From Candidatus Latescibacterota bacterium (GTDB lineage: Bacteria > Latescibacterota > UBA2968 > UBA8231), in assembly GCA_965217585.1 (NCBI GenBank), contig OZ244561.1, positions 6,976,001 to 7,040,000 on the forward strand: a stretch of DNA of 64,000 nucleotides. The letters are read 5' to 3'. Numbering within the stretch: position 1 is the first letter of the stretch; every line of letters begins with the position of its first letter. A program made the position numbers and the translations under genes. Below the pieces are notes generated by a model that did not search any database, was not told the DNA's origin, and saw nothing but the letters and a program-made list of their open reading frames with translations. This document shows, piece after piece, positions 1 through 64,000 of this stretch.

Positions 1-1851
1 TCTTATCTCAGCGATTACAACTACCGCCCTCCGGATCCCCCCTCGATGGCGGACAATATCCTCCAGTCGCCCCTGATCAACCCAGAGGTGAACCTGGCCC
101 GCGACTCACTCCTGCGCGCGCGTGGCGGCCACGTCCTGACAGGGGGCCGGGCAATTCAAAATTCTCCTCCCATGCAGAAGATGATCGACGGGGACCCGAC
201 CACCGCCCTGCTGCGGCAAGTGGTCGAGTCGCCCCAACTCGCCGGCTTCAACAAGTCGAATGTCCAAGCTGCGACCATCAACCTAGGGGCTGAGTTGCCG
301 ATCAATCGCATTCGCTTCTATCCGCGTCCCGGTTTTGAGGCCAACTACCTGAAATGGTACGAGATAGGGGTTGCCGACAACAACGCCCCCTACAGAGAAG
401 CCCCGTTCGCAAGCCGTCCAGGCCAGGTGTTTTACAAACCCTTTACCGATAATCGGGGGGCAAACCTGTTCGAGCCCCCTGATTCGGTACTGACGATTCT
501 GGTGAACGAGCGCGAGAACCTAGATGTGGACGAGGATTTGCGCTTTCCCATTCGCGATATACGCTTCATCTCCCTGCGGCCTCTCAATCCGGAGCGCGAC
601 TGGGAGGTGGCCGAATGGGAGGTCTACGGCGAGGGGTATATGCAGCGCACGGTCTATCGCTCGCACATCCTGGACTTCGGCCAGCGGGTGACTTGGAGTA
701 AGATCCGCTGGCAAGGGGAGGCCCCCCCCGGCACCCAGGTCCTGCTGCGCACCCGCACCGGCGAGACCCGGCAGCCCAACCAGTTCTGGGAAATCGGCGT
801 CACCGGTCAGTTCGAACGGACCGTGGCCAAGGTGTACGAGGATCTCTTCGATGGGGCTCGATTCGACCGAGTGCAGCGCACCCACGATGCGGAGAATTGG
901 AGCTTCTGGTCAGCTACCTATGACTTTGCCGCCGGTCTGCGGAACCCCGAGAAGCCATCCGAGGCGTGGGAAGACGGCACCCCCCTGCTCTCTCCTAGTC
1001 CGAGGCGTTATCTGCAGTTTGAGATCGTGCTACTCGCCAGCCGGGATCAGGCCCCTCATATCGAAGAGCTGTCCCTGCTTCTGGCCGAGATTCCGGCGGC
1101 CGAGGAGGTGATCGGGGAGATCTGGCCGATCGAAGTGGAGAGCTTTGGGACCCACGCCTTCACCTACGTGGTGAAGCCCGTGCTGCGGGTCGGCAACCGA
1201 GGGTTCGACCGGCTGGAGATCTCTACCGGAGGAGAGGTCGAGGCAGTGCACTCGGTGCGGGTAGGAGGCGAGGAAGTGATCGACCGCTTCCCCGCTGAAA
1301 TCCGGGAAGACCGGATCATTGCGAAGTTCGATAAGCTCCAAGATCCCAGCGCCGATAACGAAAAGCGGATCGAGGTGGACTTCGACGCCCGGGTGCTGAG
1401 CTTTGGGGCCGAGTTCAAGGGCTGGGTCTACGACAGCGCCGAACCCGAATTCAAACAGCAGGTCAAAGCGGGGAACGCCACCTTTCGCTTGCAGGGGAAT
1501 GTGCTGTCCGTGCGCACGCCCATAGGGGGCGATCTAATCCAGCGCATGCAGGTCCGGCCCGCGGTATTCACCCCCAACGGCGACGGCATCAACGACCGGG
1601 TGGCTATCTCCTTCGACCTGCGGGACTTGGACCTGCCCCGGCAGCTCGCGGTGACGGTTTTTGACTTGGCCGGGCACCGGGTGCGGGAAGTGGTCTCTAC
1701 GCCGAGCGCGAACGGGAGTGTCGTGCAGGTATGGGACGGCCTAGACGGGGCGGGAACCCTAGTGCCGCCGGGAGTGTACCTCTATCAGGTCGAGTTGGAT
1801 ACAGACGAGGGTAGAGAGGCGGCTTCGGGGGTGCTCTCCGTGGCCTATTAA
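1..1851 (+). CDS. Secreted discoidin-like/Ig/FlgD-tail protein, subtype gamma (5'-partial; frame open from base 1)
   Basis: Frame of ORF 46..1851 is open to the window start. Motifs IDGDPTT, LPINRIRFYPR, WEVAEWEVYG, SPSPRRYLQF, VFTPNGDGIND, WDGLDGAG..VPPGVY; ends SVAY. Closest paralog is 18844..20976. Confidence 0.85.
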   Translation, partial: SYLSDYNYRPPDPPSMADNILQSPLINPEVNLARDSLLRARGGHVLTGGRAIQNSPPMQKMIDGDPTTALLRQVVESPQLAGFNKSNVQAATINLGAELPINRIRFYPRPGFEANYLKWYEIGVADNNAPYREAPFASRPGQVFYKPFTDNRGANLFEPPDSVLTILVNERENLDVDEDLRFPIRDIRFISLRPLNPERDWEVAEWEVYGEGYMQRTVYRSHILDFGQRVTWSKIRWQGEAPPGTQVLLRTRTGETRQPNQFWEIGVTGQFERTVAKVYEDLFDGARFDRVQRTHDAENWSFWSATYDFAAGLRNPEKPSEAWEDGTPLLSPSPRRYLQFEIVLLASRDQAPHIEELSLLLAEIPAAEEVIGEIWPIEVESFGTHAFTYVVKPVLRVGNRGFDRLEISTGGEVEAVHSVRVGGEEVIDRFPAEIREDRIIAKFDKLQDPSADNEKRIEVDFDARVLSFGAEFKGWVYDSAEPEFKQQVKAGNATFRLQGNVLSVRTPIGGDLIQRMQVRPAVFTPNGDGINDRVAISFDLRDLDLPRQLAVTVFDLAGHRVREVVSTPSANGSVVQVWDGLDGAGTLVPPGVYLYQVELDTDEGREAASGVLSVAY

Positions 1852-1869
1852 AATTTGGTGTGTCTTTTC

Positions 1870-1901
1870 TTGACAAGCATATCTATAATTATGTATATAA
1901 T
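1870..1901 (+). promoter_or_regulatory. Putative sigma70-type promoter
   Basis: TTGACA at 1870-1875 followed by an AT-rich stretch with TATATA (1894) and TATAAT (1896); spacing is not ideal. Strong RBS AAAGGAGG lies before ATG 1983. Confidence 0.5.
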
Positions 1902-1982
1902 GTGAAATACTGTTGTGGCACTCTACACGAGGAAGCAAGCTTTTTATTCCCTTTTAACAACCTCTAAAAAGGAGGAGTTGAG

Positions 1983-2930
1983 ATGAAAAATGCCCTGCTT
2001 AGCCTGATGGGAATCGGCTTTCTGGTCTTTGCCGTGGTCGCAGGTGCCCACGAACCTCCCGGTGAGATCACTCTGGCCGTCAATTTTCCGCCCGGTAATG
2101 AGCCGGTAGCCGACGGAGATCCCTCGGAATGGGATATTATACCGCGGGGCCCGTACGCCATTACGAGCGATGAGTTGTTCTCGCATTTCGGCCTAGAGCA
2201 GAGAGAGCGCGACGGGGCGACCCTGGCCCGCGGCGAGATGAACCTCTCCTCTCTAGATACCGAGTACATACTGGGTTGGAGCGATTCCAAAGACCGAGTT
2301 TATTACGTCATGAGGGTCTTTGACGACGTCCACGTCACCCGGCGTCAGGAACTGGGCCGGTTCTTTTTTGACGACGCCATTGAAACCTTCTTCCTCTTCA
2401 ATCACATTTCCGGAGAAGAGGTGCGGGCCCTCAACGACGATGGCTTCAACTCATCCATAGAGCTCACCTTTGCGGTGCCGCCGATTGAGGACAGTTGGCA
2501 GTTCCCCTTCTGCAGGGCCTGCACCGATTGGCTCTACAGCGGCGGCGAATTCTTCACCTTCGGCTGGAGCTTCGAGGGCGACGAGTTCGGCGAGAGCACC
2601 TACTACTACGAACTGGATCTTGGGGCTTACTTAGGATATCCAGCGGGTTTGGGCGATGAGCTCACGGCCGCGGATGTGGTCTCCACGACCCTCAATGAGG
2701 GCGACATCATCCACTACACCATCTCGCTGGGCGATGTGGACGGTGGGGAAGGCATCAGGACCGACGAGACCGGCGATCTGCGCGCCGGCGGGTACTGGAG
2801 CACCACCTCTGGAGGCGACGCCAGCTGGTTGGGTCAGCACGACCTACTGCTGTCGCCGGCGGATGATACCATTGACTTTCCGACCGCGGTCGAGTCCGAT
2901 TCCTGGGGTCGGATCAAGGCGCAGTTCTAA
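1983..2930 (+). CDS. Secreted CBM9/DOMON-like protein with C-terminal TAVESDSWGRIKAQF motif
   Basis: Signal peptide (..VAGA-HEPPG), PVADGDPSEW and DDAIE motifs recalling the CBM9/DOMON-like fold, very acidic. Paralog of 21105..21974 and 42788..43699. Confidence 0.8.
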   Translation: MKNALLSLMGIGFLVFAVVAGAHEPPGEITLAVNFPPGNEPVADGDPSEWDIIPRGPYAITSDELFSHFGLEQRERDGATLARGEMNLSSLDTEYILGWSDSKDRVYYVMRVFDDVHVTRRQELGRFFFDDAIETFFLFNHISGEEVRALNDDGFNSSIELTFAVPPIEDSWQFPFCRACTDWLYSGGEFFTFGWSFEGDEFGESTYYYELDLGAYLGYPAGLGDELTAADVVSTTLNEGDIIHYTISLGDVDGGEGIRTDETGDLRAGGYWSTTSGGDASWLGQHDLLLSPADDTIDFPTAVESDSWGRIKAQF

Positions 2931-2961
2931 GCTTTATCCCCGAGAACCGATGCTGATTTGC

Positions 2962-2996
2962 ACGGGGCAGGCCCGCCGGGTCTGCCCCGTTTTTTT
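2962..2996 (+). terminator. Rho-independent terminator
   Basis: 13-bp stem ACGGGGCAGGCCC-gcc-GGGTCTGCCCCGT followed by a T run, just after stop 2930. Confidence 0.85.
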
Positions 2997-2997
2997 G

Positions 2998-4689
2998 TTA
3001 CAAGTCGCGGATTTCTCCACCTTCTACGAGCGCGATTAGACGGTCCGCTTCTAGGTCGTAGTGGCAATCGATTGTGCCCGAAGGCCACCTTACCTTTAGG
3101 CTATCCACCCGGCTCCGAGCGCCCAGACCAAAGTGGACTCGCGGATCTTGCCCGCCTAAAAAGCTCGATCCCGCCATTACCTCGCGCACCTGCTTTTCTC
3201 CCCCTGAGAAGACCGCCACCCGGGCACCCACGCCATCGCGGTTGCTCTGCTGCCCGACCAAGCGCAGCATGAGCCAGTGGCCGGCCGCATGGTCATTGCG
3301 CATCAAGGTGGGGCGGTCGTCTAGGTTCAGGACCAGCAGGTCCAAGTCGCCATCGTTGTCGTAATCGCCACAAGAACTGCCCCGGCTCACCCGGCGATCC
3401 TGCAGGGCCGCTACGCCTCTCACTTCCGCGAAGGTGCCGTCCCCCTGGTTTTCGAGGAGCTGGTTGGGTTGTTGGTAGGTCTCCTCGCCCAGCTGGAGCC
3501 GGTCTATGCGGGGATAGACGTGTCCGTTGGCCACAAAGAGATCGAGGTCGCCGTCGTGATCGTAGTCGAAGAAACAGGTCCCCCAGCTCACATAGGGTCG
3601 ACTTTTGTCTCCCAGTCTCGCCTTCAGGGTCGTGTCGAGAAAGAAACGCCCTGCTTCATTGCGGTAGAGGGTATTGTAATCGCCGGCGAAGTTGGTGACG
3701 AAGAGATCTAGGAAACCGTCCCCATCGTAATCGCCAAAGGCGGCACCCATGCCGGCTTGCCCCTTACCTTGGTAGCTGTAGGCCACCCCGGCTTCGACGC
3801 CCACCTCGCGAAAGGATCCATCCCCCTGGTTGTGGTAGAGCAAGTTCGGGGTCGAGTCGTTGGCAATGAATAAATCCGGCCAGCCGTCGCCATCGTAATC
3901 CGAGAATAGCACCGCGAAACCGTAGTGCTTGTCGCGGTCTTCCACGTCGGCACTCGTGGTGACGTCGGTGAAGGTGCCGTCGCCGTTGTTGCGGTAGAGC
4001 CGGTCTGCGGCTCCCCGCAGGCTGCGGGGTCCGCAAAACACCTCCAGGGATTTCCACTGGCAAAAGGCCCGGTCCGGCTGTGGGGAGTCTGGATCGAAAT
4101 CTAGGTAATTGGCCACGTAGAGATCCAGCTCACCGTCCAGATCGTAGTCGCCGAAAGCAGCCCCAGTACTCCACCGGGGATCATCCGCGTCGGCTTTGTG
4201 GGTGAAATCGGTGAAGGTGCCGTCGCCGTTGTTGCGGTAGAGCCGGTTGGGGCCGTAGTTGGTGATGTAGAGATCGGTATCGCCGTCGTTGTCGTAGTCT
4301 GCAGCCACGCAGCCCATGCCCCAGCCCGTATCGCCCACGCCGGCTTGGAGGGTGACGTCGGCGAAGCGGCCGTTGCCTAGGTTGCGGTAGAGCGCGTTGC
4401 GCAGATCATTTTCGGAACCCGCGGATGCGGCGCCGTTGACTAGGTAAATGTCGAGATAGCCGTCCCCATCGTAGTCGAGAAAGGCGGTGCCCCCGCCCTT
4501 GGCTTCGAGGATATGATTTTTTTTGCGACTCCCAGAGCGGTGTTGCCAGCGCAAGCCCGCCTTTTCTGCAACGTCTACAAACAAGGGTGAAGATTCCTCC
4601 GGAATCGCCGGAGGATTTTCGTCCCTTTGCCGTTCAGAGCCGCAGGTCAGCAGAGTGCAGGCCCCCCACAATGCCATCCAGATTCGCAC
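2998..4689 (-). CDS. CRTAC1-like protein (FG-GAP repeats plus ASPIC/UnbV domain), probable lipoprotein
   Basis: Repeated DYDxDGxxDL and LYRNNGDGTF motifs; C-terminal NRDGVGARV..HFGLG..VRWPSG; N-terminal LLTC lipobox-like. Confidence 0.9.
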   Translation of the reverse strand: MRIWMALWGACTLLTCGSERQRDENPPAIPEESSPLFVDVAEKAGLRWQHRSGSRKKNHILEAKGGGTAFLDYDGDGYLDIYLVNGAASAGSENDLRNALYRNLGNGRFADVTLQAGVGDTGWGMGCVAADYDNDGDTDLYITNYGPNRLYRNNGDGTFTDFTHKADADDPRWSTGAAFGDYDLDGELDLYVANYLDFDPDSPQPDRAFCQWKSLEVFCGPRSLRGAADRLYRNNGDGTFTDVTTSADVEDRDKHYGFAVLFSDYDGDGWPDLFIANDSTPNLLYHNQGDGSFREVGVEAGVAYSYQGKGQAGMGAAFGDYDGDGFLDLFVTNFAGDYNTLYRNEAGRFFLDTTLKARLGDKSRPYVSWGTCFFDYDHDGDLDLFVANGHVYPRIDRLQLGEETYQQPNQLLENQGDGTFAEVRGVAALQDRRVSRGSSCGDYDNDGDLDLLVLNLDDRPTLMRNDHAAGHWLMLRLVGQQSNRDGVGARVAVFSGGEKQVREVMAGSSFLGGQDPRVHFGLGARSRVDSLKVRWPSGTIDCHYDLEADRLIALVEGGEIRDL

Positions 4690-5615
4690 TATTCAGAACC
4701 TTTGAACTTTTCCGCCCGTTCCCGGGCTCGCCGCTCTTTTTGTTGTAAATCCCGGGCATTGAGTTCCCGGAAGCGCTGCAGGGCTTGCTGTCCCGCAGCG
4801 GTCCGTCCGGCGGACAAGTAGAGCTGCCCGAGGTTGAGGTAGGCTGCGGTCAGTCCCGTATCCAAGCGAACCGCCTCTTCGAGGAGTTGGAGCGCCTCGG
4901 AAATCCGTCCATCGTTCCTGGACAGGATGGCCAGATCAGTCATGGCCTGGGCGTTTTTCGGCTGCAATTCAAGTTGTTTCCGGTAGGCATTTTCCGCTTC
5001 GGCAAAGCGTCCCTGATACTTGTAGATGCTGCCCAGGCGACCATAAGCCGCGGCCAGCTTGGGATCCAGCTTCAGGGCCCGGCGATAGGCCGTCTCGGCC
5101 GAGTCTAGGTCGCCCTCGTGGGTGGAGTGCCGGTCGCCTCGATAGGAGTAGAGACTGCCTAGGATATAGAAATAGGCCTGCTGATCGGGAGCCAGAGAGA
5201 TGGCCTGCCGGGCCGCGGCCAGGCCCTGGTCGAGCAGGGGGCCGCGGTGAGTTACGGAGTACTTTCTGAGCAAGAATAGGGCGCGGGCGTAGAATACTTC
5301 TGAGCGGGTCGTGTCCAAGGCACTCGCCAGCCCCAGTGTTTCTTCGGCCCGCGCCAAGTCCCCCAGCTCTAGGTGGACGTGGCTCAGACCGACATAGGCC
5401 CGCACCGAGTCCTCGGCACCTTCCAGCGCTTCTCGAAAGGCTTCCAGAGCCGGCTGGTAGCGCTGGGAACGGAGATGCCGCTCGCCCAAGCGGTTTTTGG
5501 AATTCAGACCACCCGCAGTCCTGTGTTGGGGGCGGCTAGATGGGAACTCGCTGCTGGACTCCTTGCATCCAGACCAGAAAAAGAGTGCGGAGAGTATTGA
5601 GATAACTGGAAGCAT
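4689..5615 (-). CDS. Tetratricopeptide repeat lipoprotein
   Basis: FWSGC lipobox; TPR patterns (AYGRLGSIY..QGRFAEAENAYRK, AYLNLGQLY); overlaps the CRTAC1 start by 1 nt. Confidence 0.85.
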   Translation of the reverse strand: MLPVISILSALFFWSGCKESSSEFPSSRPQHRTAGGLNSKNRLGERHLRSQRYQPALEAFREALEGAEDSVRAYVGLSHVHLELGDLARAEETLGLASALDTTRSEVFYARALFLLRKYSVTHRGPLLDQGLAAARQAISLAPDQQAYFYILGSLYSYRGDRHSTHEGDLDSAETAYRRALKLDPKLAAAYGRLGSIYKYQGRFAEAENAYRKQLELQPKNAQAMTDLAILSRNDGRISEALQLLEEAVRLDTGLTAAYLNLGQLYLSAGRTAAGQQALQRFRELNARDLQQKERRARERAEKFKGSE

Positions 5616-5642
5616 AATGCCGCAATCTCGCCTTTTCCGAGT

Positions 5643-7562
5643 TCAGTTCAGGACGCCGCACAATTCGATCATAGCCACGACCCCGCGCGGCACGAACTCT
5701 CCTAAGATCAGCCCTAGGAAAAAGGGGCGCAGCCGCTGGAACAACCTAGGACCTCCGAACCTCAGGACCATGCTTTTGATCGCCCAGGCTAGCAACACGC
5801 TGAAGAACATCTTGTTTGCAGCCATGCTTATGGGAAAACTAATCGGGTGAAAGGGCCACCAGATAAAACGCTGTTGGGCCAGCATGAACAGCGCCATCAA
5901 AACGCCGCCTATGGCGGTATAACCCCAGTACTCCCAGCGCGGTCCCTGGGGAGAAGCTATGCGGGTGGCTGCATTGTCGAAGGGCCATTGCGATTGTCCC
6001 CAGAAGAAATGGGAGGTATTGAGGCCACCGTGCACATAAGCTAGGTCCAGCATCATCCAGATCGAACTGCAGAAGGTGACCACAATTGCCACCAACATGC
6101 TCCAGAAGATCAGCCGCCGATTCTTTTTTACAGTCTCCTCGATTACCTTGAGGCCATTGGCACAGGAGGTCATCGTGAAAATGATGATGTCACTGGCCCA
6201 GACGTAGGTAAAGGCCAAGGCGATGATTCCGCTGGACCCCAGAGCCCGGGTGCCAAAACTGCCGACGATCACGTCCGAAGCGATGATCGGCGCAAAGAGG
6301 TAGGGGAATCCACCTTCGGCGATGATCCGCGTGATCCCCACAAAGAGCACAAAGGCGAAAAAGAGGAAGCACGGGGTAATCCAAGCCGGCAACCCCGACT
6401 GCCATAACCATAGACCCATAAAGGTCAGGCAGCCCAACAAGGTAAAGACCGCAGCCCGATAGGAGAGAATCTCGCCGGAATCGTCGATGGATGTCTCCTG
6501 TCCCACGGCCTTGCGCAAAACCTGCCGCAAGTGGCCGCGGGCATTCCACAGCCCAAAGAGCACTAGGACCGTAAAAGCGCCCAATCCCTGGTGGGACAAA
6601 ATGGGGTCGCCTCTCATCCAGTGACTGAGCATAGGATCGTGATACCCACCTCCCAAAAGGGCGAACGCGATCTCCTGCAGGACGTTGAGCAAAAAGAAGA
6701 AGCACAATCCGAGGGAGACCTCCCGGCGGATGAAATAGGTAAACCCGAGCATCATAAAGCTCACGCCGATCCTGACCCCGACCAGATCCCGGAAAAGATA
6801 GATGTATTCACCGCTTGTATTGATGTAGGGCATAAAGGGATAATAACGCGTCAATAGGTTGTGAAAATTGATGATAAAGGGGATGGCAAAGCCCAACCAC
6901 ATCAGCCAGTCCTTGAAAAAAGGATTGATCAAGGAAGGACGGTCGCCATCTCGGAGCATGGCAATGGGCAACTGGGTCATGGGAAAGACGAGGCGTTCGC
7001 TAGTGATCCACTGTTTCCGCAGAATGGCCATGATGCAGATCATGGACACGAAAAGCGACAGGGCAAAGGGCAGCCAGTGGAGTAAGGGAGGAAGCCAGAG
7101 TCTCCAGGGTACGCCCTGTCCTTTGGGGGCACCTTCGTAAAAGTTTCTGATCTGGGCCAATTCCCTATGGGGAATGATCCACTCCGGGATGTAGGGCAAT
7201 AGGCTCTCGCGCCAGTTGTTTTCCGGCGAGGCGTAGTAAATCACACTGGTGACTTTCGGCAGGAAGTAGGAGACGAACCCATCCGTGGTGACGCCTGAGC
7301 CCACGATCCACATGACGTAGATCTGGGCCAATTCGGCTGGGCTCAACATCCACCGGCGGCGGATCAACCCCACCAGGGGGTTGAGGAAGAGCACCAAGAC
7401 GAAAAACATGATCACGGGGCCCGGGGTGAAGAACCAGTTGCCGAACCCGGATGTCTTCAGTATCATGTCGGAGTACTGGAAACCAGCGCCGACCACCAGA
7501 CAACCTACCGCGCCGATGAGCAGGGCGCGAAAGCTGGGTACCCACGCAGAGGACGGGATCAC
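5643..7562 (-). CDS. Polytopic membrane protein, DUF6785/DUF6784-like (putative transporter)
   Basis: Many hydrophobic helices; YYASPENNW, LRKQW..ERLVFP, WWPFHP and LRFGGPRLF motifs shared with two paralogs. Start placed at GTG 7562 behind RBS GGAGAGG (ORF track start 7625). Confidence 0.85.
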   Translation of the reverse strand: MIPSSAWVPSFRALLIGAVGCLVVGAGFQYSDMILKTSGFGNWFFTPGPVIMFFVLVLFLNPLVGLIRRRWMLSPAELAQIYVMWIVGSGVTTDGFVSYFLPKVTSVIYYASPENNWRESLLPYIPEWIIPHRELAQIRNFYEGAPKGQGVPWRLWLPPLLHWLPFALSLFVSMICIMAILRKQWITSERLVFPMTQLPIAMLRDGDRPSLINPFFKDWLMWLGFAIPFIINFHNLLTRYYPFMPYINTSGEYIYLFRDLVGVRIGVSFMMLGFTYFIRREVSLGLCFFFLLNVLQEIAFALLGGGYHDPMLSHWMRGDPILSHQGLGAFTVLVLFGLWNARGHLRQVLRKAVGQETSIDDSGEILSYRAAVFTLLGCLTFMGLWLWQSGLPAWITPCFLFFAFVLFVGITRIIAEGGFPYLFAPIIASDVIVGSFGTRALGSSGIIALAFTYVWASDIIIFTMTSCANGLKVIEETVKKNRRLIFWSMLVAIVVTFCSSIWMMLDLAYVHGGLNTSHFFWGQSQWPFDNAATRIASPQGPRWEYWGYTAIGGVLMALFMLAQQRFIWWPFHPISFPISMAANKMFFSVLLAWAIKSMVLRFGGPRLFQRLRPFFLGLILGEFVPRGVVAMIELCGVLN

Positions 7563-7647
7563 GGTGCCTCTCCAGGTGCAGTGTATTTGGCTGCTGCGGA
7601 TCGAATATAGGCAAGATTCGAGCATTGGCCGAATATTTATTGAGGGC
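7133..7647. repeat. 515-bp near-identical direct repeat, copy 1 (copy 2 at 25231..25745)
   Basis: Constant offset of 18098; about 3 mismatches seen by eye, all near the gene start. Confidence 0.95.
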
Positions 7648-7884
7648 CATGGCTGCTGACCGCACCCGGCCGCTTTGATACCTTTCAGCTCAAGGGGATT
7701 GGGGCCAGAGGGGGTGTGAATAGATGAACCTTAGCGGAGTTTTCTGTTCCAATGATTGGAACCCCGCGTAGGGAAGAAAACGACCGACCTTAAGGAACTG
7801 TGTGGCTCGGATCGTTGTTTTTGGTTCCGTTGCTATCGTATCCCCAACCTGCACAACTGGATGAAGAAGCGGGGAATCAAGAAA

Positions 7885-8035
7885 ACGCCGGGCACCATCT
7901 GTTTCGACTTAGCCGTATCGAACACCTTGCCGAGCTTCGACGTCCACAACTCTTCCATGGTCCTGTCGTTGTGATCGCTACCCGCGGAAATAAAGATTTC
8001 CCCCTGGTGCACCACGGCGACAAACTCCACTTCAA
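7885..8035 (-). pseudogene. Internal fragment of a DUF2848-like gene
   Basis: EVEFVAVVHQGEIFISAGSDHNDR..AKSKQ resembles the EVE/GSDHTDR/SKQ signature recalled for DUF2848; no start or end of a full gene. Confidence 0.55.
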
Positions 8036-8038
8036 ATT

Positions 8039-10027
8039 CTAATACATCTGGATCGTATTGCCTGTCATCCCAGTGAACCCATCTACGACCAGCCAGAACC
8101 CGCCTACCACGAATTGCCCCAAAATCATTCCTAGAAAAAACCAGCGCGTGGCACCGTAGCCGGCCGGGCCGGTAAATCTCAGAATAAGGGCCTTGACCAA
8201 CCAGGCTAAAAAGATGCTGAACCAGACACTGTTCAGGATCCACGTGCCGCTCACCACATAACCGATCGGGTGCAAGGGCCACCACAAAAGGTGTTGTCGC
8301 GCTAAGGTCAGCAAGGCCATGACTACAGCCCCGGCTCCGGTCCACCCCCACCCGGGCCAGTAAGGTCCGACCGGCGTCTCGATCAGGCGGCTGGCAACCA
8401 GGAAGGGCTCCTGGGCAAACCCGGAGAAATATTGTTGATGGAGGTTGATGGCGCCGTACTGGTAGCCCAATTTCAGGGTTGCGCAGATCGATACTACCAG
8501 GCCGATGCCCAAGGCCACTACCATCATCCCTAAGAGCCGCATACTGGAACCCCGCAAGCCGTGCAGCATGCGGATGCCGTTGGCACAAGGGGCCATCATA
8601 AAGACCAGAAGATCCGCAGCCCAGGCCAAGGTGTACTCCACTGCTATCGTGCCGACCGGCCCCAGAGCAGACGAGCCCACGCCGGACACCAGAAAACCCG
8701 CGCCCGATAACCCTTGTACAGCCGACGAGAGGCCGGCTTCGACGATCACCCGGGTAAGCGCCAAAAAGATGGTAAAGACGCCGAAGAGGAACACCAAGAC
8801 CGCCCAGCCCGGCATCCCGCTTCTCCCCAGCCAGAGTCCCATGATCCCCAACCCGACCACTAGGCCGATCACCGCGGTCCGGTAGGAGATCAACTCGTCC
8901 TCATCGGATTCTACTCCCCGACCCCAGACCTGCCTCCACACCTCCCACAGGTGGGACCGAGCTGTCCACAATCCCAGTAGCACCAAGACGATCATAGCAC
9001 CCATGCTCTGGTGGCTCAGCATGCCTCTCGTGGACCCTGTATGGCTGAACAAGTCGAGCTGTTCGGCACTGTAAATGCCCAGGATAGAGCAAACCGCCTC
9101 TTGGAGCTTGGCTAGCAAGAGAAAGAACCACAGGCTGAAGGAGATGCTGGTGTTGATGAAATAGGCCAGTCCCATCATCAGGTAGTTGAGCCGGATGGGA
9201 ATCGAGACCGCACCGCGGGCTACCAATAACTCGTAGTTTATATCGACTGCCGGCACAAATTCATAATAGCGGCTGAGCGCGAGGACGCTATTCAAGAGAA
9301 ACGGGATCGCAAAACCGACCCACATCACCGGATTCTTCAGGAAGGGCTTGACGCGCGAAGGCGGATCCTGGTCTTCGATCATGCCCAAAGGCACCTGGAC
9401 CAGCGGATACAGCAGCCGTTCGTGCTCCATCCACTGCCGGCGCAAAATGACCATCGAACAGATCAGCACCGTGTAGAAGCCACCCATGAACAGGAGCCAC
9501 CAGCTCAGAGGCTGGACCCAAGCTTCCCAGGGAACAGGCTGCCCCTGGGGCAGGCCTTCGTAAAACCACTTTACCGCTTCCTGATCCTGAGGGACCATCC
9601 AGGTGGAGATGTAGGGAATCAACTGCTCCGCCCAGTTGTTCTCCGGCGAGGCGTAGTAGAATACACCGGAGATGATGGCCAAGACCATGCCGGTAAATCC
9701 CCTGGAGGAGATCGCCGTGGCCAGCATCATCATCACGGTTATGAGGAGCAGTTCGCCGCGGGTAAAAAGCCACGACCGCCGCATCGCCCCCAACAGCGGC
9801 TGTACGAGAACCATCAACACGAACAACAGGAAGAAGGCCGCCGGGGTAGAAGAACTCAACCCCAACCGGGTCCCCTGAATGACGAACTCTCCATAGGGCA
9901 GCCCAGCGGCAATCAAGCCGCAAAGTAGCATCCCTGCCAGCATCGCGCGGAGACGAATCTTAGACGGGGTGACTTCTTCGCGTCCAGGCGGAGACTCAGC
10001 TTGAGTCTCTGGTTTCGCGAAATCCAT
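8039..10027 (-). CDS. Polytopic membrane protein, DUF6785/DUF6784-like (putative transporter)
   Basis: 662 aa, highly hydrophobic; YYASPENNW, LRRQW.EHERLLYPL, ELISYRTAV, WWPLHPIGY. Confidence 0.9.
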   Translation of the reverse strand: MDFAKPETQAESPPGREEVTPSKIRLRAMLAGMLLCGLIAAGLPYGEFVIQGTRLGLSSSTPAAFFLLFVLMVLVQPLLGAMRRSWLFTRGELLLITVMMMLATAISSRGFTGMVLAIISGVFYYASPENNWAEQLIPYISTWMVPQDQEAVKWFYEGLPQGQPVPWEAWVQPLSWWLLFMGGFYTVLICSMVILRRQWMEHERLLYPLVQVPLGMIEDQDPPSRVKPFLKNPVMWVGFAIPFLLNSVLALSRYYEFVPAVDINYELLVARGAVSIPIRLNYLMMGLAYFINTSISFSLWFFLLLAKLQEAVCSILGIYSAEQLDLFSHTGSTRGMLSHQSMGAMIVLVLLGLWTARSHLWEVWRQVWGRGVESDEDELISYRTAVIGLVVGLGIMGLWLGRSGMPGWAVLVFLFGVFTIFLALTRVIVEAGLSSAVQGLSGAGFLVSGVGSSALGPVGTIAVEYTLAWAADLLVFMMAPCANGIRMLHGLRGSSMRLLGMMVVALGIGLVVSICATLKLGYQYGAINLHQQYFSGFAQEPFLVASRLIETPVGPYWPGWGWTGAGAVVMALLTLARQHLLWWPLHPIGYVVSGTWILNSVWFSIFLAWLVKALILRFTGPAGYGATRWFFLGMILGQFVVGGFWLVVDGFTGMTGNTIQMY

Positions 10028-10031
10028 ACGG

Positions 10032-10400
10032 TTAAGGGCGAAAGCGTATAGAGTATAGGTCGGCGTCTTTCATCACAAAGCGGATGCGGACCGGCTGGCC
10101 GACAAGAGCCCCCACATCAGCGCTGGCTGAACCATACTGTGGCTCCGCATGCCAGGCGACGACGCGCTCAATTTCCATCTCCATAGATCTCGACGCTCTC
10201 GGACAAGTGGTCTCCATCCAGCGGCTGTCCCGTGGCATCCTGTATTTCCACGCGCAGGCTGCCCACCGCAGAGGTCGAGTGGTTGAGGACCAACTATGTA
10301 CCGAGCAGAATCCGTCCGTCCGCAACGTGGCTCTCCGCAACCGTATCGATGGATGCCTGTAGTGCTCTATGTAGTAGAGCGAAAGCTCGGTGGGGCTCCA
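10032..10400 (-). pseudogene. Frameshifted C-terminal relic of a putative glycoside-hydrolase-like (beta-propeller) gene
   Basis: ELSLYYIEHY..RRATLRTDGF, then a shifted frame LVLNHSTSAVGSLRVEIQDATGQPLDG..EIYGD, then back to EIERVVAW..GQPVRIRFVMKDADLYSIRF. The N-terminal bulk is missing. Confidence 0.7.
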
Positions 10401-10510
10401 CCGAAGGAAAGTATCGGACCGGTCGCCCTGAGCAAACCGCCGTTGCAGTCCCAGGGCCAGAACAGCCACCTGCACCGGTTTTGTCACCGCGTCCTATCTC
10501 AACTCTGATA

Positions 10511-13186
10511 TTACTTATCCAGGCCGGCGTACATGGTGATGAATCCCTGGGTGGTAGTATCGGTTCCCTGTTCTTCGAAGTCTTTTCTATCGACCTTCAT
10601 ACCCACTTGGGTCGTGAATGAATAGCCTAAATACTCGCTTACATTCGCAAGCTGCATGGCCACGGCCAGGCCGTTGAAATTATTTGCTTTCTCGCGAAAA
10701 TCGTTGGAAAAGGTGTACTCGATGCCCGACTGTATCTCAGTATGCCTGAGTACCGGGAACCCGAGCAGGAACCCGAAGAGCTCTGTCAGAATATTCTCTT
10801 TCCCCACGGCGAACAACCCAAAGGTCTGCAGACGAAACTCGCTCTTCCATCGCGGTTCTAACCAGAAACGCCCGAGCCTATGGCGATAGTTGGCCTTGTT
10901 GATGACTCCAAAAAAATAGTCGTTGGCGTGCTCCAGACTGTAGGTCTCTCGCTTTTCCGCATCGTCGCGTTGATGGTAGTGCTCGAACTTGACATGGTTG
11001 GACAACTGCAACACCCCGTGAGTATAATCGTGGCCGAGCCAGGTCGCAGTGATCCAGGTATTCCGGGCCAGGAGAGGATCTTCCACCTTTTTCTGCTGCG
11101 CATCCCTCAAGGTGACCTCAGGGAACCACTGGAGCAGATCGTTCGGGATGTCATCTCTGGCTAATTTCACCATTTCTAAAACCCGAAACCGACCGAACTT
11201 GGGGGTATCCTGGTCCAAGGTAAACAGGGCGTAGGAGGTGTGATTGCGCTGGTCGGAGGAGATCAGATCCTCTCGCAGGTGTCCCACCGTAAACCGGACG
11301 CGGGGGGTCAAGTGGTAACCGAAATAGACATTGAAACCACGGTGGTCCTTGGGGTAGGGATAGTCCGGCTCCTCGTCGTTCTCGAACCGGTCTACCCAGA
11401 GATTGTTGTTCATGTCGACCCCGAACAGAAACTCAGGGCGATCCACATTGTGTCTCAGGAAGGCCTCTTCATAGTCTGGGACATCATTGGTACGGAAAAG
11501 GTTATCATTCTGGTTGAAGTCGGGGATGAAGTCGTTGTTCTCATCCCATCCAGGGAAGACCCTGGAGTCTCCTTGGCGCCAGTCGGCGCGAATCGCGTCG
11601 GGGAAGCGGTCCTGGTCGTCATTATCGTCGACCAGTTCCACGATGTTCTGGCGTTCGTCCTCATAGTCGATGAACCCATCCCCCAACGTGACGAAGGACC
11701 GCGTGCTGTAGAGCGGATCCATGCTATAGGCCTCGCTGAAGAAGAACCAAGGATAGGCGATCCTGGAGAGGTTGAGCATCCAAGCCTCATCCGTCCGATT
11801 CCCCGAAACTCCCGAGGAGGTCGAGTGAGTCTTGCGGGTGACATTGGGATACTTCCGGTAGATCAGGCCCAGGTCGTACTCGCCGTAGAAATCAAAGCCC
11901 CACACATTCTGCAACTCTATCGTGCCGCCGACGATCTGATGCGCCGTTGGCAGGCCGTATTCGAACTTGAGGACCCTCAGGTTGGTATTGTCCTGGACGT
12001 TCCCAGCAGCCTGGGAAACCAGCAGCAGAACCGAGTTGTCGTTGGAATTGAGCTGACGGTCGGAGGTCATCCAGATCTGGTAGTCGTTTCCCACGGTCAT
12101 GCTGAACTCCACCTTCATGATCTCCTCCTTGCTCCCGCTGGCCCGATTCACGAAGGCGGGGGTGTCGAAGTCGTAGCGGATCCGGATCTCCTCGGTACCG
12201 TCGGCCGCAAGGAACCCCTCCTGCACGAAACCTCCCTGGATGACTGGCTTGAAGCGGATGTCTTTTCCCTTGTCGGTCTTCCCATTCGTGTAGGTGATGA
12301 AAATATCCAGGCCTGCCGGGAAGAACGCCGCACCACCCGTCCCATCATCCGGGGAATCGTCCCTGAGCACGAGCTCAATGAAGGAGATAGTGGAATTCTG
12401 ACTGATCGTCAGAGCGCCCGCTATCGGGTTGCCCTTGAACCCGCTTACCAAGGTGTTGGACTGGTGAGTGTTGACGAAGTGCAGCCCTAAGGTGGTGAAA
12501 TCCCCGACCTGAGCCGTTGCGCGCCCCCCCATCAGCGTGGTGAGATTGGTTCTAAGTTGTTCTAGATCGTTTGTCGAGCCCCCTCCGGGACTGCTGATGC
12601 GCGAGAAGATCAGGGTCCCCTGGTACTTGTCCGTGGCGAAGTCGAACTGGATCCCATCCCAGCGTGGCTTCGAGAAGCTCATAGGGGTCAGGGTTGTACG
12701 GAGTTCGTCTCCTACAGTCAGAGAGTAATGGTACTGGCCCTTCTGGTCGGAGGCGATGGCCACCTTTGAGAACCACTGCTCGAACCTCCTCGCCTTTATC
12801 AGAGAATTCCCGAACTGGAGAGGTTGTATCTGAGAGTTGGTAAAGATCAACCAGCCGCGAGTGACAAAATTGCCAAACAGATCGTAGAAGTAGTCGCCTT
12901 CCAGGTCTATATTGACATATCTTTGGTAGTGTTGTCTGGCATAATTGCTGTATTCCCATTGCTTCCACCGATACTCATTGTAGAGTTCCTGAGGGACGTA
13001 CCACTTCTTGACTGCCGGGTCCAGGGCGTCGAACAGGACGCCCGGCCCATAAGGGGCGAAACTGACTGCCCCGCCTCGCTGCACCCCTAGCCGCGTTCCA
13101 TAGTCCTGAGCCAGAGAGGGCCCCAGAGTGGCAATCAAAACCAAGACAACCGCAACGGGTGCAATATATCTTTTCCTGCGTTTCAT
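10511..13186 (-). CDS. Large secreted, putative outer-membrane beta-rich protein with Asp/Asn-rich Ca-binding-like insert (subtype I)
   Basis: Signal peptide SLA-Q; GDELRTTLTP, DDSPDDG, VGNDY, DDNDDQDRFPD..FPGWDENND..PDY..GVDMNNN..EPDYPY; alternating beta-strands toward the C-terminus (FITMYAGLDK). RBS AGGGAGG. Confidence 0.85.
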   Translation of the reverse strand: MKRRKRYIAPVAVVLVLIATLGPSLAQDYGTRLGVQRGGAVSFAPYGPGVLFDALDPAVKKWYVPQELYNEYRWKQWEYSNYARQHYQRYVNIDLEGDYFYDLFGNFVTRGWLIFTNSQIQPLQFGNSLIKARRFEQWFSKVAIASDQKGQYHYSLTVGDELRTTLTPMSFSKPRWDGIQFDFATDKYQGTLIFSRISSPGGGSTNDLEQLRTNLTTLMGGRATAQVGDFTTLGLHFVNTHQSNTLVSGFKGNPIAGALTISQNSTISFIELVLRDDSPDDGTGGAAFFPAGLDIFITYTNGKTDKGKDIRFKPVIQGGFVQEGFLAADGTEEIRIRYDFDTPAFVNRASGSKEEIMKVEFSMTVGNDYQIWMTSDRQLNSNDNSVLLLVSQAAGNVQDNTNLRVLKFEYGLPTAHQIVGGTIELQNVWGFDFYGEYDLGLIYRKYPNVTRKTHSTSSGVSGNRTDEAWMLNLSRIAYPWFFFSEAYSMDPLYSTRSFVTLGDGFIDYEDERQNIVELVDDNDDQDRFPDAIRADWRQGDSRVFPGWDENNDFIPDFNQNDNLFRTNDVPDYEEAFLRHNVDRPEFLFGVDMNNNLWVDRFENDEEPDYPYPKDHRGFNVYFGYHLTPRVRFTVGHLREDLISSDQRNHTSYALFTLDQDTPKFGRFRVLEMVKLARDDIPNDLLQWFPEVTLRDAQQKKVEDPLLARNTWITATWLGHDYTHGVLQLSNHVKFEHYHQRDDAEKRETYSLEHANDYFFGVINKANYRHRLGRFWLEPRWKSEFRLQTFGLFAVGKENILTELFGFLLGFPVLRHTEIQSGIEYTFSNDFREKANNFNGLAVAMQLANVSEYLGYSFTTQVGMKVDRKDFEEQGTDTTTQGFITMYAGLDK

Positions 13187-13339
13187 AGCCCCTCCCTTTT
13201 GGGCAAATGATGCACAGTCGAGTGGTGCCCGACCTAAGAGGTTCTGCTTATACTCAACGCTGGCCTAGACGGTACTTTATTTGGGATAGGCTTCCACGGT
13301 GTCCTAGTCAAGGCAGATGTAGAGGCCTTTTCCGATGTT

Positions 13340-16300
13340 TCAATAAGCCACAGCTACTACGAGGGATAGGGTCTTTCCTTTAGCTTCCCCCGAATCTGCT
13401 CCCAGATGGATCTGGCAGATGTAGAGCCCTGGTGGAAGGATGCTGCCTCCTTTGTCCACTCCTGTCCATCTGAACACATGTGGTCCTCCATGGGCCATCT
13501 TGACGTCCTCCCACATCAGTCGGCCATCCAGGGCATAGATCCGCATCCGGGCCTCCCGCTCCGCGGTCACTCTGAATACGGAGAAGGCAACTTCTAGGAC
13601 ATCGTTCACCCCGTCTCCATTGGGGGTGAAGGGGTTAGGGGAGAGCACCAACTCGTCGATGATCTTCCCGCCTACGGGCACGGAAATGGTCAGGCTACTA
13701 CCTGAAGTCAGGATCGTAGCATCCCCGGGATCCACCTGCTGCCACAGAAAGTCGCCGGCATCCGAGATTTGATCGGCTTTCCGCACAAAGGCCTTCAGGG
13801 TGGTCCCGTTCAAGAAGACAGTGGAGGCAAAGCGCACCTGAACCAGGCGTCCGGTGCCGATGACTGTCCCCCGCACTGATCGTTCGAGTGCGTTATACGT
13901 GTCGGGCGTCAGAGAGTCCCCCCTGGCATCGAACGAAAATTCGGCTCCAGCCCCGACCAGCTTGCGGAAATAGCGGACCGGCCCCTGCTTCTCCGGATCG
14001 AGTTCATCGTAGGTGAACTGATTGGCGACCTCCTCGAATCTCAGGTTCCCCACACTATCGGTGGTCTTCTTAAAGAAAAGGCTCCTGCCTCGTTCCGAGT
14101 CGGGGAGAAGCCCGTACGCGGCTTCTGTAAGGATATCCCCATCGTGCCCCACCGGCACTTCGTCGCCTTCAGAAGTGACGCGGTTGTAGACCTTGGGAGC
14201 GAGAGCGACAGGCACGCTCTGCATGGAGGCGGGTAAACGAACCCACAGAGAGTCCCCTCCTTCCCGAAATACATCCAATGCGTCGCCCGAGGCGCTGAGG
14301 AACCCACCTTCCGAGACACGCTGAAAATTCTGGTAGACCTGCCCCTCCCGGAATTCCTCTTCGGTTCCGGTGCTCACACTCAGCAGGTGGAGATCGACCC
14401 CTTCAGGGGCACTCAGCAGCATCTCGTCGAACCCGGCTGTCTGGGCGGAGAAAGGTGCATCGATGAAGGTTGGACGCAGATAGATCTCGAAGGTATCCAG
14501 CCGACCAGGAATGGTCTCCTGAGGCCATACCTCTCCCACCACGCGCTGCGCCACTGGATCAAACAGCTCTACCTCAATCGAGCCAATCGAGGCGGTTTTC
14601 CAGCGGTCTTCGCTGGTAAATTTCACTTGCAGCTGCATGAAATTCCGCAGCCCTGGAGAGGTCACCCGCTCACCCGAACGGACATACTTCCGACTCCATG
14701 GGCTCCAACCTCCTCCGAGGGCAAAAGAGGTATCCACCGGGCCCTGGTACTTGCTGAACAGCTCCTCCCACTCCTTTGGGGTTTTCTCGAATCCCGAGGC
14801 GTCAAAGTAGCGAATCTGCTCTACCAGCAGGTCCCCCGTCCGGGTGCGGATCTCCACCGAGGTTCCCTCTGGCTGGTCCTCCGGGCTCCACCTGACCGCG
14901 CCCAGACTGCGCGGGCCAGGCATGCGGATGAAATCAGAGGTCATCTCAGCCTCTGTGATATAGCCCTCGGAAAAAAACTGGAGCTCAGAGACAGTGCCCG
15001 CCAGTACTCTGTATCCCCCTCCAACGTCAAGATTAGTCGTCAAGAGCCTCATACCCAGGTACCGGATCCGGAGCGGAGGATCGTAGAAGTCTGCGAAATG
15101 CCTGAACCGATCTACTTCGTTATTTTCACGCTCAACAGGGCTGACCCTGCGCCACTTGAGTTCCCCCCTAGCATCCCGTGCTCCGTCCGAGGCCTGGACA
15201 ATATAGCCGTCTACGGATCCCGCCAGACGCATTGCGTCCAGCCACACGAGGGCACCCATATCGACGGTCATAATCCCTACTTCCGAGAGAGGAGACCAGA
15301 CCTGCCACCTGAAGTTCGTACTCGCGTCCCCGTCGAATCCATTGCTGGCTATGTACGGCCCCGTCAGGTCCACACTGCCACCCTTTCCCAACACCCCCGG
15401 GGCGAGGTTGTCACCCCAGCCCCAGACCTCGACTTCACTCAACCGGGGCCGTTCGCGGATATAGTAATCCTTCCTCCCCTGCCGTTCTGGACCAAGGCCT
15501 TCGTAGGTCGACTGGTCCACCGGTTCCTCAAAACCGGTCTCATCCTGGATGTAGTAGAGGATATCCCCCTGCTCCTCGGACGGAAGCACTTCCCACTCTT
15601 CTTTAGAGAGCTGCCGCGCCCTGAAGCGTTTGCTATCGGTGACCAGGATCCGGATCGTCTCGGCTATCCGGCCTGTCCATTTGGGATCCGAAGCGGACTG
15701 CGCGAACCTGGGCTCTTCCTCGGTGCTGAGGACGAAGGTCCGCTGTTCGGTATTAGGCGCTACTGTGCCGCCGACCAGACTGAAATCGAGCTTGTTATCC
15801 GCGTCCTCTATAAACTCCTGTTCAGGAGAGACCAGCACGCGGAACTGGCGAAAGGGATCTCCCGTCTCTTCGTCGACAAAGTGCAGTACGATCTTTTCGA
15901 CGACCACTACCCGGCCCAGGTCAATCTCCACCCACCAGTCGGTGCTGTTAGCGGCCAGATCGGGTTCCCAGTAGGTGGTCGGATTCCCGTCGATAATGTT
16001 CGGGGCATCATCCGGGTTTGATCCCACCCGGCTGATCCCTGTCTGGACGAAGTAGTCGTAGGCCGGAAAATTCTCTTTGTCTTTTGTCTCGAACTTCCGG
16101 GTGGAGCGCACTCCTGTGCTGACGTTTTTCAGCAACAGGGTCACCTCTTTCGCACCACTCATCGAGGTGTCGGTGACGGTGTAGAGTTGGCCGCCAAGGA
16201 CAATCTGGGTCTCGTTCCCTGGGAACCTCCGGAAGTCCGAATTCAGGTATTTTCCTACCTTCTGCTCTTCGAGCTTCAGGTCCCCGTCTCGAGTTCTTAC

Positions 16301-16639
16301 GAGGGTACGGCCTATGCTCATAATCGCCCTGTCGTCCCTCCTGATATTCGGCTGTTCGATAGCCCGTCTGAACGTCTCCCGATCCTCCTCGATTAAATTG
16401 TATATTCGCCGGAAGGCATGGGGCCGGACCACGCCATCGGAGGTGATATCTAGGACGTGTCTGGGCATGGTCCAGTGCTCCCAGTGGCCCTGCGTATCGA
16501 CCATGATCTTCGAATCGGTAACCCGGTGGCCTTGGGCAGGCTGTGCGCGAACGATACAGACTCCACCCACCAGTGCTCCAAAACACAGAGCGCCCACCAG
16601 CCTCAGGACGGTCCAATGGCTGTAACATTTTCTTTCCAT
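13340..16639 (-). CDS. Secreted discoidin/Ig/FlgD-tail protein, subtype beta (about 1099 aa)
   Basis: Start at ATG 16639 behind GAGGAGGA; signal peptide; DWWVEIDLGR, RTRTG, WSPWS, PNPFTPNGDGVND; ends VAVAY. Confidence 0.85.
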   Translation of the reverse strand: MERKCYSHWTVLRLVGALCFGALVGGVCIVRAQPAQGHRVTDSKIMVDTQGHWEHWTMPRHVLDITSDGVVRPHAFRRIYNLIEEDRETFRRAIEQPNIRRDDRAIMSIGRTLVRTRDGDLKLEEQKVGKYLNSDFRRFPGNETQIVLGGQLYTVTDTSMSGAKEVTLLLKNVSTGVRSTRKFETKDKENFPAYDYFVQTGISRVGSNPDDAPNIIDGNPTTYWEPDLAANSTDWWVEIDLGRVVVVEKIVLHFVDEETGDPFRQFRVLVSPEQEFIEDADNKLDFSLVGGTVAPNTEQRTFVLSTEEEPRFAQSASDPKWTGRIAETIRILVTDSKRFRARQLSKEEWEVLPSEEQGDILYYIQDETGFEEPVDQSTYEGLGPERQGRKDYYIRERPRLSEVEVWGWGDNLAPGVLGKGGSVDLTGPYIASNGFDGDASTNFRWQVWSPLSEVGIMTVDMGALVWLDAMRLAGSVDGYIVQASDGARDARGELKWRRVSPVERENNEVDRFRHFADFYDPPLRIRYLGMRLLTTNLDVGGGYRVLAGTVSELQFFSEGYITEAEMTSDFIRMPGPRSLGAVRWSPEDQPEGTSVEIRTRTGDLLVEQIRYFDASGFEKTPKEWEELFSKYQGPVDTSFALGGGWSPWSRKYVRSGERVTSPGLRNFMQLQVKFTSEDRWKTASIGSIEVELFDPVAQRVVGEVWPQETIPGRLDTFEIYLRPTFIDAPFSAQTAGFDEMLLSAPEGVDLHLLSVSTGTEEEFREGQVYQNFQRVSEGGFLSASGDALDVFREGGDSLWVRLPASMQSVPVALAPKVYNRVTSEGDEVPVGHDGDILTEAAYGLLPDSERGRSLFFKKTTDSVGNLRFEEVANQFTYDELDPEKQGPVRYFRKLVGAGAEFSFDARGDSLTPDTYNALERSVRGTVIGTGRLVQVRFASTVFLNGTTLKAFVRKADQISDAGDFLWQQVDPGDATILTSGSSLTISVPVGGKIIDELVLSPNPFTPNGDGVNDVLEVAFSVFRVTAEREARMRIYALDGRLMWEDVKMAHGGPHVFRWTGVDKGGSILPPGLYICQIHLGADSGEAKGKTLSLVVAVAY

Positions 16640-16671
16640 CTGAATCCTCCTCGGCGTTAGTTCTCGATCCT

Positions 16672-18738
16672 TCAGTAGACGACCGCCAGAGGTCGCACCT
16701 GGGTGTCGGCACGGTTGTCTCCTTCCACGGAAACTTGGAGCAGGTAGATCCCCGGCGGGACCCGATGTCCATCGTTGTCGGCTCCATCCCACCCATGCAG
16801 ATAACGGCCGCTTTGCTGCAACCCGTCGTGCAGGGTGTGAAGCACTCTGCCGGCCAAGTCGTAGACCCGGACCACCACCCTGCCTGTTTTCGTCAGCGTG
16901 AGAACATTGTAGACCACGGAGATCTGGTCGTTGATTCCGTCCCCGTTCGGGGTAAAGGGATTTGGAGTCGCCTCGAAGGCATCGATCAGACGCCCTTTGA
17001 GGACGGAAGGGCTGAAGACCGTGATGCCGGACAGGTTCGGGTCATCCCCTTCCCCCAGATCGGCGGTATTTCCAGGAGCGATGTTCTGGAAGGCTCCCGA
17101 CTCCGTGGACAGGGATGCCCGCCCCTTGAATTCCGTGCTGAAGACCAGCACCGAGGCGCGAAAGGTGATCTTGAGCAGGTCATCGTTCTCCTGGATGAGC
17201 GGAAAACGGACGCCAAACCTGTTGTCTTCAACCGAGGTGATCCAGAAGGGCCCCTCTCCCAGGGTATCGAGATCAGTGAAGGTATGCTCTGCCACCAAGC
17301 CCCCCTGGGAGTCCAGGATCTCGATCCGTTCCACCGCTTCCACGCGGAGGGGCGTGGAGACTTCAAATGTGTCGAACCCGCGCAGCCCCGGGGTCTCTAT
17401 CTTGGGGCTCACAGCATAGGTGAACAACGTGGAGGTGGAGGCCTCCACCTCGCGGGGAAAAATCTCTGCCACCAGCTCCTCGGACAGAGGCGGCGACAGG
17501 TATTCCAAGGATATGCGGTCCAGAACCCGGGCAGACTCTAAGTCTTCGCTCAGCACCTGGACCCTGAACTGTATGTACCGTCGGGGGCCGGGCGAGAGGA
17601 TTGAGGTCCCGGCTTCTGTGCTTCCCTCGGGGGTATAGGGGGAACTCCAGGGGCTCCAGTTCTCCAGGTCGTTCTTGACCGAACCATGCGTCCACTCTAC
17701 GTCGGCAGCGTCCGCCATGGGAAGTTCGCTGTATTCCTCCCGGGTCAATGGCTGCCCGCGGTTGACTATAGAAGTCGGTATCTCCGGGGCATCTCTCTTG
17801 TCTGCCAGCTTTCGAGTGTAGACAAACGGCGTTTCATCGTTTCCGGTACGGGTCGAGATGAGCAGATGGGACTTGCTTGAGTCGCCTACTGCACGTTCGA
17901 CCCACTGAATGTTGCCCCATGAGGCGAATCCCAGGTCGAACACGTCCGAGATGTACTGGGCAGTAGGGAGAAAGCCCGTCCCGTAGACCTCGATCTCGTC
18001 AATCTCGAAATTGATGGGTGTGGCCGAGCGCAGCCGGACGGATCGGATATACTGCGGCGGGTCGAGGACCACATCGACCACGGGCTCCCTATTGTCCTTG
18101 TTCTCCGCCAGGAGTTCCCAGATGGGGTTGCCCCCTCTGTTGAGATTGAGCCCGTCGTTTACGAAGAGCTCGAAGGCTCTCATGAAGTCGTTTTGGAAGG
18201 GCGTTGAGGGTGCCGGGTGTACAGTGTTGCGGGGATAGAAGCGGATTCGGTTGACCCCGAATCGGGCACCGAGATCAATTATGATCAGCATGCCCAAGGC
18301 GTTAAAGTTCTTCCGTTCGAAAGCCAGAAGCTCTCCCCCTCTATCCTCGCTGAGGAGTTCCTCCAAGGCCAATTCGAGGTCCGGGAGCCTGAAATTGTCG
18401 GTGAAATCCAGGACGGTGGGGGCGCGGATATTCCCTCCTCGCTCTTTCGTGCTGACAGCTATGTTCTCCCCCTCGCTTAACTGCCTGGGGACGAGGCTTT
18501 CCCGGTAATCCGGGTGGTTGAAGTCAATCAGCCCTCCCGGCGTGTTCCCGATCAGAATCTCGTTGGGGTCCAGGGCGCGGTACTCCGGATCGATGGTGAT
18601 CAAGTCCGCACCTGACCCATCCCACCTGATCGAACCCTCTTTCCCGAGACTAAGTGTCTCCAGGGCGATCGCTGAATCAAGTATACATACCACGGTAACC
18701 CATCCGCAGAAAAGAGGCAGGAGGTTCCTCTTGGCCAT
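16672..18738 (-). CDS. Secreted discoidin/Ig/FlgD-tail protein, subtype alpha
   Basis: Start at ATG 18738 behind AAGGAGGT; IDLGARFGVNRIRFYPR, EIEVYGTGF, SPGPRRYIQF, PNPFTPNGDGIND; ends LAVVY. Confidence 0.85.
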   Translation of the reverse strand: MAKRNLLPLFCGWVTVVCILDSAIALETLSLGKEGSIRWDGSGADLITIDPEYRALDPNEILIGNTPGGLIDFNHPDYRESLVPRQLSEGENIAVSTKERGGNIRAPTVLDFTDNFRLPDLELALEELLSEDRGGELLAFERKNFNALGMLIIIDLGARFGVNRIRFYPRNTVHPAPSTPFQNDFMRAFELFVNDGLNLNRGGNPIWELLAENKDNREPVVDVVLDPPQYIRSVRLRSATPINFEIDEIEVYGTGFLPTAQYISDVFDLGFASWGNIQWVERAVGDSSKSHLLISTRTGNDETPFVYTRKLADKRDAPEIPTSIVNRGQPLTREEYSELPMADAADVEWTHGSVKNDLENWSPWSSPYTPEGSTEAGTSILSPGPRRYIQFRVQVLSEDLESARVLDRISLEYLSPPLSEELVAEIFPREVEASTSTLFTYAVSPKIETPGLRGFDTFEVSTPLRVEAVERIEILDSQGGLVAEHTFTDLDTLGEGPFWITSVEDNRFGVRFPLIQENDDLLKITFRASVLVFSTEFKGRASLSTESGAFQNIAPGNTADLGEGDDPNLSGITVFSPSVLKGRLIDAFEATPNPFTPNGDGINDQISVVYNVLTLTKTGRVVVRVYDLAGRVLHTLHDGLQQSGRYLHGWDGADNDGHRVPPGIYLLQVSVEGDNRADTQVRPLAVVY

Positions 18739-18843
18739 CCAATGACCTCCTTGCAGGCTTGAGGTTTTCACATCTGCCCGTTTACAGTCCATCTCCCAAC
18801 CCGGCGATGAATCTCCGCACTACACCACCCATAAACGACCGGC

Positions 18844-20976
18844 TCAATAAACCACGGCTATAGTACCTACCTTCTCTTCTCTCCTTTCGTCGGCTTCCAA
18901 GCTAATCCGGTAAATGTAGATCCCGGGAGATACCCTCTCTTCCCTGTCGTCTCGCCCGTCCCATGTCTTCAAATAAGCACCGGTTTTAGCAGCCTCGTCC
19001 GTGAGTTCACGGACCAATTGTCCGCTCAGGTCGTAGATCTTCATCTGTATGGATCGTTGTACGGCTACCTCCCGCACCTTGAAGGACAAGGATAGCTCAT
19101 CGTTGATACCATCCCCGTTCGGCGTGAAGGGATTGGGAGAGGTCTCCACGAAGACGAGCAGATCTCCCCCCACAACCGTCCGGACAGACAGCCCATCTCC
19201 TGCATAGCGGAACGTGGCGTTGCCCGGCTCGACCTGCTGTTTCAGCCGGGACGGATCGTCGCTGTTGAACACCCATCCCTTGAACTCGGCGCCGAAACGC
19301 AGCACCGCCGCGTCGAAACTCACCTCCACCTGCTTGCGGCTGTCCTCCTCTGCATCTTGCAGCTTGGGTAGTGCCACGATGATCCGGTCGGACAGGATCT
19401 CAGGAGGAAAAGCCTCCAGGTCGATCTCAGGACCGTTTACCTTGACAGATCGGACCGTATCCGCAGTGGTGTAGGTGAGGATCTCGAGCCGGTCGAATCC
19501 TGCATCTCCCTCCTGAAACTCCGGCTTGACAACATAGGTGAAGGTCTGCGGCTCAAAGGAGACGACATCGATCGGCCAGATCTCCCCCACGATTTGGGAG
19601 GCGGAGGGAGACTGGGCGAATTGAAGCCACAGGGCCTGCAGTTGGGGGGCCTCATTCCGGGTCGAGTAGAGGGCGACGTGGAACTGGAGGTAGCGGCTGG
19701 GACTCGGCGACAGCAGAGGAGTCCCGTCCTTCCATGCGTCGGCCGCTCTGGTGAGGTCGCGCAGGCCGGCTTCGAAGTCGTAGGGTGGCGACCAGAAACT
19801 CCAGTTGTCCGTGTCGTAGATGGGGGGTTGACGTGTGTTGACCGGAAGCAGCTTGTATGTGCCGAAAGTGATCTCTTCCAGGTCGCCCGTGATAGAGTTC
19901 TTTTTCCAGAAGATATCAGGGTCCGGGTCGTTGCCTGTACGGGTCCTGATCTCCACGCCGGTGTCGGGAGGGAACTCTCCGGCCCAGCGGATCTTGCCCC
20001 AGCTAACCGGGTGCCCGAAGTCCAGGATATGGGTGAGGTAAACCGCCTTCCTGACATACCCCTCTCCGTAGACTTCGAACTCGGCGATCTCCCAGTCGCG
20101 GAGCGGATTGAAGGCCCGGATGGCCACCCAGCGCTCGTGCCGCAGAGGGAAGCGAAAGTCCACGACCACGTCCAGGTTCTCTGTAGTCTGCCTGAGGATG
20201 GTGAACGCCGGATCGTTGGTCGACCTGTACAGCCTAGTGCTCTTGAACGCCCGTTTCCCCGGAGGAGGTGTGCCTGACGATACCAGCGGGGCGCTATTGT
20301 CGGCCACCCCGATCTCATACCACTCGAGGAAGTTGGCGGAAAAACTCTCGGTCCCAAACGCGTTCCGGTCCGGCTTGGGATCGGCTATCTGCTCGATCAG
20401 CAGGGCGTCGTCGTCGCCCAGACGGGGAAAGAACCGAATCCGGTTGATCGGGAGGTTCGCCCCGAAGTCCACGATTATGTTCTCCCGCCATGGCCGCGCA
20501 GGGCACGACGTACCTTGGCACGAAGCGATCTCGCCCAACCCGATCCCCAAGGCACCTAAGGGATTCTGGACCATGGTCCGGAAGGTCGCCGTCTTGGGAT
20601 CGCCATCAAAGGACAGACGGATGCTCTGGAGCTGGCCTTCCCGATAGCCCAGGGGTTCACTCGAGGTAATCTGCCCGTCGGCCAAGTCGAGGCGGCGGGC
20701 CAGGTTCTCGTTCGGATCGATCCACACCGGCCGGATCGCGCCGTTGCTGTAGTCGATGAGGGTATCGACTCCGGTCTCTCGTGGAGCTATGCCCACGGCC
20801 ACCGAATCGATCGGCTGGCCGCCTGCGTCGAACACGACATAGAAGCCAGGGGCTTCCGACAAAGCAGCCGGCCAGAGATTCCCTGTATCCCCACCCAGGA
20901 TGTACTCCGACCTTCTGGCCTTTGCCGGCGATGTCAGTACCAGAATCAGCAGGAAGACGCAGAGAGGTACACGCAA
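18844..20976 (-). CDS. Secreted discoidin/Ig/FlgD-tail protein, subtype gamma
   Basis: Likely TTG start at 20976 (signal peptide LRVPLCVFLLILVLTSPAKA); the longer ORF start overlaps the upstream gene and terminator. Strong similarity to 1..1851; ends IAVVY. Confidence 0.8.
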   Translation of the reverse strand: MRVPLCVFLLILVLTSPAKARRSEYILGGDTGNLWPAALSEAPGFYVVFDAGGQPIDSVAVGIAPRETGVDTLIDYSNGAIRPVWIDPNENLARRLDLADGQITSSEPLGYREGQLQSIRLSFDGDPKTATFRTMVQNPLGALGIGLGEIASCQGTSCPARPWRENIIVDFGANLPINRIRFFPRLGDDDALLIEQIADPKPDRNAFGTESFSANFLEWYEIGVADNSAPLVSSGTPPPGKRAFKSTRLYRSTNDPAFTILRQTTENLDVVVDFRFPLRHERWVAIRAFNPLRDWEIAEFEVYGEGYVRKAVYLTHILDFGHPVSWGKIRWAGEFPPDTGVEIRTRTGNDPDPDIFWKKNSITGDLEEITFGTYKLLPVNTRQPPIYDTDNWSFWSPPYDFEAGLRDLTRAADAWKDGTPLLSPSPSRYLQFHVALYSTRNEAPQLQALWLQFAQSPSASQIVGEIWPIDVVSFEPQTFTYVVKPEFQEGDAGFDRLEILTYTTADTVRSVKVNGPEIDLEAFPPEILSDRIIVALPKLQDAEEDSRKQVEVSFDAAVLRFGAEFKGWVFNSDDPSRLKQQVEPGNATFRYAGDGLSVRTVVGGDLLVFVETSPNPFTPNGDGINDELSLSFKVREVAVQRSIQMKIYDLSGQLVRELTDEAAKTGAYLKTWDGRDDREERVSPGIYIYRISLEADERREEKVGTIAVVY

Positions 20977-21046
20977 TATCGTTGCCCGCCTGTCGAATTT
21001 GAGGAAAGGTTTGGAAACACTCAAGAATCTAACAAAATCCAACAGA

Positions 21047-21084
21047 ACAAAAAACCCGTGTTCCGCCAGGGGAACACGGGTTTT
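21047..21084 (-). terminator. Rho-independent terminator after 21105..21974 (possibly bidirectional)
   Basis: Inverted repeat AAAACCCGTGTTCC / GGAACACGGGTTTT with a 6-nt loop and a T-run on the minus strand. Confidence 0.85.
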
Positions 21085-21104
21085 CTCACAACTGCGCCTG
21101 ACGG

Positions 21105-21974
21105 TTACTTGAACTGGGACTTGATGCGGGCCCAGGTATTCGTCCCGACCGCTGTCTCGATCTTCGGGTCCATCTCCATCAGCACGAAGTCGTTCACAGC
21201 CTGGCAGCACGAAGGCTCCCCCGCCATAGACCAATACACATCGCGATCGTCCCCCTCATCCACATCGACGACGTTTGGGGTGATGTGGATGGTCTCTCCT
21301 TCCTCCAGGTCGAATTCTACCACCCCGTCTTCGGACGCAGCCTCGTCCGTTGGCATGGTTTCGACGGGTCTGATCGCCACCTCGTAGTAGTAGGTGCTCT
21401 CGCCGAACTGATCCCCTGTGAAGCTCCATCCGAAGTCGAGCCACCTGCTCCCGGGCGCCATCCAGGTATAGCCTATGGGTTCCAGAGGCCTGAGAAATAT
21501 AAACGTATCTTTGAATGGAGGGACCGCAAACTTGTAACTGAGATTGGTCGCTAAGCCCTCGACGGTATCCATGAGGGGATTCACCTCGATTTCTATGGCA
21601 TCATCGTGGAAGAATTTGCTGGCATCCGCCCGGTCTGTATTGTGTATGTTGTCGAACACCTCGATGGCGAAGTAGAGCATGTTGGCGTTTTCGTTCCAGC
21701 CAACCCGGTGCCGTATATTAATGTTAGTGGCATCGAACCCGCCGCGGCTCAATCCCTTCAACTGGAACGAGTCGTAGAGTTTGTCAGTGAGAATCGTGTA
21801 AGGACTCGTCGGCACGATCTCCCAATCAGTCAGGTCCCCGTCTATCGTCGGAACGGCATCATCGGGAAACTGTACCGCGAAGAAAGTCTCTCCCGGCGGT
21901 TGGTGTGCAGCGCTGATGCCGACAAATCCCAACACGAAACCCACAACTGTAAGCAGGATAGTTACTTTCCTCAT
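21105..21974 (-). CDS. Secreted CBM9/DOMON-like protein with TAVGTNTWARIKSQFK tail
   Basis: ATG 21974 behind GGAGGG; signal peptide SAA-HQPPG; PTIDGDLTDW, DDAIE and GWSF.GD.FGESTYYYE shared with 1983..2930. Confidence 0.85.
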   Translation of the reverse strand: MRKVTILLTVVGFVLGFVGISAAHQPPGETFFAVQFPDDAVPTIDGDLTDWEIVPTSPYTILTDKLYDSFQLKGLSRGGFDATNINIRHRVGWNENANMLYFAIEVFDNIHNTDRADASKFFHDDAIEIEVNPLMDTVEGLATNLSYKFAVPPFKDTFIFLRPLEPIGYTWMAPGSRWLDFGWSFTGDQFGESTYYYEVAIRPVETMPTDEAASEDGVVEFDLEEGETIHITPNVVDVDEGDDRDVYWSMAGEPSCCQAVNDFVLMEMDPKIETAVGTNTWARIKSQFK

Positions 21975-22460
21975 AGCGTCCCTCCTATTGAAGGATTTAT
22001 TACTTGTTTTTTGGGCCATTGGACCCATTTGATTATGCTCCGCTCCTCTTCTAGCACGGAACAATGCGTTTTTATACTTTAAGTAAGACCTCCTTTCTCG
22101 ATTCAGTTATGAGTGAAAGATGGGCCTCTATCTCTAGTCGAAATCTCTTAACTTTTAGCCATTTAAAAGATTCAGTCTACGTCATACGTTGATCAAATTG
22201 CGCAGAGGATCCAGACCGATTGAAAGTCGTACGATGTTAAGCTACTTCAACGGTTTAAAAAAGTCAAAAAAAGATATGAGACTGTTCGTTTCTCATTACC
22301 ATCGTTTGACCCTGCTTGGCGAGGAACGTGCGCCTAGCTCGGAGGGGAAGAAGCCGAATTGATAGAGCAATGGGAGGCGCGGGGTCAAATCCTCGAAAAA
22401 ATGTAAATATTCGTTCAATCCGTTTCTGTAATATTGTATAAGAATAAGATATTGAAAATA

Positions 22461-22474
22461 CTACTGATATGAAT
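22461..22474. repeat. 14-bp target-site duplication, left copy (right copy at 23814..23827)
   Basis: CTACTGATATGAAT immediately flanks both IS ends in direct orientation. Confidence 0.9.
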
Positions 22475-22511
22475 TGTAAAGCCTTAGAGTATTTGGACAC
22501 GGATTTGGGTT

Positions 22512-23414
22512 TCATCCAGCCGCCACCGCGTACTGGGTAGGACGTTTTTCCTGTCGTACTTGGGCGGGGGTTTTATAGCCGTGGCGTTGCAGGATCCACT
22601 GCTGATTGTAGCACTTTTTGAATGCAAGTAGGGCCAACCGAAGCGCTTCAATGGTGGAAAAGGTATGCACCCCCAAGAGGTTCTCCTTGAGTAGGCCAAT
22701 AAAGCGCTCGACGCATCCGTTGCCTTGGGGCTGTCGCACGAAGGAGGGCGACGATTCGATGCCCAGAAAATTCAATTCGTTTTGGAAGTCATCCGATACG
22801 TAGATCGAGCCATGATCGTGCCGCACGGCCAGCCCCGCCGCCCGCTGCGCGGCATAGCCGCCCATGTGTTGGCGGATGCCTTGCCGAATCGGTTCCAAGG
22901 CTTCCAACCGATGGCCGTGCGCCGAGGCATGAATCCCGATGCATTCAAAGGTGCAGTGATCGACACAGACAAAGACATGGGCTGGGCCTTGCTTGTGAGT
23001 CCTCGTTGTCGTCGCGTCTGTGCCCCACATTACGTCCGGCTGATCGGTGATAATCGTCCCGTCGTGGACGGGCAGACCGGGAGGATACCCCCTCCGCTGC
23101 GGGGCCTGCAAACCGTGTTCGCGCATCAGCCGCCGTACCCGCTCTTTGGACGTACGCAGCCCCTGCAAGCGCAGCCTAGCCCACACCTTGCGATAGCCTT
23201 CGCCATGAAAAGGCGAGGCGGCCAACACGTGGCGGATATGATCGACCAAAACCGGATCCGAGCACGGACCCATCGGCCCTCTTTTGCCGGTCGCGCCGAT
23301 GGCCGCGGCCGCTCGGCGCTGGGCGTAGAGCGTCGAACGGGGTACGCGCCAAATCCGACAGACCCGCTGGAGCCCATAGCGCTTGCGGGTGGCGATCGAG
23401 CAGGCCTCACTCAT
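22512..23414 (-). CDS. IS transposase OrfB (HTH plus rve/DDE integrase core)
   Basis: GYRKVWARL; WGTD, RHDHGSIY, GNGCVERF give the D-D-E triad. Confidence 0.9.
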   Translation of the reverse strand: MSEACSIATRKRYGLQRVCRIWRVPRSTLYAQRRAAAAIGATGKRGPMGPCSDPVLVDHIRHVLAASPFHGEGYRKVWARLRLQGLRTSKERVRRLMREHGLQAPQRRGYPPGLPVHDGTIITDQPDVMWGTDATTTRTHKQGPAHVFVCVDHCTFECIGIHASAHGHRLEALEPIRQGIRQHMGGYAAQRAAGLAVRHDHGSIYVSDDFQNELNFLGIESSPSFVRQPQGNGCVERFIGLLKENLLGVHTFSTIEALRLALLAFKKCYNQQWILQRHGYKTPAQVRQEKRPTQYAVAAG

Positions 23415-23758
23415 GGCTTCGACCGCCGCGCTGGTAAAGACCGGCCGCGTTCCAAGTGCTCAATTTTGTGCTCAAGCAAATCGTTGGCCATGGTCAACTC
23501 GCCCACTTTGGCCTGCAACTTTTCGAGTTGGGCTGAGGGCACCTCCGAACCGCTTGACCGCAGACCCGCTTGGCCGGCCGCCAAGAAAGCATCGCGCCAT
23601 TGGCTCAGTTTAGCGGCCGTCACTTTGTATTCACGCGATAATAACTCCAGCTCTGCACCGCCTAACAGGCGAAGGACCGCTTCACTTTTGCGCTGGGCCG
23701 AAAAACGACCCCGGTCTGCCGTGCGATGGCTCTTTTTCATACCGGACACTCCTTTCAA
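23411..23758 (-). CDS. IS transposase OrfA (HTH)
   Basis: RFSAQRKSEAVLRLL..LSQWRDAF..LQAKVGELTM; its stop overlaps the OrfB start (ATGA). Confidence 0.85.
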   Translation of the reverse strand: MKGVSGMKKSHRTADRGRFSAQRKSEAVLRLLGGAELELLSREYKVTAAKLSQWRDAFLAAGQAGLRSSGSEVPSAQLEKLQAKVGELTMANDLLEHKIEHLERGRSLPARRSKP

Positions 23759-24241
23759 CCTAACCCTGAATATAGGGCGGATCGGGTGTCCAAGATAACC
23801 CTAGGGCTAGCCACTACTGATATGAATCCATCAATGCCGATAGGATTTATGGCTTAGTCGTAAGCTCTCGTTTTTGTTAATCCGATACGGGTTAAACGAA
23901 TATTTACGAAAAAATCCAACTTAACCTTGTAAAAACAGTCAGTTATTCACAATCTCAGGAATCGTGAGTGAACAGTCTCCACAAACACATCATAGTAAGG
24001 AAAACGAGGAGTTTTTTTACGTTTTCTGGTCCCTTGACAGACCCCAGATTTCCGGCTTATTTGATTTTATTATCGGCTTATTTTTAGGATTCCCCCGTAG
24101 CATACCATGTGGACCGCATGTGGATCGGTTATGTCCGTGCCTCTACCCACGAGCAGAACCTAGATCGATTTTCAGACGCGCTGTGCCCACCTCTCCCCTT
24201 CTCTGGTACCTGAGCGGGTCCATCATCGGAAAGGAGCTACT

Positions 24242-24922
24242 ATGCAGATTCTACCCAACATCTATCTTCTCGGCGGCTTTGCCTACGCCAACCACCCTAA
24301 TTTCTACCTGATCCACAGCGAGGAGGGCAATGTGGTTGTCGATGCAGCCACCGTCCCGGCAGACCTCGAACTGGCAAAGCAGCACATGGCCCTGTGGGGA
24401 ATTTCTCTGGAGAAGGTGGATTATCTGCTACTGACCCACAGTCACTATGATCACGTTGGCGCTGCGGCCGCTCTGCGCAGCCGGGGCGCACAGGTTATAG
24501 CAGGCCCCGGTGACGCGGAAGGCATAGAGTTGGCCGACTCGCGCACCGCCCCGTACGCGGCCGGGTTTCAGTTGCCACCCTGCAAGATCGATCGCGTGGT
24601 TCACGACGGCGATGTGATCGAAGCTTGCGGATTTCGTTTCGAAGTCCTTCACGCCCCCGGTCATACCAACGGGTCGGTAATATACCAGCTCAGACACCTT
24701 GGACAGATTATCTGGTTCATAGGCGATGTTGTTTTCGCGGATACGTCCCTGGGTTGGAAGGGTGGAGAGGACTTTGACAAACCGACGTATATCAAGACCC
24801 TGAAGCGACTCTCTGAGTTGCCGGTTGACTGCCTGCTCGCCGGCCACTACCATCCCTACCTGGGCAATGCCCATCGTCCCGTCGGTCGTGCCTATGTGAA
24901 CGCCCTGGTTGAATGGCGGTAG
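24242..24922 (+). CDS. Metallo-beta-lactamase-fold hydrolase
   Basis: THSHYDH, APGHTNG, IGD, LAGH motifs; RBS AAGGAG. Confidence 0.9.
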   Translation: MQILPNIYLLGGFAYANHPNFYLIHSEEGNVVVDAATVPADLELAKQHMALWGISLEKVDYLLLTHSHYDHVGAAAALRSRGAQVIAGPGDAEGIELADSRTAPYAAGFQLPPCKIDRVVHDGDVIEACGFRFEVLHAPGHTNGSVIYQLRHLGQIIWFIGDVVFADTSLGWKGGEDFDKPTYIKTLKRLSELPVDCLLAGHYHPYLGNAHRPVGRAYVNALVEWR

Positions 24923-25230
24923 GAAAATGCCCCTAACTGCACGATCAGCTTGCAGGCCTCGTTTCGACATACTCAACCCCTTCACCGCTCTATCTGGTCA
25001 TCCGGCACAGGGGTAGACACCTTCATTTACTACTTCCTGCGCCGGGAATCCGAGGGGAGCGCCAGACACGACTACCAGGTTGCTCTGCTGCTCGAGCTTT
25101 CCTCGGCCGACCTAGGGAAGTCCGCTCAAATCTCCTTTTTTATTACCGACGATACCAGCAACGACCTCTTGCACAACGTGGTGCTTAAAATCGCGGTTTT
25201 CAACCTGATCTCGGCGGACTGGCTCGAATT

Positions 25231-25660
25231 CTTCGTAAAAGTTTCTGATCTGGGCCAATTCCCTATGGGGAATGATCCACTCCGGGATGTAGGGCAATAG
25301 GCTCTCGCGCCAGTTGTTTTCCGGCGAGGCGTAGTAAATCACACTGGTGACTTTCGGCAGGAAGTAGGAGACGAACCCATCCGTGGTGACGCCTGAGCCC
25401 ACGATCCACATGACGTAGATCTGGGCCAATTCGGCTGGGCTCAACATCCACCGGCGGCGGATCAACCCCACCAGGGGGTTGAGGAAGAGCACCAAGACGA
25501 AAAACATGATCACGGGGCCCGGGGTGAAGAACCAGTTGCCGAACCCGGATGTCTTCAGTATCATGTCGGAGTACTGGAAACCAGCGCCGACCACCAGACA
25601 ACCTACCGCGCCGATGAGCAGGGCGCGAAAGCTGGGTACCCATGCAGAGGACGGGATCAC
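25231..25660 (-). pseudogene. Truncated duplicate of the 5' part of the DUF6785-like gene 5643..7562
   Basis: Near-identical to the gene start up to ..QIRNFYE, then switches to unrelated sequence with a stop at 25112. Confidence 0.85.
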
Positions 25661-25745
25661 GGTGCCCCTCCAGGTGCAGTGTATTTGGCTGATGCGGATC
25701 GAATATAGGCAAGATTCGAGCATTGGCCGAATATTTATTGAGGGC
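25231..25745. repeat. 515-bp near-identical direct repeat, copy 2
   Basis: Matches 7133..7647. Confidence 0.95.
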
Positions 25746-25878
25746 TACAAAGTACACCTGCTGGTACTGAAAATGCTGCTTCGTTTGGGCGGCCCACGCC
25801 TGTTTGACCGCGCCTGACCGCTTGGAGACTTTTCAGCTGCGGTCCGTTGCTGAACGTCTCCCGGAAAGGAATTTTCCC

Positions 25879-27810
25879 ATGGCTCCCGAAATCCAAATCC
25901 AGGCAACCCGAGTTTCGCCGCCGCCTACATGGGCGCTCTTGCAGCGCCAGTTGATCCAGACCATGGAGGCGGCCGCGCCCCTGATGGTCGAGCAGTACGC
26001 CGAAAAGGGCGGGGTCTTTTACTACGCCGATTGCGTGGACGACCTCTACGAACAGTGTTATAACTGGGGCCTGTTCTACGCCATGGGCGCAGATGAGCGG
26101 GTGCTGGATTTGGCCCTGCAGCAGTGGAACGCCACCTCCCGCTTCTTCGACGATAGCATCGTGAGCCGGGTGCATCCGCGGTTTATACCACAGATCCATA
26201 ACGAGTACTCCACCGCTGGCGAGCCGGGGGGAGCCGAGTGGCACCACCTAGGCGAAGGCAATATGGCCTTTTACGACTTTGGCGTGGCCGATCCCACCAT
26301 TTCGGAAAACGTGCGCCGCGCCCAGCGCTTTGCCGCCATCCACATGGGCGAAGATCCTGAAGCCCCCAACTACGATCCCGAGCACAAGGTCTTCCGCTCT
26401 CCAATCCAGACCAGCAGGGGCCCCTACCTAAAGACCACGGTCGAGCACGTGATTTCCTGGCTCCAAGGCGGGACCGGAGACGACTACCGCTACTACGGGG
26501 TTCGCGCCTCCCTCTACCCGGCAGTCGAAGACCTGAAGCCGGACTGGCACGAAAACCCCGGGCGCCGGAAAGAGATTGTCAAGCTGTTCGAGGAGATCGT
26601 GCTCAACGGCGACGTAGCCAATAGCCTCGGTGCCACTGCCCTAGTCACCAATGCCTACCTCTACAGCGGAGAGGACAAGTACAAACAGTGGGTCCTGGAC
26701 TACACCGATGCCTGGATGGAGCGGATGCGGCGCAACAACGGCATCATGCCGGACAATGTGGGGCCCACCGGCAAGATCGGCGAGAATCGCCGGGGCAACT
26801 GGTGGGGCGGGCTCTACGGCTGGAATTCCTACTGCGGCTTCAACATCCTGTTCCATTCGCTCACCATCGCCGCCGAGTGTGCCCTTCTGCTCAGCGGCGA
26901 TGCCGGGTACCTCGATCTGCTGCGCTCGCAGATCAACGTCCTGTTGGACAATGCCATCACCCGCGAGGACGGCCAGCTTCTTTTGGCGACCCGGCACACC
27001 CCCGAGGGATGGGGTTATTACCAGTGGGATCCCTCCCCCGAGAGGGGGCACCTCAAAGCCTTCCGCCTGCAGGAACTGGCCCACCTCTATCACGCCTCCA
27101 TGGCGGCCGAGGACTACGCGCTAATCGAGCGGATACGGAAGACCGACCAAGAGCGAGACTGGAACGAGGTCCCCATCGAAGGGGAAAAAAACCACGGCGC
27201 CACGGAACTGGCCCGCTTTCAATACTACGACGGCGAGAATCCGGACTGGCCCGAGAAGATTCTACGGGCCGAGTACGAGAATGCCCAGGCCGCCTTGGAG
27301 ATTATACAGAACGAAGAGCGGGATGCGGCCACCTTGATCGCGGATAACTTCTGTCCCCCCAATCCGGTCTTCACCAAGGGTCTGACACAGGTGATGATGG
27401 GGGCGCCGCAGTCGGTGTACAACGGCGGCCTATTGCGCGCCACCGTGCGCTACTTCGATGCGGAGCGCGCCCGGCCGGGTCTGCCCCCGGATGTGGCCGC
27501 CCTAGTCGACGAGCTCGCATCCGAGAAGGTCGGTATCCAGCTTTTTAACCTCAATACCAGCGAGACGCGCAACCTGATCGTGCAGGCCGGGGCCTTCGGA
27601 GAACACCATTTCACTGAATTGCGCTTCGAGGAAGAAGGTCGGGACAGGGCCGAGACAAAAATCATTCCCGTTGATTCAAAGCACTTCTCAATCCAGCTCC
27701 CACCGGGCACCAATATTCGCCTGGAGGCGAGGATGCGGCGCTTTGCCAATCGGCCTACCTATGCCTTCCCCTGGCATGGAGACAAAATACCGGTGCCTTT
27801 CTTGCCATAA
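25879..27810 (+). CDS. Hypothetical cytoplasmic enzyme, possibly an (alpha/alpha)6-barrel
   Basis: ATG 25879 behind AAAGGA; long ORF rich in W/Y (EWHHLGEG, PDNVG, WWGGLYGW); no signal peptide. The fold call is inference. Confidence 0.75.
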   Translation: MAPEIQIQATRVSPPPTWALLQRQLIQTMEAAAPLMVEQYAEKGGVFYYADCVDDLYEQCYNWGLFYAMGADERVLDLALQQWNATSRFFDDSIVSRVHPRFIPQIHNEYSTAGEPGGAEWHHLGEGNMAFYDFGVADPTISENVRRAQRFAAIHMGEDPEAPNYDPEHKVFRSPIQTSRGPYLKTTVEHVISWLQGGTGDDYRYYGVRASLYPAVEDLKPDWHENPGRRKEIVKLFEEIVLNGDVANSLGATALVTNAYLYSGEDKYKQWVLDYTDAWMERMRRNNGIMPDNVGPTGKIGENRRGNWWGGLYGWNSYCGFNILFHSLTIAAECALLLSGDAGYLDLLRSQINVLLDNAITREDGQLLLATRHTPEGWGYYQWDPSPERGHLKAFRLQELAHLYHASMAAEDYALIERIRKTDQERDWNEVPIEGEKNHGATELARFQYYDGENPDWPEKILRAEYENAQAALEIIQNEERDAATLIADNFCPPNPVFTKGLTQVMMGAPQSVYNGGLLRATVRYFDAERARPGLPPDVAALVDELASEKVGIQLFNLNTSETRNLIVQAGAFGEHHFTELRFEEEGRDRAETKIIPVDSKHFSIQLPPGTNIRLEARMRRFANRPTYAFPWHGDKIPVPFLP

Positions 27811-27827
27811 CAGTCAGAGATCTTCAG

Positions 27828-28040
27828 ATGAGCGACGAGAAATCCATTAAAAACGAAGCCGATCACCTCTTCAACATGGTGAAATGCCAGTACGGCGACC
27901 GGCTCACTCCAGAAGAATTGGCAGAAGTCCACAAGATGGTGGAAAGCAACTTGGAGGCAGCGCACGTCCTGAGAGCCGTCGAGCTAGATCCGCGAGACGA
28001 ACCCTTCTTGGTCTTCACGCCCTACCGCAAGGAGCCATGA
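27828..28040 (+). CDS. Small GatC/AtzG-like amidase partner
   Basis: 70 aa, ..RLTPEELAEV..LRAVEL..DEP..F, ending 3 nt before the amidase. Confidence 0.65.
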   Translation: MSDEKSIKNEADHLFNMVKCQYGDRLTPEELAEVHKMVESNLEAAHVLRAVELDPRDEPFLVFTPYRKEP

Positions 28041-28043
28041 ACC

Positions 28044-29447
28044 GTGAATAGCAATGTGGTCTTCATGCCTCTTAGAGAGCTGGCCGGGCTGGTGCGCACC
28101 CGGCAGGTCTCCCCGGTGGAATTGGCCGAGGTCTTCCTAGATCGTCTGGAAAATCTGGGACCCAAGTACAACGCGGTCGTCACGATGACTCGGCAACGAG
28201 CCGAGGAACAGGCCCGCCGGACCACAGAGGAGATCGCTGCGGGCAACTACAAAGGCCCCTTGCACGGCATACCCTACGGCCTCAAGGACGCCTTTGCTAC
28301 CTCGGGGATTCCCACTTCCTATGGCGCAGCACCGCTCAAAGATCAGACATTCGACTACGACGCCACCGTGGTCCAGAACCTGGAAAAGGCCGGGGCTGTT
28401 CTAGTGGCCAAGCTCGCCCTGGTGGAGTTGGCCGGGATCATGGTCTACCGCCAGCCCGATGCCTCCTTTACCGGCCCGGGCATCAATCCCTGGAATCGCA
28501 CTACTTGGAGCGGGGGTTCGTCGAGTGGCTCGGCCTCGGCAGTGTGCGCCGGCCTGGTGCCCTTTGCCATCGGTTCGGAGACCTGGGGATCCATTATAAG
28601 GCCCGCCAACAACTGCGGCATTTCCGGCCTGCGCCCGACCTACGGCCGCGTCAGCCGCCACGGAGGATTGGCCTTGTGCTGGACCTTGGACAAGGTGGGA
28701 CCCATGTGTCTGAATGCCGATGACTGCGGCCTAGTCCTGGAGAGTATTGCCGGGCACGACCCAAAAGATCCAAGCTCGACCACCCGGCCCTTCCGGTACC
28801 GAGTCCAGACCGACAGGCCCTTCAGGCTGGGAGTGCTCAAGGGCGGTGCGGATGGTGCCGAGGAAGAAGTGCGGACCAACTTCGAAAAAACACTCAAGGT
28901 GCTCAAAGCGATTGCCACCATCGACGAGGTCGAGTTCCCGGATATGCCCTACGAAGAGGTGACCCGGATCATCATGATGGCCGAATCGGCCAGCGCCTTT
29001 GAAGAGTTCACCGAAAGCGGCCAAGCCGCGGAACTGACCGCGCCCGAAGACCACTATGGCCCGTACGGCCGCGCCGCAGTGCTGGCCAAAGACTATCTGC
29101 GAGCCCTGCGCCTGCGCTCGGTGATCTGCCGGGAGATTGACGAGGTGATGAGTCCGTACGATGCCCTACTTGCTCCCGGACGGCTCACAGTGGCTTCGCC
29201 CATTGACCAGCCCTTCCGCAACCCGGCGCGCGGGGTGCTCAAGGATGTAATCGGCGCCGTGGGAAACAGCGCCGGGCTGCCGACCATTTCCGTGCCCAAT
29301 GGTTTCAACGACAACGGGCTGCCGACCGGACTGCAGATCATGGGCCGGGCCTACGAGGAAAACAAGATCCTGTCCGTGGCTTGCGCGTATCAGTCCCTGA
29401 CCGATTGGCATTTGCAGCACCCGCCCGCCTTGGTTCCTCCAACCTGA
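28044..29447 (+). CDS. Amidase-signature family enzyme
   Basis: GPLHGIPYGLKD, GGSSSGS, GSETWGSI, GLRPTYGRVSR, GLPTGLQ. Confidence 0.92.
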   Translation: MNSNVVFMPLRELAGLVRTRQVSPVELAEVFLDRLENLGPKYNAVVTMTRQRAEEQARRTTEEIAAGNYKGPLHGIPYGLKDAFATSGIPTSYGAAPLKDQTFDYDATVVQNLEKAGAVLVAKLALVELAGIMVYRQPDASFTGPGINPWNRTTWSGGSSSGSASAVCAGLVPFAIGSETWGSIIRPANNCGISGLRPTYGRVSRHGGLALCWTLDKVGPMCLNADDCGLVLESIAGHDPKDPSSTTRPFRYRVQTDRPFRLGVLKGGADGAEEEVRTNFEKTLKVLKAIATIDEVEFPDMPYEEVTRIIMMAESASAFEEFTESGQAAELTAPEDHYGPYGRAAVLAKDYLRALRLRSVICREIDEVMSPYDALLAPGRLTVASPIDQPFRNPARGVLKDVIGAVGNSAGLPTISVPNGFNDNGLPTGLQIMGRAYEENKILSVACAYQSLTDWHLQHPPALVPPT

Positions 29448-29506
29448 GAAGCCTTCTCAAAATTCCCTGACCGAGCAGACGAATTGTGCTTGCGGGCAGC
29501 TACAGG

Positions 29507-30424
29507 TCAAGTCCGTCCTAAAACGGCCTTCACCCGTTCCAGTTCCTCCCCCGCCAGTCCTATTCCATTGGACGCTCCGGCGTTCATTTCCAACTGCTCG
29601 ATGTGCTTGGCCCCGGCGATGATGGTCGACACCACTGGATAACTCAGGAGGTACTGGAGGGCGGCTTGGGCTAGGCTGCGCCCCGCCCGCTCGAGAAACC
29701 GAAGTTCTTCCACTTTCCGCAAAATGATCTGGTGGGCCACCACCGCCCCTTGTTCGTGCCAGCCACTTCCCGTGAAGGCGTGGTCGGCCGCATACTTGCC
29801 GCTCACCAAGCCCCGGGCCAGACCCTGTTTGACCACGACGCCCACATCCCGCTCGGTCGCCAGCCCGAACATAGCGTCCGCCATATCGTGGTAGAGCATG
29901 TGGAAGGTGGGCTGCAGCGAGTCAATCAGGTCCTGTTCCAGCAGCCAGACACCGGCGTCGATGTGGTTGACACTGGCCCCCCAGTAGCGAATCTTGCCCT
30001 GTTCCTTCAGGCTCTGCATGGCCTCCAGCCAATTGTTCTCCTGCAGATGATGAAGCTGTGGACTGTGCAGTTGGTACACATCGATATAATCCGTCTGCAA
30101 CCGGCGCAAACTCGCCTCTACCGCCTCTTCAATATGCCCGGGAGAAATATCCCGTCCCTCCCTGGGGATAACACTGCCGACCTTGGTGGCCAGAATCATC
30201 CGGTCGCGGCGTCCCTGCAGCGCTTTCCCCAGCATGATCTCGCTCCTCCCTTCCTGGTACACGTCCGCTGTATCGACGCAATTGATGCCCAGTTCCATGG
30301 CCCGATGCACCATGGCGATGTGCTCGGACTCGGTCAGTTCCCGCCGGCCCAGCATATTGGTGCCATAGCCGATTTCGGACACCTTTAGTTCAGTCCTGCC
30401 CAATCTTCGGTAGTGCATATTCAC
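29507..30424 (-). CDS. Aldo/keto reductase
   Basis: YRRLGRT.LKVSEIG, DTADVY, LATK, SLRRLQTDYID.YQLH. Confidence 0.92.
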   Translation of the reverse strand: MNMHYRRLGRTELKVSEIGYGTNMLGRRELTESEHIAMVHRAMELGINCVDTADVYQEGRSEIMLGKALQGRRDRMILATKVGSVIPREGRDISPGHIEEAVEASLRRLQTDYIDVYQLHSPQLHHLQENNWLEAMQSLKEQGKIRYWGASVNHIDAGVWLLEQDLIDSLQPTFHMLYHDMADAMFGLATERDVGVVVKQGLARGLVSGKYAADHAFTGSGWHEQGAVVAHQIILRKVEELRFLERAGRSLAQAALQYLLSYPVVSTIIAGAKHIEQLEMNAGASNGIGLAGEELERVKAVLGRT

Positions 30425-30429
30425 CTCGC

Positions 30430-32391
30430 TCAGAAATAGACCAGGATATTTCCCTGCATGCCCGTCGAACTATCAATTAGAAACCACGCGCCGCCCGCAG
30501 CCACATTACCCAAGACCAATCCCAGGAAAAATGGCTGAATCCGCCTGTACAATCCAGGCCCCCCGTATTTCAACACCACGCTCTTGAAGAGCCACACCAG
30601 GAAGACGCTCACCCAGATCTGGTTGGTAACCCAAGTCGTGGCAATGGGCAAGCCGACCGGATGCAGCGGCCACCACAAAAAGTAGTGCCGCGCCAGCATC
30701 AGCAACACCATGACCCCACCGCCTACTGCCACGTAAAACCATCCCTCCCAGTTCACCGCCATCGGGTTGGCGATCCACCCCGCTATATCCTCGAAGGGCG
30801 TTTGCGACCCCACGAAAAAGTACTGGTTCAGGTTGATGCCGCCGTAGGTATAGGCTTGGTGGAGGAGGTACCAGGTCGAGCCGACCAGACTGATGACCAC
30901 CGCCCATACAATCGCCCAGAACAGCCGCGGTCCGCCCCCCCGCGCGTGGAGTTCTCCGTCGAGCTTTAGCGCGTTGGCGCACGCGGCCATGGCGAAAATG
31001 CGCACCTTCAAAATCCACACGTACGTCATGCCTAGCGCCGCCAAGCCCTCTGCGCCGATGGCCGTGGTTCCCACCGTGGAGGTCATAAAGGCCTGTGGAT
31101 AAATCGGCGCCCGGATGGTCGCCAAGCCCGCCTCGGCCACAAAACGGCTCAACCCCACGAATAGGACGAAGACCACGAACAGAAACCAGGGCACCAACCA
31201 ACCCGGCAGTCCCGACAGGGTCAGCCACGCGCCCAAGATAGCCAAGCCGATAATCGTCCCGAACACCGCGGTGCGATAGGAGAGCATCTCCCCAGAGTCG
31301 TCCACTGCTGCGTCCCCCAAAAAAGCTTTGCGGCACACGGCCCGCAAATGATTGCGCCCCACCCACAGACTGAAGAGCACAAAGGCAATCAGGGCACCCA
31401 TGCCCTCGTGGGCTGCAATCGCTTCCGAAGTGGCGTACCCGGTCAGTCGCTCTCTCATGGCGATGCCCAAGACGCTGAAGAGGCCCTGTTGGGCGGTGGT
31501 CAGCAGAAAAAAAACCCAGATGCTCAGGAGCACTTGTAGGTTGACGAAATAGGCAAACCCCAAGGTCATAAAGCTGAGGGCGAGGCGCAGGCTCACTAGG
31601 TCGCGGAATACGGGGATACTGGTGTCGAGGACTATCGCGGGGATGAAATTGTAATAGCTGTGCAGAGCATCGAGACTCAGCAACGCGAACGGGATAGAGA
31701 ACCCCAGCCACATGACGGGATTGCGGAAAAACGGCCGCATCAGCGAGCCGTCCTCCTCGATCATCTCTATGGGCAGCTTCACCAGCGGATACACCAAGCG
31801 CTCGTGGTCGATCCACTGCCGCCGCAGAATGACCATCGTGCACACCATCACGAAGCACAAGGTCAAAAAGAACAGCGCCCAGCCGCACAGCGGTTGTATC
31901 CACGCCCCCCACGGAATGGGCACCCCGGCTGGCGACCCCTCGAAAAAGTGCTGCACGGCCTCACCATCCAGCGGCGCGAACCACCCCTTCATATACGGGT
32001 GGATCAGGTCCACCCAGTCGTTCTCGGGCGTGGCGTAGTAGAACACACTGGCGATTTTGGGCACCATGTGCTCGACATAGCCCTCCGTCGGCACGGTGGC
32101 CGCCATCATCGCCATGATGAAGACGCTTCCCAACTCGGCACGTCGCAACATCAGCCGTCGATGGACCAGACCGAGGAGGGGATTGACCAGCCCCGCGAAG
32201 AGCGCAAAGACGAAGAAGGCGATGGGCACGCTGATATTGAGGGCCATCCACGAGGCGTTGATAAAGGTCGAGTGCAGCGCGCCAATCGCGGCGCATAGGG
32301 AGAGGACACAGCCCCAAAAAAATGCCTTGTAACTCAGACCGGAGGATGCAGTTGGCGGTTCGGAATCCCGAAGCCCCGGCTGCTGGCTCAT
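30430..32391 (-). CDS. Polytopic membrane protein, DUF6785/DUF6784-like (putative transporter)
   Basis: Start ATG 32391 behind GAGG; YYATPENDW, LRRQW.DHERLVYPL, DDSGEMLSYR, WWPLHP. Confidence 0.88.
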   Translation of the reverse strand: MSQQPGLRDSEPPTASSGLSYKAFFWGCVLSLCAAIGALHSTFINASWMALNISVPIAFFVFALFAGLVNPLLGLVHRRLMLRRAELGSVFIMAMMAATVPTEGYVEHMVPKIASVFYYATPENDWVDLIHPYMKGWFAPLDGEAVQHFFEGSPAGVPIPWGAWIQPLCGWALFFLTLCFVMVCTMVILRRQWIDHERLVYPLVKLPIEMIEEDGSLMRPFFRNPVMWLGFSIPFALLSLDALHSYYNFIPAIVLDTSIPVFRDLVSLRLALSFMTLGFAYFVNLQVLLSIWVFFLLTTAQQGLFSVLGIAMRERLTGYATSEAIAAHEGMGALIAFVLFSLWVGRNHLRAVCRKAFLGDAAVDDSGEMLSYRTAVFGTIIGLAILGAWLTLSGLPGWLVPWFLFVVFVLFVGLSRFVAEAGLATIRAPIYPQAFMTSTVGTTAIGAEGLAALGMTYVWILKVRIFAMAACANALKLDGELHARGGGPRLFWAIVWAVVISLVGSTWYLLHQAYTYGGINLNQYFFVGSQTPFEDIAGWIANPMAVNWEGWFYVAVGGGVMVLLMLARHYFLWWPLHPVGLPIATTWVTNQIWVSVFLVWLFKSVVLKYGGPGLYRRIQPFFLGLVLGNVAAGGAWFLIDSSTGMQGNILVYF

Positions 32392-32401
32392 CGCATGGAC
32401 C

Positions 32402-33169
32402 TCAGTTTTTAATGGGCTCTCGCTCTCCGCGGGGGTAGTAATAGCCAATCTCGCGGTCAAAGGCGTACTCGATGGCGATCGTTTCGATCGGTTCATCGCG
32501 AAAGTTAAAACGCAGGGCGATATCGCCGAGCCGCAGACGCACTGTGCGGACCTCTGGGTGGAGATCCGCAAAGGCGATGAAGCCTTCGACCTCCTGCCCG
32601 CTGAAGACCACACCGCCGGGGTACAGCGTTCTTCTCAGCAGATCCTTCCGGCCCTGGAAAGTGGTGTAGAGTTGGCCGACATAACCGGTGATGTACTTGC
32701 GGTAGTATTCTTCCATATCGGTCTGGCTCAAAGCTGGGTAGCGGCGGCCGTTCTCGCTGATGATGGCACTCTTTGCCGGATCGATCAGGAGTTTCGGGTA
32801 CTGATAGTTCTTGACTTTGAGCTGGAAGACGGTAAAGCGCCGGGGCGTGGTGCCCGTGGAGGGATCGCGCCAATTGCCAAAGGTATAGGGGTTGGTCGAT
32901 TCCGTGCCCTGGAGGGATTGAGCCGGAAACAGCCTGTTCAGTTCGCGGTCGGAAAACGGTCGCACAGCTATCTCCAGCCGATCGGCCACATAGGTGACCG
33001 TCCCATCGTCGCTGACGATCATACCGGCAGCTTGGCCCTCTTCATCGAGAGGTCGCAGCGGATCGGCGTAATATTGATAGCCGTACTTGCAGCTAGAGAG
33101 ACCGAGAGTTAGGACGAGAATACACGCCCATCGTCTGTAGCCAAAAGGAACTGAAGCGCGCATCGACAA
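32402..33169 (-). CDS. Hypothetical lipoprotein
   Basis: LGLSSC lipobox; beta-rich body; tightly packed between the FlgD-tail gene and the membrane protein gene. Confidence 0.8.
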   Translation of the reverse strand: MSMRASVPFGYRRWACILVLTLGLSSCKYGYQYYADPLRPLDEEGQAAGMIVSDDGTVTYVADRLEIAVRPFSDRELNRLFPAQSLQGTESTNPYTFGNWRDPSTGTTPRRFTVFQLKVKNYQYPKLLIDPAKSAIISENGRRYPALSQTDMEEYYRKYITGYVGQLYTTFQGRKDLLRRTLYPGGVVFSGQEVEGFIAFADLHPEVRTVRLRLGDIALRFNFRDEPIETIAIEYAFDREIGYYYPRGEREPIKN

Positions 33170-33178
33170 TACCTTCTC

Positions 33179-35050
33179 CTAGTATGCTACTGCCACCGCA
33201 CCGACGCGGACCTGCGCGCCGACGGCAGCGTCCATTGAAACCCGGTAGATGTACACCCCCGGCGCTACTAGTTGTCCAGACCCATCCCTACCGTCCCAGA
33301 ATACGCGGCCGAAACCGCTGGACTGGAACATTGCCTCGCGCCAGACGAGGCGGCCGGAGAGGTCGTGGATTGCGATTTCAACGGGAACGGGTACCGTGGC
33401 CTGAAACAGGTTATAGGTGAACTCCGCCCAATCGTTCACGCCATCCCCGTTGGGCGTAAAGGGACTGGGGTGGATCTCTACCGCAGCCAGCAACTTGCCC
33501 TGCTCTTCCGGGGCAAACCCGACGAGCAGATCCTCTGAATTGAGGTCAATATGCACATCGCCGGGAACAATTGGCTGAGGCATCTCGTCGCGCCTGCTGT
33601 TGAAAACTCGGCCTGCAAAGCGCGTGCCCGCAACAAAGACGCGGCAGTCGAAATCGACTTCGACTAGGATGGCATCCCGGTCGATCAAGCGCCCGGGAAA
33701 AGAGACGCGCAGACGGTTTTCCTCCACCTCGGCGACAAAATCGTCCAAGCCTATGCCAGCGATCCTCACCTCTTGCACCACCGCAGCGGTAGGTGTGGCG
33801 ATCTCCACCCCGTCGAAACCGGGATCTCCAGGACCCACGCGCGGCCTCAGCGCATAGGTGAAGCGCACGAGTTCGCCCGGGGAGACGAGCGCGGGCCAAA
33901 TCTCGCCTTCGACCTGCTCGACCAAGGGCGGCGAAAACTCGACCGCGAGAGAATCGATGCGGGAGCGCGACAGCGGCAGAGCGCTGGCAAAGTCGATCTC
34001 AAACTGGAAATAGCGCGCAGGTTTGGGGGCCACCACGGGTTCCCTCCCAGTGGACGGATAGGGCGCGGACCACGGAGTCCAATTTTTCGTATCGGCCACA
34101 ATAGGCCCCCTCGCCTTGGGGTGCAGAGCCTCGTATGCGCTGCGCGATACGGCCTGTTGGCCGTTTTGTCCTATGCCCGTAAAGCTGAGGTAGATATTCG
34201 GATCGGGCGTCGAGCCGCTCCGCGTGCGAATCTGCAGGGTACTGCCGGGATCGTCCACCGCATCCCAGGTCATGGCCCCCAAAACGACCGGCTCGCCAAA
34301 GTCGATGATCTCGGATGTAAAGGTGGCTGAGGAGGCATACCCCTTGCCCCGGACCTCCACCTCGCCGAGTTGCCAGAGACGGGCGCTGGGCAAGCTGATC
34401 GTATCGGAGAGAGCCACATAGCGCACCAAGCGCGGCGGCATTTCGATATGCGCGGCGCTTCCCTCGGTCTGCTCCACCTCAGCAACCAGCTCCCAATCGC
34501 GCACAAACCAGTGCCAGTTCCTCTGCCTTTGGGGAAAGGCGACGGGCTCTTTGCCGTCTTGGATAAAAACCTGGAACCCTTCGATAAAGCGGAACTCAAG
34601 CCCCTCTACCGCTGAGAAAGCAATGCGGTCCACACCGAAGGGTGCCCCCAAATCGACGACTAGGACGACGGCGAAAAAGGGGTTGTTCTCGCGCGTATTG
34701 ACGATATCGAGTTCGATGGGAGGCCAGCCACTCAATCGGTCGCCGTCCACTACATTTTTCAGGCTCTCGAATTTTCGCCAAGTGTAGTTGGTCAGCACCC
34801 GCGCCGAGTCCAACTGTCGCAGGTTGAGGGCGAGGTTCTCGCCCGACACTTCGAGCGGCTCCAGCCAGCCGGAACTCTGCGCGTCGCTCAACAGCTCCAG
34901 AGTGCCGACAGTATTCCAAGGGCGGGCCTGTCCGCCGACTGTCCAGAGGTCCACGGGTACGCCCTGTGTCCAGCAGCCTACGACGAGGAGTAAAACCGTC
35001 CGGTGCAAAGCGCCAAGGGACAGAGCAACAGTACGTCTTCTGGCCATCAA
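33179..35050 (-). CDS. Secreted discoidin/Ig/FlgD-tail protein
   Basis: VDLGAPFGVDRI, RTRSG, WTPWSAPY, PSPFTPNGDGVND; ends VAVAY. Confidence 0.85.
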   Translation of the reverse strand: MMARRRTVALSLGALHRTVLLLVVGCWTQGVPVDLWTVGGQARPWNTVGTLELLSDAQSSGWLEPLEVSGENLALNLRQLDSARVLTNYTWRKFESLKNVVDGDRLSGWPPIELDIVNTRENNPFFAVVLVVDLGAPFGVDRIAFSAVEGLEFRFIEGFQVFIQDGKEPVAFPQRQRNWHWFVRDWELVAEVEQTEGSAAHIEMPPRLVRYVALSDTISLPSARLWQLGEVEVRGKGYASSATFTSEIIDFGEPVVLGAMTWDAVDDPGSTLQIRTRSGSTPDPNIYLSFTGIGQNGQQAVSRSAYEALHPKARGPIVADTKNWTPWSAPYPSTGREPVVAPKPARYFQFEIDFASALPLSRSRIDSLAVEFSPPLVEQVEGEIWPALVSPGELVRFTYALRPRVGPGDPGFDGVEIATPTAAVVQEVRIAGIGLDDFVAEVEENRLRVSFPGRLIDRDAILVEVDFDCRVFVAGTRFAGRVFNSRRDEMPQPIVPGDVHIDLNSEDLLVGFAPEEQGKLLAAVEIHPSPFTPNGDGVNDWAEFTYNLFQATVPVPVEIAIHDLSGRLVWREAMFQSSGFGRVFWDGRDGSGQLVAPGVYIYRVSMDAAVGAQVRVGAVAVAY

Positions 35051-37647
35051 TCTAGTCCGGCAAATATGACGAGGAACGATTCGACGCGGTTCTGTTCCCG
35101 GTCCTCAAAGCGCTGCTGCTGCACTTGCGTCCCCAGGTTTATCGTCACCTGATATCCGAGATACGCCTGAGTGACGGATAGCTGCAAAGCGCCGACCCAA
35201 CCCCAAAAATCGAGCCGCGCCCCAGGTTGGTCGGCCCAATCCCAGAATTTGGTCAATTCCGTACCACCTTCCAGCTCGAGATTGGGCATCAACTGCACTG
35301 CCAGCGTTAGAAAGAGGATCTCGGACAGGTTGTTTTTGCTGCCCACACTTTCCAGATAGGCGGTCTGGCGCCGGTACATGCTCTTCAATTTGGGGTGGAA
35401 TACCAGCGCTTCAGTGAGTTGGAAAGAGTAATCGAGTTTGTGGATTAGGCCGAGGAAATGGGAATCGTCGATGATCTCCGGTTCTTCCCCAGGCCGGGTG
35501 AGCCGGGCGACATTGTCGCCGCGCTGAACGAGGCTCTCGTATTTGACCTTGGCTGCCGTGTTGAAACGGCCCCAAGCCTGGTCGAAACCGATAAAAACCG
35601 AGTTGACGACCGCGTCTTGGGCCAGCATGGGATCTGCAAAGGGAAATTCGCTCACGCCGAACGTACCCGGCGGCTGCGTCCAAAACAATTGGTCGTCGAT
35701 GATGTTGTCCTCGACGAACTTGAGCTGGTAGAAAAAGCGGAATTGGCCCAACGCGACCCGGTCCTGCTGCATTTTGAAGAGCAGATAGGAGAAGCGACTG
35801 CGGCGGTCGGCCGACAGCAACCACTGGTTTGAATAGCCCCCTAGCAGCTGGACCCCGGGGAAAATATTGAGGCCCAAGTATCCGTTGTACCCGCGGTGGT
35901 CCCGTTGAAACGGGTAGTCGGCCTCGTCATCGTCCTCAAAGCGATCGATTAGGGTGTTGTTGTCCATGTCGATGCCAAAGAGGAATTCGGGCGGGTCCAC
36001 GGTATAGCGGAGGAAGGGTTCGTCGTAATCGGGCCGGGTGTTGTCGTTTTGGTTAAAATCCGAGATAAAATCGTTGTTCTCGTCTAGACCGGGAAATATC
36101 CCGCCTCTGGGTCCGCCGGAGATGGAGCGGCGCTGACTTTCGTTGGGTTGCTGGGCCCGGCGCCAGTCGGGGAAGCGATCTTGGTCGTCGTTGTCGTCGA
36201 CAAATTCGTACACGCCGCGCAGTTTGTTGGTGTAGTCGAGCTTGCCCTGCTGATCCTGGATGTACATGGACGTGGAGTAGTCCTGGTCCACAGTGAAAAT
36301 TTCGCCGTACGCGAACCACGGATAGTACCGACTCGTGGTGCGCGCGGTCAGGTAGCCGACCTGGGCAGTGTTCGCGGCCCGCACATGCCTTTCGAAATTC
36401 ACATTGGGCAGGCGGCGCCACTGATTGTTGTTATTCCACTCAGCCAAGATGTCGAGTCCGGCGACATCCTGGACTTCGAGCGTCATACCGTAGATTTCGT
36501 TGGCCGTCGGCAGGCCGTAGTCAAAGCGGACGAGACGCTGATTGGAGCCGTCTTGAACATTCCGCGCGGACTTGGCCACCGGCAGGTACACGGGTTGGTC
36601 CGAGAAATCGGTCTGTAGGTTGGAAGTCACCTCCACCAAGTAGTCATTGGCCAATACCAGTTCAAAGACTAACTTGCGGATCAATTCGGGCTGGGTGAAT
36701 GCGTAGGTCAGGACGATCTGCTCGGCTCCGTCGGCGACCAAGGCCCCGCGGCGCGGAGTGCCGCCCTCGACTAGGGGGGCAATAGCGAGGGGTTCGGTAT
36801 CCGCATTCGCAAAAACGCGCTCGGAAAAGAGGATGGCTCCACCCTCGCCGTCTCCCGGCGAATCGTCGCTGATGCGGATTTGCACTTGGCGGATGACGTC
36901 GCGATTCTGCTCGGTCGTCAAGTTTCCCGCGCGGATCCCGGCCAGACTCAAATCCGGCGAAGTCCGCCCTAGATGGGCATTGACATACGTGCCGCCCATC
37001 TGGACGAAATCCCCGATCTGCACCGTCGTCCTGAAGCCGAGCAAGTTGTTGAAGTCGGTGATCTTCGATTCGTTTACCTCCCCCCCTTCGAGCGCTATGG
37101 GCAGGTTGACCCGGGACATGAGCAAGGTCGCTGCGTATTTGTCCGACTGGAGATCGACCTGGACCCCATTGAAGGCCGGTTTGGAAAAAGTAAAAGGGGT
37201 CAGGGCCGTGCGGATCTCATCGCCGACCGTCACGGCAAAGTAGTACTGGCCCCTTTGGACCTGGGTCACGACCAGCCTGTTGAACCAAGAATTGAAGCGG
37301 CTGCTCTTGAGGATGTCGCTGCCGAAGGTCGTAGGCTGCTCCTGGGTCCAGCGGTAGATCCGCCACCCCTCGGTCACGTAGTTCCCATAGAGGTCGTACC
37401 AGCGGGTGCCCTCCAGTTCGGTATCCACGTAGCGCTGGTAGGGGACTCTGGCATAATTGGAATACTGCCACCAGTCCCACTTGTACTCGGCGTAGAGTTG
37501 CTGGGGGCGATACCACTTCTGGATGGTGGGATCAATGGCCGCAAAAAAGGTTTGGGCTCCCGTCGGGTTCAGGGCCTGCGCCCGGCTCGGTGGCGGCACG
37601 GCCGCGAGCAATGCCACTGTGATTGCGATGTATTTGCAGTAGGTCAC
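35047..37647 (-). CDS. Large putative outer-membrane beta-rich protein with Asp/Asn-rich insert (subtype I)
   Basis: Collinear with 10511..13186 (KWY.PQ.LY.EY.W..W.YSNYAR..YQRYV; DDNDDQDRFPD; ends FLVIFAGLD). Confidence 0.85.
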   Translation of the reverse strand: MTYCKYIAITVALLAAVPPPSRAQALNPTGAQTFFAAIDPTIQKWYRPQQLYAEYKWDWWQYSNYARVPYQRYVDTELEGTRWYDLYGNYVTEGWRIYRWTQEQPTTFGSDILKSSRFNSWFNRLVVTQVQRGQYYFAVTVGDEIRTALTPFTFSKPAFNGVQVDLQSDKYAATLLMSRVNLPIALEGGEVNESKITDFNNLLGFRTTVQIGDFVQMGGTYVNAHLGRTSPDLSLAGIRAGNLTTEQNRDVIRQVQIRISDDSPGDGEGGAILFSERVFANADTEPLAIAPLVEGGTPRRGALVADGAEQIVLTYAFTQPELIRKLVFELVLANDYLVEVTSNLQTDFSDQPVYLPVAKSARNVQDGSNQRLVRFDYGLPTANEIYGMTLEVQDVAGLDILAEWNNNNQWRRLPNVNFERHVRAANTAQVGYLTARTTSRYYPWFAYGEIFTVDQDYSTSMYIQDQQGKLDYTNKLRGVYEFVDDNDDQDRFPDWRRAQQPNESQRRSISGGPRGGIFPGLDENNDFISDFNQNDNTRPDYDEPFLRYTVDPPEFLFGIDMDNNTLIDRFEDDDEADYPFQRDHRGYNGYLGLNIFPGVQLLGGYSNQWLLSADRRSRFSYLLFKMQQDRVALGQFRFFYQLKFVEDNIIDDQLFWTQPPGTFGVSEFPFADPMLAQDAVVNSVFIGFDQAWGRFNTAAKVKYESLVQRGDNVARLTRPGEEPEIIDDSHFLGLIHKLDYSFQLTEALVFHPKLKSMYRRQTAYLESVGSKNNLSEILFLTLAVQLMPNLELEGGTELTKFWDWADQPGARLDFWGWVGALQLSVTQAYLGYQVTINLGTQVQQQRFEDREQNRVESFLVIFAGLD

Positions 37648-37658
37648 GGAAAACCGCC

Positions 37659-40040
37659 TCAGTAGGCTACCCCGACGAGTCGCGTAAACGCCCTCGTCGG
37701 CTTATCGCTGTCGATGCTCAGGCGGAACAGGTACACCCCAGGGGGCACCATATTTCCCGCCCCATCGCGGCCGTCCCACACAAGGGCGTACTCCCCGCTA
37801 GACCCGGACTGGTCGCGCAGCCGGACGACCAGTCGACCACCCAGATCGTACACGGCGGCCCGGAGTTGGCGGGACGCCTCCAGGCCAACCAGCGCAAAGC
37901 GCACCGTCAACTGTTCATTGCGCCCATCTCCGTTCGGGGTGATCACCGATGGATTGATTGTCGGGGTTTGGAGACCGCTGCTGCCGGCGGGTAGAAAAAC
38001 TCTCAGGTCGTCGCCTAGATCGTCCGGGCTCGCATCGCCCGGATCGATCTGTTGCCAAGAGTTCGGCTCGGCCGAGCGCCGTACAAAGCCCTCAAAGAGG
38101 GTGGCATTGAGGAAGACTTGGGTGGCGAAATTCACCTCGATCAGTTGCGTGGCCTGCACCACAGTCGGCAGGGTGAGCACCAGTGAGTCCGCCGCGGCCC
38201 GCACGGCAACGGGATCTGTCTCCTCGTGGTTTAGTTTCAGACCCCGAAAGACAGGATCGGTCGGAACGCGAATCAAAATCTGGTCGAAACCGCGAGTCCC
38301 GGACCCGAAACTAGGACGGATGAAGTAGGAGAATTCTTCCGTCTGTCCCGGTGTCACTACCCAGGGGACGATTTCGGCGACGATCTGTTCGGCCGCCGGA
38401 TCCGTGAATTCGAGCGCCACACTGGACAGGGCTGGAGCCCGCTGCGGATCATCGCTGCTCAACTCCACTTGTATCTGGGCATAGCTGCGGGGGCTGGGCG
38501 ATTGAAAGCGTGCACCCGAATACTCGTAGGGCAGACTCCACGGACTCCATCCCGCGCCCGGGATGAGTTCGACTGTGGGCTCTTTCTCGCGTTTGAAGGG
38601 CGGCAGCTTCTTCCAAGCCTTTTCAGTGTATTCATTGCCCTCCTTGTCGAAGTAGTGCAGTTTCTCGCCTAGCTCATTACCCGTGCGCGTGCGCACCGCC
38701 AGTCTAGTGGCCGGCGGCGTCTCTCCGCTCCAGTGGATGGCCGTCAGGTTTTTGGCACCGCCCAGATCGATCAAGCCGGAGGTCAAGGTGACGCCCGGAA
38801 TGAAACCCTCCCCAAAAGCCTGGATCTCCCGCACGGTCGAGACGCCCGTGCGCCGCTGGTTGCGATTCGACCAGAACAGGTAGCGCACCTTGCGCGGGGT
38901 CAGGTGCTCTTCAAAGATGAAGCGCTCGGGAGCGGGATTGGCTTCGAGTTCGGCAATCTCCTCCCAGACTAGGTCGTCGAAATCGACAAACTCGCCCGCG
39001 CCGGTGCCGCTGCTGCGCGTCCCGTCCGAGGCAAAGAGTTTGTACCCGAAGACCGGCACATTGCGCTTACCGGTGAACTCGAAAGACGTGATGATGCGCA
39101 CATGGTCTACCCAGAATAGGGTTCCCAAGTCTATATTGACCCACCCCCACCGCTTGGGGTCGCCGAAGAAATAGCCCAGGGAATTCCAGCCCGTATTGTA
39201 ATTCCCGTCTATGATATCCGAAGCAAAGGTCGGTGGCTCGCTTTCGTCGCCTCCGGCCGGTGCGATGAGCGCACCGCCACCCCGTTGCTCGCTACCCAAG
39301 ACGATATTGTCGCCCAAGGCGCTGACCTCGATTTCGGCCAAGCGCGGATTCTCGCCTGTGCGCAAGGCCCGGAACAAAACAAAGCGCACGAACTGCCTAA
39401 AGGTCAGCTCGCCTCGACCACTCAATTTCACGTCCTGCGGCAAGAGCGGATAGGTGAGTTCGTACTGGGTATTGGGACGGGTCGTCTCGGCTAACAAGCT
39501 GTATTTCTTAAGTCCAGAGCCGAAATAGACTGCTTCCTCGCCCGTAGAGACAAATACCTGGAACATGCTGAAAGGATTGCCCGAGCGAGCGAATTTTACT
39601 GCGATCTCCGTGGCAGAGACGGCCCGACCCAGATCCACTTCCACCCACCAGTCGTCGAGGGCAGCGCCGACGGCAGGGGTCCAAAACGTCTCCTCGTCGC
39701 CGTCGAGTATGCGACCGGCCAGTGCGGGATTCGTGCCAGCCCCACTTATGCCGCCCAAGCGCTCTTCTTCGTCCCCGAAGTCGCCCAGTACGGCGAACTG
39801 GTCGGCATTGCGCGCGGCGTTGATCGTTTTGCGGATGAAGACCGGGCTGACTCGGCCGGCCGGCGAAATCGCGATGGTTCCCTCGGGTGCGCTCCACTCG
39901 CGCCACTGCGACGAGCGGCTGAAGCGGATTTCACCAGCCGGCGCACTCCAGGGCCTGAGGAGGAAGAGGCCGGCGCAAACGACGAGCATCTTCGCTGTGC
40001 GGTACAAAATTCTGCTGGCGCGCCCCGTGCCCATGTCCAC
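37659..40040 (-). CDS. Secreted discoidin/Ig/FlgD-tail protein, subtype beta
   Basis: DWWVEVDLGR, RTRTG..L.E..YFD..G, GWSPWS shared specifically with 13340..16639; ends VGVAY. Confidence 0.85.
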   Translation of the reverse strand: MDMGTGRASRILYRTAKMLVVCAGLFLLRPWSAPAGEIRFSRSSQWREWSAPEGTIAISPAGRVSPVFIRKTINAARNADQFAVLGDFGDEEERLGGISGAGTNPALAGRILDGDEETFWTPAVGAALDDWWVEVDLGRAVSATEIAVKFARSGNPFSMFQVFVSTGEEAVYFGSGLKKYSLLAETTRPNTQYELTYPLLPQDVKLSGRGELTFRQFVRFVLFRALRTGENPRLAEIEVSALGDNIVLGSEQRGGGALIAPAGGDESEPPTFASDIIDGNYNTGWNSLGYFFGDPKRWGWVNIDLGTLFWVDHVRIITSFEFTGKRNVPVFGYKLFASDGTRSSGTGAGEFVDFDDLVWEEIAELEANPAPERFIFEEHLTPRKVRYLFWSNRNQRRTGVSTVREIQAFGEGFIPGVTLTSGLIDLGGAKNLTAIHWSGETPPATRLAVRTRTGNELGEKLHYFDKEGNEYTEKAWKKLPPFKREKEPTVELIPGAGWSPWSLPYEYSGARFQSPSPRSYAQIQVELSSDDPQRAPALSSVALEFTDPAAEQIVAEIVPWVVTPGQTEEFSYFIRPSFGSGTRGFDQILIRVPTDPVFRGLKLNHEETDPVAVRAAADSLVLTLPTVVQATQLIEVNFATQVFLNATLFEGFVRRSAEPNSWQQIDPGDASPDDLGDDLRVFLPAGSSGLQTPTINPSVITPNGDGRNEQLTVRFALVGLEASRQLRAAVYDLGGRLVVRLRDQSGSSGEYALVWDGRDGAGNMVPPGVYLFRLSIDSDKPTRAFTRLVGVAY

Positions 40041-40052
40041 CTTCCCGTCCTC

Positions 40053-41843
40053 TCAGTAGACCAGAGCCACAGGCACGGCCCTTTCGTTGGCTCCCGTGGC
40101 CGAATCTACGCTTATGCGACATATGTACAACCCTGGTGCGGCTAAGGACCCTTGGCCCTCTCTGCCGTCCCACTCCACCGCGTGAAAACCGCTGCTTTGC
40201 AAGCCATTGAAAAGCGCCCGAATTCGCCTCCCCGCAAGGTCGTATATAGCCGCCTCGACGGATACGGGTTGGACGAGTTTGAATATGCTGTACTGAATGC
40301 GTATCTGGTCATTGAGTGAGTCGCCGTTGGGTGTAAAGGGGTTGGGCGCAATGGCCAAGTCGCCTAGAATGGTATTGTCCAATTCCAACTCGACCGCAAA
40401 GTGATTGGTATTGAGCTCGATGCTGGCATCGCCGGGCAGGACATCTTGGGCTAGTTCAGTGGACTGGCTGGCGAACACTCGGGAAGAAAAAAGGGTGCCG
40501 AATTCGATCACCTTGGCATCGAATTTCAATTCTACCAGTACCCCGTCTTTTACGACGGGATGATTCGGAAAGCGCACCGTCAGTAGAGAATCCGTCGCTT
40601 CCCAGGTAAAGTCTTCTATTGGTGTACCGCCTATAGTCAGCTCTCTCAGGCGAGCTAGGGTCGGAGTGGACAGTTCCACGGCATCAAAGCCCGCATCGTC
40701 ATCGAGGATGCGCGGTCGCACATGGTAGGTAAAGGGCGTTGTCTCCCCGGCGACGACGAATTTCGGTTCGATTTCGGCCACTACTTCGTGGGCTGGTGGC
40801 GGAGAGGAAATTTCAAAGGCGAGCGAATCCACCTGAGCCGCCGCTGCAAAGCGATCGCTGACCAATTCGACGGCAAACTGGAAATAGCGCCGGGGTGCCG
40901 GCGAGCGGATGCGCGAGCCACTCGTTGTGTGCGGTGGCGACCAGGGGCTCCAGTTTGCCAGATCGGGCCGTTTTACCCGCTGTTTTTCCTTTAGGTTATC
41001 GTACTGGTCTTTGCTCACTTCTTCGAGCGTAGCCCCCCGGCGCCGGTAGTAGAGGTAGGGATCGACTGTTGAGCCACTGCGGGTGATCACCTCGACTGTG
41101 CCGCCCGCATCGGTCTGGGCTGCCCAAGTCAGCGTTCCGAGGGTGGCTAGGCCGCCTAAATCGATGACGTTGGACGTGTACACCGCCCGCGGTGCAAAGC
41201 CCTGGCCATAGACTTCCAACTCGGCGATTTCCCAAGGCAGAGGACTTGTGAATATCAGCATAGCCCACCGGACATAGCGGGGCGCGATGTCGACTGTGAC
41301 CACTTCGCGTTCGTTGCGGGTCGTTCGGGCCACCAAATCCCAGACTGGATCGCCCCGCAACGGGTCGCTTTCGTCGCTGACGTACAGTTCGTATCCCCGC
41401 AGAAATCGGTCTCCCTGCTCAATGCGGGGATAGAACGAAATCTGATAGACACCACTGAAAACCCGGCCCAGATCCAGAATGATGCGCCCCCCGATCTGTC
41501 TAGAGTGCTCGATGGGAAAAATCGTGGCGATTTCTCCGTCAATCAGCGCCCCCAGGCCGGTCTGGGGATCGGCCAGCCCCTGGACCGAAGGCTGCGGGCT
41601 GTCGATATTGCCGCCCTCGGCCAGGGCCCTCAAGCTGAGATTTTCGTCGGGCGATATGCGCTCGGGCTGTAGCCAACCTGGACGACTCGTCAAGTCGATG
41701 GCGCGCAGAGTACCCCACGCTTGCCACGGACGCTCACTGCCGCCAAAAACCAGTACTTCCCGGGCGCCCGCGGATGCTCCGACCAAGAGGGCAATCAGCA
41801 AGAGGGATTTAGACGGCATGGCCATGTACCGGGCGCGACTCAC
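40053..41843 (-). CDS. Secreted discoidin/Ig/FlgD-tail protein, subtype alpha
   Basis: LDLG..ISFYPR..RG.P.W.L.A..EVYGQGF.P.A.Y.S.V.DLG shared with 16672..18738; ends VALVY. Confidence 0.85.
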   Translation of the reverse strand: MSRARYMAMPSKSLLLIALLVGASAGAREVLVFGGSERPWQAWGTLRAIDLTSRPGWLQPERISPDENLSLRALAEGGNIDSPQPSVQGLADPQTGLGALIDGEIATIFPIEHSRQIGGRIILDLGRVFSGVYQISFYPRIEQGDRFLRGYELYVSDESDPLRGDPVWDLVARTTRNEREVVTVDIAPRYVRWAMLIFTSPLPWEIAELEVYGQGFAPRAVYTSNVIDLGGLATLGTLTWAAQTDAGGTVEVITRSGSTVDPYLYYRRRGATLEEVSKDQYDNLKEKQRVKRPDLANWSPWSPPHTTSGSRIRSPAPRRYFQFAVELVSDRFAAAAQVDSLAFEISSPPPAHEVVAEIEPKFVVAGETTPFTYHVRPRILDDDAGFDAVELSTPTLARLRELTIGGTPIEDFTWEATDSLLTVRFPNHPVVKDGVLVELKFDAKVIEFGTLFSSRVFASQSTELAQDVLPGDASIELNTNHFAVELELDNTILGDLAIAPNPFTPNGDSLNDQIRIQYSIFKLVQPVSVEAAIYDLAGRRIRALFNGLQSSGFHAVEWDGREGQGSLAAPGLYICRISVDSATGANERAVPVALVY

Positions 41844-42241
41844 TGTGCGGCAACCTTGATTGTGAATCCACCCTCGACCCCTTCAGGTGCGATGCCAATG
41901 CGGATGATCTGGCCGGGGACCACAAGGGCTGTCTGCGGGGGGAAGGATGACTCACCTTGCGCGTTCAGGGGGGTACCGGGCCAAGCTATCTCCACTTCAA
42001 ATGGCGTCGAGGTATCTCGGAGCAGGCATTCGATCACCGCCGTGCTCTTGGCCTCGATCCGGGCGCTCTGCTGGCAGGCGGCGATAGCGATCTCCATTTC
42101 GTCGATAAACGAATTGACGACCCGGAGTTCGACCGCTCCTTCTCCGGCGCGGGTCGTCTCGGTAGAGAGCGGAATCTCCTCTTCACAGCCGCCCAGCATG
42201 GCCGCTGGTGCTAGGATGAGAAATACGCGCAGTATTCCCAT
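41840..42241 (-). CDS. Small hypothetical lipoprotein
   Basis: LGGC lipobox; VNSF..E..IAAC.Q..IECL shared with its neighbour. Confidence 0.75.
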   Translation of the reverse strand: MGILRVFLILAPAAMLGGCEEEIPLSTETTRAGEGAVELRVVNSFIDEMEIAIAACQQSARIEAKSTAVIECLLRDTSTPFEVEIAWPGTPLNAQGESSFPPQTALVVPGQIIRIGIAPEGVEGGFTIKVAAQ

Positions 42242-42252
42242 GCCGGCTCTGT

Positions 42253-42669
42253 TCAGTTCTGGCGACGACCGTCGATTAGGATAATGAAGCCACTACCCGT
42301 CCCTCCCGGGACGGTCCTGATTTCGACGACCTGCCCGTACGACACGGTGACGGTCTTGGGCGGAGGCGGGGCATACCCTTGTCCAACGGGTGGATCCAGC
42401 CACACGACGACGACGTCGAAAGCATTGACATCCTCCTCGATCAGGCACTCGATCGATTGGATTTGGTCGGACAAGAGGCGGAATCTCTGGAAGCAGGCGG
42501 CGATATTCACCTCTACCTCGCCGCGGAAGGAATTGACGAACTTGATGAAGCGGCTGGGCTCACCTTCCCCGGTGTCCTTTGGCAGAGTCGACAGATCGAT
42601 CTCTTTTTCGCAGCCACTCGACAGAAAGATGCCCGTGCCGAGCAGGAGCAAATGCGCACATCTCAGCAT
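42253..42669 (-). CDS. Small hypothetical lipoprotein (paralog of 41840..42241)
   Basis: LSSGC lipobox; same VNSF/IAAC/IECL motifs. Confidence 0.75.
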   Translation of the reverse strand: MLRCAHLLLLGTGIFLSSGCEKEIDLSTLPKDTGEGEPSRFIKFVNSFRGEVEVNIAACFQRFRLLSDQIQSIECLIEEDVNAFDVVVVWLDPPVGQGYAPPPPKTVTVSYGQVVEIRTVPGGTGSGFIILIDGRRQN

Positions 42670-42690
42670 AGATCACTCTTTCATACGATA

Positions 42691-42724
42691 CAGCGGTCCA
42701 GCCGGTATTCCGGCCGAACCGCTG
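42691..42724 (-). terminator. Strong RNA hairpin after the first gene of cluster B (terminator or mRNA stabiliser)
   Basis: Minus-strand CAGCGGUUCGGCCGG-aaua-CCGGCUGGACCGCUG forms a 15-bp stem with two G-U pairs; no U-tract. Confidence 0.6.
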
Positions 42725-42787
42725 GTACTCGAGCCCCGAGACATTCCCCGCGCTGGGTGGAATCCCGGGATAGGTACAGATGAGCCG

Positions 42788-43699
42788 TTAGTCTGCGAGA
42801 CTGGACTTTATGCGAGCCCAGGTAGTCGACTCGACCGCGGTGGGGGCCGCGGCCTCGACATCGGGGTCGACGATGAGGGTGAAGCTATTCATGGAATCCC
42901 CGTTGCCGGTCGCTCCGCTCTCGTTCGATGTGGCCCAAGCACCGTCCCAACTGTCGCCGCCGTCCCAGTCGTCGCCCTGGAACATGAGGTGGGTCTTCGT
43001 GTTCTCAGTCAGATCCATGACTGTGCTGGTCTCGGCTCCGCCTTCGCCGGTCGATACGGCCGCGTCGAAGAAAGAGAACAAAGTCATGCGCCACTCGTAG
43101 TTAATGGTCACATTTTCATCGCCGTGGCTCCACGGCTTGTCGCTGGCCGGGCCAGTGGCGAAGACGAGGTGGGGCGGCTGGTTGGCCCAGAACTGAGAGT
43201 AGCTATCGCTGAAGCCCTGCAGGACAAACACATCCGCATCTCCGGCCGCCTGAAACGTCCACTCCTGGCCGTTGCTGTACACCCCGTCCGGATCGATTCC
43301 GCCGCCACTGTGATCGGGATCCGCAGCAAAGGTCCAGCCGTCGTCGCCGACCGTGCGGCTGCCGCGCAGCAAGTCGCGATCGTAGAAGTCGTCGAACGTG
43401 TTGATCGCGAACCAGAGTTGGTTGCCCTCGTCGGTGCCAGTCCACGCCACGCAGATGGTGACGTCGAAATCATTCAAGTCGAGCCCGTCCGGGCCGGCAC
43501 GGCTGAGCAGCGCGTCCCGGGGAATGATGGCGTAACTGGGGAACCAACTCCAGTCGCCGAGTTCCCCATCAATCTCCATTTGTTGGGCAACTCCGGCTGG
43601 AATGTGGATGGCGAAGTAATCCGGCGCATCAGCCGTGGCTGGCGCTGCCCCTAACAGGACCGCCAGGCTCAGCACTAGGATAGAAGAAAATAATCTCAT
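42788..43699 (-). CDS. Secreted CBM9/DOMON-like protein with PTAVESTTWARIKSSLAD tail
   Basis: ATG 43699 behind AAAGGAG; signal peptide ATA-D; IDGELGDW; acidic. Confidence 0.82.
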   Translation of the reverse strand: MRLFSSILVLSLAVLLGAAPATADAPDYFAIHIPAGVAQQMEIDGELGDWSWFPSYAIIPRDALLSRAGPDGLDLNDFDVTICVAWTGTDEGNQLWFAINTFDDFYDRDLLRGSRTVGDDGWTFAADPDHSGGGIDPDGVYSNGQEWTFQAAGDADVFVLQGFSDSYSQFWANQPPHLVFATGPASDKPWSHGDENVTINYEWRMTLFSFFDAAVSTGEGGAETSTVMDLTENTKTHLMFQGDDWDGGDSWDGAWATSNESGATGNGDSMNSFTLIVDPDVEAAAPTAVESTTWARIKSSLAD

Positions 43700-44056
43700 C
43701 TCGTTTCGACTCCTTTGAGGAAGTGGGTAAATAGTCCATCCGCTACACCAGTGCAAATAGACCAGATGACTTTCCCTAAAGGGCCCTGAATAGCCCCAAG
43801 GGAAGGGACTTAGGAAATCGACCTAGAGAAATATATATTGATTATTTTCTGGTACTTAGGTCATACTTACGACGACCTTTACAAAGGCCGTACGCCTAAT
43901 AGCTGCGGAATTTCTCCCCAATATATTTACTTTCAGCCTAGGGTTCAACCAAATTCTTACCCTCGGCTAGAAATACCTTATATCTTGATACACCTATTGG
44001 CCCATCCTACTTTTCTTTACACACCTGTCCGCCCACTTTGAGTCGAGGAAGCGAAA

Positions 44057-45481
44057 ATGGGACTGGCTGTTGCGCCGGAGCGCTGGATCTCGCCTTGGGC
44101 GCGGCTCGTACTGATGGTGGTTCTGCTGACGGCCTGTGCCCAAGACCACGAGGAAACGGCCGTGGCTATAGTTGGAACTAGGGAAATTACCGCCGAGGAA
44201 CTTCGCCACTTCGTGCGCCGTCTCGTGCCGAGCTTGGTCAGCGATGAAGAAGGACAGCGGGCCCGGGAGGATTATCTACAGACTTTGGTCGACCGGGAAA
44301 TCGCGCTTCTCGAGGCCTATGAAAAAGGCTTGGATCAGGACCCCGATTTGCTCAAAACACTCGACCAGAAAAGGAAAGACCACCTCCTCTCCCGCTATCG
44401 CGACCAGGAGATCCTGCCCCGGATACAAGTGTCCGAAGAGGAGATCCGCCAGTTCTTCGACCGACAGGATATGGCGCGGGAGCGCCGGGCCACCGCCATT
44501 TTGGTGCGGACTCAGGAGCAAGCGCAGCAGATCCGCGCCCAACTCGAAGCCGGAAGCGATTTTGGCGAGTTGGCCAGAAAGCATTCGCTCGACACTTGGT
44601 CGGCCCTGCGGGAAGGCGAGTTAGGATTCGTCACCCGGACTGCTTCCGAACGGCTATTGGGGATCCCCGCAGAGGTATTCGACACACTTAGCACCGGCCA
44701 AGTATCGCCCCCTCTGCGCCGGGGCCGCAACTATCACCTAGTCCGCTTTTTAGAAGACCGGTCCACAGATCTGCAGACTCACCGGGAGAGCATAAAGACG
44801 CAGTTGCGGGAAGAAAAGCAACGCACCCTCGAAGAGGAGCAAGCAGACATTCTGGCACGCGAATTCAACTGGCAACCGGTCTCTGCAGGGACGACTCTGC
44901 TAAGGGATAAAGGCTCGGCCTTAGGAGAGAGCGGCAAGTTGCAGCTCACCGACGCAGAAAAGCGCGTCCCACTCTTCACTTACGAGGGTGGGGCCATTTC
45001 TCTGGCGGACTACATGGCGGTGTTGCGCCAGCACAGGATCAGAGCGCCTCGGGCCCTGCTGGACAGCGTCTTTATCAGCTTGCTCGGACGCCGCTTTTTG
45101 CAGCAGCCCGCTCTCTTTGTGGCAGCCGCCGAGCGCCTCGACCTCCCGGAAGATCCCGAGGTGGTAAAGTGGGTCGAGAAAGCCAGACGGGAATTGCTGG
45201 TCAGGGGTATAAGACAGCGGGAAGTCATCGACCAGATCGCCATTGACGAGGCGGATGTCAGGCGGTTCTACGAGGAAAACGGAGCGATGTTTCGGCGGGA
45301 AGCCTTTGAGCTAGCCCGCAGGAGGGCGGAGGTCGCCCTGAGGAAGGCGCTGGAAAAAGAGCGCTTTGACGCGTGGATCGCCGATCTGCGCCAGCGGTAT
45401 GGGGACCGCGTCAAAGTCTTCCCAGACCGATTGGCAAAAGCCCTGCCGGAAACACTGCTGGACAGCCTCTCCAGAAATTAA
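44057..45481 (+). CDS. PpiC-type peptidyl-prolyl isomerase / PrsA-SurA-like chaperone lipoprotein
   Basis: LTAC lipobox; DFGELARKHSLD..GELGF..GQVSPP..YHLV. Confidence 0.85.
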   Translation: MGLAVAPERWISPWARLVLMVVLLTACAQDHEETAVAIVGTREITAEELRHFVRRLVPSLVSDEEGQRAREDYLQTLVDREIALLEAYEKGLDQDPDLLKTLDQKRKDHLLSRYRDQEILPRIQVSEEEIRQFFDRQDMARERRATAILVRTQEQAQQIRAQLEAGSDFGELARKHSLDTWSALREGELGFVTRTASERLLGIPAEVFDTLSTGQVSPPLRRGRNYHLVRFLEDRSTDLQTHRESIKTQLREEKQRTLEEEQADILAREFNWQPVSAGTTLLRDKGSALGESGKLQLTDAEKRVPLFTYEGGAISLADYMAVLRQHRIRAPRALLDSVFISLLGRRFLQQPALFVAAAERLDLPEDPEVVKWVEKARRELLVRGIRQREVIDQIAIDEADVRRFYEENGAMFRREAFELARRRAEVALRKALEKERFDAWIADLRQRYGDRVKVFPDRLAKALPETLLDSLSRN

Positions 45482-45510
45482 TACCATGTGAAAACCAAAA
45501 GGAGGTTCTC

Positions 45511-46104
45511 ATGCAACTCGAACTGCCCGGACGCTGGCAACGCGACTACGATGTGTACGAACGCCTCGAAGAACTCGGCATCGACCTAGGCCGCAGAGAA
45601 GACGCCATCGCTCCCGAGACCAACCGCATTCCCAGACTCATCTTCACTCCTTCCGGCTTGCTCTTTTTTTCTGGGTCGGGAGCTGGCGAGGGTCCGGTCA
45701 CCAACGACGAGTCCTCGGTAGAGAAAGGATACAAGGCCGGTAGGGACGTGGGTCACAAGCACATCTGCGTGCTGCACTGGGGTCTGCACCCCTTTGGCAC
45801 GCTGAACGACGTCTGGTATTGCGTCAAGTGCATCGGCATGGTGCATTCGGCCCACCGCGAAGAGTCCTTTACCAACGCTCCCCGGGTGGTGGACGGATAC
45901 ACGGAAGTCTGGCACGATGTATTCGGCGGCCCCCTGTCGCGTCGCGCCAAGGAGGGCCAAGCCGACGGCCGCTCCGGCTGGCACGGCCGCAGTGCTTTGG
46001 GCGGATTTGAGATCAGCAACTTGGCCATTGAACCGGAGATGATTGTACAGGTCGATCCCGATCTGGCGATCCGCGTCATCCGGGAGCGCGGGCCCCACAT
46101 TTGA
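45511..46104 (+). CDS. RidA/YjgF-like protein
   Basis: ATG 45511 behind AAAGGAGG; LLFFSG, VKCIGMV, PRVVDG, GRSALG, AIEPEMIV. Confidence 0.6.
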   Translation: MQLELPGRWQRDYDVYERLEELGIDLGRREDAIAPETNRIPRLIFTPSGLLFFSGSGAGEGPVTNDESSVEKGYKAGRDVGHKHICVLHWGLHPFGTLNDVWYCVKCIGMVHSAHREESFTNAPRVVDGYTEVWHDVFGGPLSRRAKEGQADGRSGWHGRSALGGFEISNLAIEPEMIVQVDPDLAIRVIRERGPHI

Positions 46105-46123
46105 ACTGTGGTTCTGTGGGCTT

Positions 46124-46852
46124 CTAGTACCGCTCTCCTACATCGAGTAGGGTTTTCCCTTCCATCATCGCCTCGAGGTATTCCACTACCCGATTGACCG
46201 CTTCTTCGGACAAAATCCTGCCTTTTTCCGCATCGGCCTCCAGGGGCGTCCGGTCCTCCTGGTCCTGCATGGCGTCCTGCCGGATTTTCTCCGGGAACAT
46301 GTGCATGGCCAGCGAGGTCTCGAATTCCTGGGCGTGCCCTGGAGCGCTCTTGGTGGTCATGTGCTCGTCGATGAGCGCCCGCGGAATTAAGTTCCAATAG
46401 GGATGGAAGTGCAGATTCACTCCCGGAGCTGTGGATTCGAAAAAGAGACGCCACTGACGGAGTATGCTATTCACGGGTTGCACATTGCCGCCGTGACCGT
46501 TGAGGATTAGGATGTTCTCAATGCCGTGGCGGGCAAAACATTCCACCGCGTCGAAGAGTACCGCCAGCCACGAGCCCGGCTTGGCCGTGAGGCTGCCCTT
46601 GTGCTTCATGTGGTGCTCGGAAATGCCTACGGCCATGGGCACGGCCACGATCACCTTTGGGTACATGCGCAGGGCCGTTTGTTGCGCCACCCAAGTCGAC
46701 GAGGCGATATCGTGTTCAAAAGGCAGGTGTTCGAGGTGCTGCTCGATGCTGCCGGTGGGGATGATAGCGGCCTGGAATTGCCCTGCCTCAAGAGCTTGGC
46801 GGAATTCGCGCCGAGTGTAATTCTGCAGCATAACTTCCCTGTTATCGGTCAC
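46124..46852 (-). CDS. Creatininase-family amidohydrolase
   Basis: GTG 46852 behind AAGGAGGT; PTGSIEQHLEHLP..D, NGHGGN, GHA..FETS. Confidence 0.9.
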   Translation of the reverse strand: MTDNREVMLQNYTRREFRQALEAGQFQAAIIPTGSIEQHLEHLPFEHDIASSTWVAQQTALRMYPKVIVAVPMAVGISEHHMKHKGSLTAKPGSWLAVLFDAVECFARHGIENILILNGHGGNVQPVNSILRQWRLFFESTAPGVNLHFHPYWNLIPRALIDEHMTTKSAPGHAQEFETSLAMHMFPEKIRQDAMQDQEDRTPLEADAEKGRILSEEAVNRVVEYLEAMMEGKTLLDVGERY

Positions 46853-47016
46853 AATGGACCTCCTTTGATTAGTGTGATCAATGCCCGAGTAGCATTGATC
46901 GAGTCCCGAAAAATCCCATCTCCGATTCACGTAGAGCACCCACGTTGGGCACTTGGAAGCGAGATACGAAATTTGGCTCCTGTACACAAGCCGCACCCCC
47001 AAGAGAGGAGATTTTC

Positions 47017-48435
47017 ATGCCCCCGCCCTCGACCCGCGTCATCGCCACGCTAGCCAATGCTGCAGGGCGTCGCAGCATTTCCTTCGAGTACCAGCAAACG
47101 CCCATCTACCATACGCCCGTCACCGTCGAAGTCCCTCTCGACGAAAAGGGCTGTCTTGCGGTGGAACTGCCGTTTACGGAAGCGCAAATGGCTTCGGTCA
47201 ATCTCGACGAGGAGGTCAAGCTCTTTCTGGAACCGGGCGACCAATTGCACATCGACGCGGACTTGCTCGACCTGCCTCAATCTCTCCGCTTCTCCGGTCA
47301 GGGCGCGGCCAACAACCAGTTCCTCGCCGCCCTGCGGTCTCGCTTCCCCGACTTCCTGCGCATCAACTACAAAGACCTGGAGGTCGATGCCTTTCGCAAA
47401 ATGATCGACCAGCGGCGTTTGGAAATGACTCGCTTTCTGGACGAGGGGTGCGCCCAAGGAGGACTCACACCGGCTTTCGTCGATTACTACCGCGCCGAAA
47501 TCACCTATGATTGGGCCAAAGAACTGGTCTCTTATCCGCGCAATTACGAGAGGCAAAACGGACGGGAGAACGAAGCCCTCCCCAAGGACTATTACGACAT
47601 CCTCGATCAAGTTGAACTAGTTGACGAAACAGCTATCGGCACTTCCGATTACCGCACCTTTCTGTCGCGCAATTTCCTGCGCCTTTGGATAGAGTGGAAC
47701 GACCAGCCCGCCACTAAGCAGATGGCCACTGAGGAACGCCGAAACCTATTTGAAATCTACGTTCCCTACAATCATGCCAAGCGGACCTTGCACGGCAAAG
47801 TCCTATACTTCTTTCTCGCCGGGGAAATCGTCAGGGATTTCCAATACGGCCTGTTTAACATAGGTGAACAACGCTGGGCCGAATTTCTCCAGGACAACCC
47901 CTATCCCGAATACACCGAGGTCGTCGAAGAGGTCGTGCGGGAAGCATCCAAGGTCAAACCTGGCCAGCCCGCCCCGGACTTCACCCTCGACGATCTCCAA
48001 GGGCAAAGCGTCTCCTTGAGCGATTTCAGAGGGCAAGCGGTTTTCCTAGACTTTTGGGCGAGTTGGTGCAGCCCGTGCATTGAGGCGGTACCCCATCTAG
48101 AAGAGATCAAACAGCGGACCCAAGACCAGAAGGTCGTCTTCCTGAACATCTCTTTGGACCCCGCTGACGAGTGGCACCAAGCAGTTGATGAGCACGGCCT
48201 GACCGGCGTCCACGTTCACGCCCCGGGCGGCTGGCAAGCGGCGGTGGCTCAGTTGTACCAAGTCCGTAGCATACCCTCCTATTTCTTGGTGGGTCCAGCC
48301 GGTCGGCTGGACGGCCGCGTCAGCCATGTCTCCGATGTCGAGGAGGTGGTCAGCCGCATTGAGAAGGTGGCGTCTGGGAAGGTGCCGTCGTCATCGCCAA
48401 AAAGCATCCGATCGGAGATGGTCATCAGAGGATAG
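47017..48435 (+). CDS. TlpA-family thiol-disulfide oxidoreductase with N-terminal extension
   Basis: APDFTL..LSDFRG..LDFWASWCSPC..SIPSYFLV; RBS GAGGAG. Confidence 0.88.
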   Translation: MPPPSTRVIATLANAAGRRSISFEYQQTPIYHTPVTVEVPLDEKGCLAVELPFTEAQMASVNLDEEVKLFLEPGDQLHIDADLLDLPQSLRFSGQGAANNQFLAALRSRFPDFLRINYKDLEVDAFRKMIDQRRLEMTRFLDEGCAQGGLTPAFVDYYRAEITYDWAKELVSYPRNYERQNGRENEALPKDYYDILDQVELVDETAIGTSDYRTFLSRNFLRLWIEWNDQPATKQMATEERRNLFEIYVPYNHAKRTLHGKVLYFFLAGEIVRDFQYGLFNIGEQRWAEFLQDNPYPEYTEVVEEVVREASKVKPGQPAPDFTLDDLQGQSVSLSDFRGQAVFLDFWASWCSPCIEAVPHLEEIKQRTQDQKVVFLNISLDPADEWHQAVDEHGLTGVHVHAPGGWQAAVAQLYQVRSIPSYFLVGPAGRLDGRVSHVSDVEEVVSRIEKVASGKVPSSSPKSIRSEMVIRG

Positions 48436-48601
48436 CCGCATTGGGACAGTGCTATTTGGAGGGTTGCCGTCCAACAACGCTATCTATATTTATTAGGGAT
48501 AGGGAATAAAGTGATACCTCGCGGACGGGTGTTCACGATTCCCGTCGGGTGCCATTTTCGCGCGATCCTTCGCTCCGCACCATCGACAACCGCAGGTTCC
48601 C

Positions 48602-49945
48602 ATGCCAGCCCCCAATATCGTCTATATCCACTCACACGACACCGGCCGCTACGTCCAACCCTACGGCCACGCCATACCCACGCCTCATATCCAGCAGCTA
48701 GCCGAGGAAGGCGTCCTCTTCCGCCAAGCCTTTTGCGCCAACCCCACCTGCTCGCCCAGCCGCGCCAGCCTGCTCACCGGCCAGTGGGCCCATTCCTGCG
48801 GCATGACCGGCTTGGTCAACCGAGGCTGGACCTTGCCCAACCCAGAACGGCTACTGACTCATACCCTGCAAAAAGCCGGCTACACCACGGCCATGGCCGG
48901 CTTCCAGCACGTGGTAGCGGACATCAACGACGGCGGCTTCACCCGCCTATTGCCCCAAGAGTCCCCAGATAGCAAAACCGAGGCCCGAGCCGCCGCCTTT
49001 TTAGCCGAAGATCATCAAGCTCCCTTCTATTTAGACGTGGGCTTTAGCGAAACCCATCGCCAAGGACGCGGTTTTGCGCCCCAGCCCCACGGCGAGGACC
49101 CCACCGATCCACGCTATCTGCGGCCCCCCGCGCCTTTCCCCGATACGCCCGAGACGCGCCGCGACATGGCCGCATACATCGACGCGGCCCGCACCCTCGA
49201 CGCCAAAATGGGCCGCGTCTTCGCCGCCCTGCGGGACAACGGTTTAGCCGACAATACCCTCGTCATTTGCACCACCGATCACGGCATTGCCTTTCCCACC
49301 ATGAAGTGCAACCTCACCGACCACGGCCTTGGCGTCATGCTGGTGATACGCGGTCCGGGCGGCTTCAGCGGCGGCCAAATGGTCGATGCCTTGGTCAGCC
49401 AAGTCGATATCTATCCGACGGTCTGTGCTTTAGCCGGGATCGCATTGCCCGATCACGTGCAGGGCACCTCGCTCCTACCGCTGGTAAACGGCCAAACGCG
49501 AGAAATCCGCCGCGAAATTCTCGCCGAAGTGAACTACCACACCTACTACGAACCCCAGCGCTGCATCCGCACGCCGCGCTTCAAGTACATCCGCCGCTTT
49601 GACCAGCGCCAATACCCGGTCATGCCCAATTGCGACGACAGCCTGACCAAAGACTATTTTATCGACCAAGGCTGGCGGCAATGCACGCTGGAGAGCGAAC
49701 GACTCTACGACTTGGTCTTCGACCCGCACGAAACCCACAACTTGGCCGCAGACCCCAATTGCCGAGATCACTTGGAAGATCTGCGCCAGCGCCTCGACCA
49801 ATGGATGCAAAGCACCGACGACCCCCTAGCCCACGGACGCCCCGTAGTGCCACCCGCTACCGCAGTAGTCAACGATCCCGATGCCCGCTCGCCCTCGGAG
49901 CCACACCACCCGGCCCGCGAATTTTTGGGCATCTATCCAGAGTGA
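48602..49945 (+). CDS. Formylglycine-dependent sulfatase (cytoplasmic)
   Basis: PNIVYIHSHD, CSPSRASLLTG, TTDHG, LYDL..DP.E..NLA; no signal peptide. Confidence 0.92.
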   Translation: MPAPNIVYIHSHDTGRYVQPYGHAIPTPHIQQLAEEGVLFRQAFCANPTCSPSRASLLTGQWAHSCGMTGLVNRGWTLPNPERLLTHTLQKAGYTTAMAGFQHVVADINDGGFTRLLPQESPDSKTEARAAAFLAEDHQAPFYLDVGFSETHRQGRGFAPQPHGEDPTDPRYLRPPAPFPDTPETRRDMAAYIDAARTLDAKMGRVFAALRDNGLADNTLVICTTDHGIAFPTMKCNLTDHGLGVMLVIRGPGGFSGGQMVDALVSQVDIYPTVCALAGIALPDHVQGTSLLPLVNGQTREIRREILAEVNYHTYYEPQRCIRTPRFKYIRRFDQRQYPVMPNCDDSLTKDYFIDQGWRQCTLESERLYDLVFDPHETHNLAADPNCRDHLEDLRQRLDQWMQSTDDPLAHGRPVVPPATAVVNDPDARSPSEPHHPAREFLGIYPE

Positions 49946-50032
49946 GATAATTGCCGGAGGTGTATCGGTTCGCGCCGTAAGCCTCGCTACCATTAACCAG
50001 GGCATTTGCCCAACTCCATAAAGGAGGCCCCT

Positions 50033-51367
50033 ATGAAATCCGCTCTGTTTTTCCTACTCACCTGCGCCTTGACCCTAGGCGCATGTTCCGACCGCGATCC
50101 CGTTTCCGCCAACCAGCCAACCGAAGCGGCCGCCAAGCGCAGAATCAGCAGCATAACTTTGACTAGCATTCCCGTCGCCGGGCTAGCCGAGTCGCGGATC
50201 CCATCGCTCGGTGCGGTCGAGGTCAACGCCGGAGAACCCGTAAAGATCCGTTCGTTGCTCGCGCACACCATCGCGCCGTCGATTGGTATATCGCAACGCC
50301 ACGGCGTTGAGTTAGCCGTGCGAGACATCGGTAGCATCCACGGCTACGCGATCGAACTCGGCGAGCCGGTAGATGGCACGTGTGGGCCGGATGGTGGGCG
50401 CATAGGTGCCGAGCAGATCAGCGCCGACCCGCAGATGATCGGCGTAATTGGCACGTCCTGCTCCGGCGCGGCCGTAGCGGCCTCACCGGTGCTCAGCGCG
50501 GCAGGCTTGGTGATGATCTCGCCATCCAATACATCGCCTCGGCTCACGTCCGACCTCGCCGGCAACCCCGGCCCCGACTACCACCCCGGGTATTTCCGCG
50601 TTGATGACAACGATCTCTACCAGGGGCAGGCAGTCGCCGACTTCGCTTACAGTGAACTGGGTCTGCGGCGCATGGCGACCGTCGATGACGGCGACCCGTA
50701 CACCACAGCCCTCGTCAGCGCGTTTGGCGATGCGTTCCGAGCCCTCGGCGGTGAAGTCGCGGCCATCACCCGGATTGACAAAGGTGACACGGACATGACG
50801 GAGGTCCTCGCAGAAATTGCGGCAACCGGTCCAGACGGCATCTTCTTCCCGCTCTTCGAGGTGGAAGGCTCGCCCTTCACCCAGCAGGCGCGAGAGTTCG
50901 ATGGCCTAGAAGACGCGACACTCATTACGGGCGCGGCTCTGCTGATCTCGGGATTCCTCGGCCAGCCGCACTCAGAGGGCGTTTACGGTGCGGGGCCGGT
51001 GGCGGATCTCGGCGTGAACGTCAATGCTTTCACCGGCCAGAACGCAGGCGAAATACTCGCCGCGTATGAAGCCACATACGGAGAGTCGCCAGCCTCGGCG
51101 TACTGGGCCCATGCGTACGACGCGACAACGCTGCTGCTGAGCGCCATCGAGTCTGTTGCCGTGGTGGAGGACCGGAAGTTATCTGTGGACCGCGCTGCGC
51201 TACGCGCGGAACTCAGCGCGACGTCCGGCTTTCAGGCCCTCCTCGGCGCATTCTCCTGCGACTATTTCGGCGACTGCGGCACCGGGCGCGTGAACATCTA
51301 TCACCACACAGACTCCGGCGTTACGGATCCCGCGCAGTTGCCGGTGGTGTACCAGTTCGCGCCGTGA
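50033..51367 (+). CDS. LivJ/LivK-like branched-chain amino acid ABC substrate-binding lipoprotein
   Basis: LGAC lipobox; VIGTSCSGA, MISPSNT, YFR, AYDAT. Confidence 0.88.
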   Translation: MKSALFFLLTCALTLGACSDRDPVSANQPTEAAAKRRISSITLTSIPVAGLAESRIPSLGAVEVNAGEPVKIRSLLAHTIAPSIGISQRHGVELAVRDIGSIHGYAIELGEPVDGTCGPDGGRIGAEQISADPQMIGVIGTSCSGAAVAASPVLSAAGLVMISPSNTSPRLTSDLAGNPGPDYHPGYFRVDDNDLYQGQAVADFAYSELGLRRMATVDDGDPYTTALVSAFGDAFRALGGEVAAITRIDKGDTDMTEVLAEIAATGPDGIFFPLFEVEGSPFTQQAREFDGLEDATLITGAALLISGFLGQPHSEGVYGAGPVADLGVNVNAFTGQNAGEILAAYEATYGESPASAYWAHAYDATTLLLSAIESVAVVEDRKLSVDRAALRAELSATSGFQALLGAFSCDYFGDCGTGRVNIYHHTDSGVTDPAQLPVVYQFAP

Positions 51368-51405
51368 GCTAGCTGACGGATAACACAATCAGGAGGTTGA
51401 TACCC

Positions 51406-52665
51406 ATGAGTAATGCATTCAGAAAATTCCACATCGCGCTGCTGGCGGCTCTGGTGGCAGCGTGCGGCGGCGACGATGAACCGCTCGGCTTTGAGGCGGG
51501 GCCGCTCGGCTCAGTTGAGGTCGGCGCGGGCGAGACCGTGCAGATCCGCTCGTTGCTCTCGATCACTGGCGCGGCGTCGCTGGGTGGGGCGTTGCGCTAC
51601 GGCGTCGAGTTGGCCGTGCGCGACTTCGGCGACATCCACGGCCGCGCAGTCGAACTCGGCGAGTCTATGGACAGCATGTGCTCGCCGGAGGGCGGACGCG
51701 CAGGTGCCGAGCAGATCAGCGCTGACCCGCAGGTACTCGGCGTCATTGGCACGTCGTGCTCGGCCGCGGCCGTGGAGGCCTCACCGCTGATCAGCGAGGC
51801 GGGGCTGGTGATGATTTCGCCGTCCAACACATCGCCGTTGCTCACATCCGACCTCGCCGGCAACGCCAATCCCAACTACCACCCCGGCTATTTCCGCACC
51901 TCTAACAACGACCTCTATCAGGCGAACGCGGTCGCCGATTATGCCTACGGTGAATTGGGTCTGCGGCGCATGGTGGCTGTTGACGACGGCGACCCATACA
52001 CGACAGCCCTCGTCAGCGCGTTTGGCAATGCGTTCGGCGCACGCGGCGGCGAGGTCGCGGTCACTGCCCGCATCGACAAGGGCGATACGGACATGACGCC
52101 CGTCCTCGCAGAATTCGCCGCCGCCGAGCCGGACGGCATCTTCTTCCCGCTCTTCGAGGTGGAAGGCTCGCTCTTCGCCGAGCAGGCGCTGGCGTTCGAG
52201 GGACTGGAAGACGCAACGCTAATCACGGGTGCAGCTCTCCTCGTGTCCGAATTCCTCGCCACGCCGCAGTCGGAGGGCATGTACTTCGCCGGGCCGGAGT
52301 CGGACCACGGCGCGAACGTCAATGCTGCGACCGGCAAGAACGCGGACGAAGTGCTCGCCGCGTATGAAGCCACGTACGGTGGGTCGCCTACTTCTCCGTA
52401 CTGGGCGCACGCGTACGACGCCACGACGGTGCTGCTGAGAGCCATTAAATCCGTTGCGGTAGAGCAAGGCGGCAAATTGTACCTAGACCGCGCCGCGCTG
52501 CGCGAGGAGATCGCGGCGACGGACGGCTTTCAGGGGATTATCGGCGCGATCTCCTGCGACGATTTCGGCGACTGCGGCACCGGACGCATCAACATCTACC
52601 ACCACACGGACACGAGCATCACGGACACCGCGCAGTTGCCGGTAGTGTACCAGTTCGCGCCGTGA
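51406..52665 (+). CDS. LivJ/LivK-like substrate-binding lipoprotein (tandem paralog)
   Basis: VAAC lipobox; highly similar to the upstream copy, same QLPVVYQFAP end. Confidence 0.88.
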   Translation: MSNAFRKFHIALLAALVAACGGDDEPLGFEAGPLGSVEVGAGETVQIRSLLSITGAASLGGALRYGVELAVRDFGDIHGRAVELGESMDSMCSPEGGRAGAEQISADPQVLGVIGTSCSAAAVEASPLISEAGLVMISPSNTSPLLTSDLAGNANPNYHPGYFRTSNNDLYQANAVADYAYGELGLRRMVAVDDGDPYTTALVSAFGNAFGARGGEVAVTARIDKGDTDMTPVLAEFAAAEPDGIFFPLFEVEGSLFAEQALAFEGLEDATLITGAALLVSEFLATPQSEGMYFAGPESDHGANVNAATGKNADEVLAAYEATYGGSPTSPYWAHAYDATTVLLRAIKSVAVEQGGKLYLDRAALREEIAATDGFQGIIGAISCDDFGDCGTGRINIYHHTDTSITDTAQLPVVYQFAP

Positions 52666-52689
52666 GCCCGACGGAAAGCAGAGTCCCTT

Positions 52690-53395
52690 TTGACCGCAGC
52701 CCGCGCAAACGAAAATATCCGTTACGAACCAGACGAGCACTGTCCCCTATTTGTGGCCATAGGGGTAGGAGTCCAGGGTATCATAATAGGGCTGGCACCG
52801 ACGGTGTTGATCGTGGCCATCACCGCCATAGCGGCTGGCCAAGACGAACGCTACCTGTCGTGGGCCGTCTTCGCGGCGCTGATAATCAGCGGGGTGGGTA
52901 CTGCACTACAAGCGGCCAAGATCGGGCGGCTAGTCAGTGGCCACGTGCTCATTATGGGAGCCACGCCCAACTTCATCGCGGTCTCGGTTCTAGCCATCGA
53001 GGAGGGCGGGTCAGCCATATTGGCAAGCCTCATCGTCCTTTCGTCGCTCTTTTACCTAGCCTTGGCGGCGTGGCTGCCGTTGCTGCGCCGCATCATTACG
53101 CCAGTTGTCTCCGGCACGGTACTCATGCTGATTGCGGCGATGATCCTGCCCATCTCTTTCGATCGGTTGCAAGAAGTGCCCGAGGGAGCCTCACTGGCGG
53201 CGGGTCCGTGCGTGACTGCGGTGACGCTAGTTGCAGCCACGATATTGATGCTGCGCGGTCCCCGAGCTTGGCGGCCGTGGTCGCTGCTGCTAGGAATCGC
53301 CGCGGGCTGCGTGGCCGTGGTGCCGTTCGGACTGTACGACTTTGAGCACTTGACCGCCGCTTCTTGGGTTGGAATCCCCGACAGTGGATTCTCTG
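52690..53395 (+). pseudogene. NCS2 (xanthine/uracil) permease, 3'-truncated at an IS end
   Basis: IRYEPDE.., GTALQA, LRRIITPVVSGTVLMLI; about 235 aa, then runs into the IS inverted repeat; the 3' half is absent after the IS. Confidence 0.8.
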
Positions 53396-54035
53396 GAACT
53401 AATGGTGCTAGTGTTCTACCGGCTGAACTCCGCGATAGACACTTTGACGAACCCGTTTTCGTCGGGTTGCAATCCATGCCACTGGACCAGCCGGTTAAAC
53501 GTCGCTACCACCAAGCTAAGATGGGCGTTAAAATAGGCCCAAGCCCGGTGGGTGTGGTGCTTGAACCGACTAATCCGTGTTAACATGGAAAAGACCGTCT
53601 CAAGGCCCATCCGTTCGCCCCCCGTTTTGGGCGCACAGACTTTCAGGTTGGTCGGATCGCCGGCTTGGGCATGAAAGCCTTGGTCGCTCCATACGATCAT
53701 CTGGTCTTCGACGCGGCGAATCATCGGCTGCAAAACCGAATCGTGCCCATTGGCCGTGTCCCAATCCCAATCGACGATCAGCCCCCATTGATTGACGATC
53801 AAGCACCGTTTGCCGCCGCCTTTGAGCGCATACAAAACGCCCAGCGTCACCACTTCGCTGGGATATAAGGCGGCTTGAGGATGTTTGGGCACGGAGTGCA
53901 TTTGATTGTCGATACGATAGAAAAGGGCTATGATAAACTCGGCCGTGGTCATGGGAGCGCTCCTACGCTGAAGGGGTGGAAACCTCAGCCTAAGAACGGC
54001 CTAGACCACGGTCAACTCACTAGCACCAGTGGTTC
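53396..54035 (-). mobile_element. Internally deleted IS (IS982-like DDE transposase remnant, ORF 53416..53952)
   Basis: 18-bp IRs GAACTAATGGTGCTAGTG / CACTAGCACCAGTGGTTC (16/18 match); ORF with KHPQA.L.PSEVVT, TAN.HD, SDQGF, ER..LETVFS; only 640 bp; no TSD seen. Confidence 0.75.
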
Positions 54036-54048
54036 TGCAGAACTTTGC

Positions 54049-54078
54049 TTGACAATTCACAAATTTTTTTCATATAAT
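54049..54078 (+). promoter_or_regulatory. Consensus sigma70 promoter of cluster C
   Basis: TTGACA-18 bp-TATAAT, then RBS AAGGAGGT before ATG 54133. Confidence 0.8.
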
Positions 54079-54132
54079 ATTTTATATATCCCGAGAGAAG
54101 AGAACCGCAATAACCTTCAAGGAGGTGGAATC

Positions 54133-56055
54133 ATGAGAGTGATCAAGGCGGGATTGGCAGCCTTGACGACAGTATTTTTGGGTGTCGGCTCTACCTATGG
54201 TCAAGCCGGTAACCCGGATTATCACTTCGTCCGGAGCGAGCCTCTGCAGATCATGCACATCGATCTGGGAGATGTGAACTACAATTTCGAGGGTGAGGCC
54301 ACCATCGGCTTCACCCTGCGGGACAGCCGGGCCCATATCTGGTTGGTGATCTACACCAAGGACCAGCCGACGCCGGAGGGCTTCGGTGGCCCCAAATCGC
54401 CTATCGCGCCCAACGGTGCGCTGTGGCGCCAGGCAGGAATTCCCAATATGGTGACCGTGGTGGACAAGGGCCAATTTGAAGAGGGCTCGCATACCATCAC
54501 TTGGGATGGGATGGATTTTGAGGGCAATAAAGTAGAGTCTGGCAATTACACCCTCTACGTGATCGGCCTGAACGACCAGGACGACGCCAACCTGGTGGGC
54601 GTCGCGGGTTGGAACGGGTTTACGAATGGGTTTATGGATGTCTTAGTGGATTCTGAGGGGCAGGGGTGGATCATCAGCAATGCCCGCGAGCTGCCGGGTG
54701 CGAGCTTTAACAATCATTACATCATGTATAAGATCGGGGAGCACAACTGGCTGGAGGATCCCACTGGCTACAACCTCATTTTCGTCCCGAACGCCACGAG
54801 CTCCTGGACCACGGCCATAAACCCGGATAACATTTTCGAGATGTGGGGCGCCAGCGTCTACGATAATCCTGAGGCGGCCAATACGACCGAGGGGATGATA
54901 GGAGAAAGCCAGCAGGGACTGTCCGCCTGGATCATAGCCGAAGACTTTTCGCAGGGTGACCCGCGGCCGGGCTTCGGGGATGAGAACGGCCAGGTTAACG
55001 TCGTTCCCACCGGCAACACGAATAAGTACGCGGGTATGAGCTACAACAACGGGCGCTTGTATGCGACTCGGGGGAAGTGGCAAGCCGATCCGCCGCTCGC
55101 CGAGATCCTCGTCTTGGATGCCCAGACCGGCGAGCTGGTAGAGCTCATAGACGTGAGCGAGTGGTGGCTGGATACCGGTATCGACCCCGAGAGCGGTGAT
55201 GAGACCACCCTAACCGTGGGGCCGAATAACCTCTTCGCGAACGACACGGGGCTCTACATGACCTCGGGCGGGTTCGGAAGATCAGGGGTTACTGCTTCTT
55301 TCGGCCGGTTTATGCTTACTGACTTCGACGCCAACCCCATCTGGGTCAACGGCAATGGGGACGACATCGGAGACGTCATTGCCCCAGAAGTAGCCGAGGC
55401 GCTGGGCATGACTGCCCGGATCAATGAGGCCAGTACGATCCAGGCGACCAGCGCCGGATTCGTCGCGATCTCCGAGGAGGGTATAGGGGAGGAGCAGTTG
55501 CACTACGGGGCGATTGTCGGTCCGGACGGCGCCGGGCTCTTCCACATAGATATCGCCAAAGCTCCGCAGAGTCCGGGTCCGTGGAGCTCGGGGATCGATA
55601 TCATCCACGAGGGTTCGGACTACGACGGTATTTATTATACTACCTTTGACTCTACCTTCTTTCATGAGCACGCGATCTGGAATGAGATCGCCCACGCGCC
55701 CTTCCGGATTGCCCAGGCGGTCATCGGCACGAGCGTGGAGACGGTAGTGGAAGAGATGGATGGCGCACCCACGCCAGAACAATACGCTCTGAGCGATGCT
55801 TACCCCAACCCGTTCAACCCTGAGACCACCATCGAGTTTGCTCTTCCGCAGGAAGGTCCTGCGCTGATGATGGTCTACAACATCCAGGGGCAGAAGGTGA
55901 AGTCCCTGGTCAACGAGGTGCTTCCGGCTGGTCAGTATCGAGCCGTTTGGGACGGGACCGATACCTCTGGTCGGGCCGTGTCCAGCGGGGTCTATCTCTA
56001 CAGGCTGCGCAGTGGAAGCTTTGTGGAGACCAAGAGGATGAGCTTGATTAAGTAG
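54133..56055 (+). CDS. Secreted protein with N-terminal FlgD-like domain, propeller-like core and T9SS type-A-like C-terminal domain
   Basis: Signal peptide; ITWDGMD.EG..V.SGNY near the N-terminus; C-terminal AYPNPFNPETTIEF..YNIQGQKV..WDGTD..SSGVYLY..KRMSLIK. Confidence 0.85.
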   Translation: MRVIKAGLAALTTVFLGVGSTYGQAGNPDYHFVRSEPLQIMHIDLGDVNYNFEGEATIGFTLRDSRAHIWLVIYTKDQPTPEGFGGPKSPIAPNGALWRQAGIPNMVTVVDKGQFEEGSHTITWDGMDFEGNKVESGNYTLYVIGLNDQDDANLVGVAGWNGFTNGFMDVLVDSEGQGWIISNARELPGASFNNHYIMYKIGEHNWLEDPTGYNLIFVPNATSSWTTAINPDNIFEMWGASVYDNPEAANTTEGMIGESQQGLSAWIIAEDFSQGDPRPGFGDENGQVNVVPTGNTNKYAGMSYNNGRLYATRGKWQADPPLAEILVLDAQTGELVELIDVSEWWLDTGIDPESGDETTLTVGPNNLFANDTGLYMTSGGFGRSGVTASFGRFMLTDFDANPIWVNGNGDDIGDVIAPEVAEALGMTARINEASTIQATSAGFVAISEEGIGEEQLHYGAIVGPDGAGLFHIDIAKAPQSPGPWSSGIDIIHEGSDYDGIYYTTFDSTFFHEHAIWNEIAHAPFRIAQAVIGTSVETVVEEMDGAPTPEQYALSDAYPNPFNPETTIEFALPQEGPALMMVYNIQGQKVKSLVNEVLPAGQYRAVWDGTDTSGRAVSSGVYLYRLRSGSFVETKRMSLIK

Positions 56056-56062
56056 GAGGGAA

Positions 56063-56112
56063 CAGGGGCAGATAGGGCGGAGCAATCCTCCATGTCTGCC
56101 CCTGAACTTTTT
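56063..56112 (+). terminator. Probable terminator hairpin
   Basis: CAGGGGCAGA...TCTGCCCCTG stem followed by AACTTTTT. Confidence 0.6.
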
Positions 56113-56262
56113 GGCAAAAGAGAGAGCGCGGAGGGATTTTACTGTGTCGCGAGGCAGCCTCTCATCCATTCAGACAGCTGAATTTTCCGGAACCTATCGC
56201 AATCAGTCTGTGAGGTATTGACCGCCACAAAACCGCATGGTGCCCTCGAGGAGACGGCCCTC

Positions 56263-58308
56263 ATGATGCGATCTGCATGCAGCACCCTCGCCTTTGCCTG
56301 GGTGCTGCTTTTCTTTTTGGTCTTTGCCGCAGCAACGGCGACAGCCTGGGAGCAAAGGTCGTGGAGTCGGACAATCCACTATCACAGCACCTTCGAAGCG
56401 GATGCGGAAGGAGAAGGCCTCGTCCGGATCACCGCGGTGGACAGTTACCAGCTCTTTTTCAACGGCACCCCGATCGGTTCCGACGACGACTGGACGACCG
56501 TGGAGGCCTACCCGGTGCAGGTCAAGAGAGCGAACGAAATCCTGGTAGCTGTGACCCACAGCGGGACCGTGGACGGGAGCGGGCTCATCGTCGAGGTAGA
56601 GGTAGGCAATTTCAGGAGTTTCACGCGCCCGGGCAACCAGACGGATGCGTGGAGATGGTCGAGCGACGATCCAGAGGAGGTGGACTGGGATAAGGCACCT
56701 CTGGTCCAGAACGGCATCCTGGATATGAGAAAAATCCGGGATTTAGGCAACCTGAACCTCCTGGCCCTACCTGTGGCCGGCTTCCCCGGCGAGGTGGCGC
56801 TGGGAGACCCGCAGGAGGGGATCGTTCTGAGTCGGATCCGCGGCCGGAATCTGGCCCTGGACAAGCCCTCCAACCACACCGAAGCCAACGATGGCGTGCT
56901 CACCAGCCTCTGGAATGCCGGGGTGAACAGCCTCAACAAGTTTGTCAGCATCGACCTGCGGGACATCCGGCGGGTCAGCAGCGTGCGGGTGATTACCGGA
57001 GCGCCTAGGGGGAAAGAGACCTACCAGAACAACGCGCTCCGGGGCTATTCAATACAGGTGAGCGATGACCAGTTCCGCTGGTCAGAGGTAGGGGTGCTCC
57101 ACAACATCACCGACTACGAGGAGACCACCCTCCAGTTCCAGCCGGTCCTGACCCGCTACGTCCGGCTTGTCATCGCCGAGATCGACGGCATCAGCGCCCC
57201 GAAGGTGGCCGAAATCGAGGCCTACGGTCAGGGCTACAGTCCCAGAGGGATGTTTGTCTCTGATCCGCTGGATCTGGGGCAGGACGGGCCCAAGAACATC
57301 GGACAGATCACCTGGGAGGCAGAGATCCCTGAAAAGACGGCGCTCACTCTGCAGTTCCGGACCAGCGATGACGGGTCCACGTGGAGCGCGTGGACCCGGG
57401 AGTACGACGCGAGCGGCATCTTGATCGAAGCGCCGGAGCCGGCCCGCTTCCTCCAGTACCGCGTGCATCTCTCCACCCGGCAAGAAGAGATCACCCCTCG
57501 ATTCCGCGGGATTACAGTGGACTTTTCCACAGACGATATCCCCGCTGCAGCGGCCCGGGGCTACATCTCCCCGACCGCGGTAGAGATGGGAAAGGAGACG
57601 GCGTTTACCTATGCGCTCGATCTGGACATTGCTCCCCAGAACACCGGGGTGGAGCGGGTGATTCTCCAGGTCCCAGGGCCGGCGGTTCTGGACGAGACCA
57701 CGCCTGTGGAGGGGGCGGGCGGCTCTGCGGTGAATCTGGACCAGGTGGCCATGACCTCCAGAGGATGGGAGATCCCCTTTGATCCACCCCTCGAACAGGA
57801 TGCGCAACTGATTCTCCACTTCCGCACCACTCAGTACGCTATCTCTCACGAATTCCGGACGCACCTCCTCGGCCCTGACTCGGACAACCCCTTGAACGTG
57901 GTGGAGAACACCGAGGGCGGGGCCTCCTGGCGGACCACGGCGGCCCAGGTGCTGGACGAGGTCCTCCTGGAGGTGGGCGCTTCCCCTCCTGTGTTCACCC
58001 CCAATGGGGATAGTCGCAACGACTTTACGATCATCGAGTTCACCCTGGCCAAGGTGGCAGATGTACAGGTCGCCATCGCCATCTTCAGACTGGACGGGTC
58101 CCTGGTCAGGACCCTGCATGCGGAACGTCTCTCAGCAGGAAGCTATACCCGCTTCTCGAATGCCTCCCAGCCGGCTGGGAGTCCAGGTTATTGGGAGGGG
58201 AGGGATGAGCATAGGAACTTCGTGCCTCCGGGGATCTATATCTATCAGGTGAAAGTGCGGTCCGACGAGAAGAGGCAGCGCATAGGGAGTGTAGGGGTCG
58301 TCTATTAG
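56263..58308 (+). CDS. Secreted discoidin/Ig/FlgD-tail protein (divergent subtype)
   Basis: Signal peptide ATA-W; F5/8C-like NLALDKP..NDG..W..IDL..YSIQVSDD..W; VFTPNGDSRND; ends VGVVY. Confidence 0.85.
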   Translation: MMRSACSTLAFAWVLLFFLVFAAATATAWEQRSWSRTIHYHSTFEADAEGEGLVRITAVDSYQLFFNGTPIGSDDDWTTVEAYPVQVKRANEILVAVTHSGTVDGSGLIVEVEVGNFRSFTRPGNQTDAWRWSSDDPEEVDWDKAPLVQNGILDMRKIRDLGNLNLLALPVAGFPGEVALGDPQEGIVLSRIRGRNLALDKPSNHTEANDGVLTSLWNAGVNSLNKFVSIDLRDIRRVSSVRVITGAPRGKETYQNNALRGYSIQVSDDQFRWSEVGVLHNITDYEETTLQFQPVLTRYVRLVIAEIDGISAPKVAEIEAYGQGYSPRGMFVSDPLDLGQDGPKNIGQITWEAEIPEKTALTLQFRTSDDGSTWSAWTREYDASGILIEAPEPARFLQYRVHLSTRQEEITPRFRGITVDFSTDDIPAAAARGYISPTAVEMGKETAFTYALDLDIAPQNTGVERVILQVPGPAVLDETTPVEGAGGSAVNLDQVAMTSRGWEIPFDPPLEQDAQLILHFRTTQYAISHEFRTHLLGPDSDNPLNVVENTEGGASWRTTAAQVLDEVLLEVGASPPVFTPNGDSRNDFTIIEFTLAKVADVQVAIAIFRLDGSLVRTLHAERLSAGSYTRFSNASQPAGSPGYWEGRDEHRNFVPPGIYIYQVKVRSDEKRQRIGSVGVVY

Positions 58309-58309
58309 G

Positions 58310-61063
58310 ATGTCCGTCTTGCTGGAAACTGCACAGTGGATCGCGAGGAAATCTGGAAGTTCGAAAAACCCCGGGTTATTACCTAGGACTATGGGGGCGA
58401 ACGCGGTAAAACTGAGACGGCCCTGGATCGCTGTGGTCTGCCTCATTCTGGCCTTTGCCCCGGCAGCTTTCGGCCAGTTTATTTCCCGGGACTACTATCC
58501 GCTCTGGGGGGAGGACTACGAGAACTACGGCTCCATAGGGTACCGGGATGCCCTGCAGCCGATCATGGCCGCGGGGGGCCGGCCAGGGGCGGCGTCATGG
58601 GTGCGGCCGGCTTGGGTGAGAGGCTTCGGCGTGGAGCTGGAGCGGCGCCAGTACGATCCCTTCGGCCATTACTTAGTGGATGGGCTGGATATCTTCCGCC
58701 TCGAGGAGTTCCGCACCATCGCCCCCAATAAAGGGAGCATTGTTTTCAAGAGCGCACTCTACGCGAATATCTTCCAGAACCTGGTCATTGCCAGCGACCA
58801 GGTCTCGGGGTTGGCCAGTCGGATCATCATCGGCGACGCAATCCGGACCAAGTTCACTCCCCTGACCCTGGATCTGACCCGCCTGAACGGGGTGCGGTGG
58901 GATGCGGCGACCCGCAAAAACCGCTTCACCGTTTTAGGCTCCCGAATTTCCAACCCGGGCAGAATAGGGTTTGAGGATGCCCGGGAGTTTGCGACCTACC
59001 TGTACGGCGGGCGCTGGGAGAATACGCTCGGAGATATCCTCACCTTGGGGATCTCGTACGTCACCCTGTTCCGCACCGACACCCTGCTACGCGGCAATCA
59101 CATCCAGCGCGGCGTGGTGCCCACCGATCTGGGAGGGGTGCAGGATCTCTATGTCATTTTCAGCGATGATTCTCCAGAGGACGGCGCGGGTGCCGAGGTC
59201 CACCAGATGGAGATCTACATCAATGGGGAGAAGGCCGCTATCCAGCCCGAGATCGCGCTCTTGCCCCAGGTGGACATGTCCATCAAGTTCTCTCCGAATG
59301 TCCAGGATAAGAGACCGCTCCCCCCAGAGTATCTCTCCTACTTTAGAGCCGATGGTCCGTGGCTCCGCCAGGTCATCAACTACAACACGTCCGTAGCTCC
59401 CCTCAGGCGGCTCCAGCAACTGCTGGACAAAAACGGCGTTTTGGTCTTCTTCAATGGGGGTAGACCCCTTGAGGCCAACGCTACAGATGTGCTGGTCTTC
59501 AAGTACGCCATTCCTTCCGCGGCCCGCTCTGTCCGCTTCCGTGCCCTGGTGGCCAACGATTACTCGATCGATGTGGGAACCACGCTGAAAAACTGGGACG
59601 ACTGGCACAATGTGAAGCGGGCCCGGAACCAGGAGAGAAGCCGCTCAAACCTGGGATGGGTGAGCTTCGAATACGGCTTCCCCTCGGGCCTGGTGACCTA
59701 TGGCATGGATGTCGATCTGCGCGTTCTCGGTGCCCACATCCGGGCGGAGGTCGACGACAACATCAGCTATTACGCCTATCCGGGCACCGGCGGGGACCGA
59801 CAGCGCCGCCAGGTCCGCCCCTATTTCATCCATTTCTTCCGCCCTTTTGACCGTCTGGACGTGGGGGCCGAAGTCTTCGATATGCCGGCCTCCTACACCA
59901 CCTCCTTTCCGACCATCGAGCCGCTCGCGGCCGCGCAACCCGTGGGCTTCACCTCGCTGGTCGAGGACAACGACGACCGCGATGAGTGGGCCGACGCCGT
60001 AGATCAGGATGGGGTCTTCCCCGGACTGGACGAAGACAGGGACGGAGTCATCGACACAAACGTCAATCGCAATGGGAGCCCGGACTACCTGGAGCCATTC
60101 CTGATGTATTATGTAGATCCGGACGATTTTGTCTACGGCGATGACTTCAACAACAACGGCGTTGTAGACGCCCGCGAGGACGACAACCGGCCGGACTACC
60201 CCTACAACCTGGACCGACGGGGACTCCATCTATTCTCCAATCTGTGGCTCGCGCCCAACCTCAGGAATACCATCGGCAGGTACCAGGTGCGGCGGCCCGC
60301 AGGCGGTGGTCGCAACCGGGTAATCTACGACGAGTTGGCCTACACCGCGGCCTGGCAGGACCTGGGAGAACTGAAGTTCAACTACCTGCTCAAACGGGTG
60401 CGCGACGACATCCCGGACGATGTGCGGGGCGGCTTTCTCACCACCACCGGCTTCGTCTCCGAGGGTGCCATCCGTCCGGACCTCCGCGCCCTGCGCAACA
60501 GCCTGGTCCACCTCCTCTACTTAGAGACACAGTATACCGGCATCCCCGGCCTGAATGTGGTGAACAAGCTGCGCTACGAGATCAATGACCAGCGCGCAGA
60601 CGAATTTGCCGACGGGACCTTTCAGGAGAAGGCCCGGCAGCGGGACTGGGCCGTGGTGTCCAGGGCCGACTATAGCTGGAGGCGGGGAGATCTCACCCTC
60701 ACCCCCATGGTGAAACTGCGGCTTCAGAAGAAGATCCGGCCCTCATCCGGCCGCGACCCGTTTCTCTACACCCGCCATCTGATCCCCATCCTGCGGCTGG
60801 ACTATGCCTTCGGCCGCACCACGGTCCTGCGGGTGGGGTTCCAGGGGTTTCCGTTGAAGGAACAGTTCCGCAACAAAGCCTGGCCCTTCAACCGCTACGA
60901 CGCCACCGGCCAGGTCGTGGCGTTCCAGAACAGGGGAAACTACTCCGGATTCGATCTGAGTCTGAACATGGGGTGGGTGCGCACGCAGCGGGAGTTCAGG
61001 AGCGAGCACAGCAGCCGGTCGGGCTCCAACAGCGAGTTGTTCATCCAGGTGTTCATGGAATAA
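58310..61063 (+). CDS. Large putative outer-membrane beta-rich protein with Asp/Asn-rich insert (subtype II)
   Basis: IGDAIRTKFTP, SDDSPEDG, VANDY, EDNDDRD..FPGLDED.D..PDYLEPFL..GDDFNNNG..PDYPY; ends ELFIQVFME. True start may be further downstream (e.g. 58391). Confidence 0.85.
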   Translation: MSVLLETAQWIARKSGSSKNPGLLPRTMGANAVKLRRPWIAVVCLILAFAPAAFGQFISRDYYPLWGEDYENYGSIGYRDALQPIMAAGGRPGAASWVRPAWVRGFGVELERRQYDPFGHYLVDGLDIFRLEEFRTIAPNKGSIVFKSALYANIFQNLVIASDQVSGLASRIIIGDAIRTKFTPLTLDLTRLNGVRWDAATRKNRFTVLGSRISNPGRIGFEDAREFATYLYGGRWENTLGDILTLGISYVTLFRTDTLLRGNHIQRGVVPTDLGGVQDLYVIFSDDSPEDGAGAEVHQMEIYINGEKAAIQPEIALLPQVDMSIKFSPNVQDKRPLPPEYLSYFRADGPWLRQVINYNTSVAPLRRLQQLLDKNGVLVFFNGGRPLEANATDVLVFKYAIPSAARSVRFRALVANDYSIDVGTTLKNWDDWHNVKRARNQERSRSNLGWVSFEYGFPSGLVTYGMDVDLRVLGAHIRAEVDDNISYYAYPGTGGDRQRRQVRPYFIHFFRPFDRLDVGAEVFDMPASYTTSFPTIEPLAAAQPVGFTSLVEDNDDRDEWADAVDQDGVFPGLDEDRDGVIDTNVNRNGSPDYLEPFLMYYVDPDDFVYGDDFNNNGVVDAREDDNRPDYPYNLDRRGLHLFSNLWLAPNLRNTIGRYQVRRPAGGGRNRVIYDELAYTAAWQDLGELKFNYLLKRVRDDIPDDVRGGFLTTTGFVSEGAIRPDLRALRNSLVHLLYLETQYTGIPGLNVVNKLRYEINDQRADEFADGTFQEKARQRDWAVVSRADYSWRRGDLTLTPMVKLRLQKKIRPSSGRDPFLYTRHLIPILRLDYAFGRTTVLRVGFQGFPLKEQFRNKAWPFNRYDATGQVVAFQNRGNYSGFDLSLNMGWVRTQREFRSEHSSRSGSNSELFIQVFME

Positions 61064-61067
61064 AGCG

Positions 61068-63860
61068 ATGGGTACAAAGACGTTTGTCATATCCCTGCTC
61101 GTTCTGAGCGGCATCGCGGCCGGCGGGGACCGGGCCGCGGCCCAGCTTCTGTCCCGGCCCTTGCCGGAGTATTCCAACTACGCCATCGAGGGCTACAGGC
61201 GGATGGGTCGGGAGGCCCACGAACGGCTCACCAACCTGATTTACGACGAGTTCGGGAACCTGCTCATGGACGGAACGGAGATTTACCGGCTGTCCCAGGC
61301 CCACCCTGCCTTCGACGATCCGAGGACGGGCTATAGAGAGGCCGGCAGTGTCTTCCGCAAGGGCGTTCTCTACCACGACTATATGGCCCGGCTGATGGTG
61401 TCCCAGGACACCTACGCCGGCCCCCAGCAGCGGCTGATCATCGGCGACCGGGTCCGGACCCGCTTTACCTCCCTGACCATGGACCTGGCCACCCTCAACG
61501 GGATCCGGTGGGATACGGATCTGCCCCGCCACCAGTTCACCCTAATCGCTTCCCGCGTCGACCGGCCGATCTTCGGTCTGGAGGCGATCTTCGACTATGA
61601 GCCGGCTTACACTGAGCCCATTACCCGGGGGCTGTCCGATCTGGTTCTGACCACTTACCTTTTGGGAGGGCACTGGCACACCCGGGTGGGGATCTTCGAC
61701 CTGGGTGCCACCTATGTCAACCAATTCCGCGTGGATACTCAGGTGGGCTTGCGGCACAACAGCTTCAAAGGGGCCTTGCCGATACGCGAGCCCGGGGGCC
61801 TGGCGCCGGCTGTGCGGCCGTCGTCCATCGAGTACCTGGTGGTCAAGTTCGCCGATGGGACAGACAAGGACGGCGAGGGAGCCCGGGTGTTCGACGTGCG
61901 CATCTTTATCAACGGGGTGCAGCGGGACGACATCCGGCCGCGCATCACCCGGCACGATACAGAGCTCATCAACACCACCTACCCCAACAGGGACCGGTTC
62001 TTCCCCCCAAACCGCTCCATCCCTCCCTACGTGGAGTTGCTCAAAGGGTTCCTGCCCGAGGAGACGGTTCCGTCCGCGGGCTTTCTGGAGGCCAGCCGCA
62101 CCGAGTACCTCCTCTACTGGTTCGAGATGCCCTCTGAGGGCGTCCGGGAAGTCTCCTTCGAGGCGCTGGTAGCCAACGACTACGACATCAGCCTGGCCGA
62201 AGTTTACACCGCCAATCCGCTCGCCTCGCAAAACCAGCCTGAGAGCAGAAACCGCGCCACCTATTTCTACCGGGTGCAGGGGTCGAAGGGTCGCGTTGCC
62301 GACCTGTCCAATCTGCGCTGGGTGCGGTTCAACTACGGCCGCCAGACCGGCGCCAGCGTGGCAGGGCTCAACCTCTCCACCGAGGTACTCGGTTTTCAAC
62401 TGCAGATGGAGTACGCTGGCAACTTTAACTACTGGCAGTACCCCAACTTTGGGGGCAAATACCACGACAGGCGGGCGAGCGCGTATTATGTCAATGTAAA
62501 GAAGAGTTTCCAGGACTTCTCCCTCGGCGGGGAGTATTTCAACATTTCGCCTTACTACACCACCAGGTTGTCCATCCAGAGCGGGCAATTCAACGAATAC
62601 ACCGGACCTTATTTTGGGGAGATCGGCGGCAGCTTTGAGGTCAACTACAACAACACGCTTGAAGTGGATCTGGTGGATGACAACGACGATCGGGATCCCT
62701 TCCCCGATACCCACTTCCTCCCCTCTAAGGGAGACAATAACGGGATCTTTCCCGGCCTGGATGAGGACCAGGACGGCCGGTCCGATACCAATCAGAACAA
62801 CAACAGCCTGCCCGACTATTTCGAGCCCTTCCTGCTCTACGAAGTGGACCCCGACGACTTTGCCTACGGCGATGACATGAACAACAACGGGGTCATCGAC
62901 GTGCGCGAGAACGACGACAAGCCCGACTACCCCTACGATCAGGACTTGCAGGGGTTTCACCTGTTCGGAGGGTTAAATCTGGGGAGGGGATTGACCCTGA
63001 CCCTGGGCCATCTGGACACCCGCCAGATCATCGGCGGTGGCCGCAACCGCGCCACCTATGGGAAGCTGGACTACGTCAGAGACCTCCCTCTTCTGGGCGA
63101 GATCCGTCTGATCGATTTCCTCAAGGGGGTGCGGGACGACATCCAGAACGACGTTTTCCGCTACGGTTTTAACCACACCTTCGGCCCCCTGGGCCCCATC
63201 ATCCCCGTGGGCACCTTCGGGGTGAATCCGGAGGATGTGGTGGGCATTGGAGTGACGGAGTTCGAGGATCCGCGCCGCCTGCGGAACAGCCTGGTCAACA
63301 CCTTCTTTCTCGAGGGGCGGTTGAAGCAGTTACAGAATTTCAACCTCAGATCGAACCTGAAATACGAGGTCAACTTTCAGCGAGAAACCTCCTTCCAGGA
63401 GGACAACAGGATAGGGGTATGGACCTCGGTGGTGGCCGCCGATTACAGGTGGGAGATAAGGGGGTTGAGCATCCGGCCGCAAATGAAGTACATGGTCCAG
63501 CGGCGGAGCGATCAGAAAGAAGTGATGCAGCCCATCTTCGAGACCTTCTTCTACCCGATCCTGAGACTGGACTACAAGCTGACTCCTCAGTCCGTGCTCA
63601 AAGCAGGCGTGCAGGGATTGCCGCCAATTCCCAGCGTCTTCCACGACCTGCACAACGACTCTAGGGATTACCAGTCTGAGGACTATCTCGTCATGCTCTC
63701 CAACACCTCTGTGTACAGCGGCTACGGCCTGAGCTTCAACATGGGGTACCAGCTCAGGAAGCTACAGATGGAGGATAGAAGCCGCAAGGTAGAGGACATC
63801 GACTATTCCCTCTTCTTCATCCGGCTGATCGCCGGCCTGAGACTGTCGGAGGCGCGCTGA
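61068..63860 (+). CDS. Large putative outer-membrane beta-rich protein with Asp/Asn-rich insert (subtype II, tandem)
   Basis: Signal peptide AAA-Q; same motif series; ends FFIRLIAGLRLSEAR. Confidence 0.85.
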   Translation: MGTKTFVISLLVLSGIAAGGDRAAAQLLSRPLPEYSNYAIEGYRRMGREAHERLTNLIYDEFGNLLMDGTEIYRLSQAHPAFDDPRTGYREAGSVFRKGVLYHDYMARLMVSQDTYAGPQQRLIIGDRVRTRFTSLTMDLATLNGIRWDTDLPRHQFTLIASRVDRPIFGLEAIFDYEPAYTEPITRGLSDLVLTTYLLGGHWHTRVGIFDLGATYVNQFRVDTQVGLRHNSFKGALPIREPGGLAPAVRPSSIEYLVVKFADGTDKDGEGARVFDVRIFINGVQRDDIRPRITRHDTELINTTYPNRDRFFPPNRSIPPYVELLKGFLPEETVPSAGFLEASRTEYLLYWFEMPSEGVREVSFEALVANDYDISLAEVYTANPLASQNQPESRNRATYFYRVQGSKGRVADLSNLRWVRFNYGRQTGASVAGLNLSTEVLGFQLQMEYAGNFNYWQYPNFGGKYHDRRASAYYVNVKKSFQDFSLGGEYFNISPYYTTRLSIQSGQFNEYTGPYFGEIGGSFEVNYNNTLEVDLVDDNDDRDPFPDTHFLPSKGDNNGIFPGLDEDQDGRSDTNQNNNSLPDYFEPFLLYEVDPDDFAYGDDMNNNGVIDVRENDDKPDYPYDQDLQGFHLFGGLNLGRGLTLTLGHLDTRQIIGGGRNRATYGKLDYVRDLPLLGEIRLIDFLKGVRDDIQNDVFRYGFNHTFGPLGPIIPVGTFGVNPEDVVGIGVTEFEDPRRLRNSLVNTFFLEGRLKQLQNFNLRSNLKYEVNFQRETSFQEDNRIGVWTSVVAADYRWEIRGLSIRPQMKYMVQRRSDQKEVMQPIFETFFYPILRLDYKLTPQSVLKAGVQGLPPIPSVFHDLHNDSRDYQSEDYLVMLSNTSVYSGYGLSFNMGYQLRKLQMEDRSRKVEDIDYSLFFIRLIAGLRLSEAR

Positions 63861-64000
63861 TGAGAGATCGTCTCATTCCCCTCCTGTTGCTCGTCGCCTG
63901 CTGTCTCGGGGTCTGCCCCCGGGCTTGGGCCCAGGAGGAGATCTGGACGAGAAAGCGCCAGGAGAAGGAGGTCCCATCGGTGCCGGCGATCGTGTCCCAT
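63860..64000 (+). CDS. Secreted protein, 3'-partial (not in the ORF track)
   Basis: TGATG coupling with the upstream stop; MRDRLIPLLLLVACCLGVCPRAWA-QEE.. signal peptide; frame open to the window end. Confidence 0.75.
   Translation, partial: MRDRLIPLLLLVACCLGVCPRAWAQEEIWTRKRQEKEVPSVPAIVSH

Follow-up and report, generated by a model that had tools for sequence, protein, structure and literature searches.

Lectin and giant-barrel gene cassettes repeated across a Latescibacterota genome, a possible motor-coupled device for surface capture and uptake

The window, i.e., the whole stretch of DNA analysed, covers 64,000 nucleotides (contig positions 6976001-7040000) of the 7.3-Mb genome of an uncultured bacterium of the Latescibacterota. 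ORF calls, Pfam and NCBIfam place three clusters of envelope genes in it, A and B on the reverse strand and C on the forward strand, where an earlier note made from the letters had announced a repeated, co-oriented cassette (Table 1); every gene named in that note was recovered at its given position. A cluster tail at 46-2930, overlooked by that note, belongs to a fourth cluster, whose genome context (6963178-6978927) reads B900, TAIL, B900, TAIL, TAIL, leader. In all-against-all BLASTP, the window paralogues gave pairwise E values of 1e-48 to 0 for B900, down to 1e-173 for TAIL, of about 1e-150 to 1e-173 for DUF6785 and of 1e-5 to 1e-57 for the leaders; on this comparison, paralogy among the cluster genes is well above chance.

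Table 1. Genes of the four clusters and nearby enzymes in the window
Position	Strand	Cluster	Feature	Evidence and remarks
46..1851	+	fourth	TAIL, last lectin-like gene	CHU_C 35.4, FlgD_ig 32.1, F5_F8_type_C 23 bits (Pfam); 44% identity to 18844-21234 (BLASTP)
1983..2930	+	fourth	CBM9-like secreted leader (LEAD family)	35% identity to 21105-22064, E 2e-57; zero Pfam matches at E<=1
2998..4689	-	A	FG-GAP/ASPIC protein (CRTAC1-like), last gene	FG-GAP_3 184.7, UnbV_ASPIC 74.5 bits
4689..5615	-	A	TPR protein, lipoprotein-type N-terminus (...FFWSGC)	many TPR families (Pfam)
5643..7625	-	A	DUF6785+DUF6784, predicted polytopic inner-membrane transporter	DUF6785 403.9, DUF6784 87.5 bits; fold assigned via modelled paralogue 8039..10027
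8039..10027	-	A	DUF6785+DUF6784, predicted transporter	DUF6785 411.3 bits; copy modelled by AF2
10032..10487	-	A	151-aa ORF between B900 and DUF6785	ORF call
10511..13186	-	A	B900, 891 aa, modelled as giant outer-membrane beta-barrel	AF2, Foldseek, VIA
13340..16792	-	A	TAIL, called at 1150 aa, next gene upstream of B900	F5_F8_type_C 46.3, CHU_C 31.6 bits
16672..18792	-	A	TAIL, 706 aa as called	FlgD_ig 44.2, CHU_C 32.3, TIGR04183 23.9 bits (cut-off 23)
18844..21234	-	A	TAIL, 796 aa as called	CHU_C 45.5, FlgD_ig 31.7 bits; real start probably further downstream than called
21105..22064	-	A	CBM9-like leader	CBM9_1 weak, 14.6 bits, E 0.032
24242..24922			MBL	Pfam
25112..25723	-		partial copy of DUF6785 gene 5643-7625, 5' part only	99.4% identity over 164 aa
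28044..29447			amidase	Pfam
29507..30424	-	B	aldo/keto reductase (AKR), last gene	Aldo_ket_red 187.1 bits
30430..32613	-	B	DUF6785+DUF6784, predicted transporter	DUF6785 395.5, DUF6784 102.4 bits
32402..33169	-	B	lipoprotein, LIPO family short form, 255 aa	lipobox LGLSSC
33179..35050	-	B	TAIL	CHU_C 29.1 bits; start overlaps stop of B900 35047..37647 by 4 bases
35047..37647	-	B	B900, 866 aa	38% identity to 10511-13186 over 908 columns
37659..40040	-	B	TAIL, 793 aa	F5_F8_type_C 37.6, FlgD_ig 33.4, CHU_C 29.6 bits
40053..41843	-	B	TAIL, 596 aa, minimal form	FlgD_ig 33.9; CHU_C 20.4 bits, under cut-off
41840..42241	-	B	small lipoprotein, 133 aa	lipobox MLGGC; 37% identity to 42253-42669
42253..42669	-	B	small lipoprotein, 138 aa	lipobox LSSGC; only 2 matching places genome-wide
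42788..43756	-	B	CBM9-like leader	BLASTP vs 21105-22064 E 2e-14
44057..45481	+		SurA-like PPIase	Rotamase_2 48.6 bits, SurA_N_3 weak; family of 28 in neighbourhoods of cassette loci
46124..47002			creatininase	Pfam
48602..49945			sulfatase	Pfam
53875..56055	+	C	726-aa protein, first gene	FlgD_ig 62.7, TIGR04183 35.4 bits (cut-off 23); FlgD_ig present in two stretches, plus a type-A-like T9SS tail
56218..58308	+	C	TAIL	F5_F8_type_C_2 54.5; CHU_C 23.9 bits, under cut-off; stop adjoins start of B900 58310..61063
58310..61063	+	C	B900, 917 aa, first of tandem three	27% identity to 10511-13186, E 1e-58
61068..63860	+	C	B900, 930 aa, second of tandem three	33% identity to 58310-61063
63860..64000	+	C	B900, 997 aa, third in tandem, start only in window	genome ORF 7039860-7042853

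The cassette is not restricted to the window. About 49 cassette loci are found in the genome, together with about 76 B900, 149 TAIL, 46 CBM9-like leader and 71 DUF6785 genes, and their summed footprints reach 766 kb of 7.32 Mb, about 10% of the DNA. The genome ORF set (5,672 ORFs) was obtained by a crude longest-ORF procedure, in which spurious opposite-strand ORFs displaced some real genes. The core of the cassette consists of one to three TAIL genes directly upstream of one to three tandem B900 genes. Of the 76 B900 genes, 39 have a TAIL as their immediate same-strand neighbour upstream and 18 have another B900; with TAIL genes making up only 149 of the 5,672 ORFs, this adjacency is beyond chance. 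The same clustering appears in the neighbourhoods of other Latescibacterota genomes, where a TAIL lies directly upstream of 75 of the 97 B900 genes in 76 loci.

In a set of 61 Latescibacterota genomes, B900 (37 genomes), TAIL (36), the LIPO lipoprotein family (36, two of them detected solely via its TonB-C-like part) and the leader (33) follow one common distribution. Every TAIL-positive genome is B900-positive, the lone B900 genome lacking TAIL being 68% complete, and all 33 leader-positive genomes also carry B900. The co-occurrence proposed earlier for four families thus stands for TAIL and leader, which track B900 as do the lipoproteins, but fails for DUF6785.

No Pfam or NCBIfam family matches B900, which models as a very large outer-membrane beta-barrel of an unannotated family. 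The AF2 model of the cluster A protein (pLDDT 71.7, pTM 0.72) is dominated by long strands, and its conserved N-terminal 140 residues or so form a low-confidence region. The Foldseek matches listed are outer-membrane barrels and one plastid TOC-TIC entry. In VIA, all 50 rows are membrane beta-barrels, bacterial outer-membrane proteins save a few mitochondrial or plastid ones, the best being SlpA (Z 13.2 over 419 residues). In the Pfam/NCBIfam searches, B900 matched neither Plug nor TonB_dep_Rec, and it contains no identifiable TonB box; canonical Plug-domain receptors number 25 in the genome.

The TAIL proteins are predicted to be secreted and to combine a CBM32-like discoidin domain, their core profile matching CBM32/discoidin structures at E 5e-9, with a T9SS-type C-terminal sorting tail. 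The genome includes PorU (627.5 bits) and SprA (483.5 bits, or 604.8 with its in-frame neighbours), both over cut-off, and a PorV-like gene (153.8 bits) adjoins porU. The leaders are assigned to CBM9-like secreted proteins from their sequence relatives: the ESM Atlas clusters nearest to the cluster A leader score 0.97-0.95 and have CBM9_1 in 13%, 37% and 94% of their members.

The LIPO family counts 21-24 copies in the genome, 22 of 24 lying within 15 kb of B900. All three long forms end in a region matched by Pfam TonB_C at 22.5, 17.4 and 13.6 bits, sub-threshold even for the best (cut-off 24.6). In a PDB profile search, the top four and 12 of the 17 top matches of this end are TonB (best E 0.0022). 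Unlike TonB, which is anchored in the inner membrane, the long LIPO protein is a lipoprotein.

DUF6785 is predicted from its model (pLDDT 84.9, pTM 0.88) to be a polytopic transporter with an OPT/Yellow-Stripe (YSL) fold. Its Foldseek matches are HvYS1 7wst/7wsr (E 3.8e-8 / 8.4e-8, TM 0.63-0.71), the next match having E 0.038. OPT-family carriers are known for peptides and metal chelates, not for glycans. The envelope layers attributed earlier to the components, i.e., an outer-membrane barrel, a polytopic protein and discoidin and CBM-like binders, all hold in these models and profiles.

Within the window, the earlier reading that no TonB-type element is present stands, but cluster C continues past the window end with a TPR protein of about 1,080 aa, DUF5683, DUF4159, a lipoprotein with a TonB-C-like end, DUF6785, ExbB and ExbD. 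Complete loci also occur in family f9, where eight loci, orthologous and thus counting as one or few evolutionary observations, share the order TAIL, PorV-like, one or two B900, TPR, DUF5683, a 153-aa protein and then ExbB, ExbD, ExbD, DUF4159 and a long lipoprotein. In distant families, the loci follow the order of cluster C and its continuation, with a PorV/PorP-like barrel added after TAIL. This protein of about 320 aa, set between TAIL and B900 in the complete loci, is matched by PorV_fam in 10 of 10 members and by PorP/SprF in 9 of 10, and resembles PorV structure 6h3i_F (E 5e-7). The TPR protein of these loci has about 1,100 aa and lies downstream of the barrels. The genome analysed here also has most of the f9-type parts at 0.24, 3.75, 4.36-4.39, 4.89 and 6.01 Mb. 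With the f9 ExbB as query, the four best genome matches (176-222 bits) fall in four of these loci, each 3-25 kb from a B900, while the ExbB adjoining canonical TonB scores 98.6 bits; of the eight strong ExbB loci, only four have a B900 within 15 kb. No motor genes are present in clusters A and B, nor in most cassette loci.

The loci are embedded among sulfatases, oxidoreductases of the GFO/IDH/MocA and PhyH types, sugar-acid-type enzymes and DUF6785. The five enzymes named earlier as neighbours in the window, sulfatase, amidase, AKR, creatininase and MBL, were all recovered by Pfam. The neighbours fall into 45 groups, and a Pfam survey of the largest 20 gave, among others, PhyH (26), GFO/IDH/MocA (12), sulfatase (8), MR_MLE (5), AKR (5) and sigma-54 activators (3) that carry Reg_prop/Y_Y_Y sensor domains, with no glycoside hydrolase family among these 20.

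From sequences and models, the cassette is tentatively read, with confidence a little short of even, as a motor-coupled device by which Latescibacterota would capture material at the surface and take it up. TAIL lectins would be exported by the T9SS and retained at the surface, where they would bind glycan-bearing substrates. The B900 barrels would pass material through the outer membrane, possibly as hetero-oligomers of tandem paralogues, and the proton-driven ExbBD motor would energise this passage via the TonB-C-like lipoprotein and the TPR protein. Separately inherited inner-membrane carriers, e.g., DUF6785, would complete import, and the dozens of diverged copies would represent substrate specificities, as in the PULs of Bacteroidota. 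This reading builds on the TAIL-B900 pairing, the barrel, lectin and T9SS evidence, the linked motor genes, and the expansion and enzyme neighbours of the loci, the proximity of DUF6785 included. Against it stand the profile results of B900 for Plug and TonB_dep_Rec, the sub-threshold TonB-C scores on a lipoprotein, the four strong ExbB loci more than 15 kb from B900, the motorless clusters A and B, the 25 canonical receptors that the genome has already, the lack of glycoside hydrolases in the 20 neighbour groups scanned and the known substrates of OPT carriers. No description of the cassette was found in the searched literature; if the uptake reading is true, it would be a new kind of nutrient-capture device. 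The earlier idea that the system maps onto none already characterised holds for the giant barrel, which fits none, but not for the T9SS-type tails, the PorV/PorP-like barrel and the ExbBD motor, which do map.

A rather unlikely alternative is that the cassette serves surface display only, B900 being an outsized anchor or shuttle for T9SS-exported lectins that form an adhesive or protective coat with no uptake, as SprF acts for SprB and PorP for PG1035. The strict adjacency and co-occurrence of TAIL and B900 would suit such a role, as would the motorless clusters A and B and the CHU_C (type-B) matches above the Pfam cut-off in six of the eight window TAIL proteins. Genes for type-B CTD cargo and PorP/SprF also show the cargo-then-barrel order (PMC9143113, PMC12618676). 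However, B900 has three times the size of PorP/SprF and gives no match to PF11751 or TIGR03519, and B900 is unneeded as an anchor in the complete loci, since a separate PorV/PorP-like barrel is already there. Display also leaves the ExbBD motor, the TonB-C-like lipoprotein, the barrel triplets and the catabolic neighbours unexplained.

In their components, the complete loci resemble the Agl-Glt inventory of Myxococcus: they combine ExbB/ExbD, a TPR protein of about 1,100 aa and a TonB-C-like domain with barrels and adhesin-like lectins. A motor-driven adhesion or motility machine modelled on that complex or on Bacteroidota gliding, with ExbBD as stator, TPR scaffolds, a TonB-C-like adaptor, barrels and adhesins, is nevertheless improbable, as 76 barrels and 149 lectins spread over some 49 loci form a pattern of substrate diversification and not of a single apparatus, and the majority of loci lack the motor. 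In its favour, searches of the genome for GldK, GldL and GldM, run without a positive control, found none, and an internal track drives outer-membrane SprF-type proteins in Bacteroidota, according to PMC12635249.

It is quite improbable that leader, TAIL, B900 and DUF6785 make up one obligate trans-envelope system with DUF6785 as its dedicated inner-membrane component. Proximity argues for it: 33 of 70 DUF6785 genes lie within 10 kb of a B900 (random mean 12.9, maximum 22 in 500 trials), 25 of the 49 B900 loci hold one, and DUF6785 directly precedes ExbB at 3.75 and 7.03 Mb, in same-strand gene runs that open with three B900; of the 76 loci in other genomes, 20 have DUF6785 no more than 10 kb from B900. 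Against it, only 2 of the 70 come as close as 1 kb, and only 29 of the 71 DUF6785 genes fall inside B900 loci. The phyletic patterns also part ways. DUF6785 is found in all genomes of families f2 (16/16, with 21-56 first-look candidates per genome), f3 (3/3) and f7 (5/5), where B900 occurs in 0/16, 0/3 and 1/5, whereas f9 has B900 in 13/13 and DUF6785 in 0/13. Among the 61 genomes, 23 have DUF6785 only and 13 B900 only, which contradicts an obligate partnership; DUF6785 is inherited separately from the B900 cassette.

That the TPR protein and barrel instead secrete a polymer bound by the lectins, like the exopolysaccharide exporters BcsC, PelBC and PgaA, is very improbable: the position of the large TPR protein after the barrels and the VIA rows for PelBC (Z 9.8), PgaA-type 4y25 (Z 9.5) and BcsC (Z 8.6) point that way, but these rows do not rise above the porin, usher and Omp85 entries listed with them, the recurrent neighbour groups scanned include no family of glycosyltransferases or polymerases, and 76 copies would be unexpected for an exporter.

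Besides the cassette genes proper, the 151-aa ORF of cluster A has zero Pfam or NCBIfam matches; tblastn places it at four sites of the genome, one within a 516-aa ORF of a 7-member family, and it is probably the remnant of a longer gene. A paralogue of the FG-GAP/ASPIC protein of cluster A is found in the continuation of cluster C. The truncated DUF6785 copy reflects a 515-bp DNA duplication (7133-7647 = 25231-25745), and an rve transposase lies near it at 22512-23414.

The tailed, lectin-like secreted proteins (TAIL) and the novel giant barrels of about 900 residues (B900) can be regarded securely as the obligate pair of a cassette specific to the phylum Latescibacterota, and the lipoprotein family and the CBM9-like secreted leaders (LEAD) follow, equally securely, the same distribution. 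The window was inventoried with an ORF list, Pfam, NCBIfam and an all-against-all BLASTP of the 39 translated ORFs, which upholds the gene-by-gene description of three clusters given in the earlier note. Four paralogous families are present: LEAD, TAIL (eight genes), B900 and DUF6785+DUF6784 (three full genes and one fragment). A discoidin-type domain, a middle part of about 300 residues and, at the C-terminus, a CHU_C/FlgD_ig tail make up the TAIL proteins. At the start of the window, outside the stretch that the earlier note had described, two genes form the end of a fourth cluster.

Features of the window and their positions (strand in brackets where assigned; the last line refers to the whole genome, G000)
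Feature	Position (strand)	Remarks
Cluster A	2998-22064 (-)	
Cluster B	29507-43756 (-)	
Cluster C	53875 onward (+)	runs off the window
TAIL	46-1851	fourth cluster
LEAD	1983-2930 (+)	fourth cluster; LEAD ~315-322 aa, signal peptide, no significant Pfam match
LEAD	21105-22064 (-)	
LEAD	42788-43756 (-)	
B900	10511-13186	B900 866-930 aa, no Pfam/NCBIfam match
B900	35047-37647	
B900	58310-61063	
B900	61068-63860	
DUF6785 gene	5643-7625	
515-bp duplication	7133-7647 and 25112-25745 region	99.4% identical
151-aa ORF	10032-10487 (-)	between B900 and DUF6785
rve-family transposase	22512-23414 (-)	
668-aa protein	25804-27810 (+)	no Pfam/NCBIfam match
Leader and two small lipoproteins	41600-43900	cluster B
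SurA-like PPIase	44057-45481	
Peripla_BP_6 gene	50006-51367 (+)	
Peripla_BP_6 gene	51397-52665 (+)	74% identical to the preceding gene
297-aa ORF	52690-53583 (+)	
CotH protein with tail	G000:C1:317841-320324	seven paralogues

The genome is a single contig of 7.32 Mb, for which marker counts give 94.6% completeness and 6.9% contamination. When tblastn matches of the window proteins are merged into footprints per family, TAIL occupies 367,578 bp (stretches over 1.2 kb), B900 214,217 bp, DUF6785 149,846 bp and LEAD 34,836 bp, summing to 766 kb of 7,323,734 bp. In a crude gene call consisting of the longest non-overlapping ORFs (5,672), HMMs built from the window paralogues detect 76 B900, 149 TAIL, 71 DUF6785, 46 LEAD and 21 lipoprotein-family genes, plus 92 further proteins matched by the tail only; these counts are lower bounds because some genes are lost to long spurious opposite-strand ORFs. 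With a locus defined as labelled genes having at most two unlabelled ones between them, 49 loci carry B900, together with TAIL in 43, LEAD in 27, DUF6785 in 25 and the lipoprotein in 13. Of the 76 B900 genes, 39 have a TAIL gene and 18 another B900 immediately upstream on the same strand, TAIL representing only 149 of the 5,672 ORFs.

The recurrence of these families together, which the earlier note had read from this window, extends across the phylum. Each family was searched in the same 61 Latescibacterota genomes, this one included, which are related and not independent. B900 is found in 37 of them and the TAIL core in 36, all B900-positive, the sole B900-positive genome devoid of TAIL being 68% complete. 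The lipoprotein family occurs in 36 genomes (in two by its C-terminal part only) and is missing in three B900-positive ones, 64-89% complete, and LEAD occurs in 33, all B900-positive. The gene neighbourhood is likewise conserved in 76 loci, each taken together with 10 kb on either side from further Latescibacterota assemblies (most of them named) and representing a non-random set of closest relatives of the cluster-A barrel; a few of these records carry Gemmatimonadetes, Bryobacterales or Woeseia MAG titles, which may or may not be right. There, TAIL lies immediately upstream of 75 of the 97 B900 genes (five B900 stand at a locus edge), and 51 of the loci contain LEAD, 20 DUF6785.

When 1.84 billion representative proteins are searched with the B900 profile, 1,084 are retrieved at E<=1e-3, of which 366 reach E<=1e-30. 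No Pfam or NCBIfam family matches it at E<=0.01, PorP/SprF (PF11751, TIGR03519) included. The AlphaFold2 model (44-row alignment; mean pLDDT 71.7, pTM 0.72) displays long antiparallel strands from residue ~140, and its low-confidence parts, the N-terminal 140 residues and an Asp/Asn-rich region at ~490-614, are both strongly conserved. A Foldseek search of this model against the PDB returns nearly exclusively outer-membrane barrels (SlpA, LptD, FimD/PapC, MtrB, XusA, porins) at TM 0.13-0.25. In a Foldseek-independent VIA search, 50 of the 50 listed matches are membrane beta-barrels, bacterial outer-membrane ones save a few mitochondrial or plastid proteins. The outer-membrane location proposed in the earlier note is thus supported as far as the barrel is concerned, while no specific family stands out. 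Indeed, assignment to any one family was rejected in view of the low TM scores and of VIA mixing porins, ushers, Omp85, LptD, TonB-dependent transporters and exporters without a gap, and B900 is predicted to be a very large outer-membrane barrel forming its own family.

The best structural match is SlpA of the Deinococcus S-layer deinoxanthin-binding complex (7zgx, 8agd, 8ae1), with a Foldseek E of 1e-8 and, as the top VIA match, a Z of 13.2 over 419 aligned residues at an rmsd of 8.0 A. Both proteins are very large barrels, but the TM of 0.17-0.18, the rmsd of 8-20 A, the identity of 10-11% and the lack of an SLH-type match in B900 place the modelled likeness only at the level of a large outer-membrane barrel. 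As a separate observation, the Asp/Asn-rich region, seen in the first B900 gene of the window as an invariant VxDNDDxD ... DxNxD ... NDxxPDYPY segment inserted in the barrel, looks by eye like tandem calcium-binding loops; invariant columns of the family include D521 N522 D523 D524 D526 D530 ... D591 N595 D599 D604 D608.

Concerning the partner of the barrel, the TAIL core profile retrieves CBM32 domains of chitosanase, sialidase and hyaluronidase together with neuropilin b1 (E 5e-9 to 1e-3), as expected of a CBM32/discoidin domain, and F5_F8_type_C or F5_F8_type_C_2 exceeds its cut-off in three of the eight window proteins. Six of the eight pass the CHU_C model (PF13585, cut-off 27) with 35.4, 31.6, 32.3, 45.5, 29.1 and 29.6 bits, the two others reaching 20.4 and 23.9. 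Every match to the type-B model TIGR04131 stays under its cut-off of 35. The cut-off of the type-A model TIGR04183 (23) is reached in two TAIL proteins and also by the 726-aa protein that opens cluster C, which scores 35.4 bits. The tails thus fit type-B (CHU_C) and, more weakly, type-A T9SS sorting models, remain ambiguous between the types, and mark their bearers, from sequence, as probable T9SS-type cargo.

The genome itself encodes PorU (627.5 bits) and SprA (483.5 bits, 604.8 with frame neighbours), both above cut-offs, and a PorV-like protein (153.8 bits, cut-off 250) whose gene adjoins porU. The GldM, GldL and PorP models give no match in this genome, which is to be read as not found and not as absent because the control genomes were silent too, the searches having no positive control; the GldK model, also run without one, yields only generic FGE-sulfatase matches (at most 80.6 bits, cut-off 350). 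The motor and ring of this T9SS are either too diverged or replaced by something else.

The resemblance of the LEAD proteins to CBM9 is less direct: PF06452 is matched at best with 14.6 bits (E 0.032) in one of the three leaders, and their nearest ESM Atlas clusters have CBM9_1 in 13%, 37% and 94% of members. All three close with the conserved motif T-A-V-(E/G)-x-x-(S/T)-W-(A/G)-R-I-K-(S/A)-(Q/S)-(F/L), whose end falls among the final three residues of the protein; T274 A275 V276 W281 R283 I284 K285 are invariant in it, and it could be a sorting or docking signal. An identity of LEAD with the ~320-aa protein of the complete loci was rejected, as the LEAD HMM misses that protein, which is PorV/PorP-like.

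Sampling of B900 loci from distant families of the phylum disclosed a more complete form of the cassette. Eight orthologous loci from six genera of family f9 have one gene order in common: TAIL, the ~320-aa protein, one or two B900, a ~1,100-aa TPR protein with a YfiO/BamD-like end, DUF5683, a 153-aa protein, ExbB, two ExbD, DUF4159 and a ~400-aa protein; the initial portion of this order also appears in loci sampled from families f13 and f4. Of ten members of the ~320-aa protein, all match the PorV/PorQ family model (PorV_fam; best E 2.8e-21) and nine match PorP/SprF, always under the curated cut-offs; the protein also aligns with the solved PorV 6h3i_F at E 5e-7. In the ~400-aa protein, the first 250 residues correspond to the lipoprotein family of cluster B. 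In this long lipoprotein, a short hydrophobic N-terminal stretch leads to a lipoprotein-type cysteine, behind which lies a globular domain of ~250 residues as in the short form. Its C-terminus resembles TonB_C (PF03544) at the same relative place in three of three proteins, with 22.5, 17.4 and 13.6 bits for a cut-off of 24.6. TonB C-terminal domains supply the top four PDB matches of a profile of seven long lipoproteins (best E 0.0022) and 12 of its first 17, and the G-x-V...F-x-I...G-x-V pattern typical of such domains is visible in the alignment of these lipoproteins. No TonB-type inner-membrane anchor helix with a proline-rich spacer was found at the aligned N-termini.

Cluster C, followed past the window, is a complete locus as well. 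It continues with a third B900, a 1,082-aa TPR protein, DUF5683, a match to the 153-aa protein, PhyH, DUF4159, a 412-aa long lipoprotein, FG-GAP/ASPIC, TPR, FG-GAP, DUF6785, ExbB and ExbD. Comparable loci lie at 0.24, 3.75, 4.36-4.39, 4.89 and 6.01 Mb, that at 0.24 Mb encoding TAIL, PorV-like protein, B900, TPR, ExbB, two ExbD and lipoprotein on a single strand. The four best matches of the genome to the ExbB of family f9 (176-222 bits) are at four loci of the complete type, 3-25 kb from the nearest B900, whereas the ExbB adjoining the canonical TonB (0.665 Mb) reaches 98.6 bits. Only four of eight strong ExbB loci fall within 15 kb of B900, and most cassettes, clusters A and B included, have no motor of their own. 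The complete form of the cassette, regarded as ancestral, is probably linked to a motor of the ExbBD type, along with a TonB-C-like lipoprotein and a very large TPR protein.

Among 574 unlabelled ORFs in or around B900 or DUF6785 loci, for which Pfam was applied to the 20 largest of 45 groups (singletons excluded), the largest families comprise 70 TPR proteins (joined by their repeats), 28 SurA-like PPIases, 26 PhyH-type dioxygenases, 12 GFO/IDH/MocA oxidoreductases, eight sulfatases, eight DUF4159 proteins, five enolase-superfamily enzymes, five AKR and three sigma-54 activators with Reg_prop/Y_Y_Y sensor domains. Eight CotH-kinase-domain proteins recurring near cassettes carry the same FlgD_ig-type tail. 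The SurA-like paralogues, one of them in the window, include six encoded immediately downstream of B900 on the same strand. This suggests that the giant barrels or the lectins have periplasmic chaperones of their own.

Four metatranscriptome libraries of a single study have contigs that cover 25-28 of the 30 bins into which cluster B was divided, with an identity of 95-99%, and the source is therefore a close relative rather than this strain. Single contigs span the TAIL/B900, B900/TAIL, TAIL/TAIL and TAIL/lipoprotein/leader junctions; as contigs of RNA libraries, they are no proof of transcription, strand or a single transcript, and uncovered bins carry no meaning. In cluster B, the contigs covering the leader and both small lipoproteins have a word depth of 43-124 versus ~10 elsewhere, and in all four runs this depth exceeds that of the contigs on the downstream TAIL and B900 genes 4-10 times, which hints at a transcript that is stronger or separate.

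The Latescibacterota, which are widespread and uncultured, degrade complex organic matter. Our tentative preference, which we hold to be quite possible while stopping short of calling it probable, is that the cassette would be a motor-coupled device for capture and uptake, its substrate specificity having diversified over dozens of loci, and functionally convergent with SusC/SusD loci. As in polysaccharide utilization loci of that type, a massive expansion of barrel paralogues is paired with surface binding proteins, and catabolic enzymes, inner-membrane carriers and Reg_prop/Y_Y_Y sensor regulators surround the cassettes; as in TonB-dependent uptake, ExbB/ExbD and a TonB-C-like domain are encoded with the barrels in complete loci. 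However, B900 has neither a Plug nor a TonB_dep_Rec domain: no match to Plug (PF07715) or TonB_dep_Rec is found in the four window B900 at E<=0.01, whereas the same Plug model detects 25 other genes of the genome, ordinary receptors encoded elsewhere. No SusD-like family is found in the window by Pfam or NCBIfam, the binding proteins of the cassette are T9SS-type CTD proteins instead of lipoproteins, and the TonB-C-like domain belongs to a lipoprotein and stays under its cut-off. Occupying about a tenth of the 7.3-Mb genome and common to most sampled families, the cassette would be the main substrate interface of the phylum; should it prove to serve uptake, it would have converged with the SusC/SusD loci of Bacteroidota.

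The main rival, which appears unlikely, is pure surface anchoring of T9SS cargo. In Flavobacterium johnsoniae SprB-SprF and Porphyromonas gingivalis PG1035-PorP-PorE, a type-B CTD cargo is served by a PorP/SprF-like shuttle or anchor, according to PMC9143113 and PMC12618676. The cassette is similar in that a CTD-bearing secreted protein is encoded immediately upstream of an outer-membrane barrel, the genome possesses SprA, PorU and a PorV-like protein, and the PorV/PorP-family barrel directly follows the cargo in complete loci. Yet the ~900-aa B900 has no sequence match to PorP/SprF or PorV and is additional to the PorV/PorP-like barrel, the tails are ambiguous between types A and B and under the NCBIfam type-B cut-off, the loci are linked to ExbBD and not to GldLM, and the phylum is Latescibacterota whereas the reference systems belong to Bacteroidota.

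In a further reading, which is doubtful, the cassette would be a so far unrecognised class of pmf-driven outer-membrane machine, in which an ExbB-ExbD stator, through the TonB-C-like lipoprotein and the ~1,100-aa TPR protein as a scaffold, would drive hetero-oligomers of the plug-less B900 that work together with lectins delivered by a T9SS-type route. Since GldK, GldL and GldM are undetected despite the presence of SprA, PorU and a PorV-like protein, this motor module may in addition replace the Bacteroidota GldLM motor in the export or movement of the CTD proteins. Around a barrel family absent from the family libraries searched, the cassette brings sorting of the T9SS type together with a motor of the ExbBD/TonB-like kind, and these two systems are, to our knowledge, not known to work together. 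A full-text literature search covering few subscription journals returned nothing on DUF6785, on T9SS in Latescibacter or on FlgD Ig-like domains in secretion, and among the papers on Latescibacterota and TonB from a similar range of journals, none is about such a cassette by its title or the opening of its abstract. An analysis of Latescibacteria genomes predicts uptake via non-specific porins and inner-membrane carriers, the cassette being unmentioned in the excerpt of that article (PMC4454575).

The gliding complex Agl-Glt of Myxococcus is composed of a TolQR/ExbBD-type motor, TonB-C-like domains, large TPR proteins, outer-membrane barrels and a surface adhesin. Complete cassettes hold the same kinds of parts, the parts list alone being compared, but their copy number and catabolic neighbourhood point away from motility, and a motility-type machine is improbable.

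More improbable still is an obligate system of four families including DUF6785. In this genome, 33 of 70 DUF6785 genes are within 10 kb of B900, where 500 random placements give 12.9 on average and never more than 22; only two of 70 are within 1 kb. DUF6785 is found in 47 of the 61 genomes, 24 with B900 and 23 without it, and is missing from thirteen B900-positive genomes, all of family f9; an obligate fellowship with B900 is thus contradicted in both directions. Families f2 (16 genomes, many complete) and f3 (three genomes) have 21-56 first-look DUF6785 candidates per genome, and no B900, TAIL, lipoprotein or LEAD was found in either. The distribution of DUF6785 by family differs unambiguously from that of the other families. 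Export of a polymer is the least credible reading, exporters being one barrel type within the mixed VIA matches of B900.

DUF6785 is securely an independent family of OPT-fold carriers. The model of DUF6785+DUF6784 (pLDDT 84.9, pTM 0.88) matches barley Yellow Stripe 1 (HvYS1; 7wst/7wsr) by Foldseek at E 3.8e-8/8.4e-8 and TM 0.63-0.71, the next match having an E of 0.038, and the whole-chain fold is common with OPT/Yellow Stripe-like transporters (TC 2.A.67). No OPT sequence match was obtained: Pfam at E<=0.01 gives DUF6785 and DUF6784 only, and the profile against PDB sequences gives no YS1 match, just two chance-level rows at E 2.4; a cluster look-up likewise yielded no names for relatives of DUF6785. 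As it is the fold alone and not the sequence that matches Yellow Stripe 1, the family is to be described as having an OPT/YSL fold without detectable sequence similarity. It differs from OPT by its expansion, with ~71 copies in this genome and tens of copies in cassette-less genomes. This would be a first functional placement of DUF6785/DUF6784, as a predicted family of OPT-fold carriers of which a genome can encode tens.

Several features of the window concern its individual genes. The 515-bp duplication, located near the transposase gene, comprises the 5' end and upstream region of the tabulated DUF6785 gene and leaves a truncated copy of 203 residues, reflecting a recent IS-associated rearrangement between clusters A and B. 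The two tandem Peripla_BP_6 genes are followed by the 297-aa ORF, whose match to NCS2/xanthine permease models is confined to their first half (positions 2-208 of 407); this ORF is probably a truncated permease gene. The 151-aa ORF is similar to the C-terminal part of a 516-aa family with seven members near loci, and looks like a gene relic. Finally, a 676-aa family has six members near loci, to which the 668-aa protein may belong.
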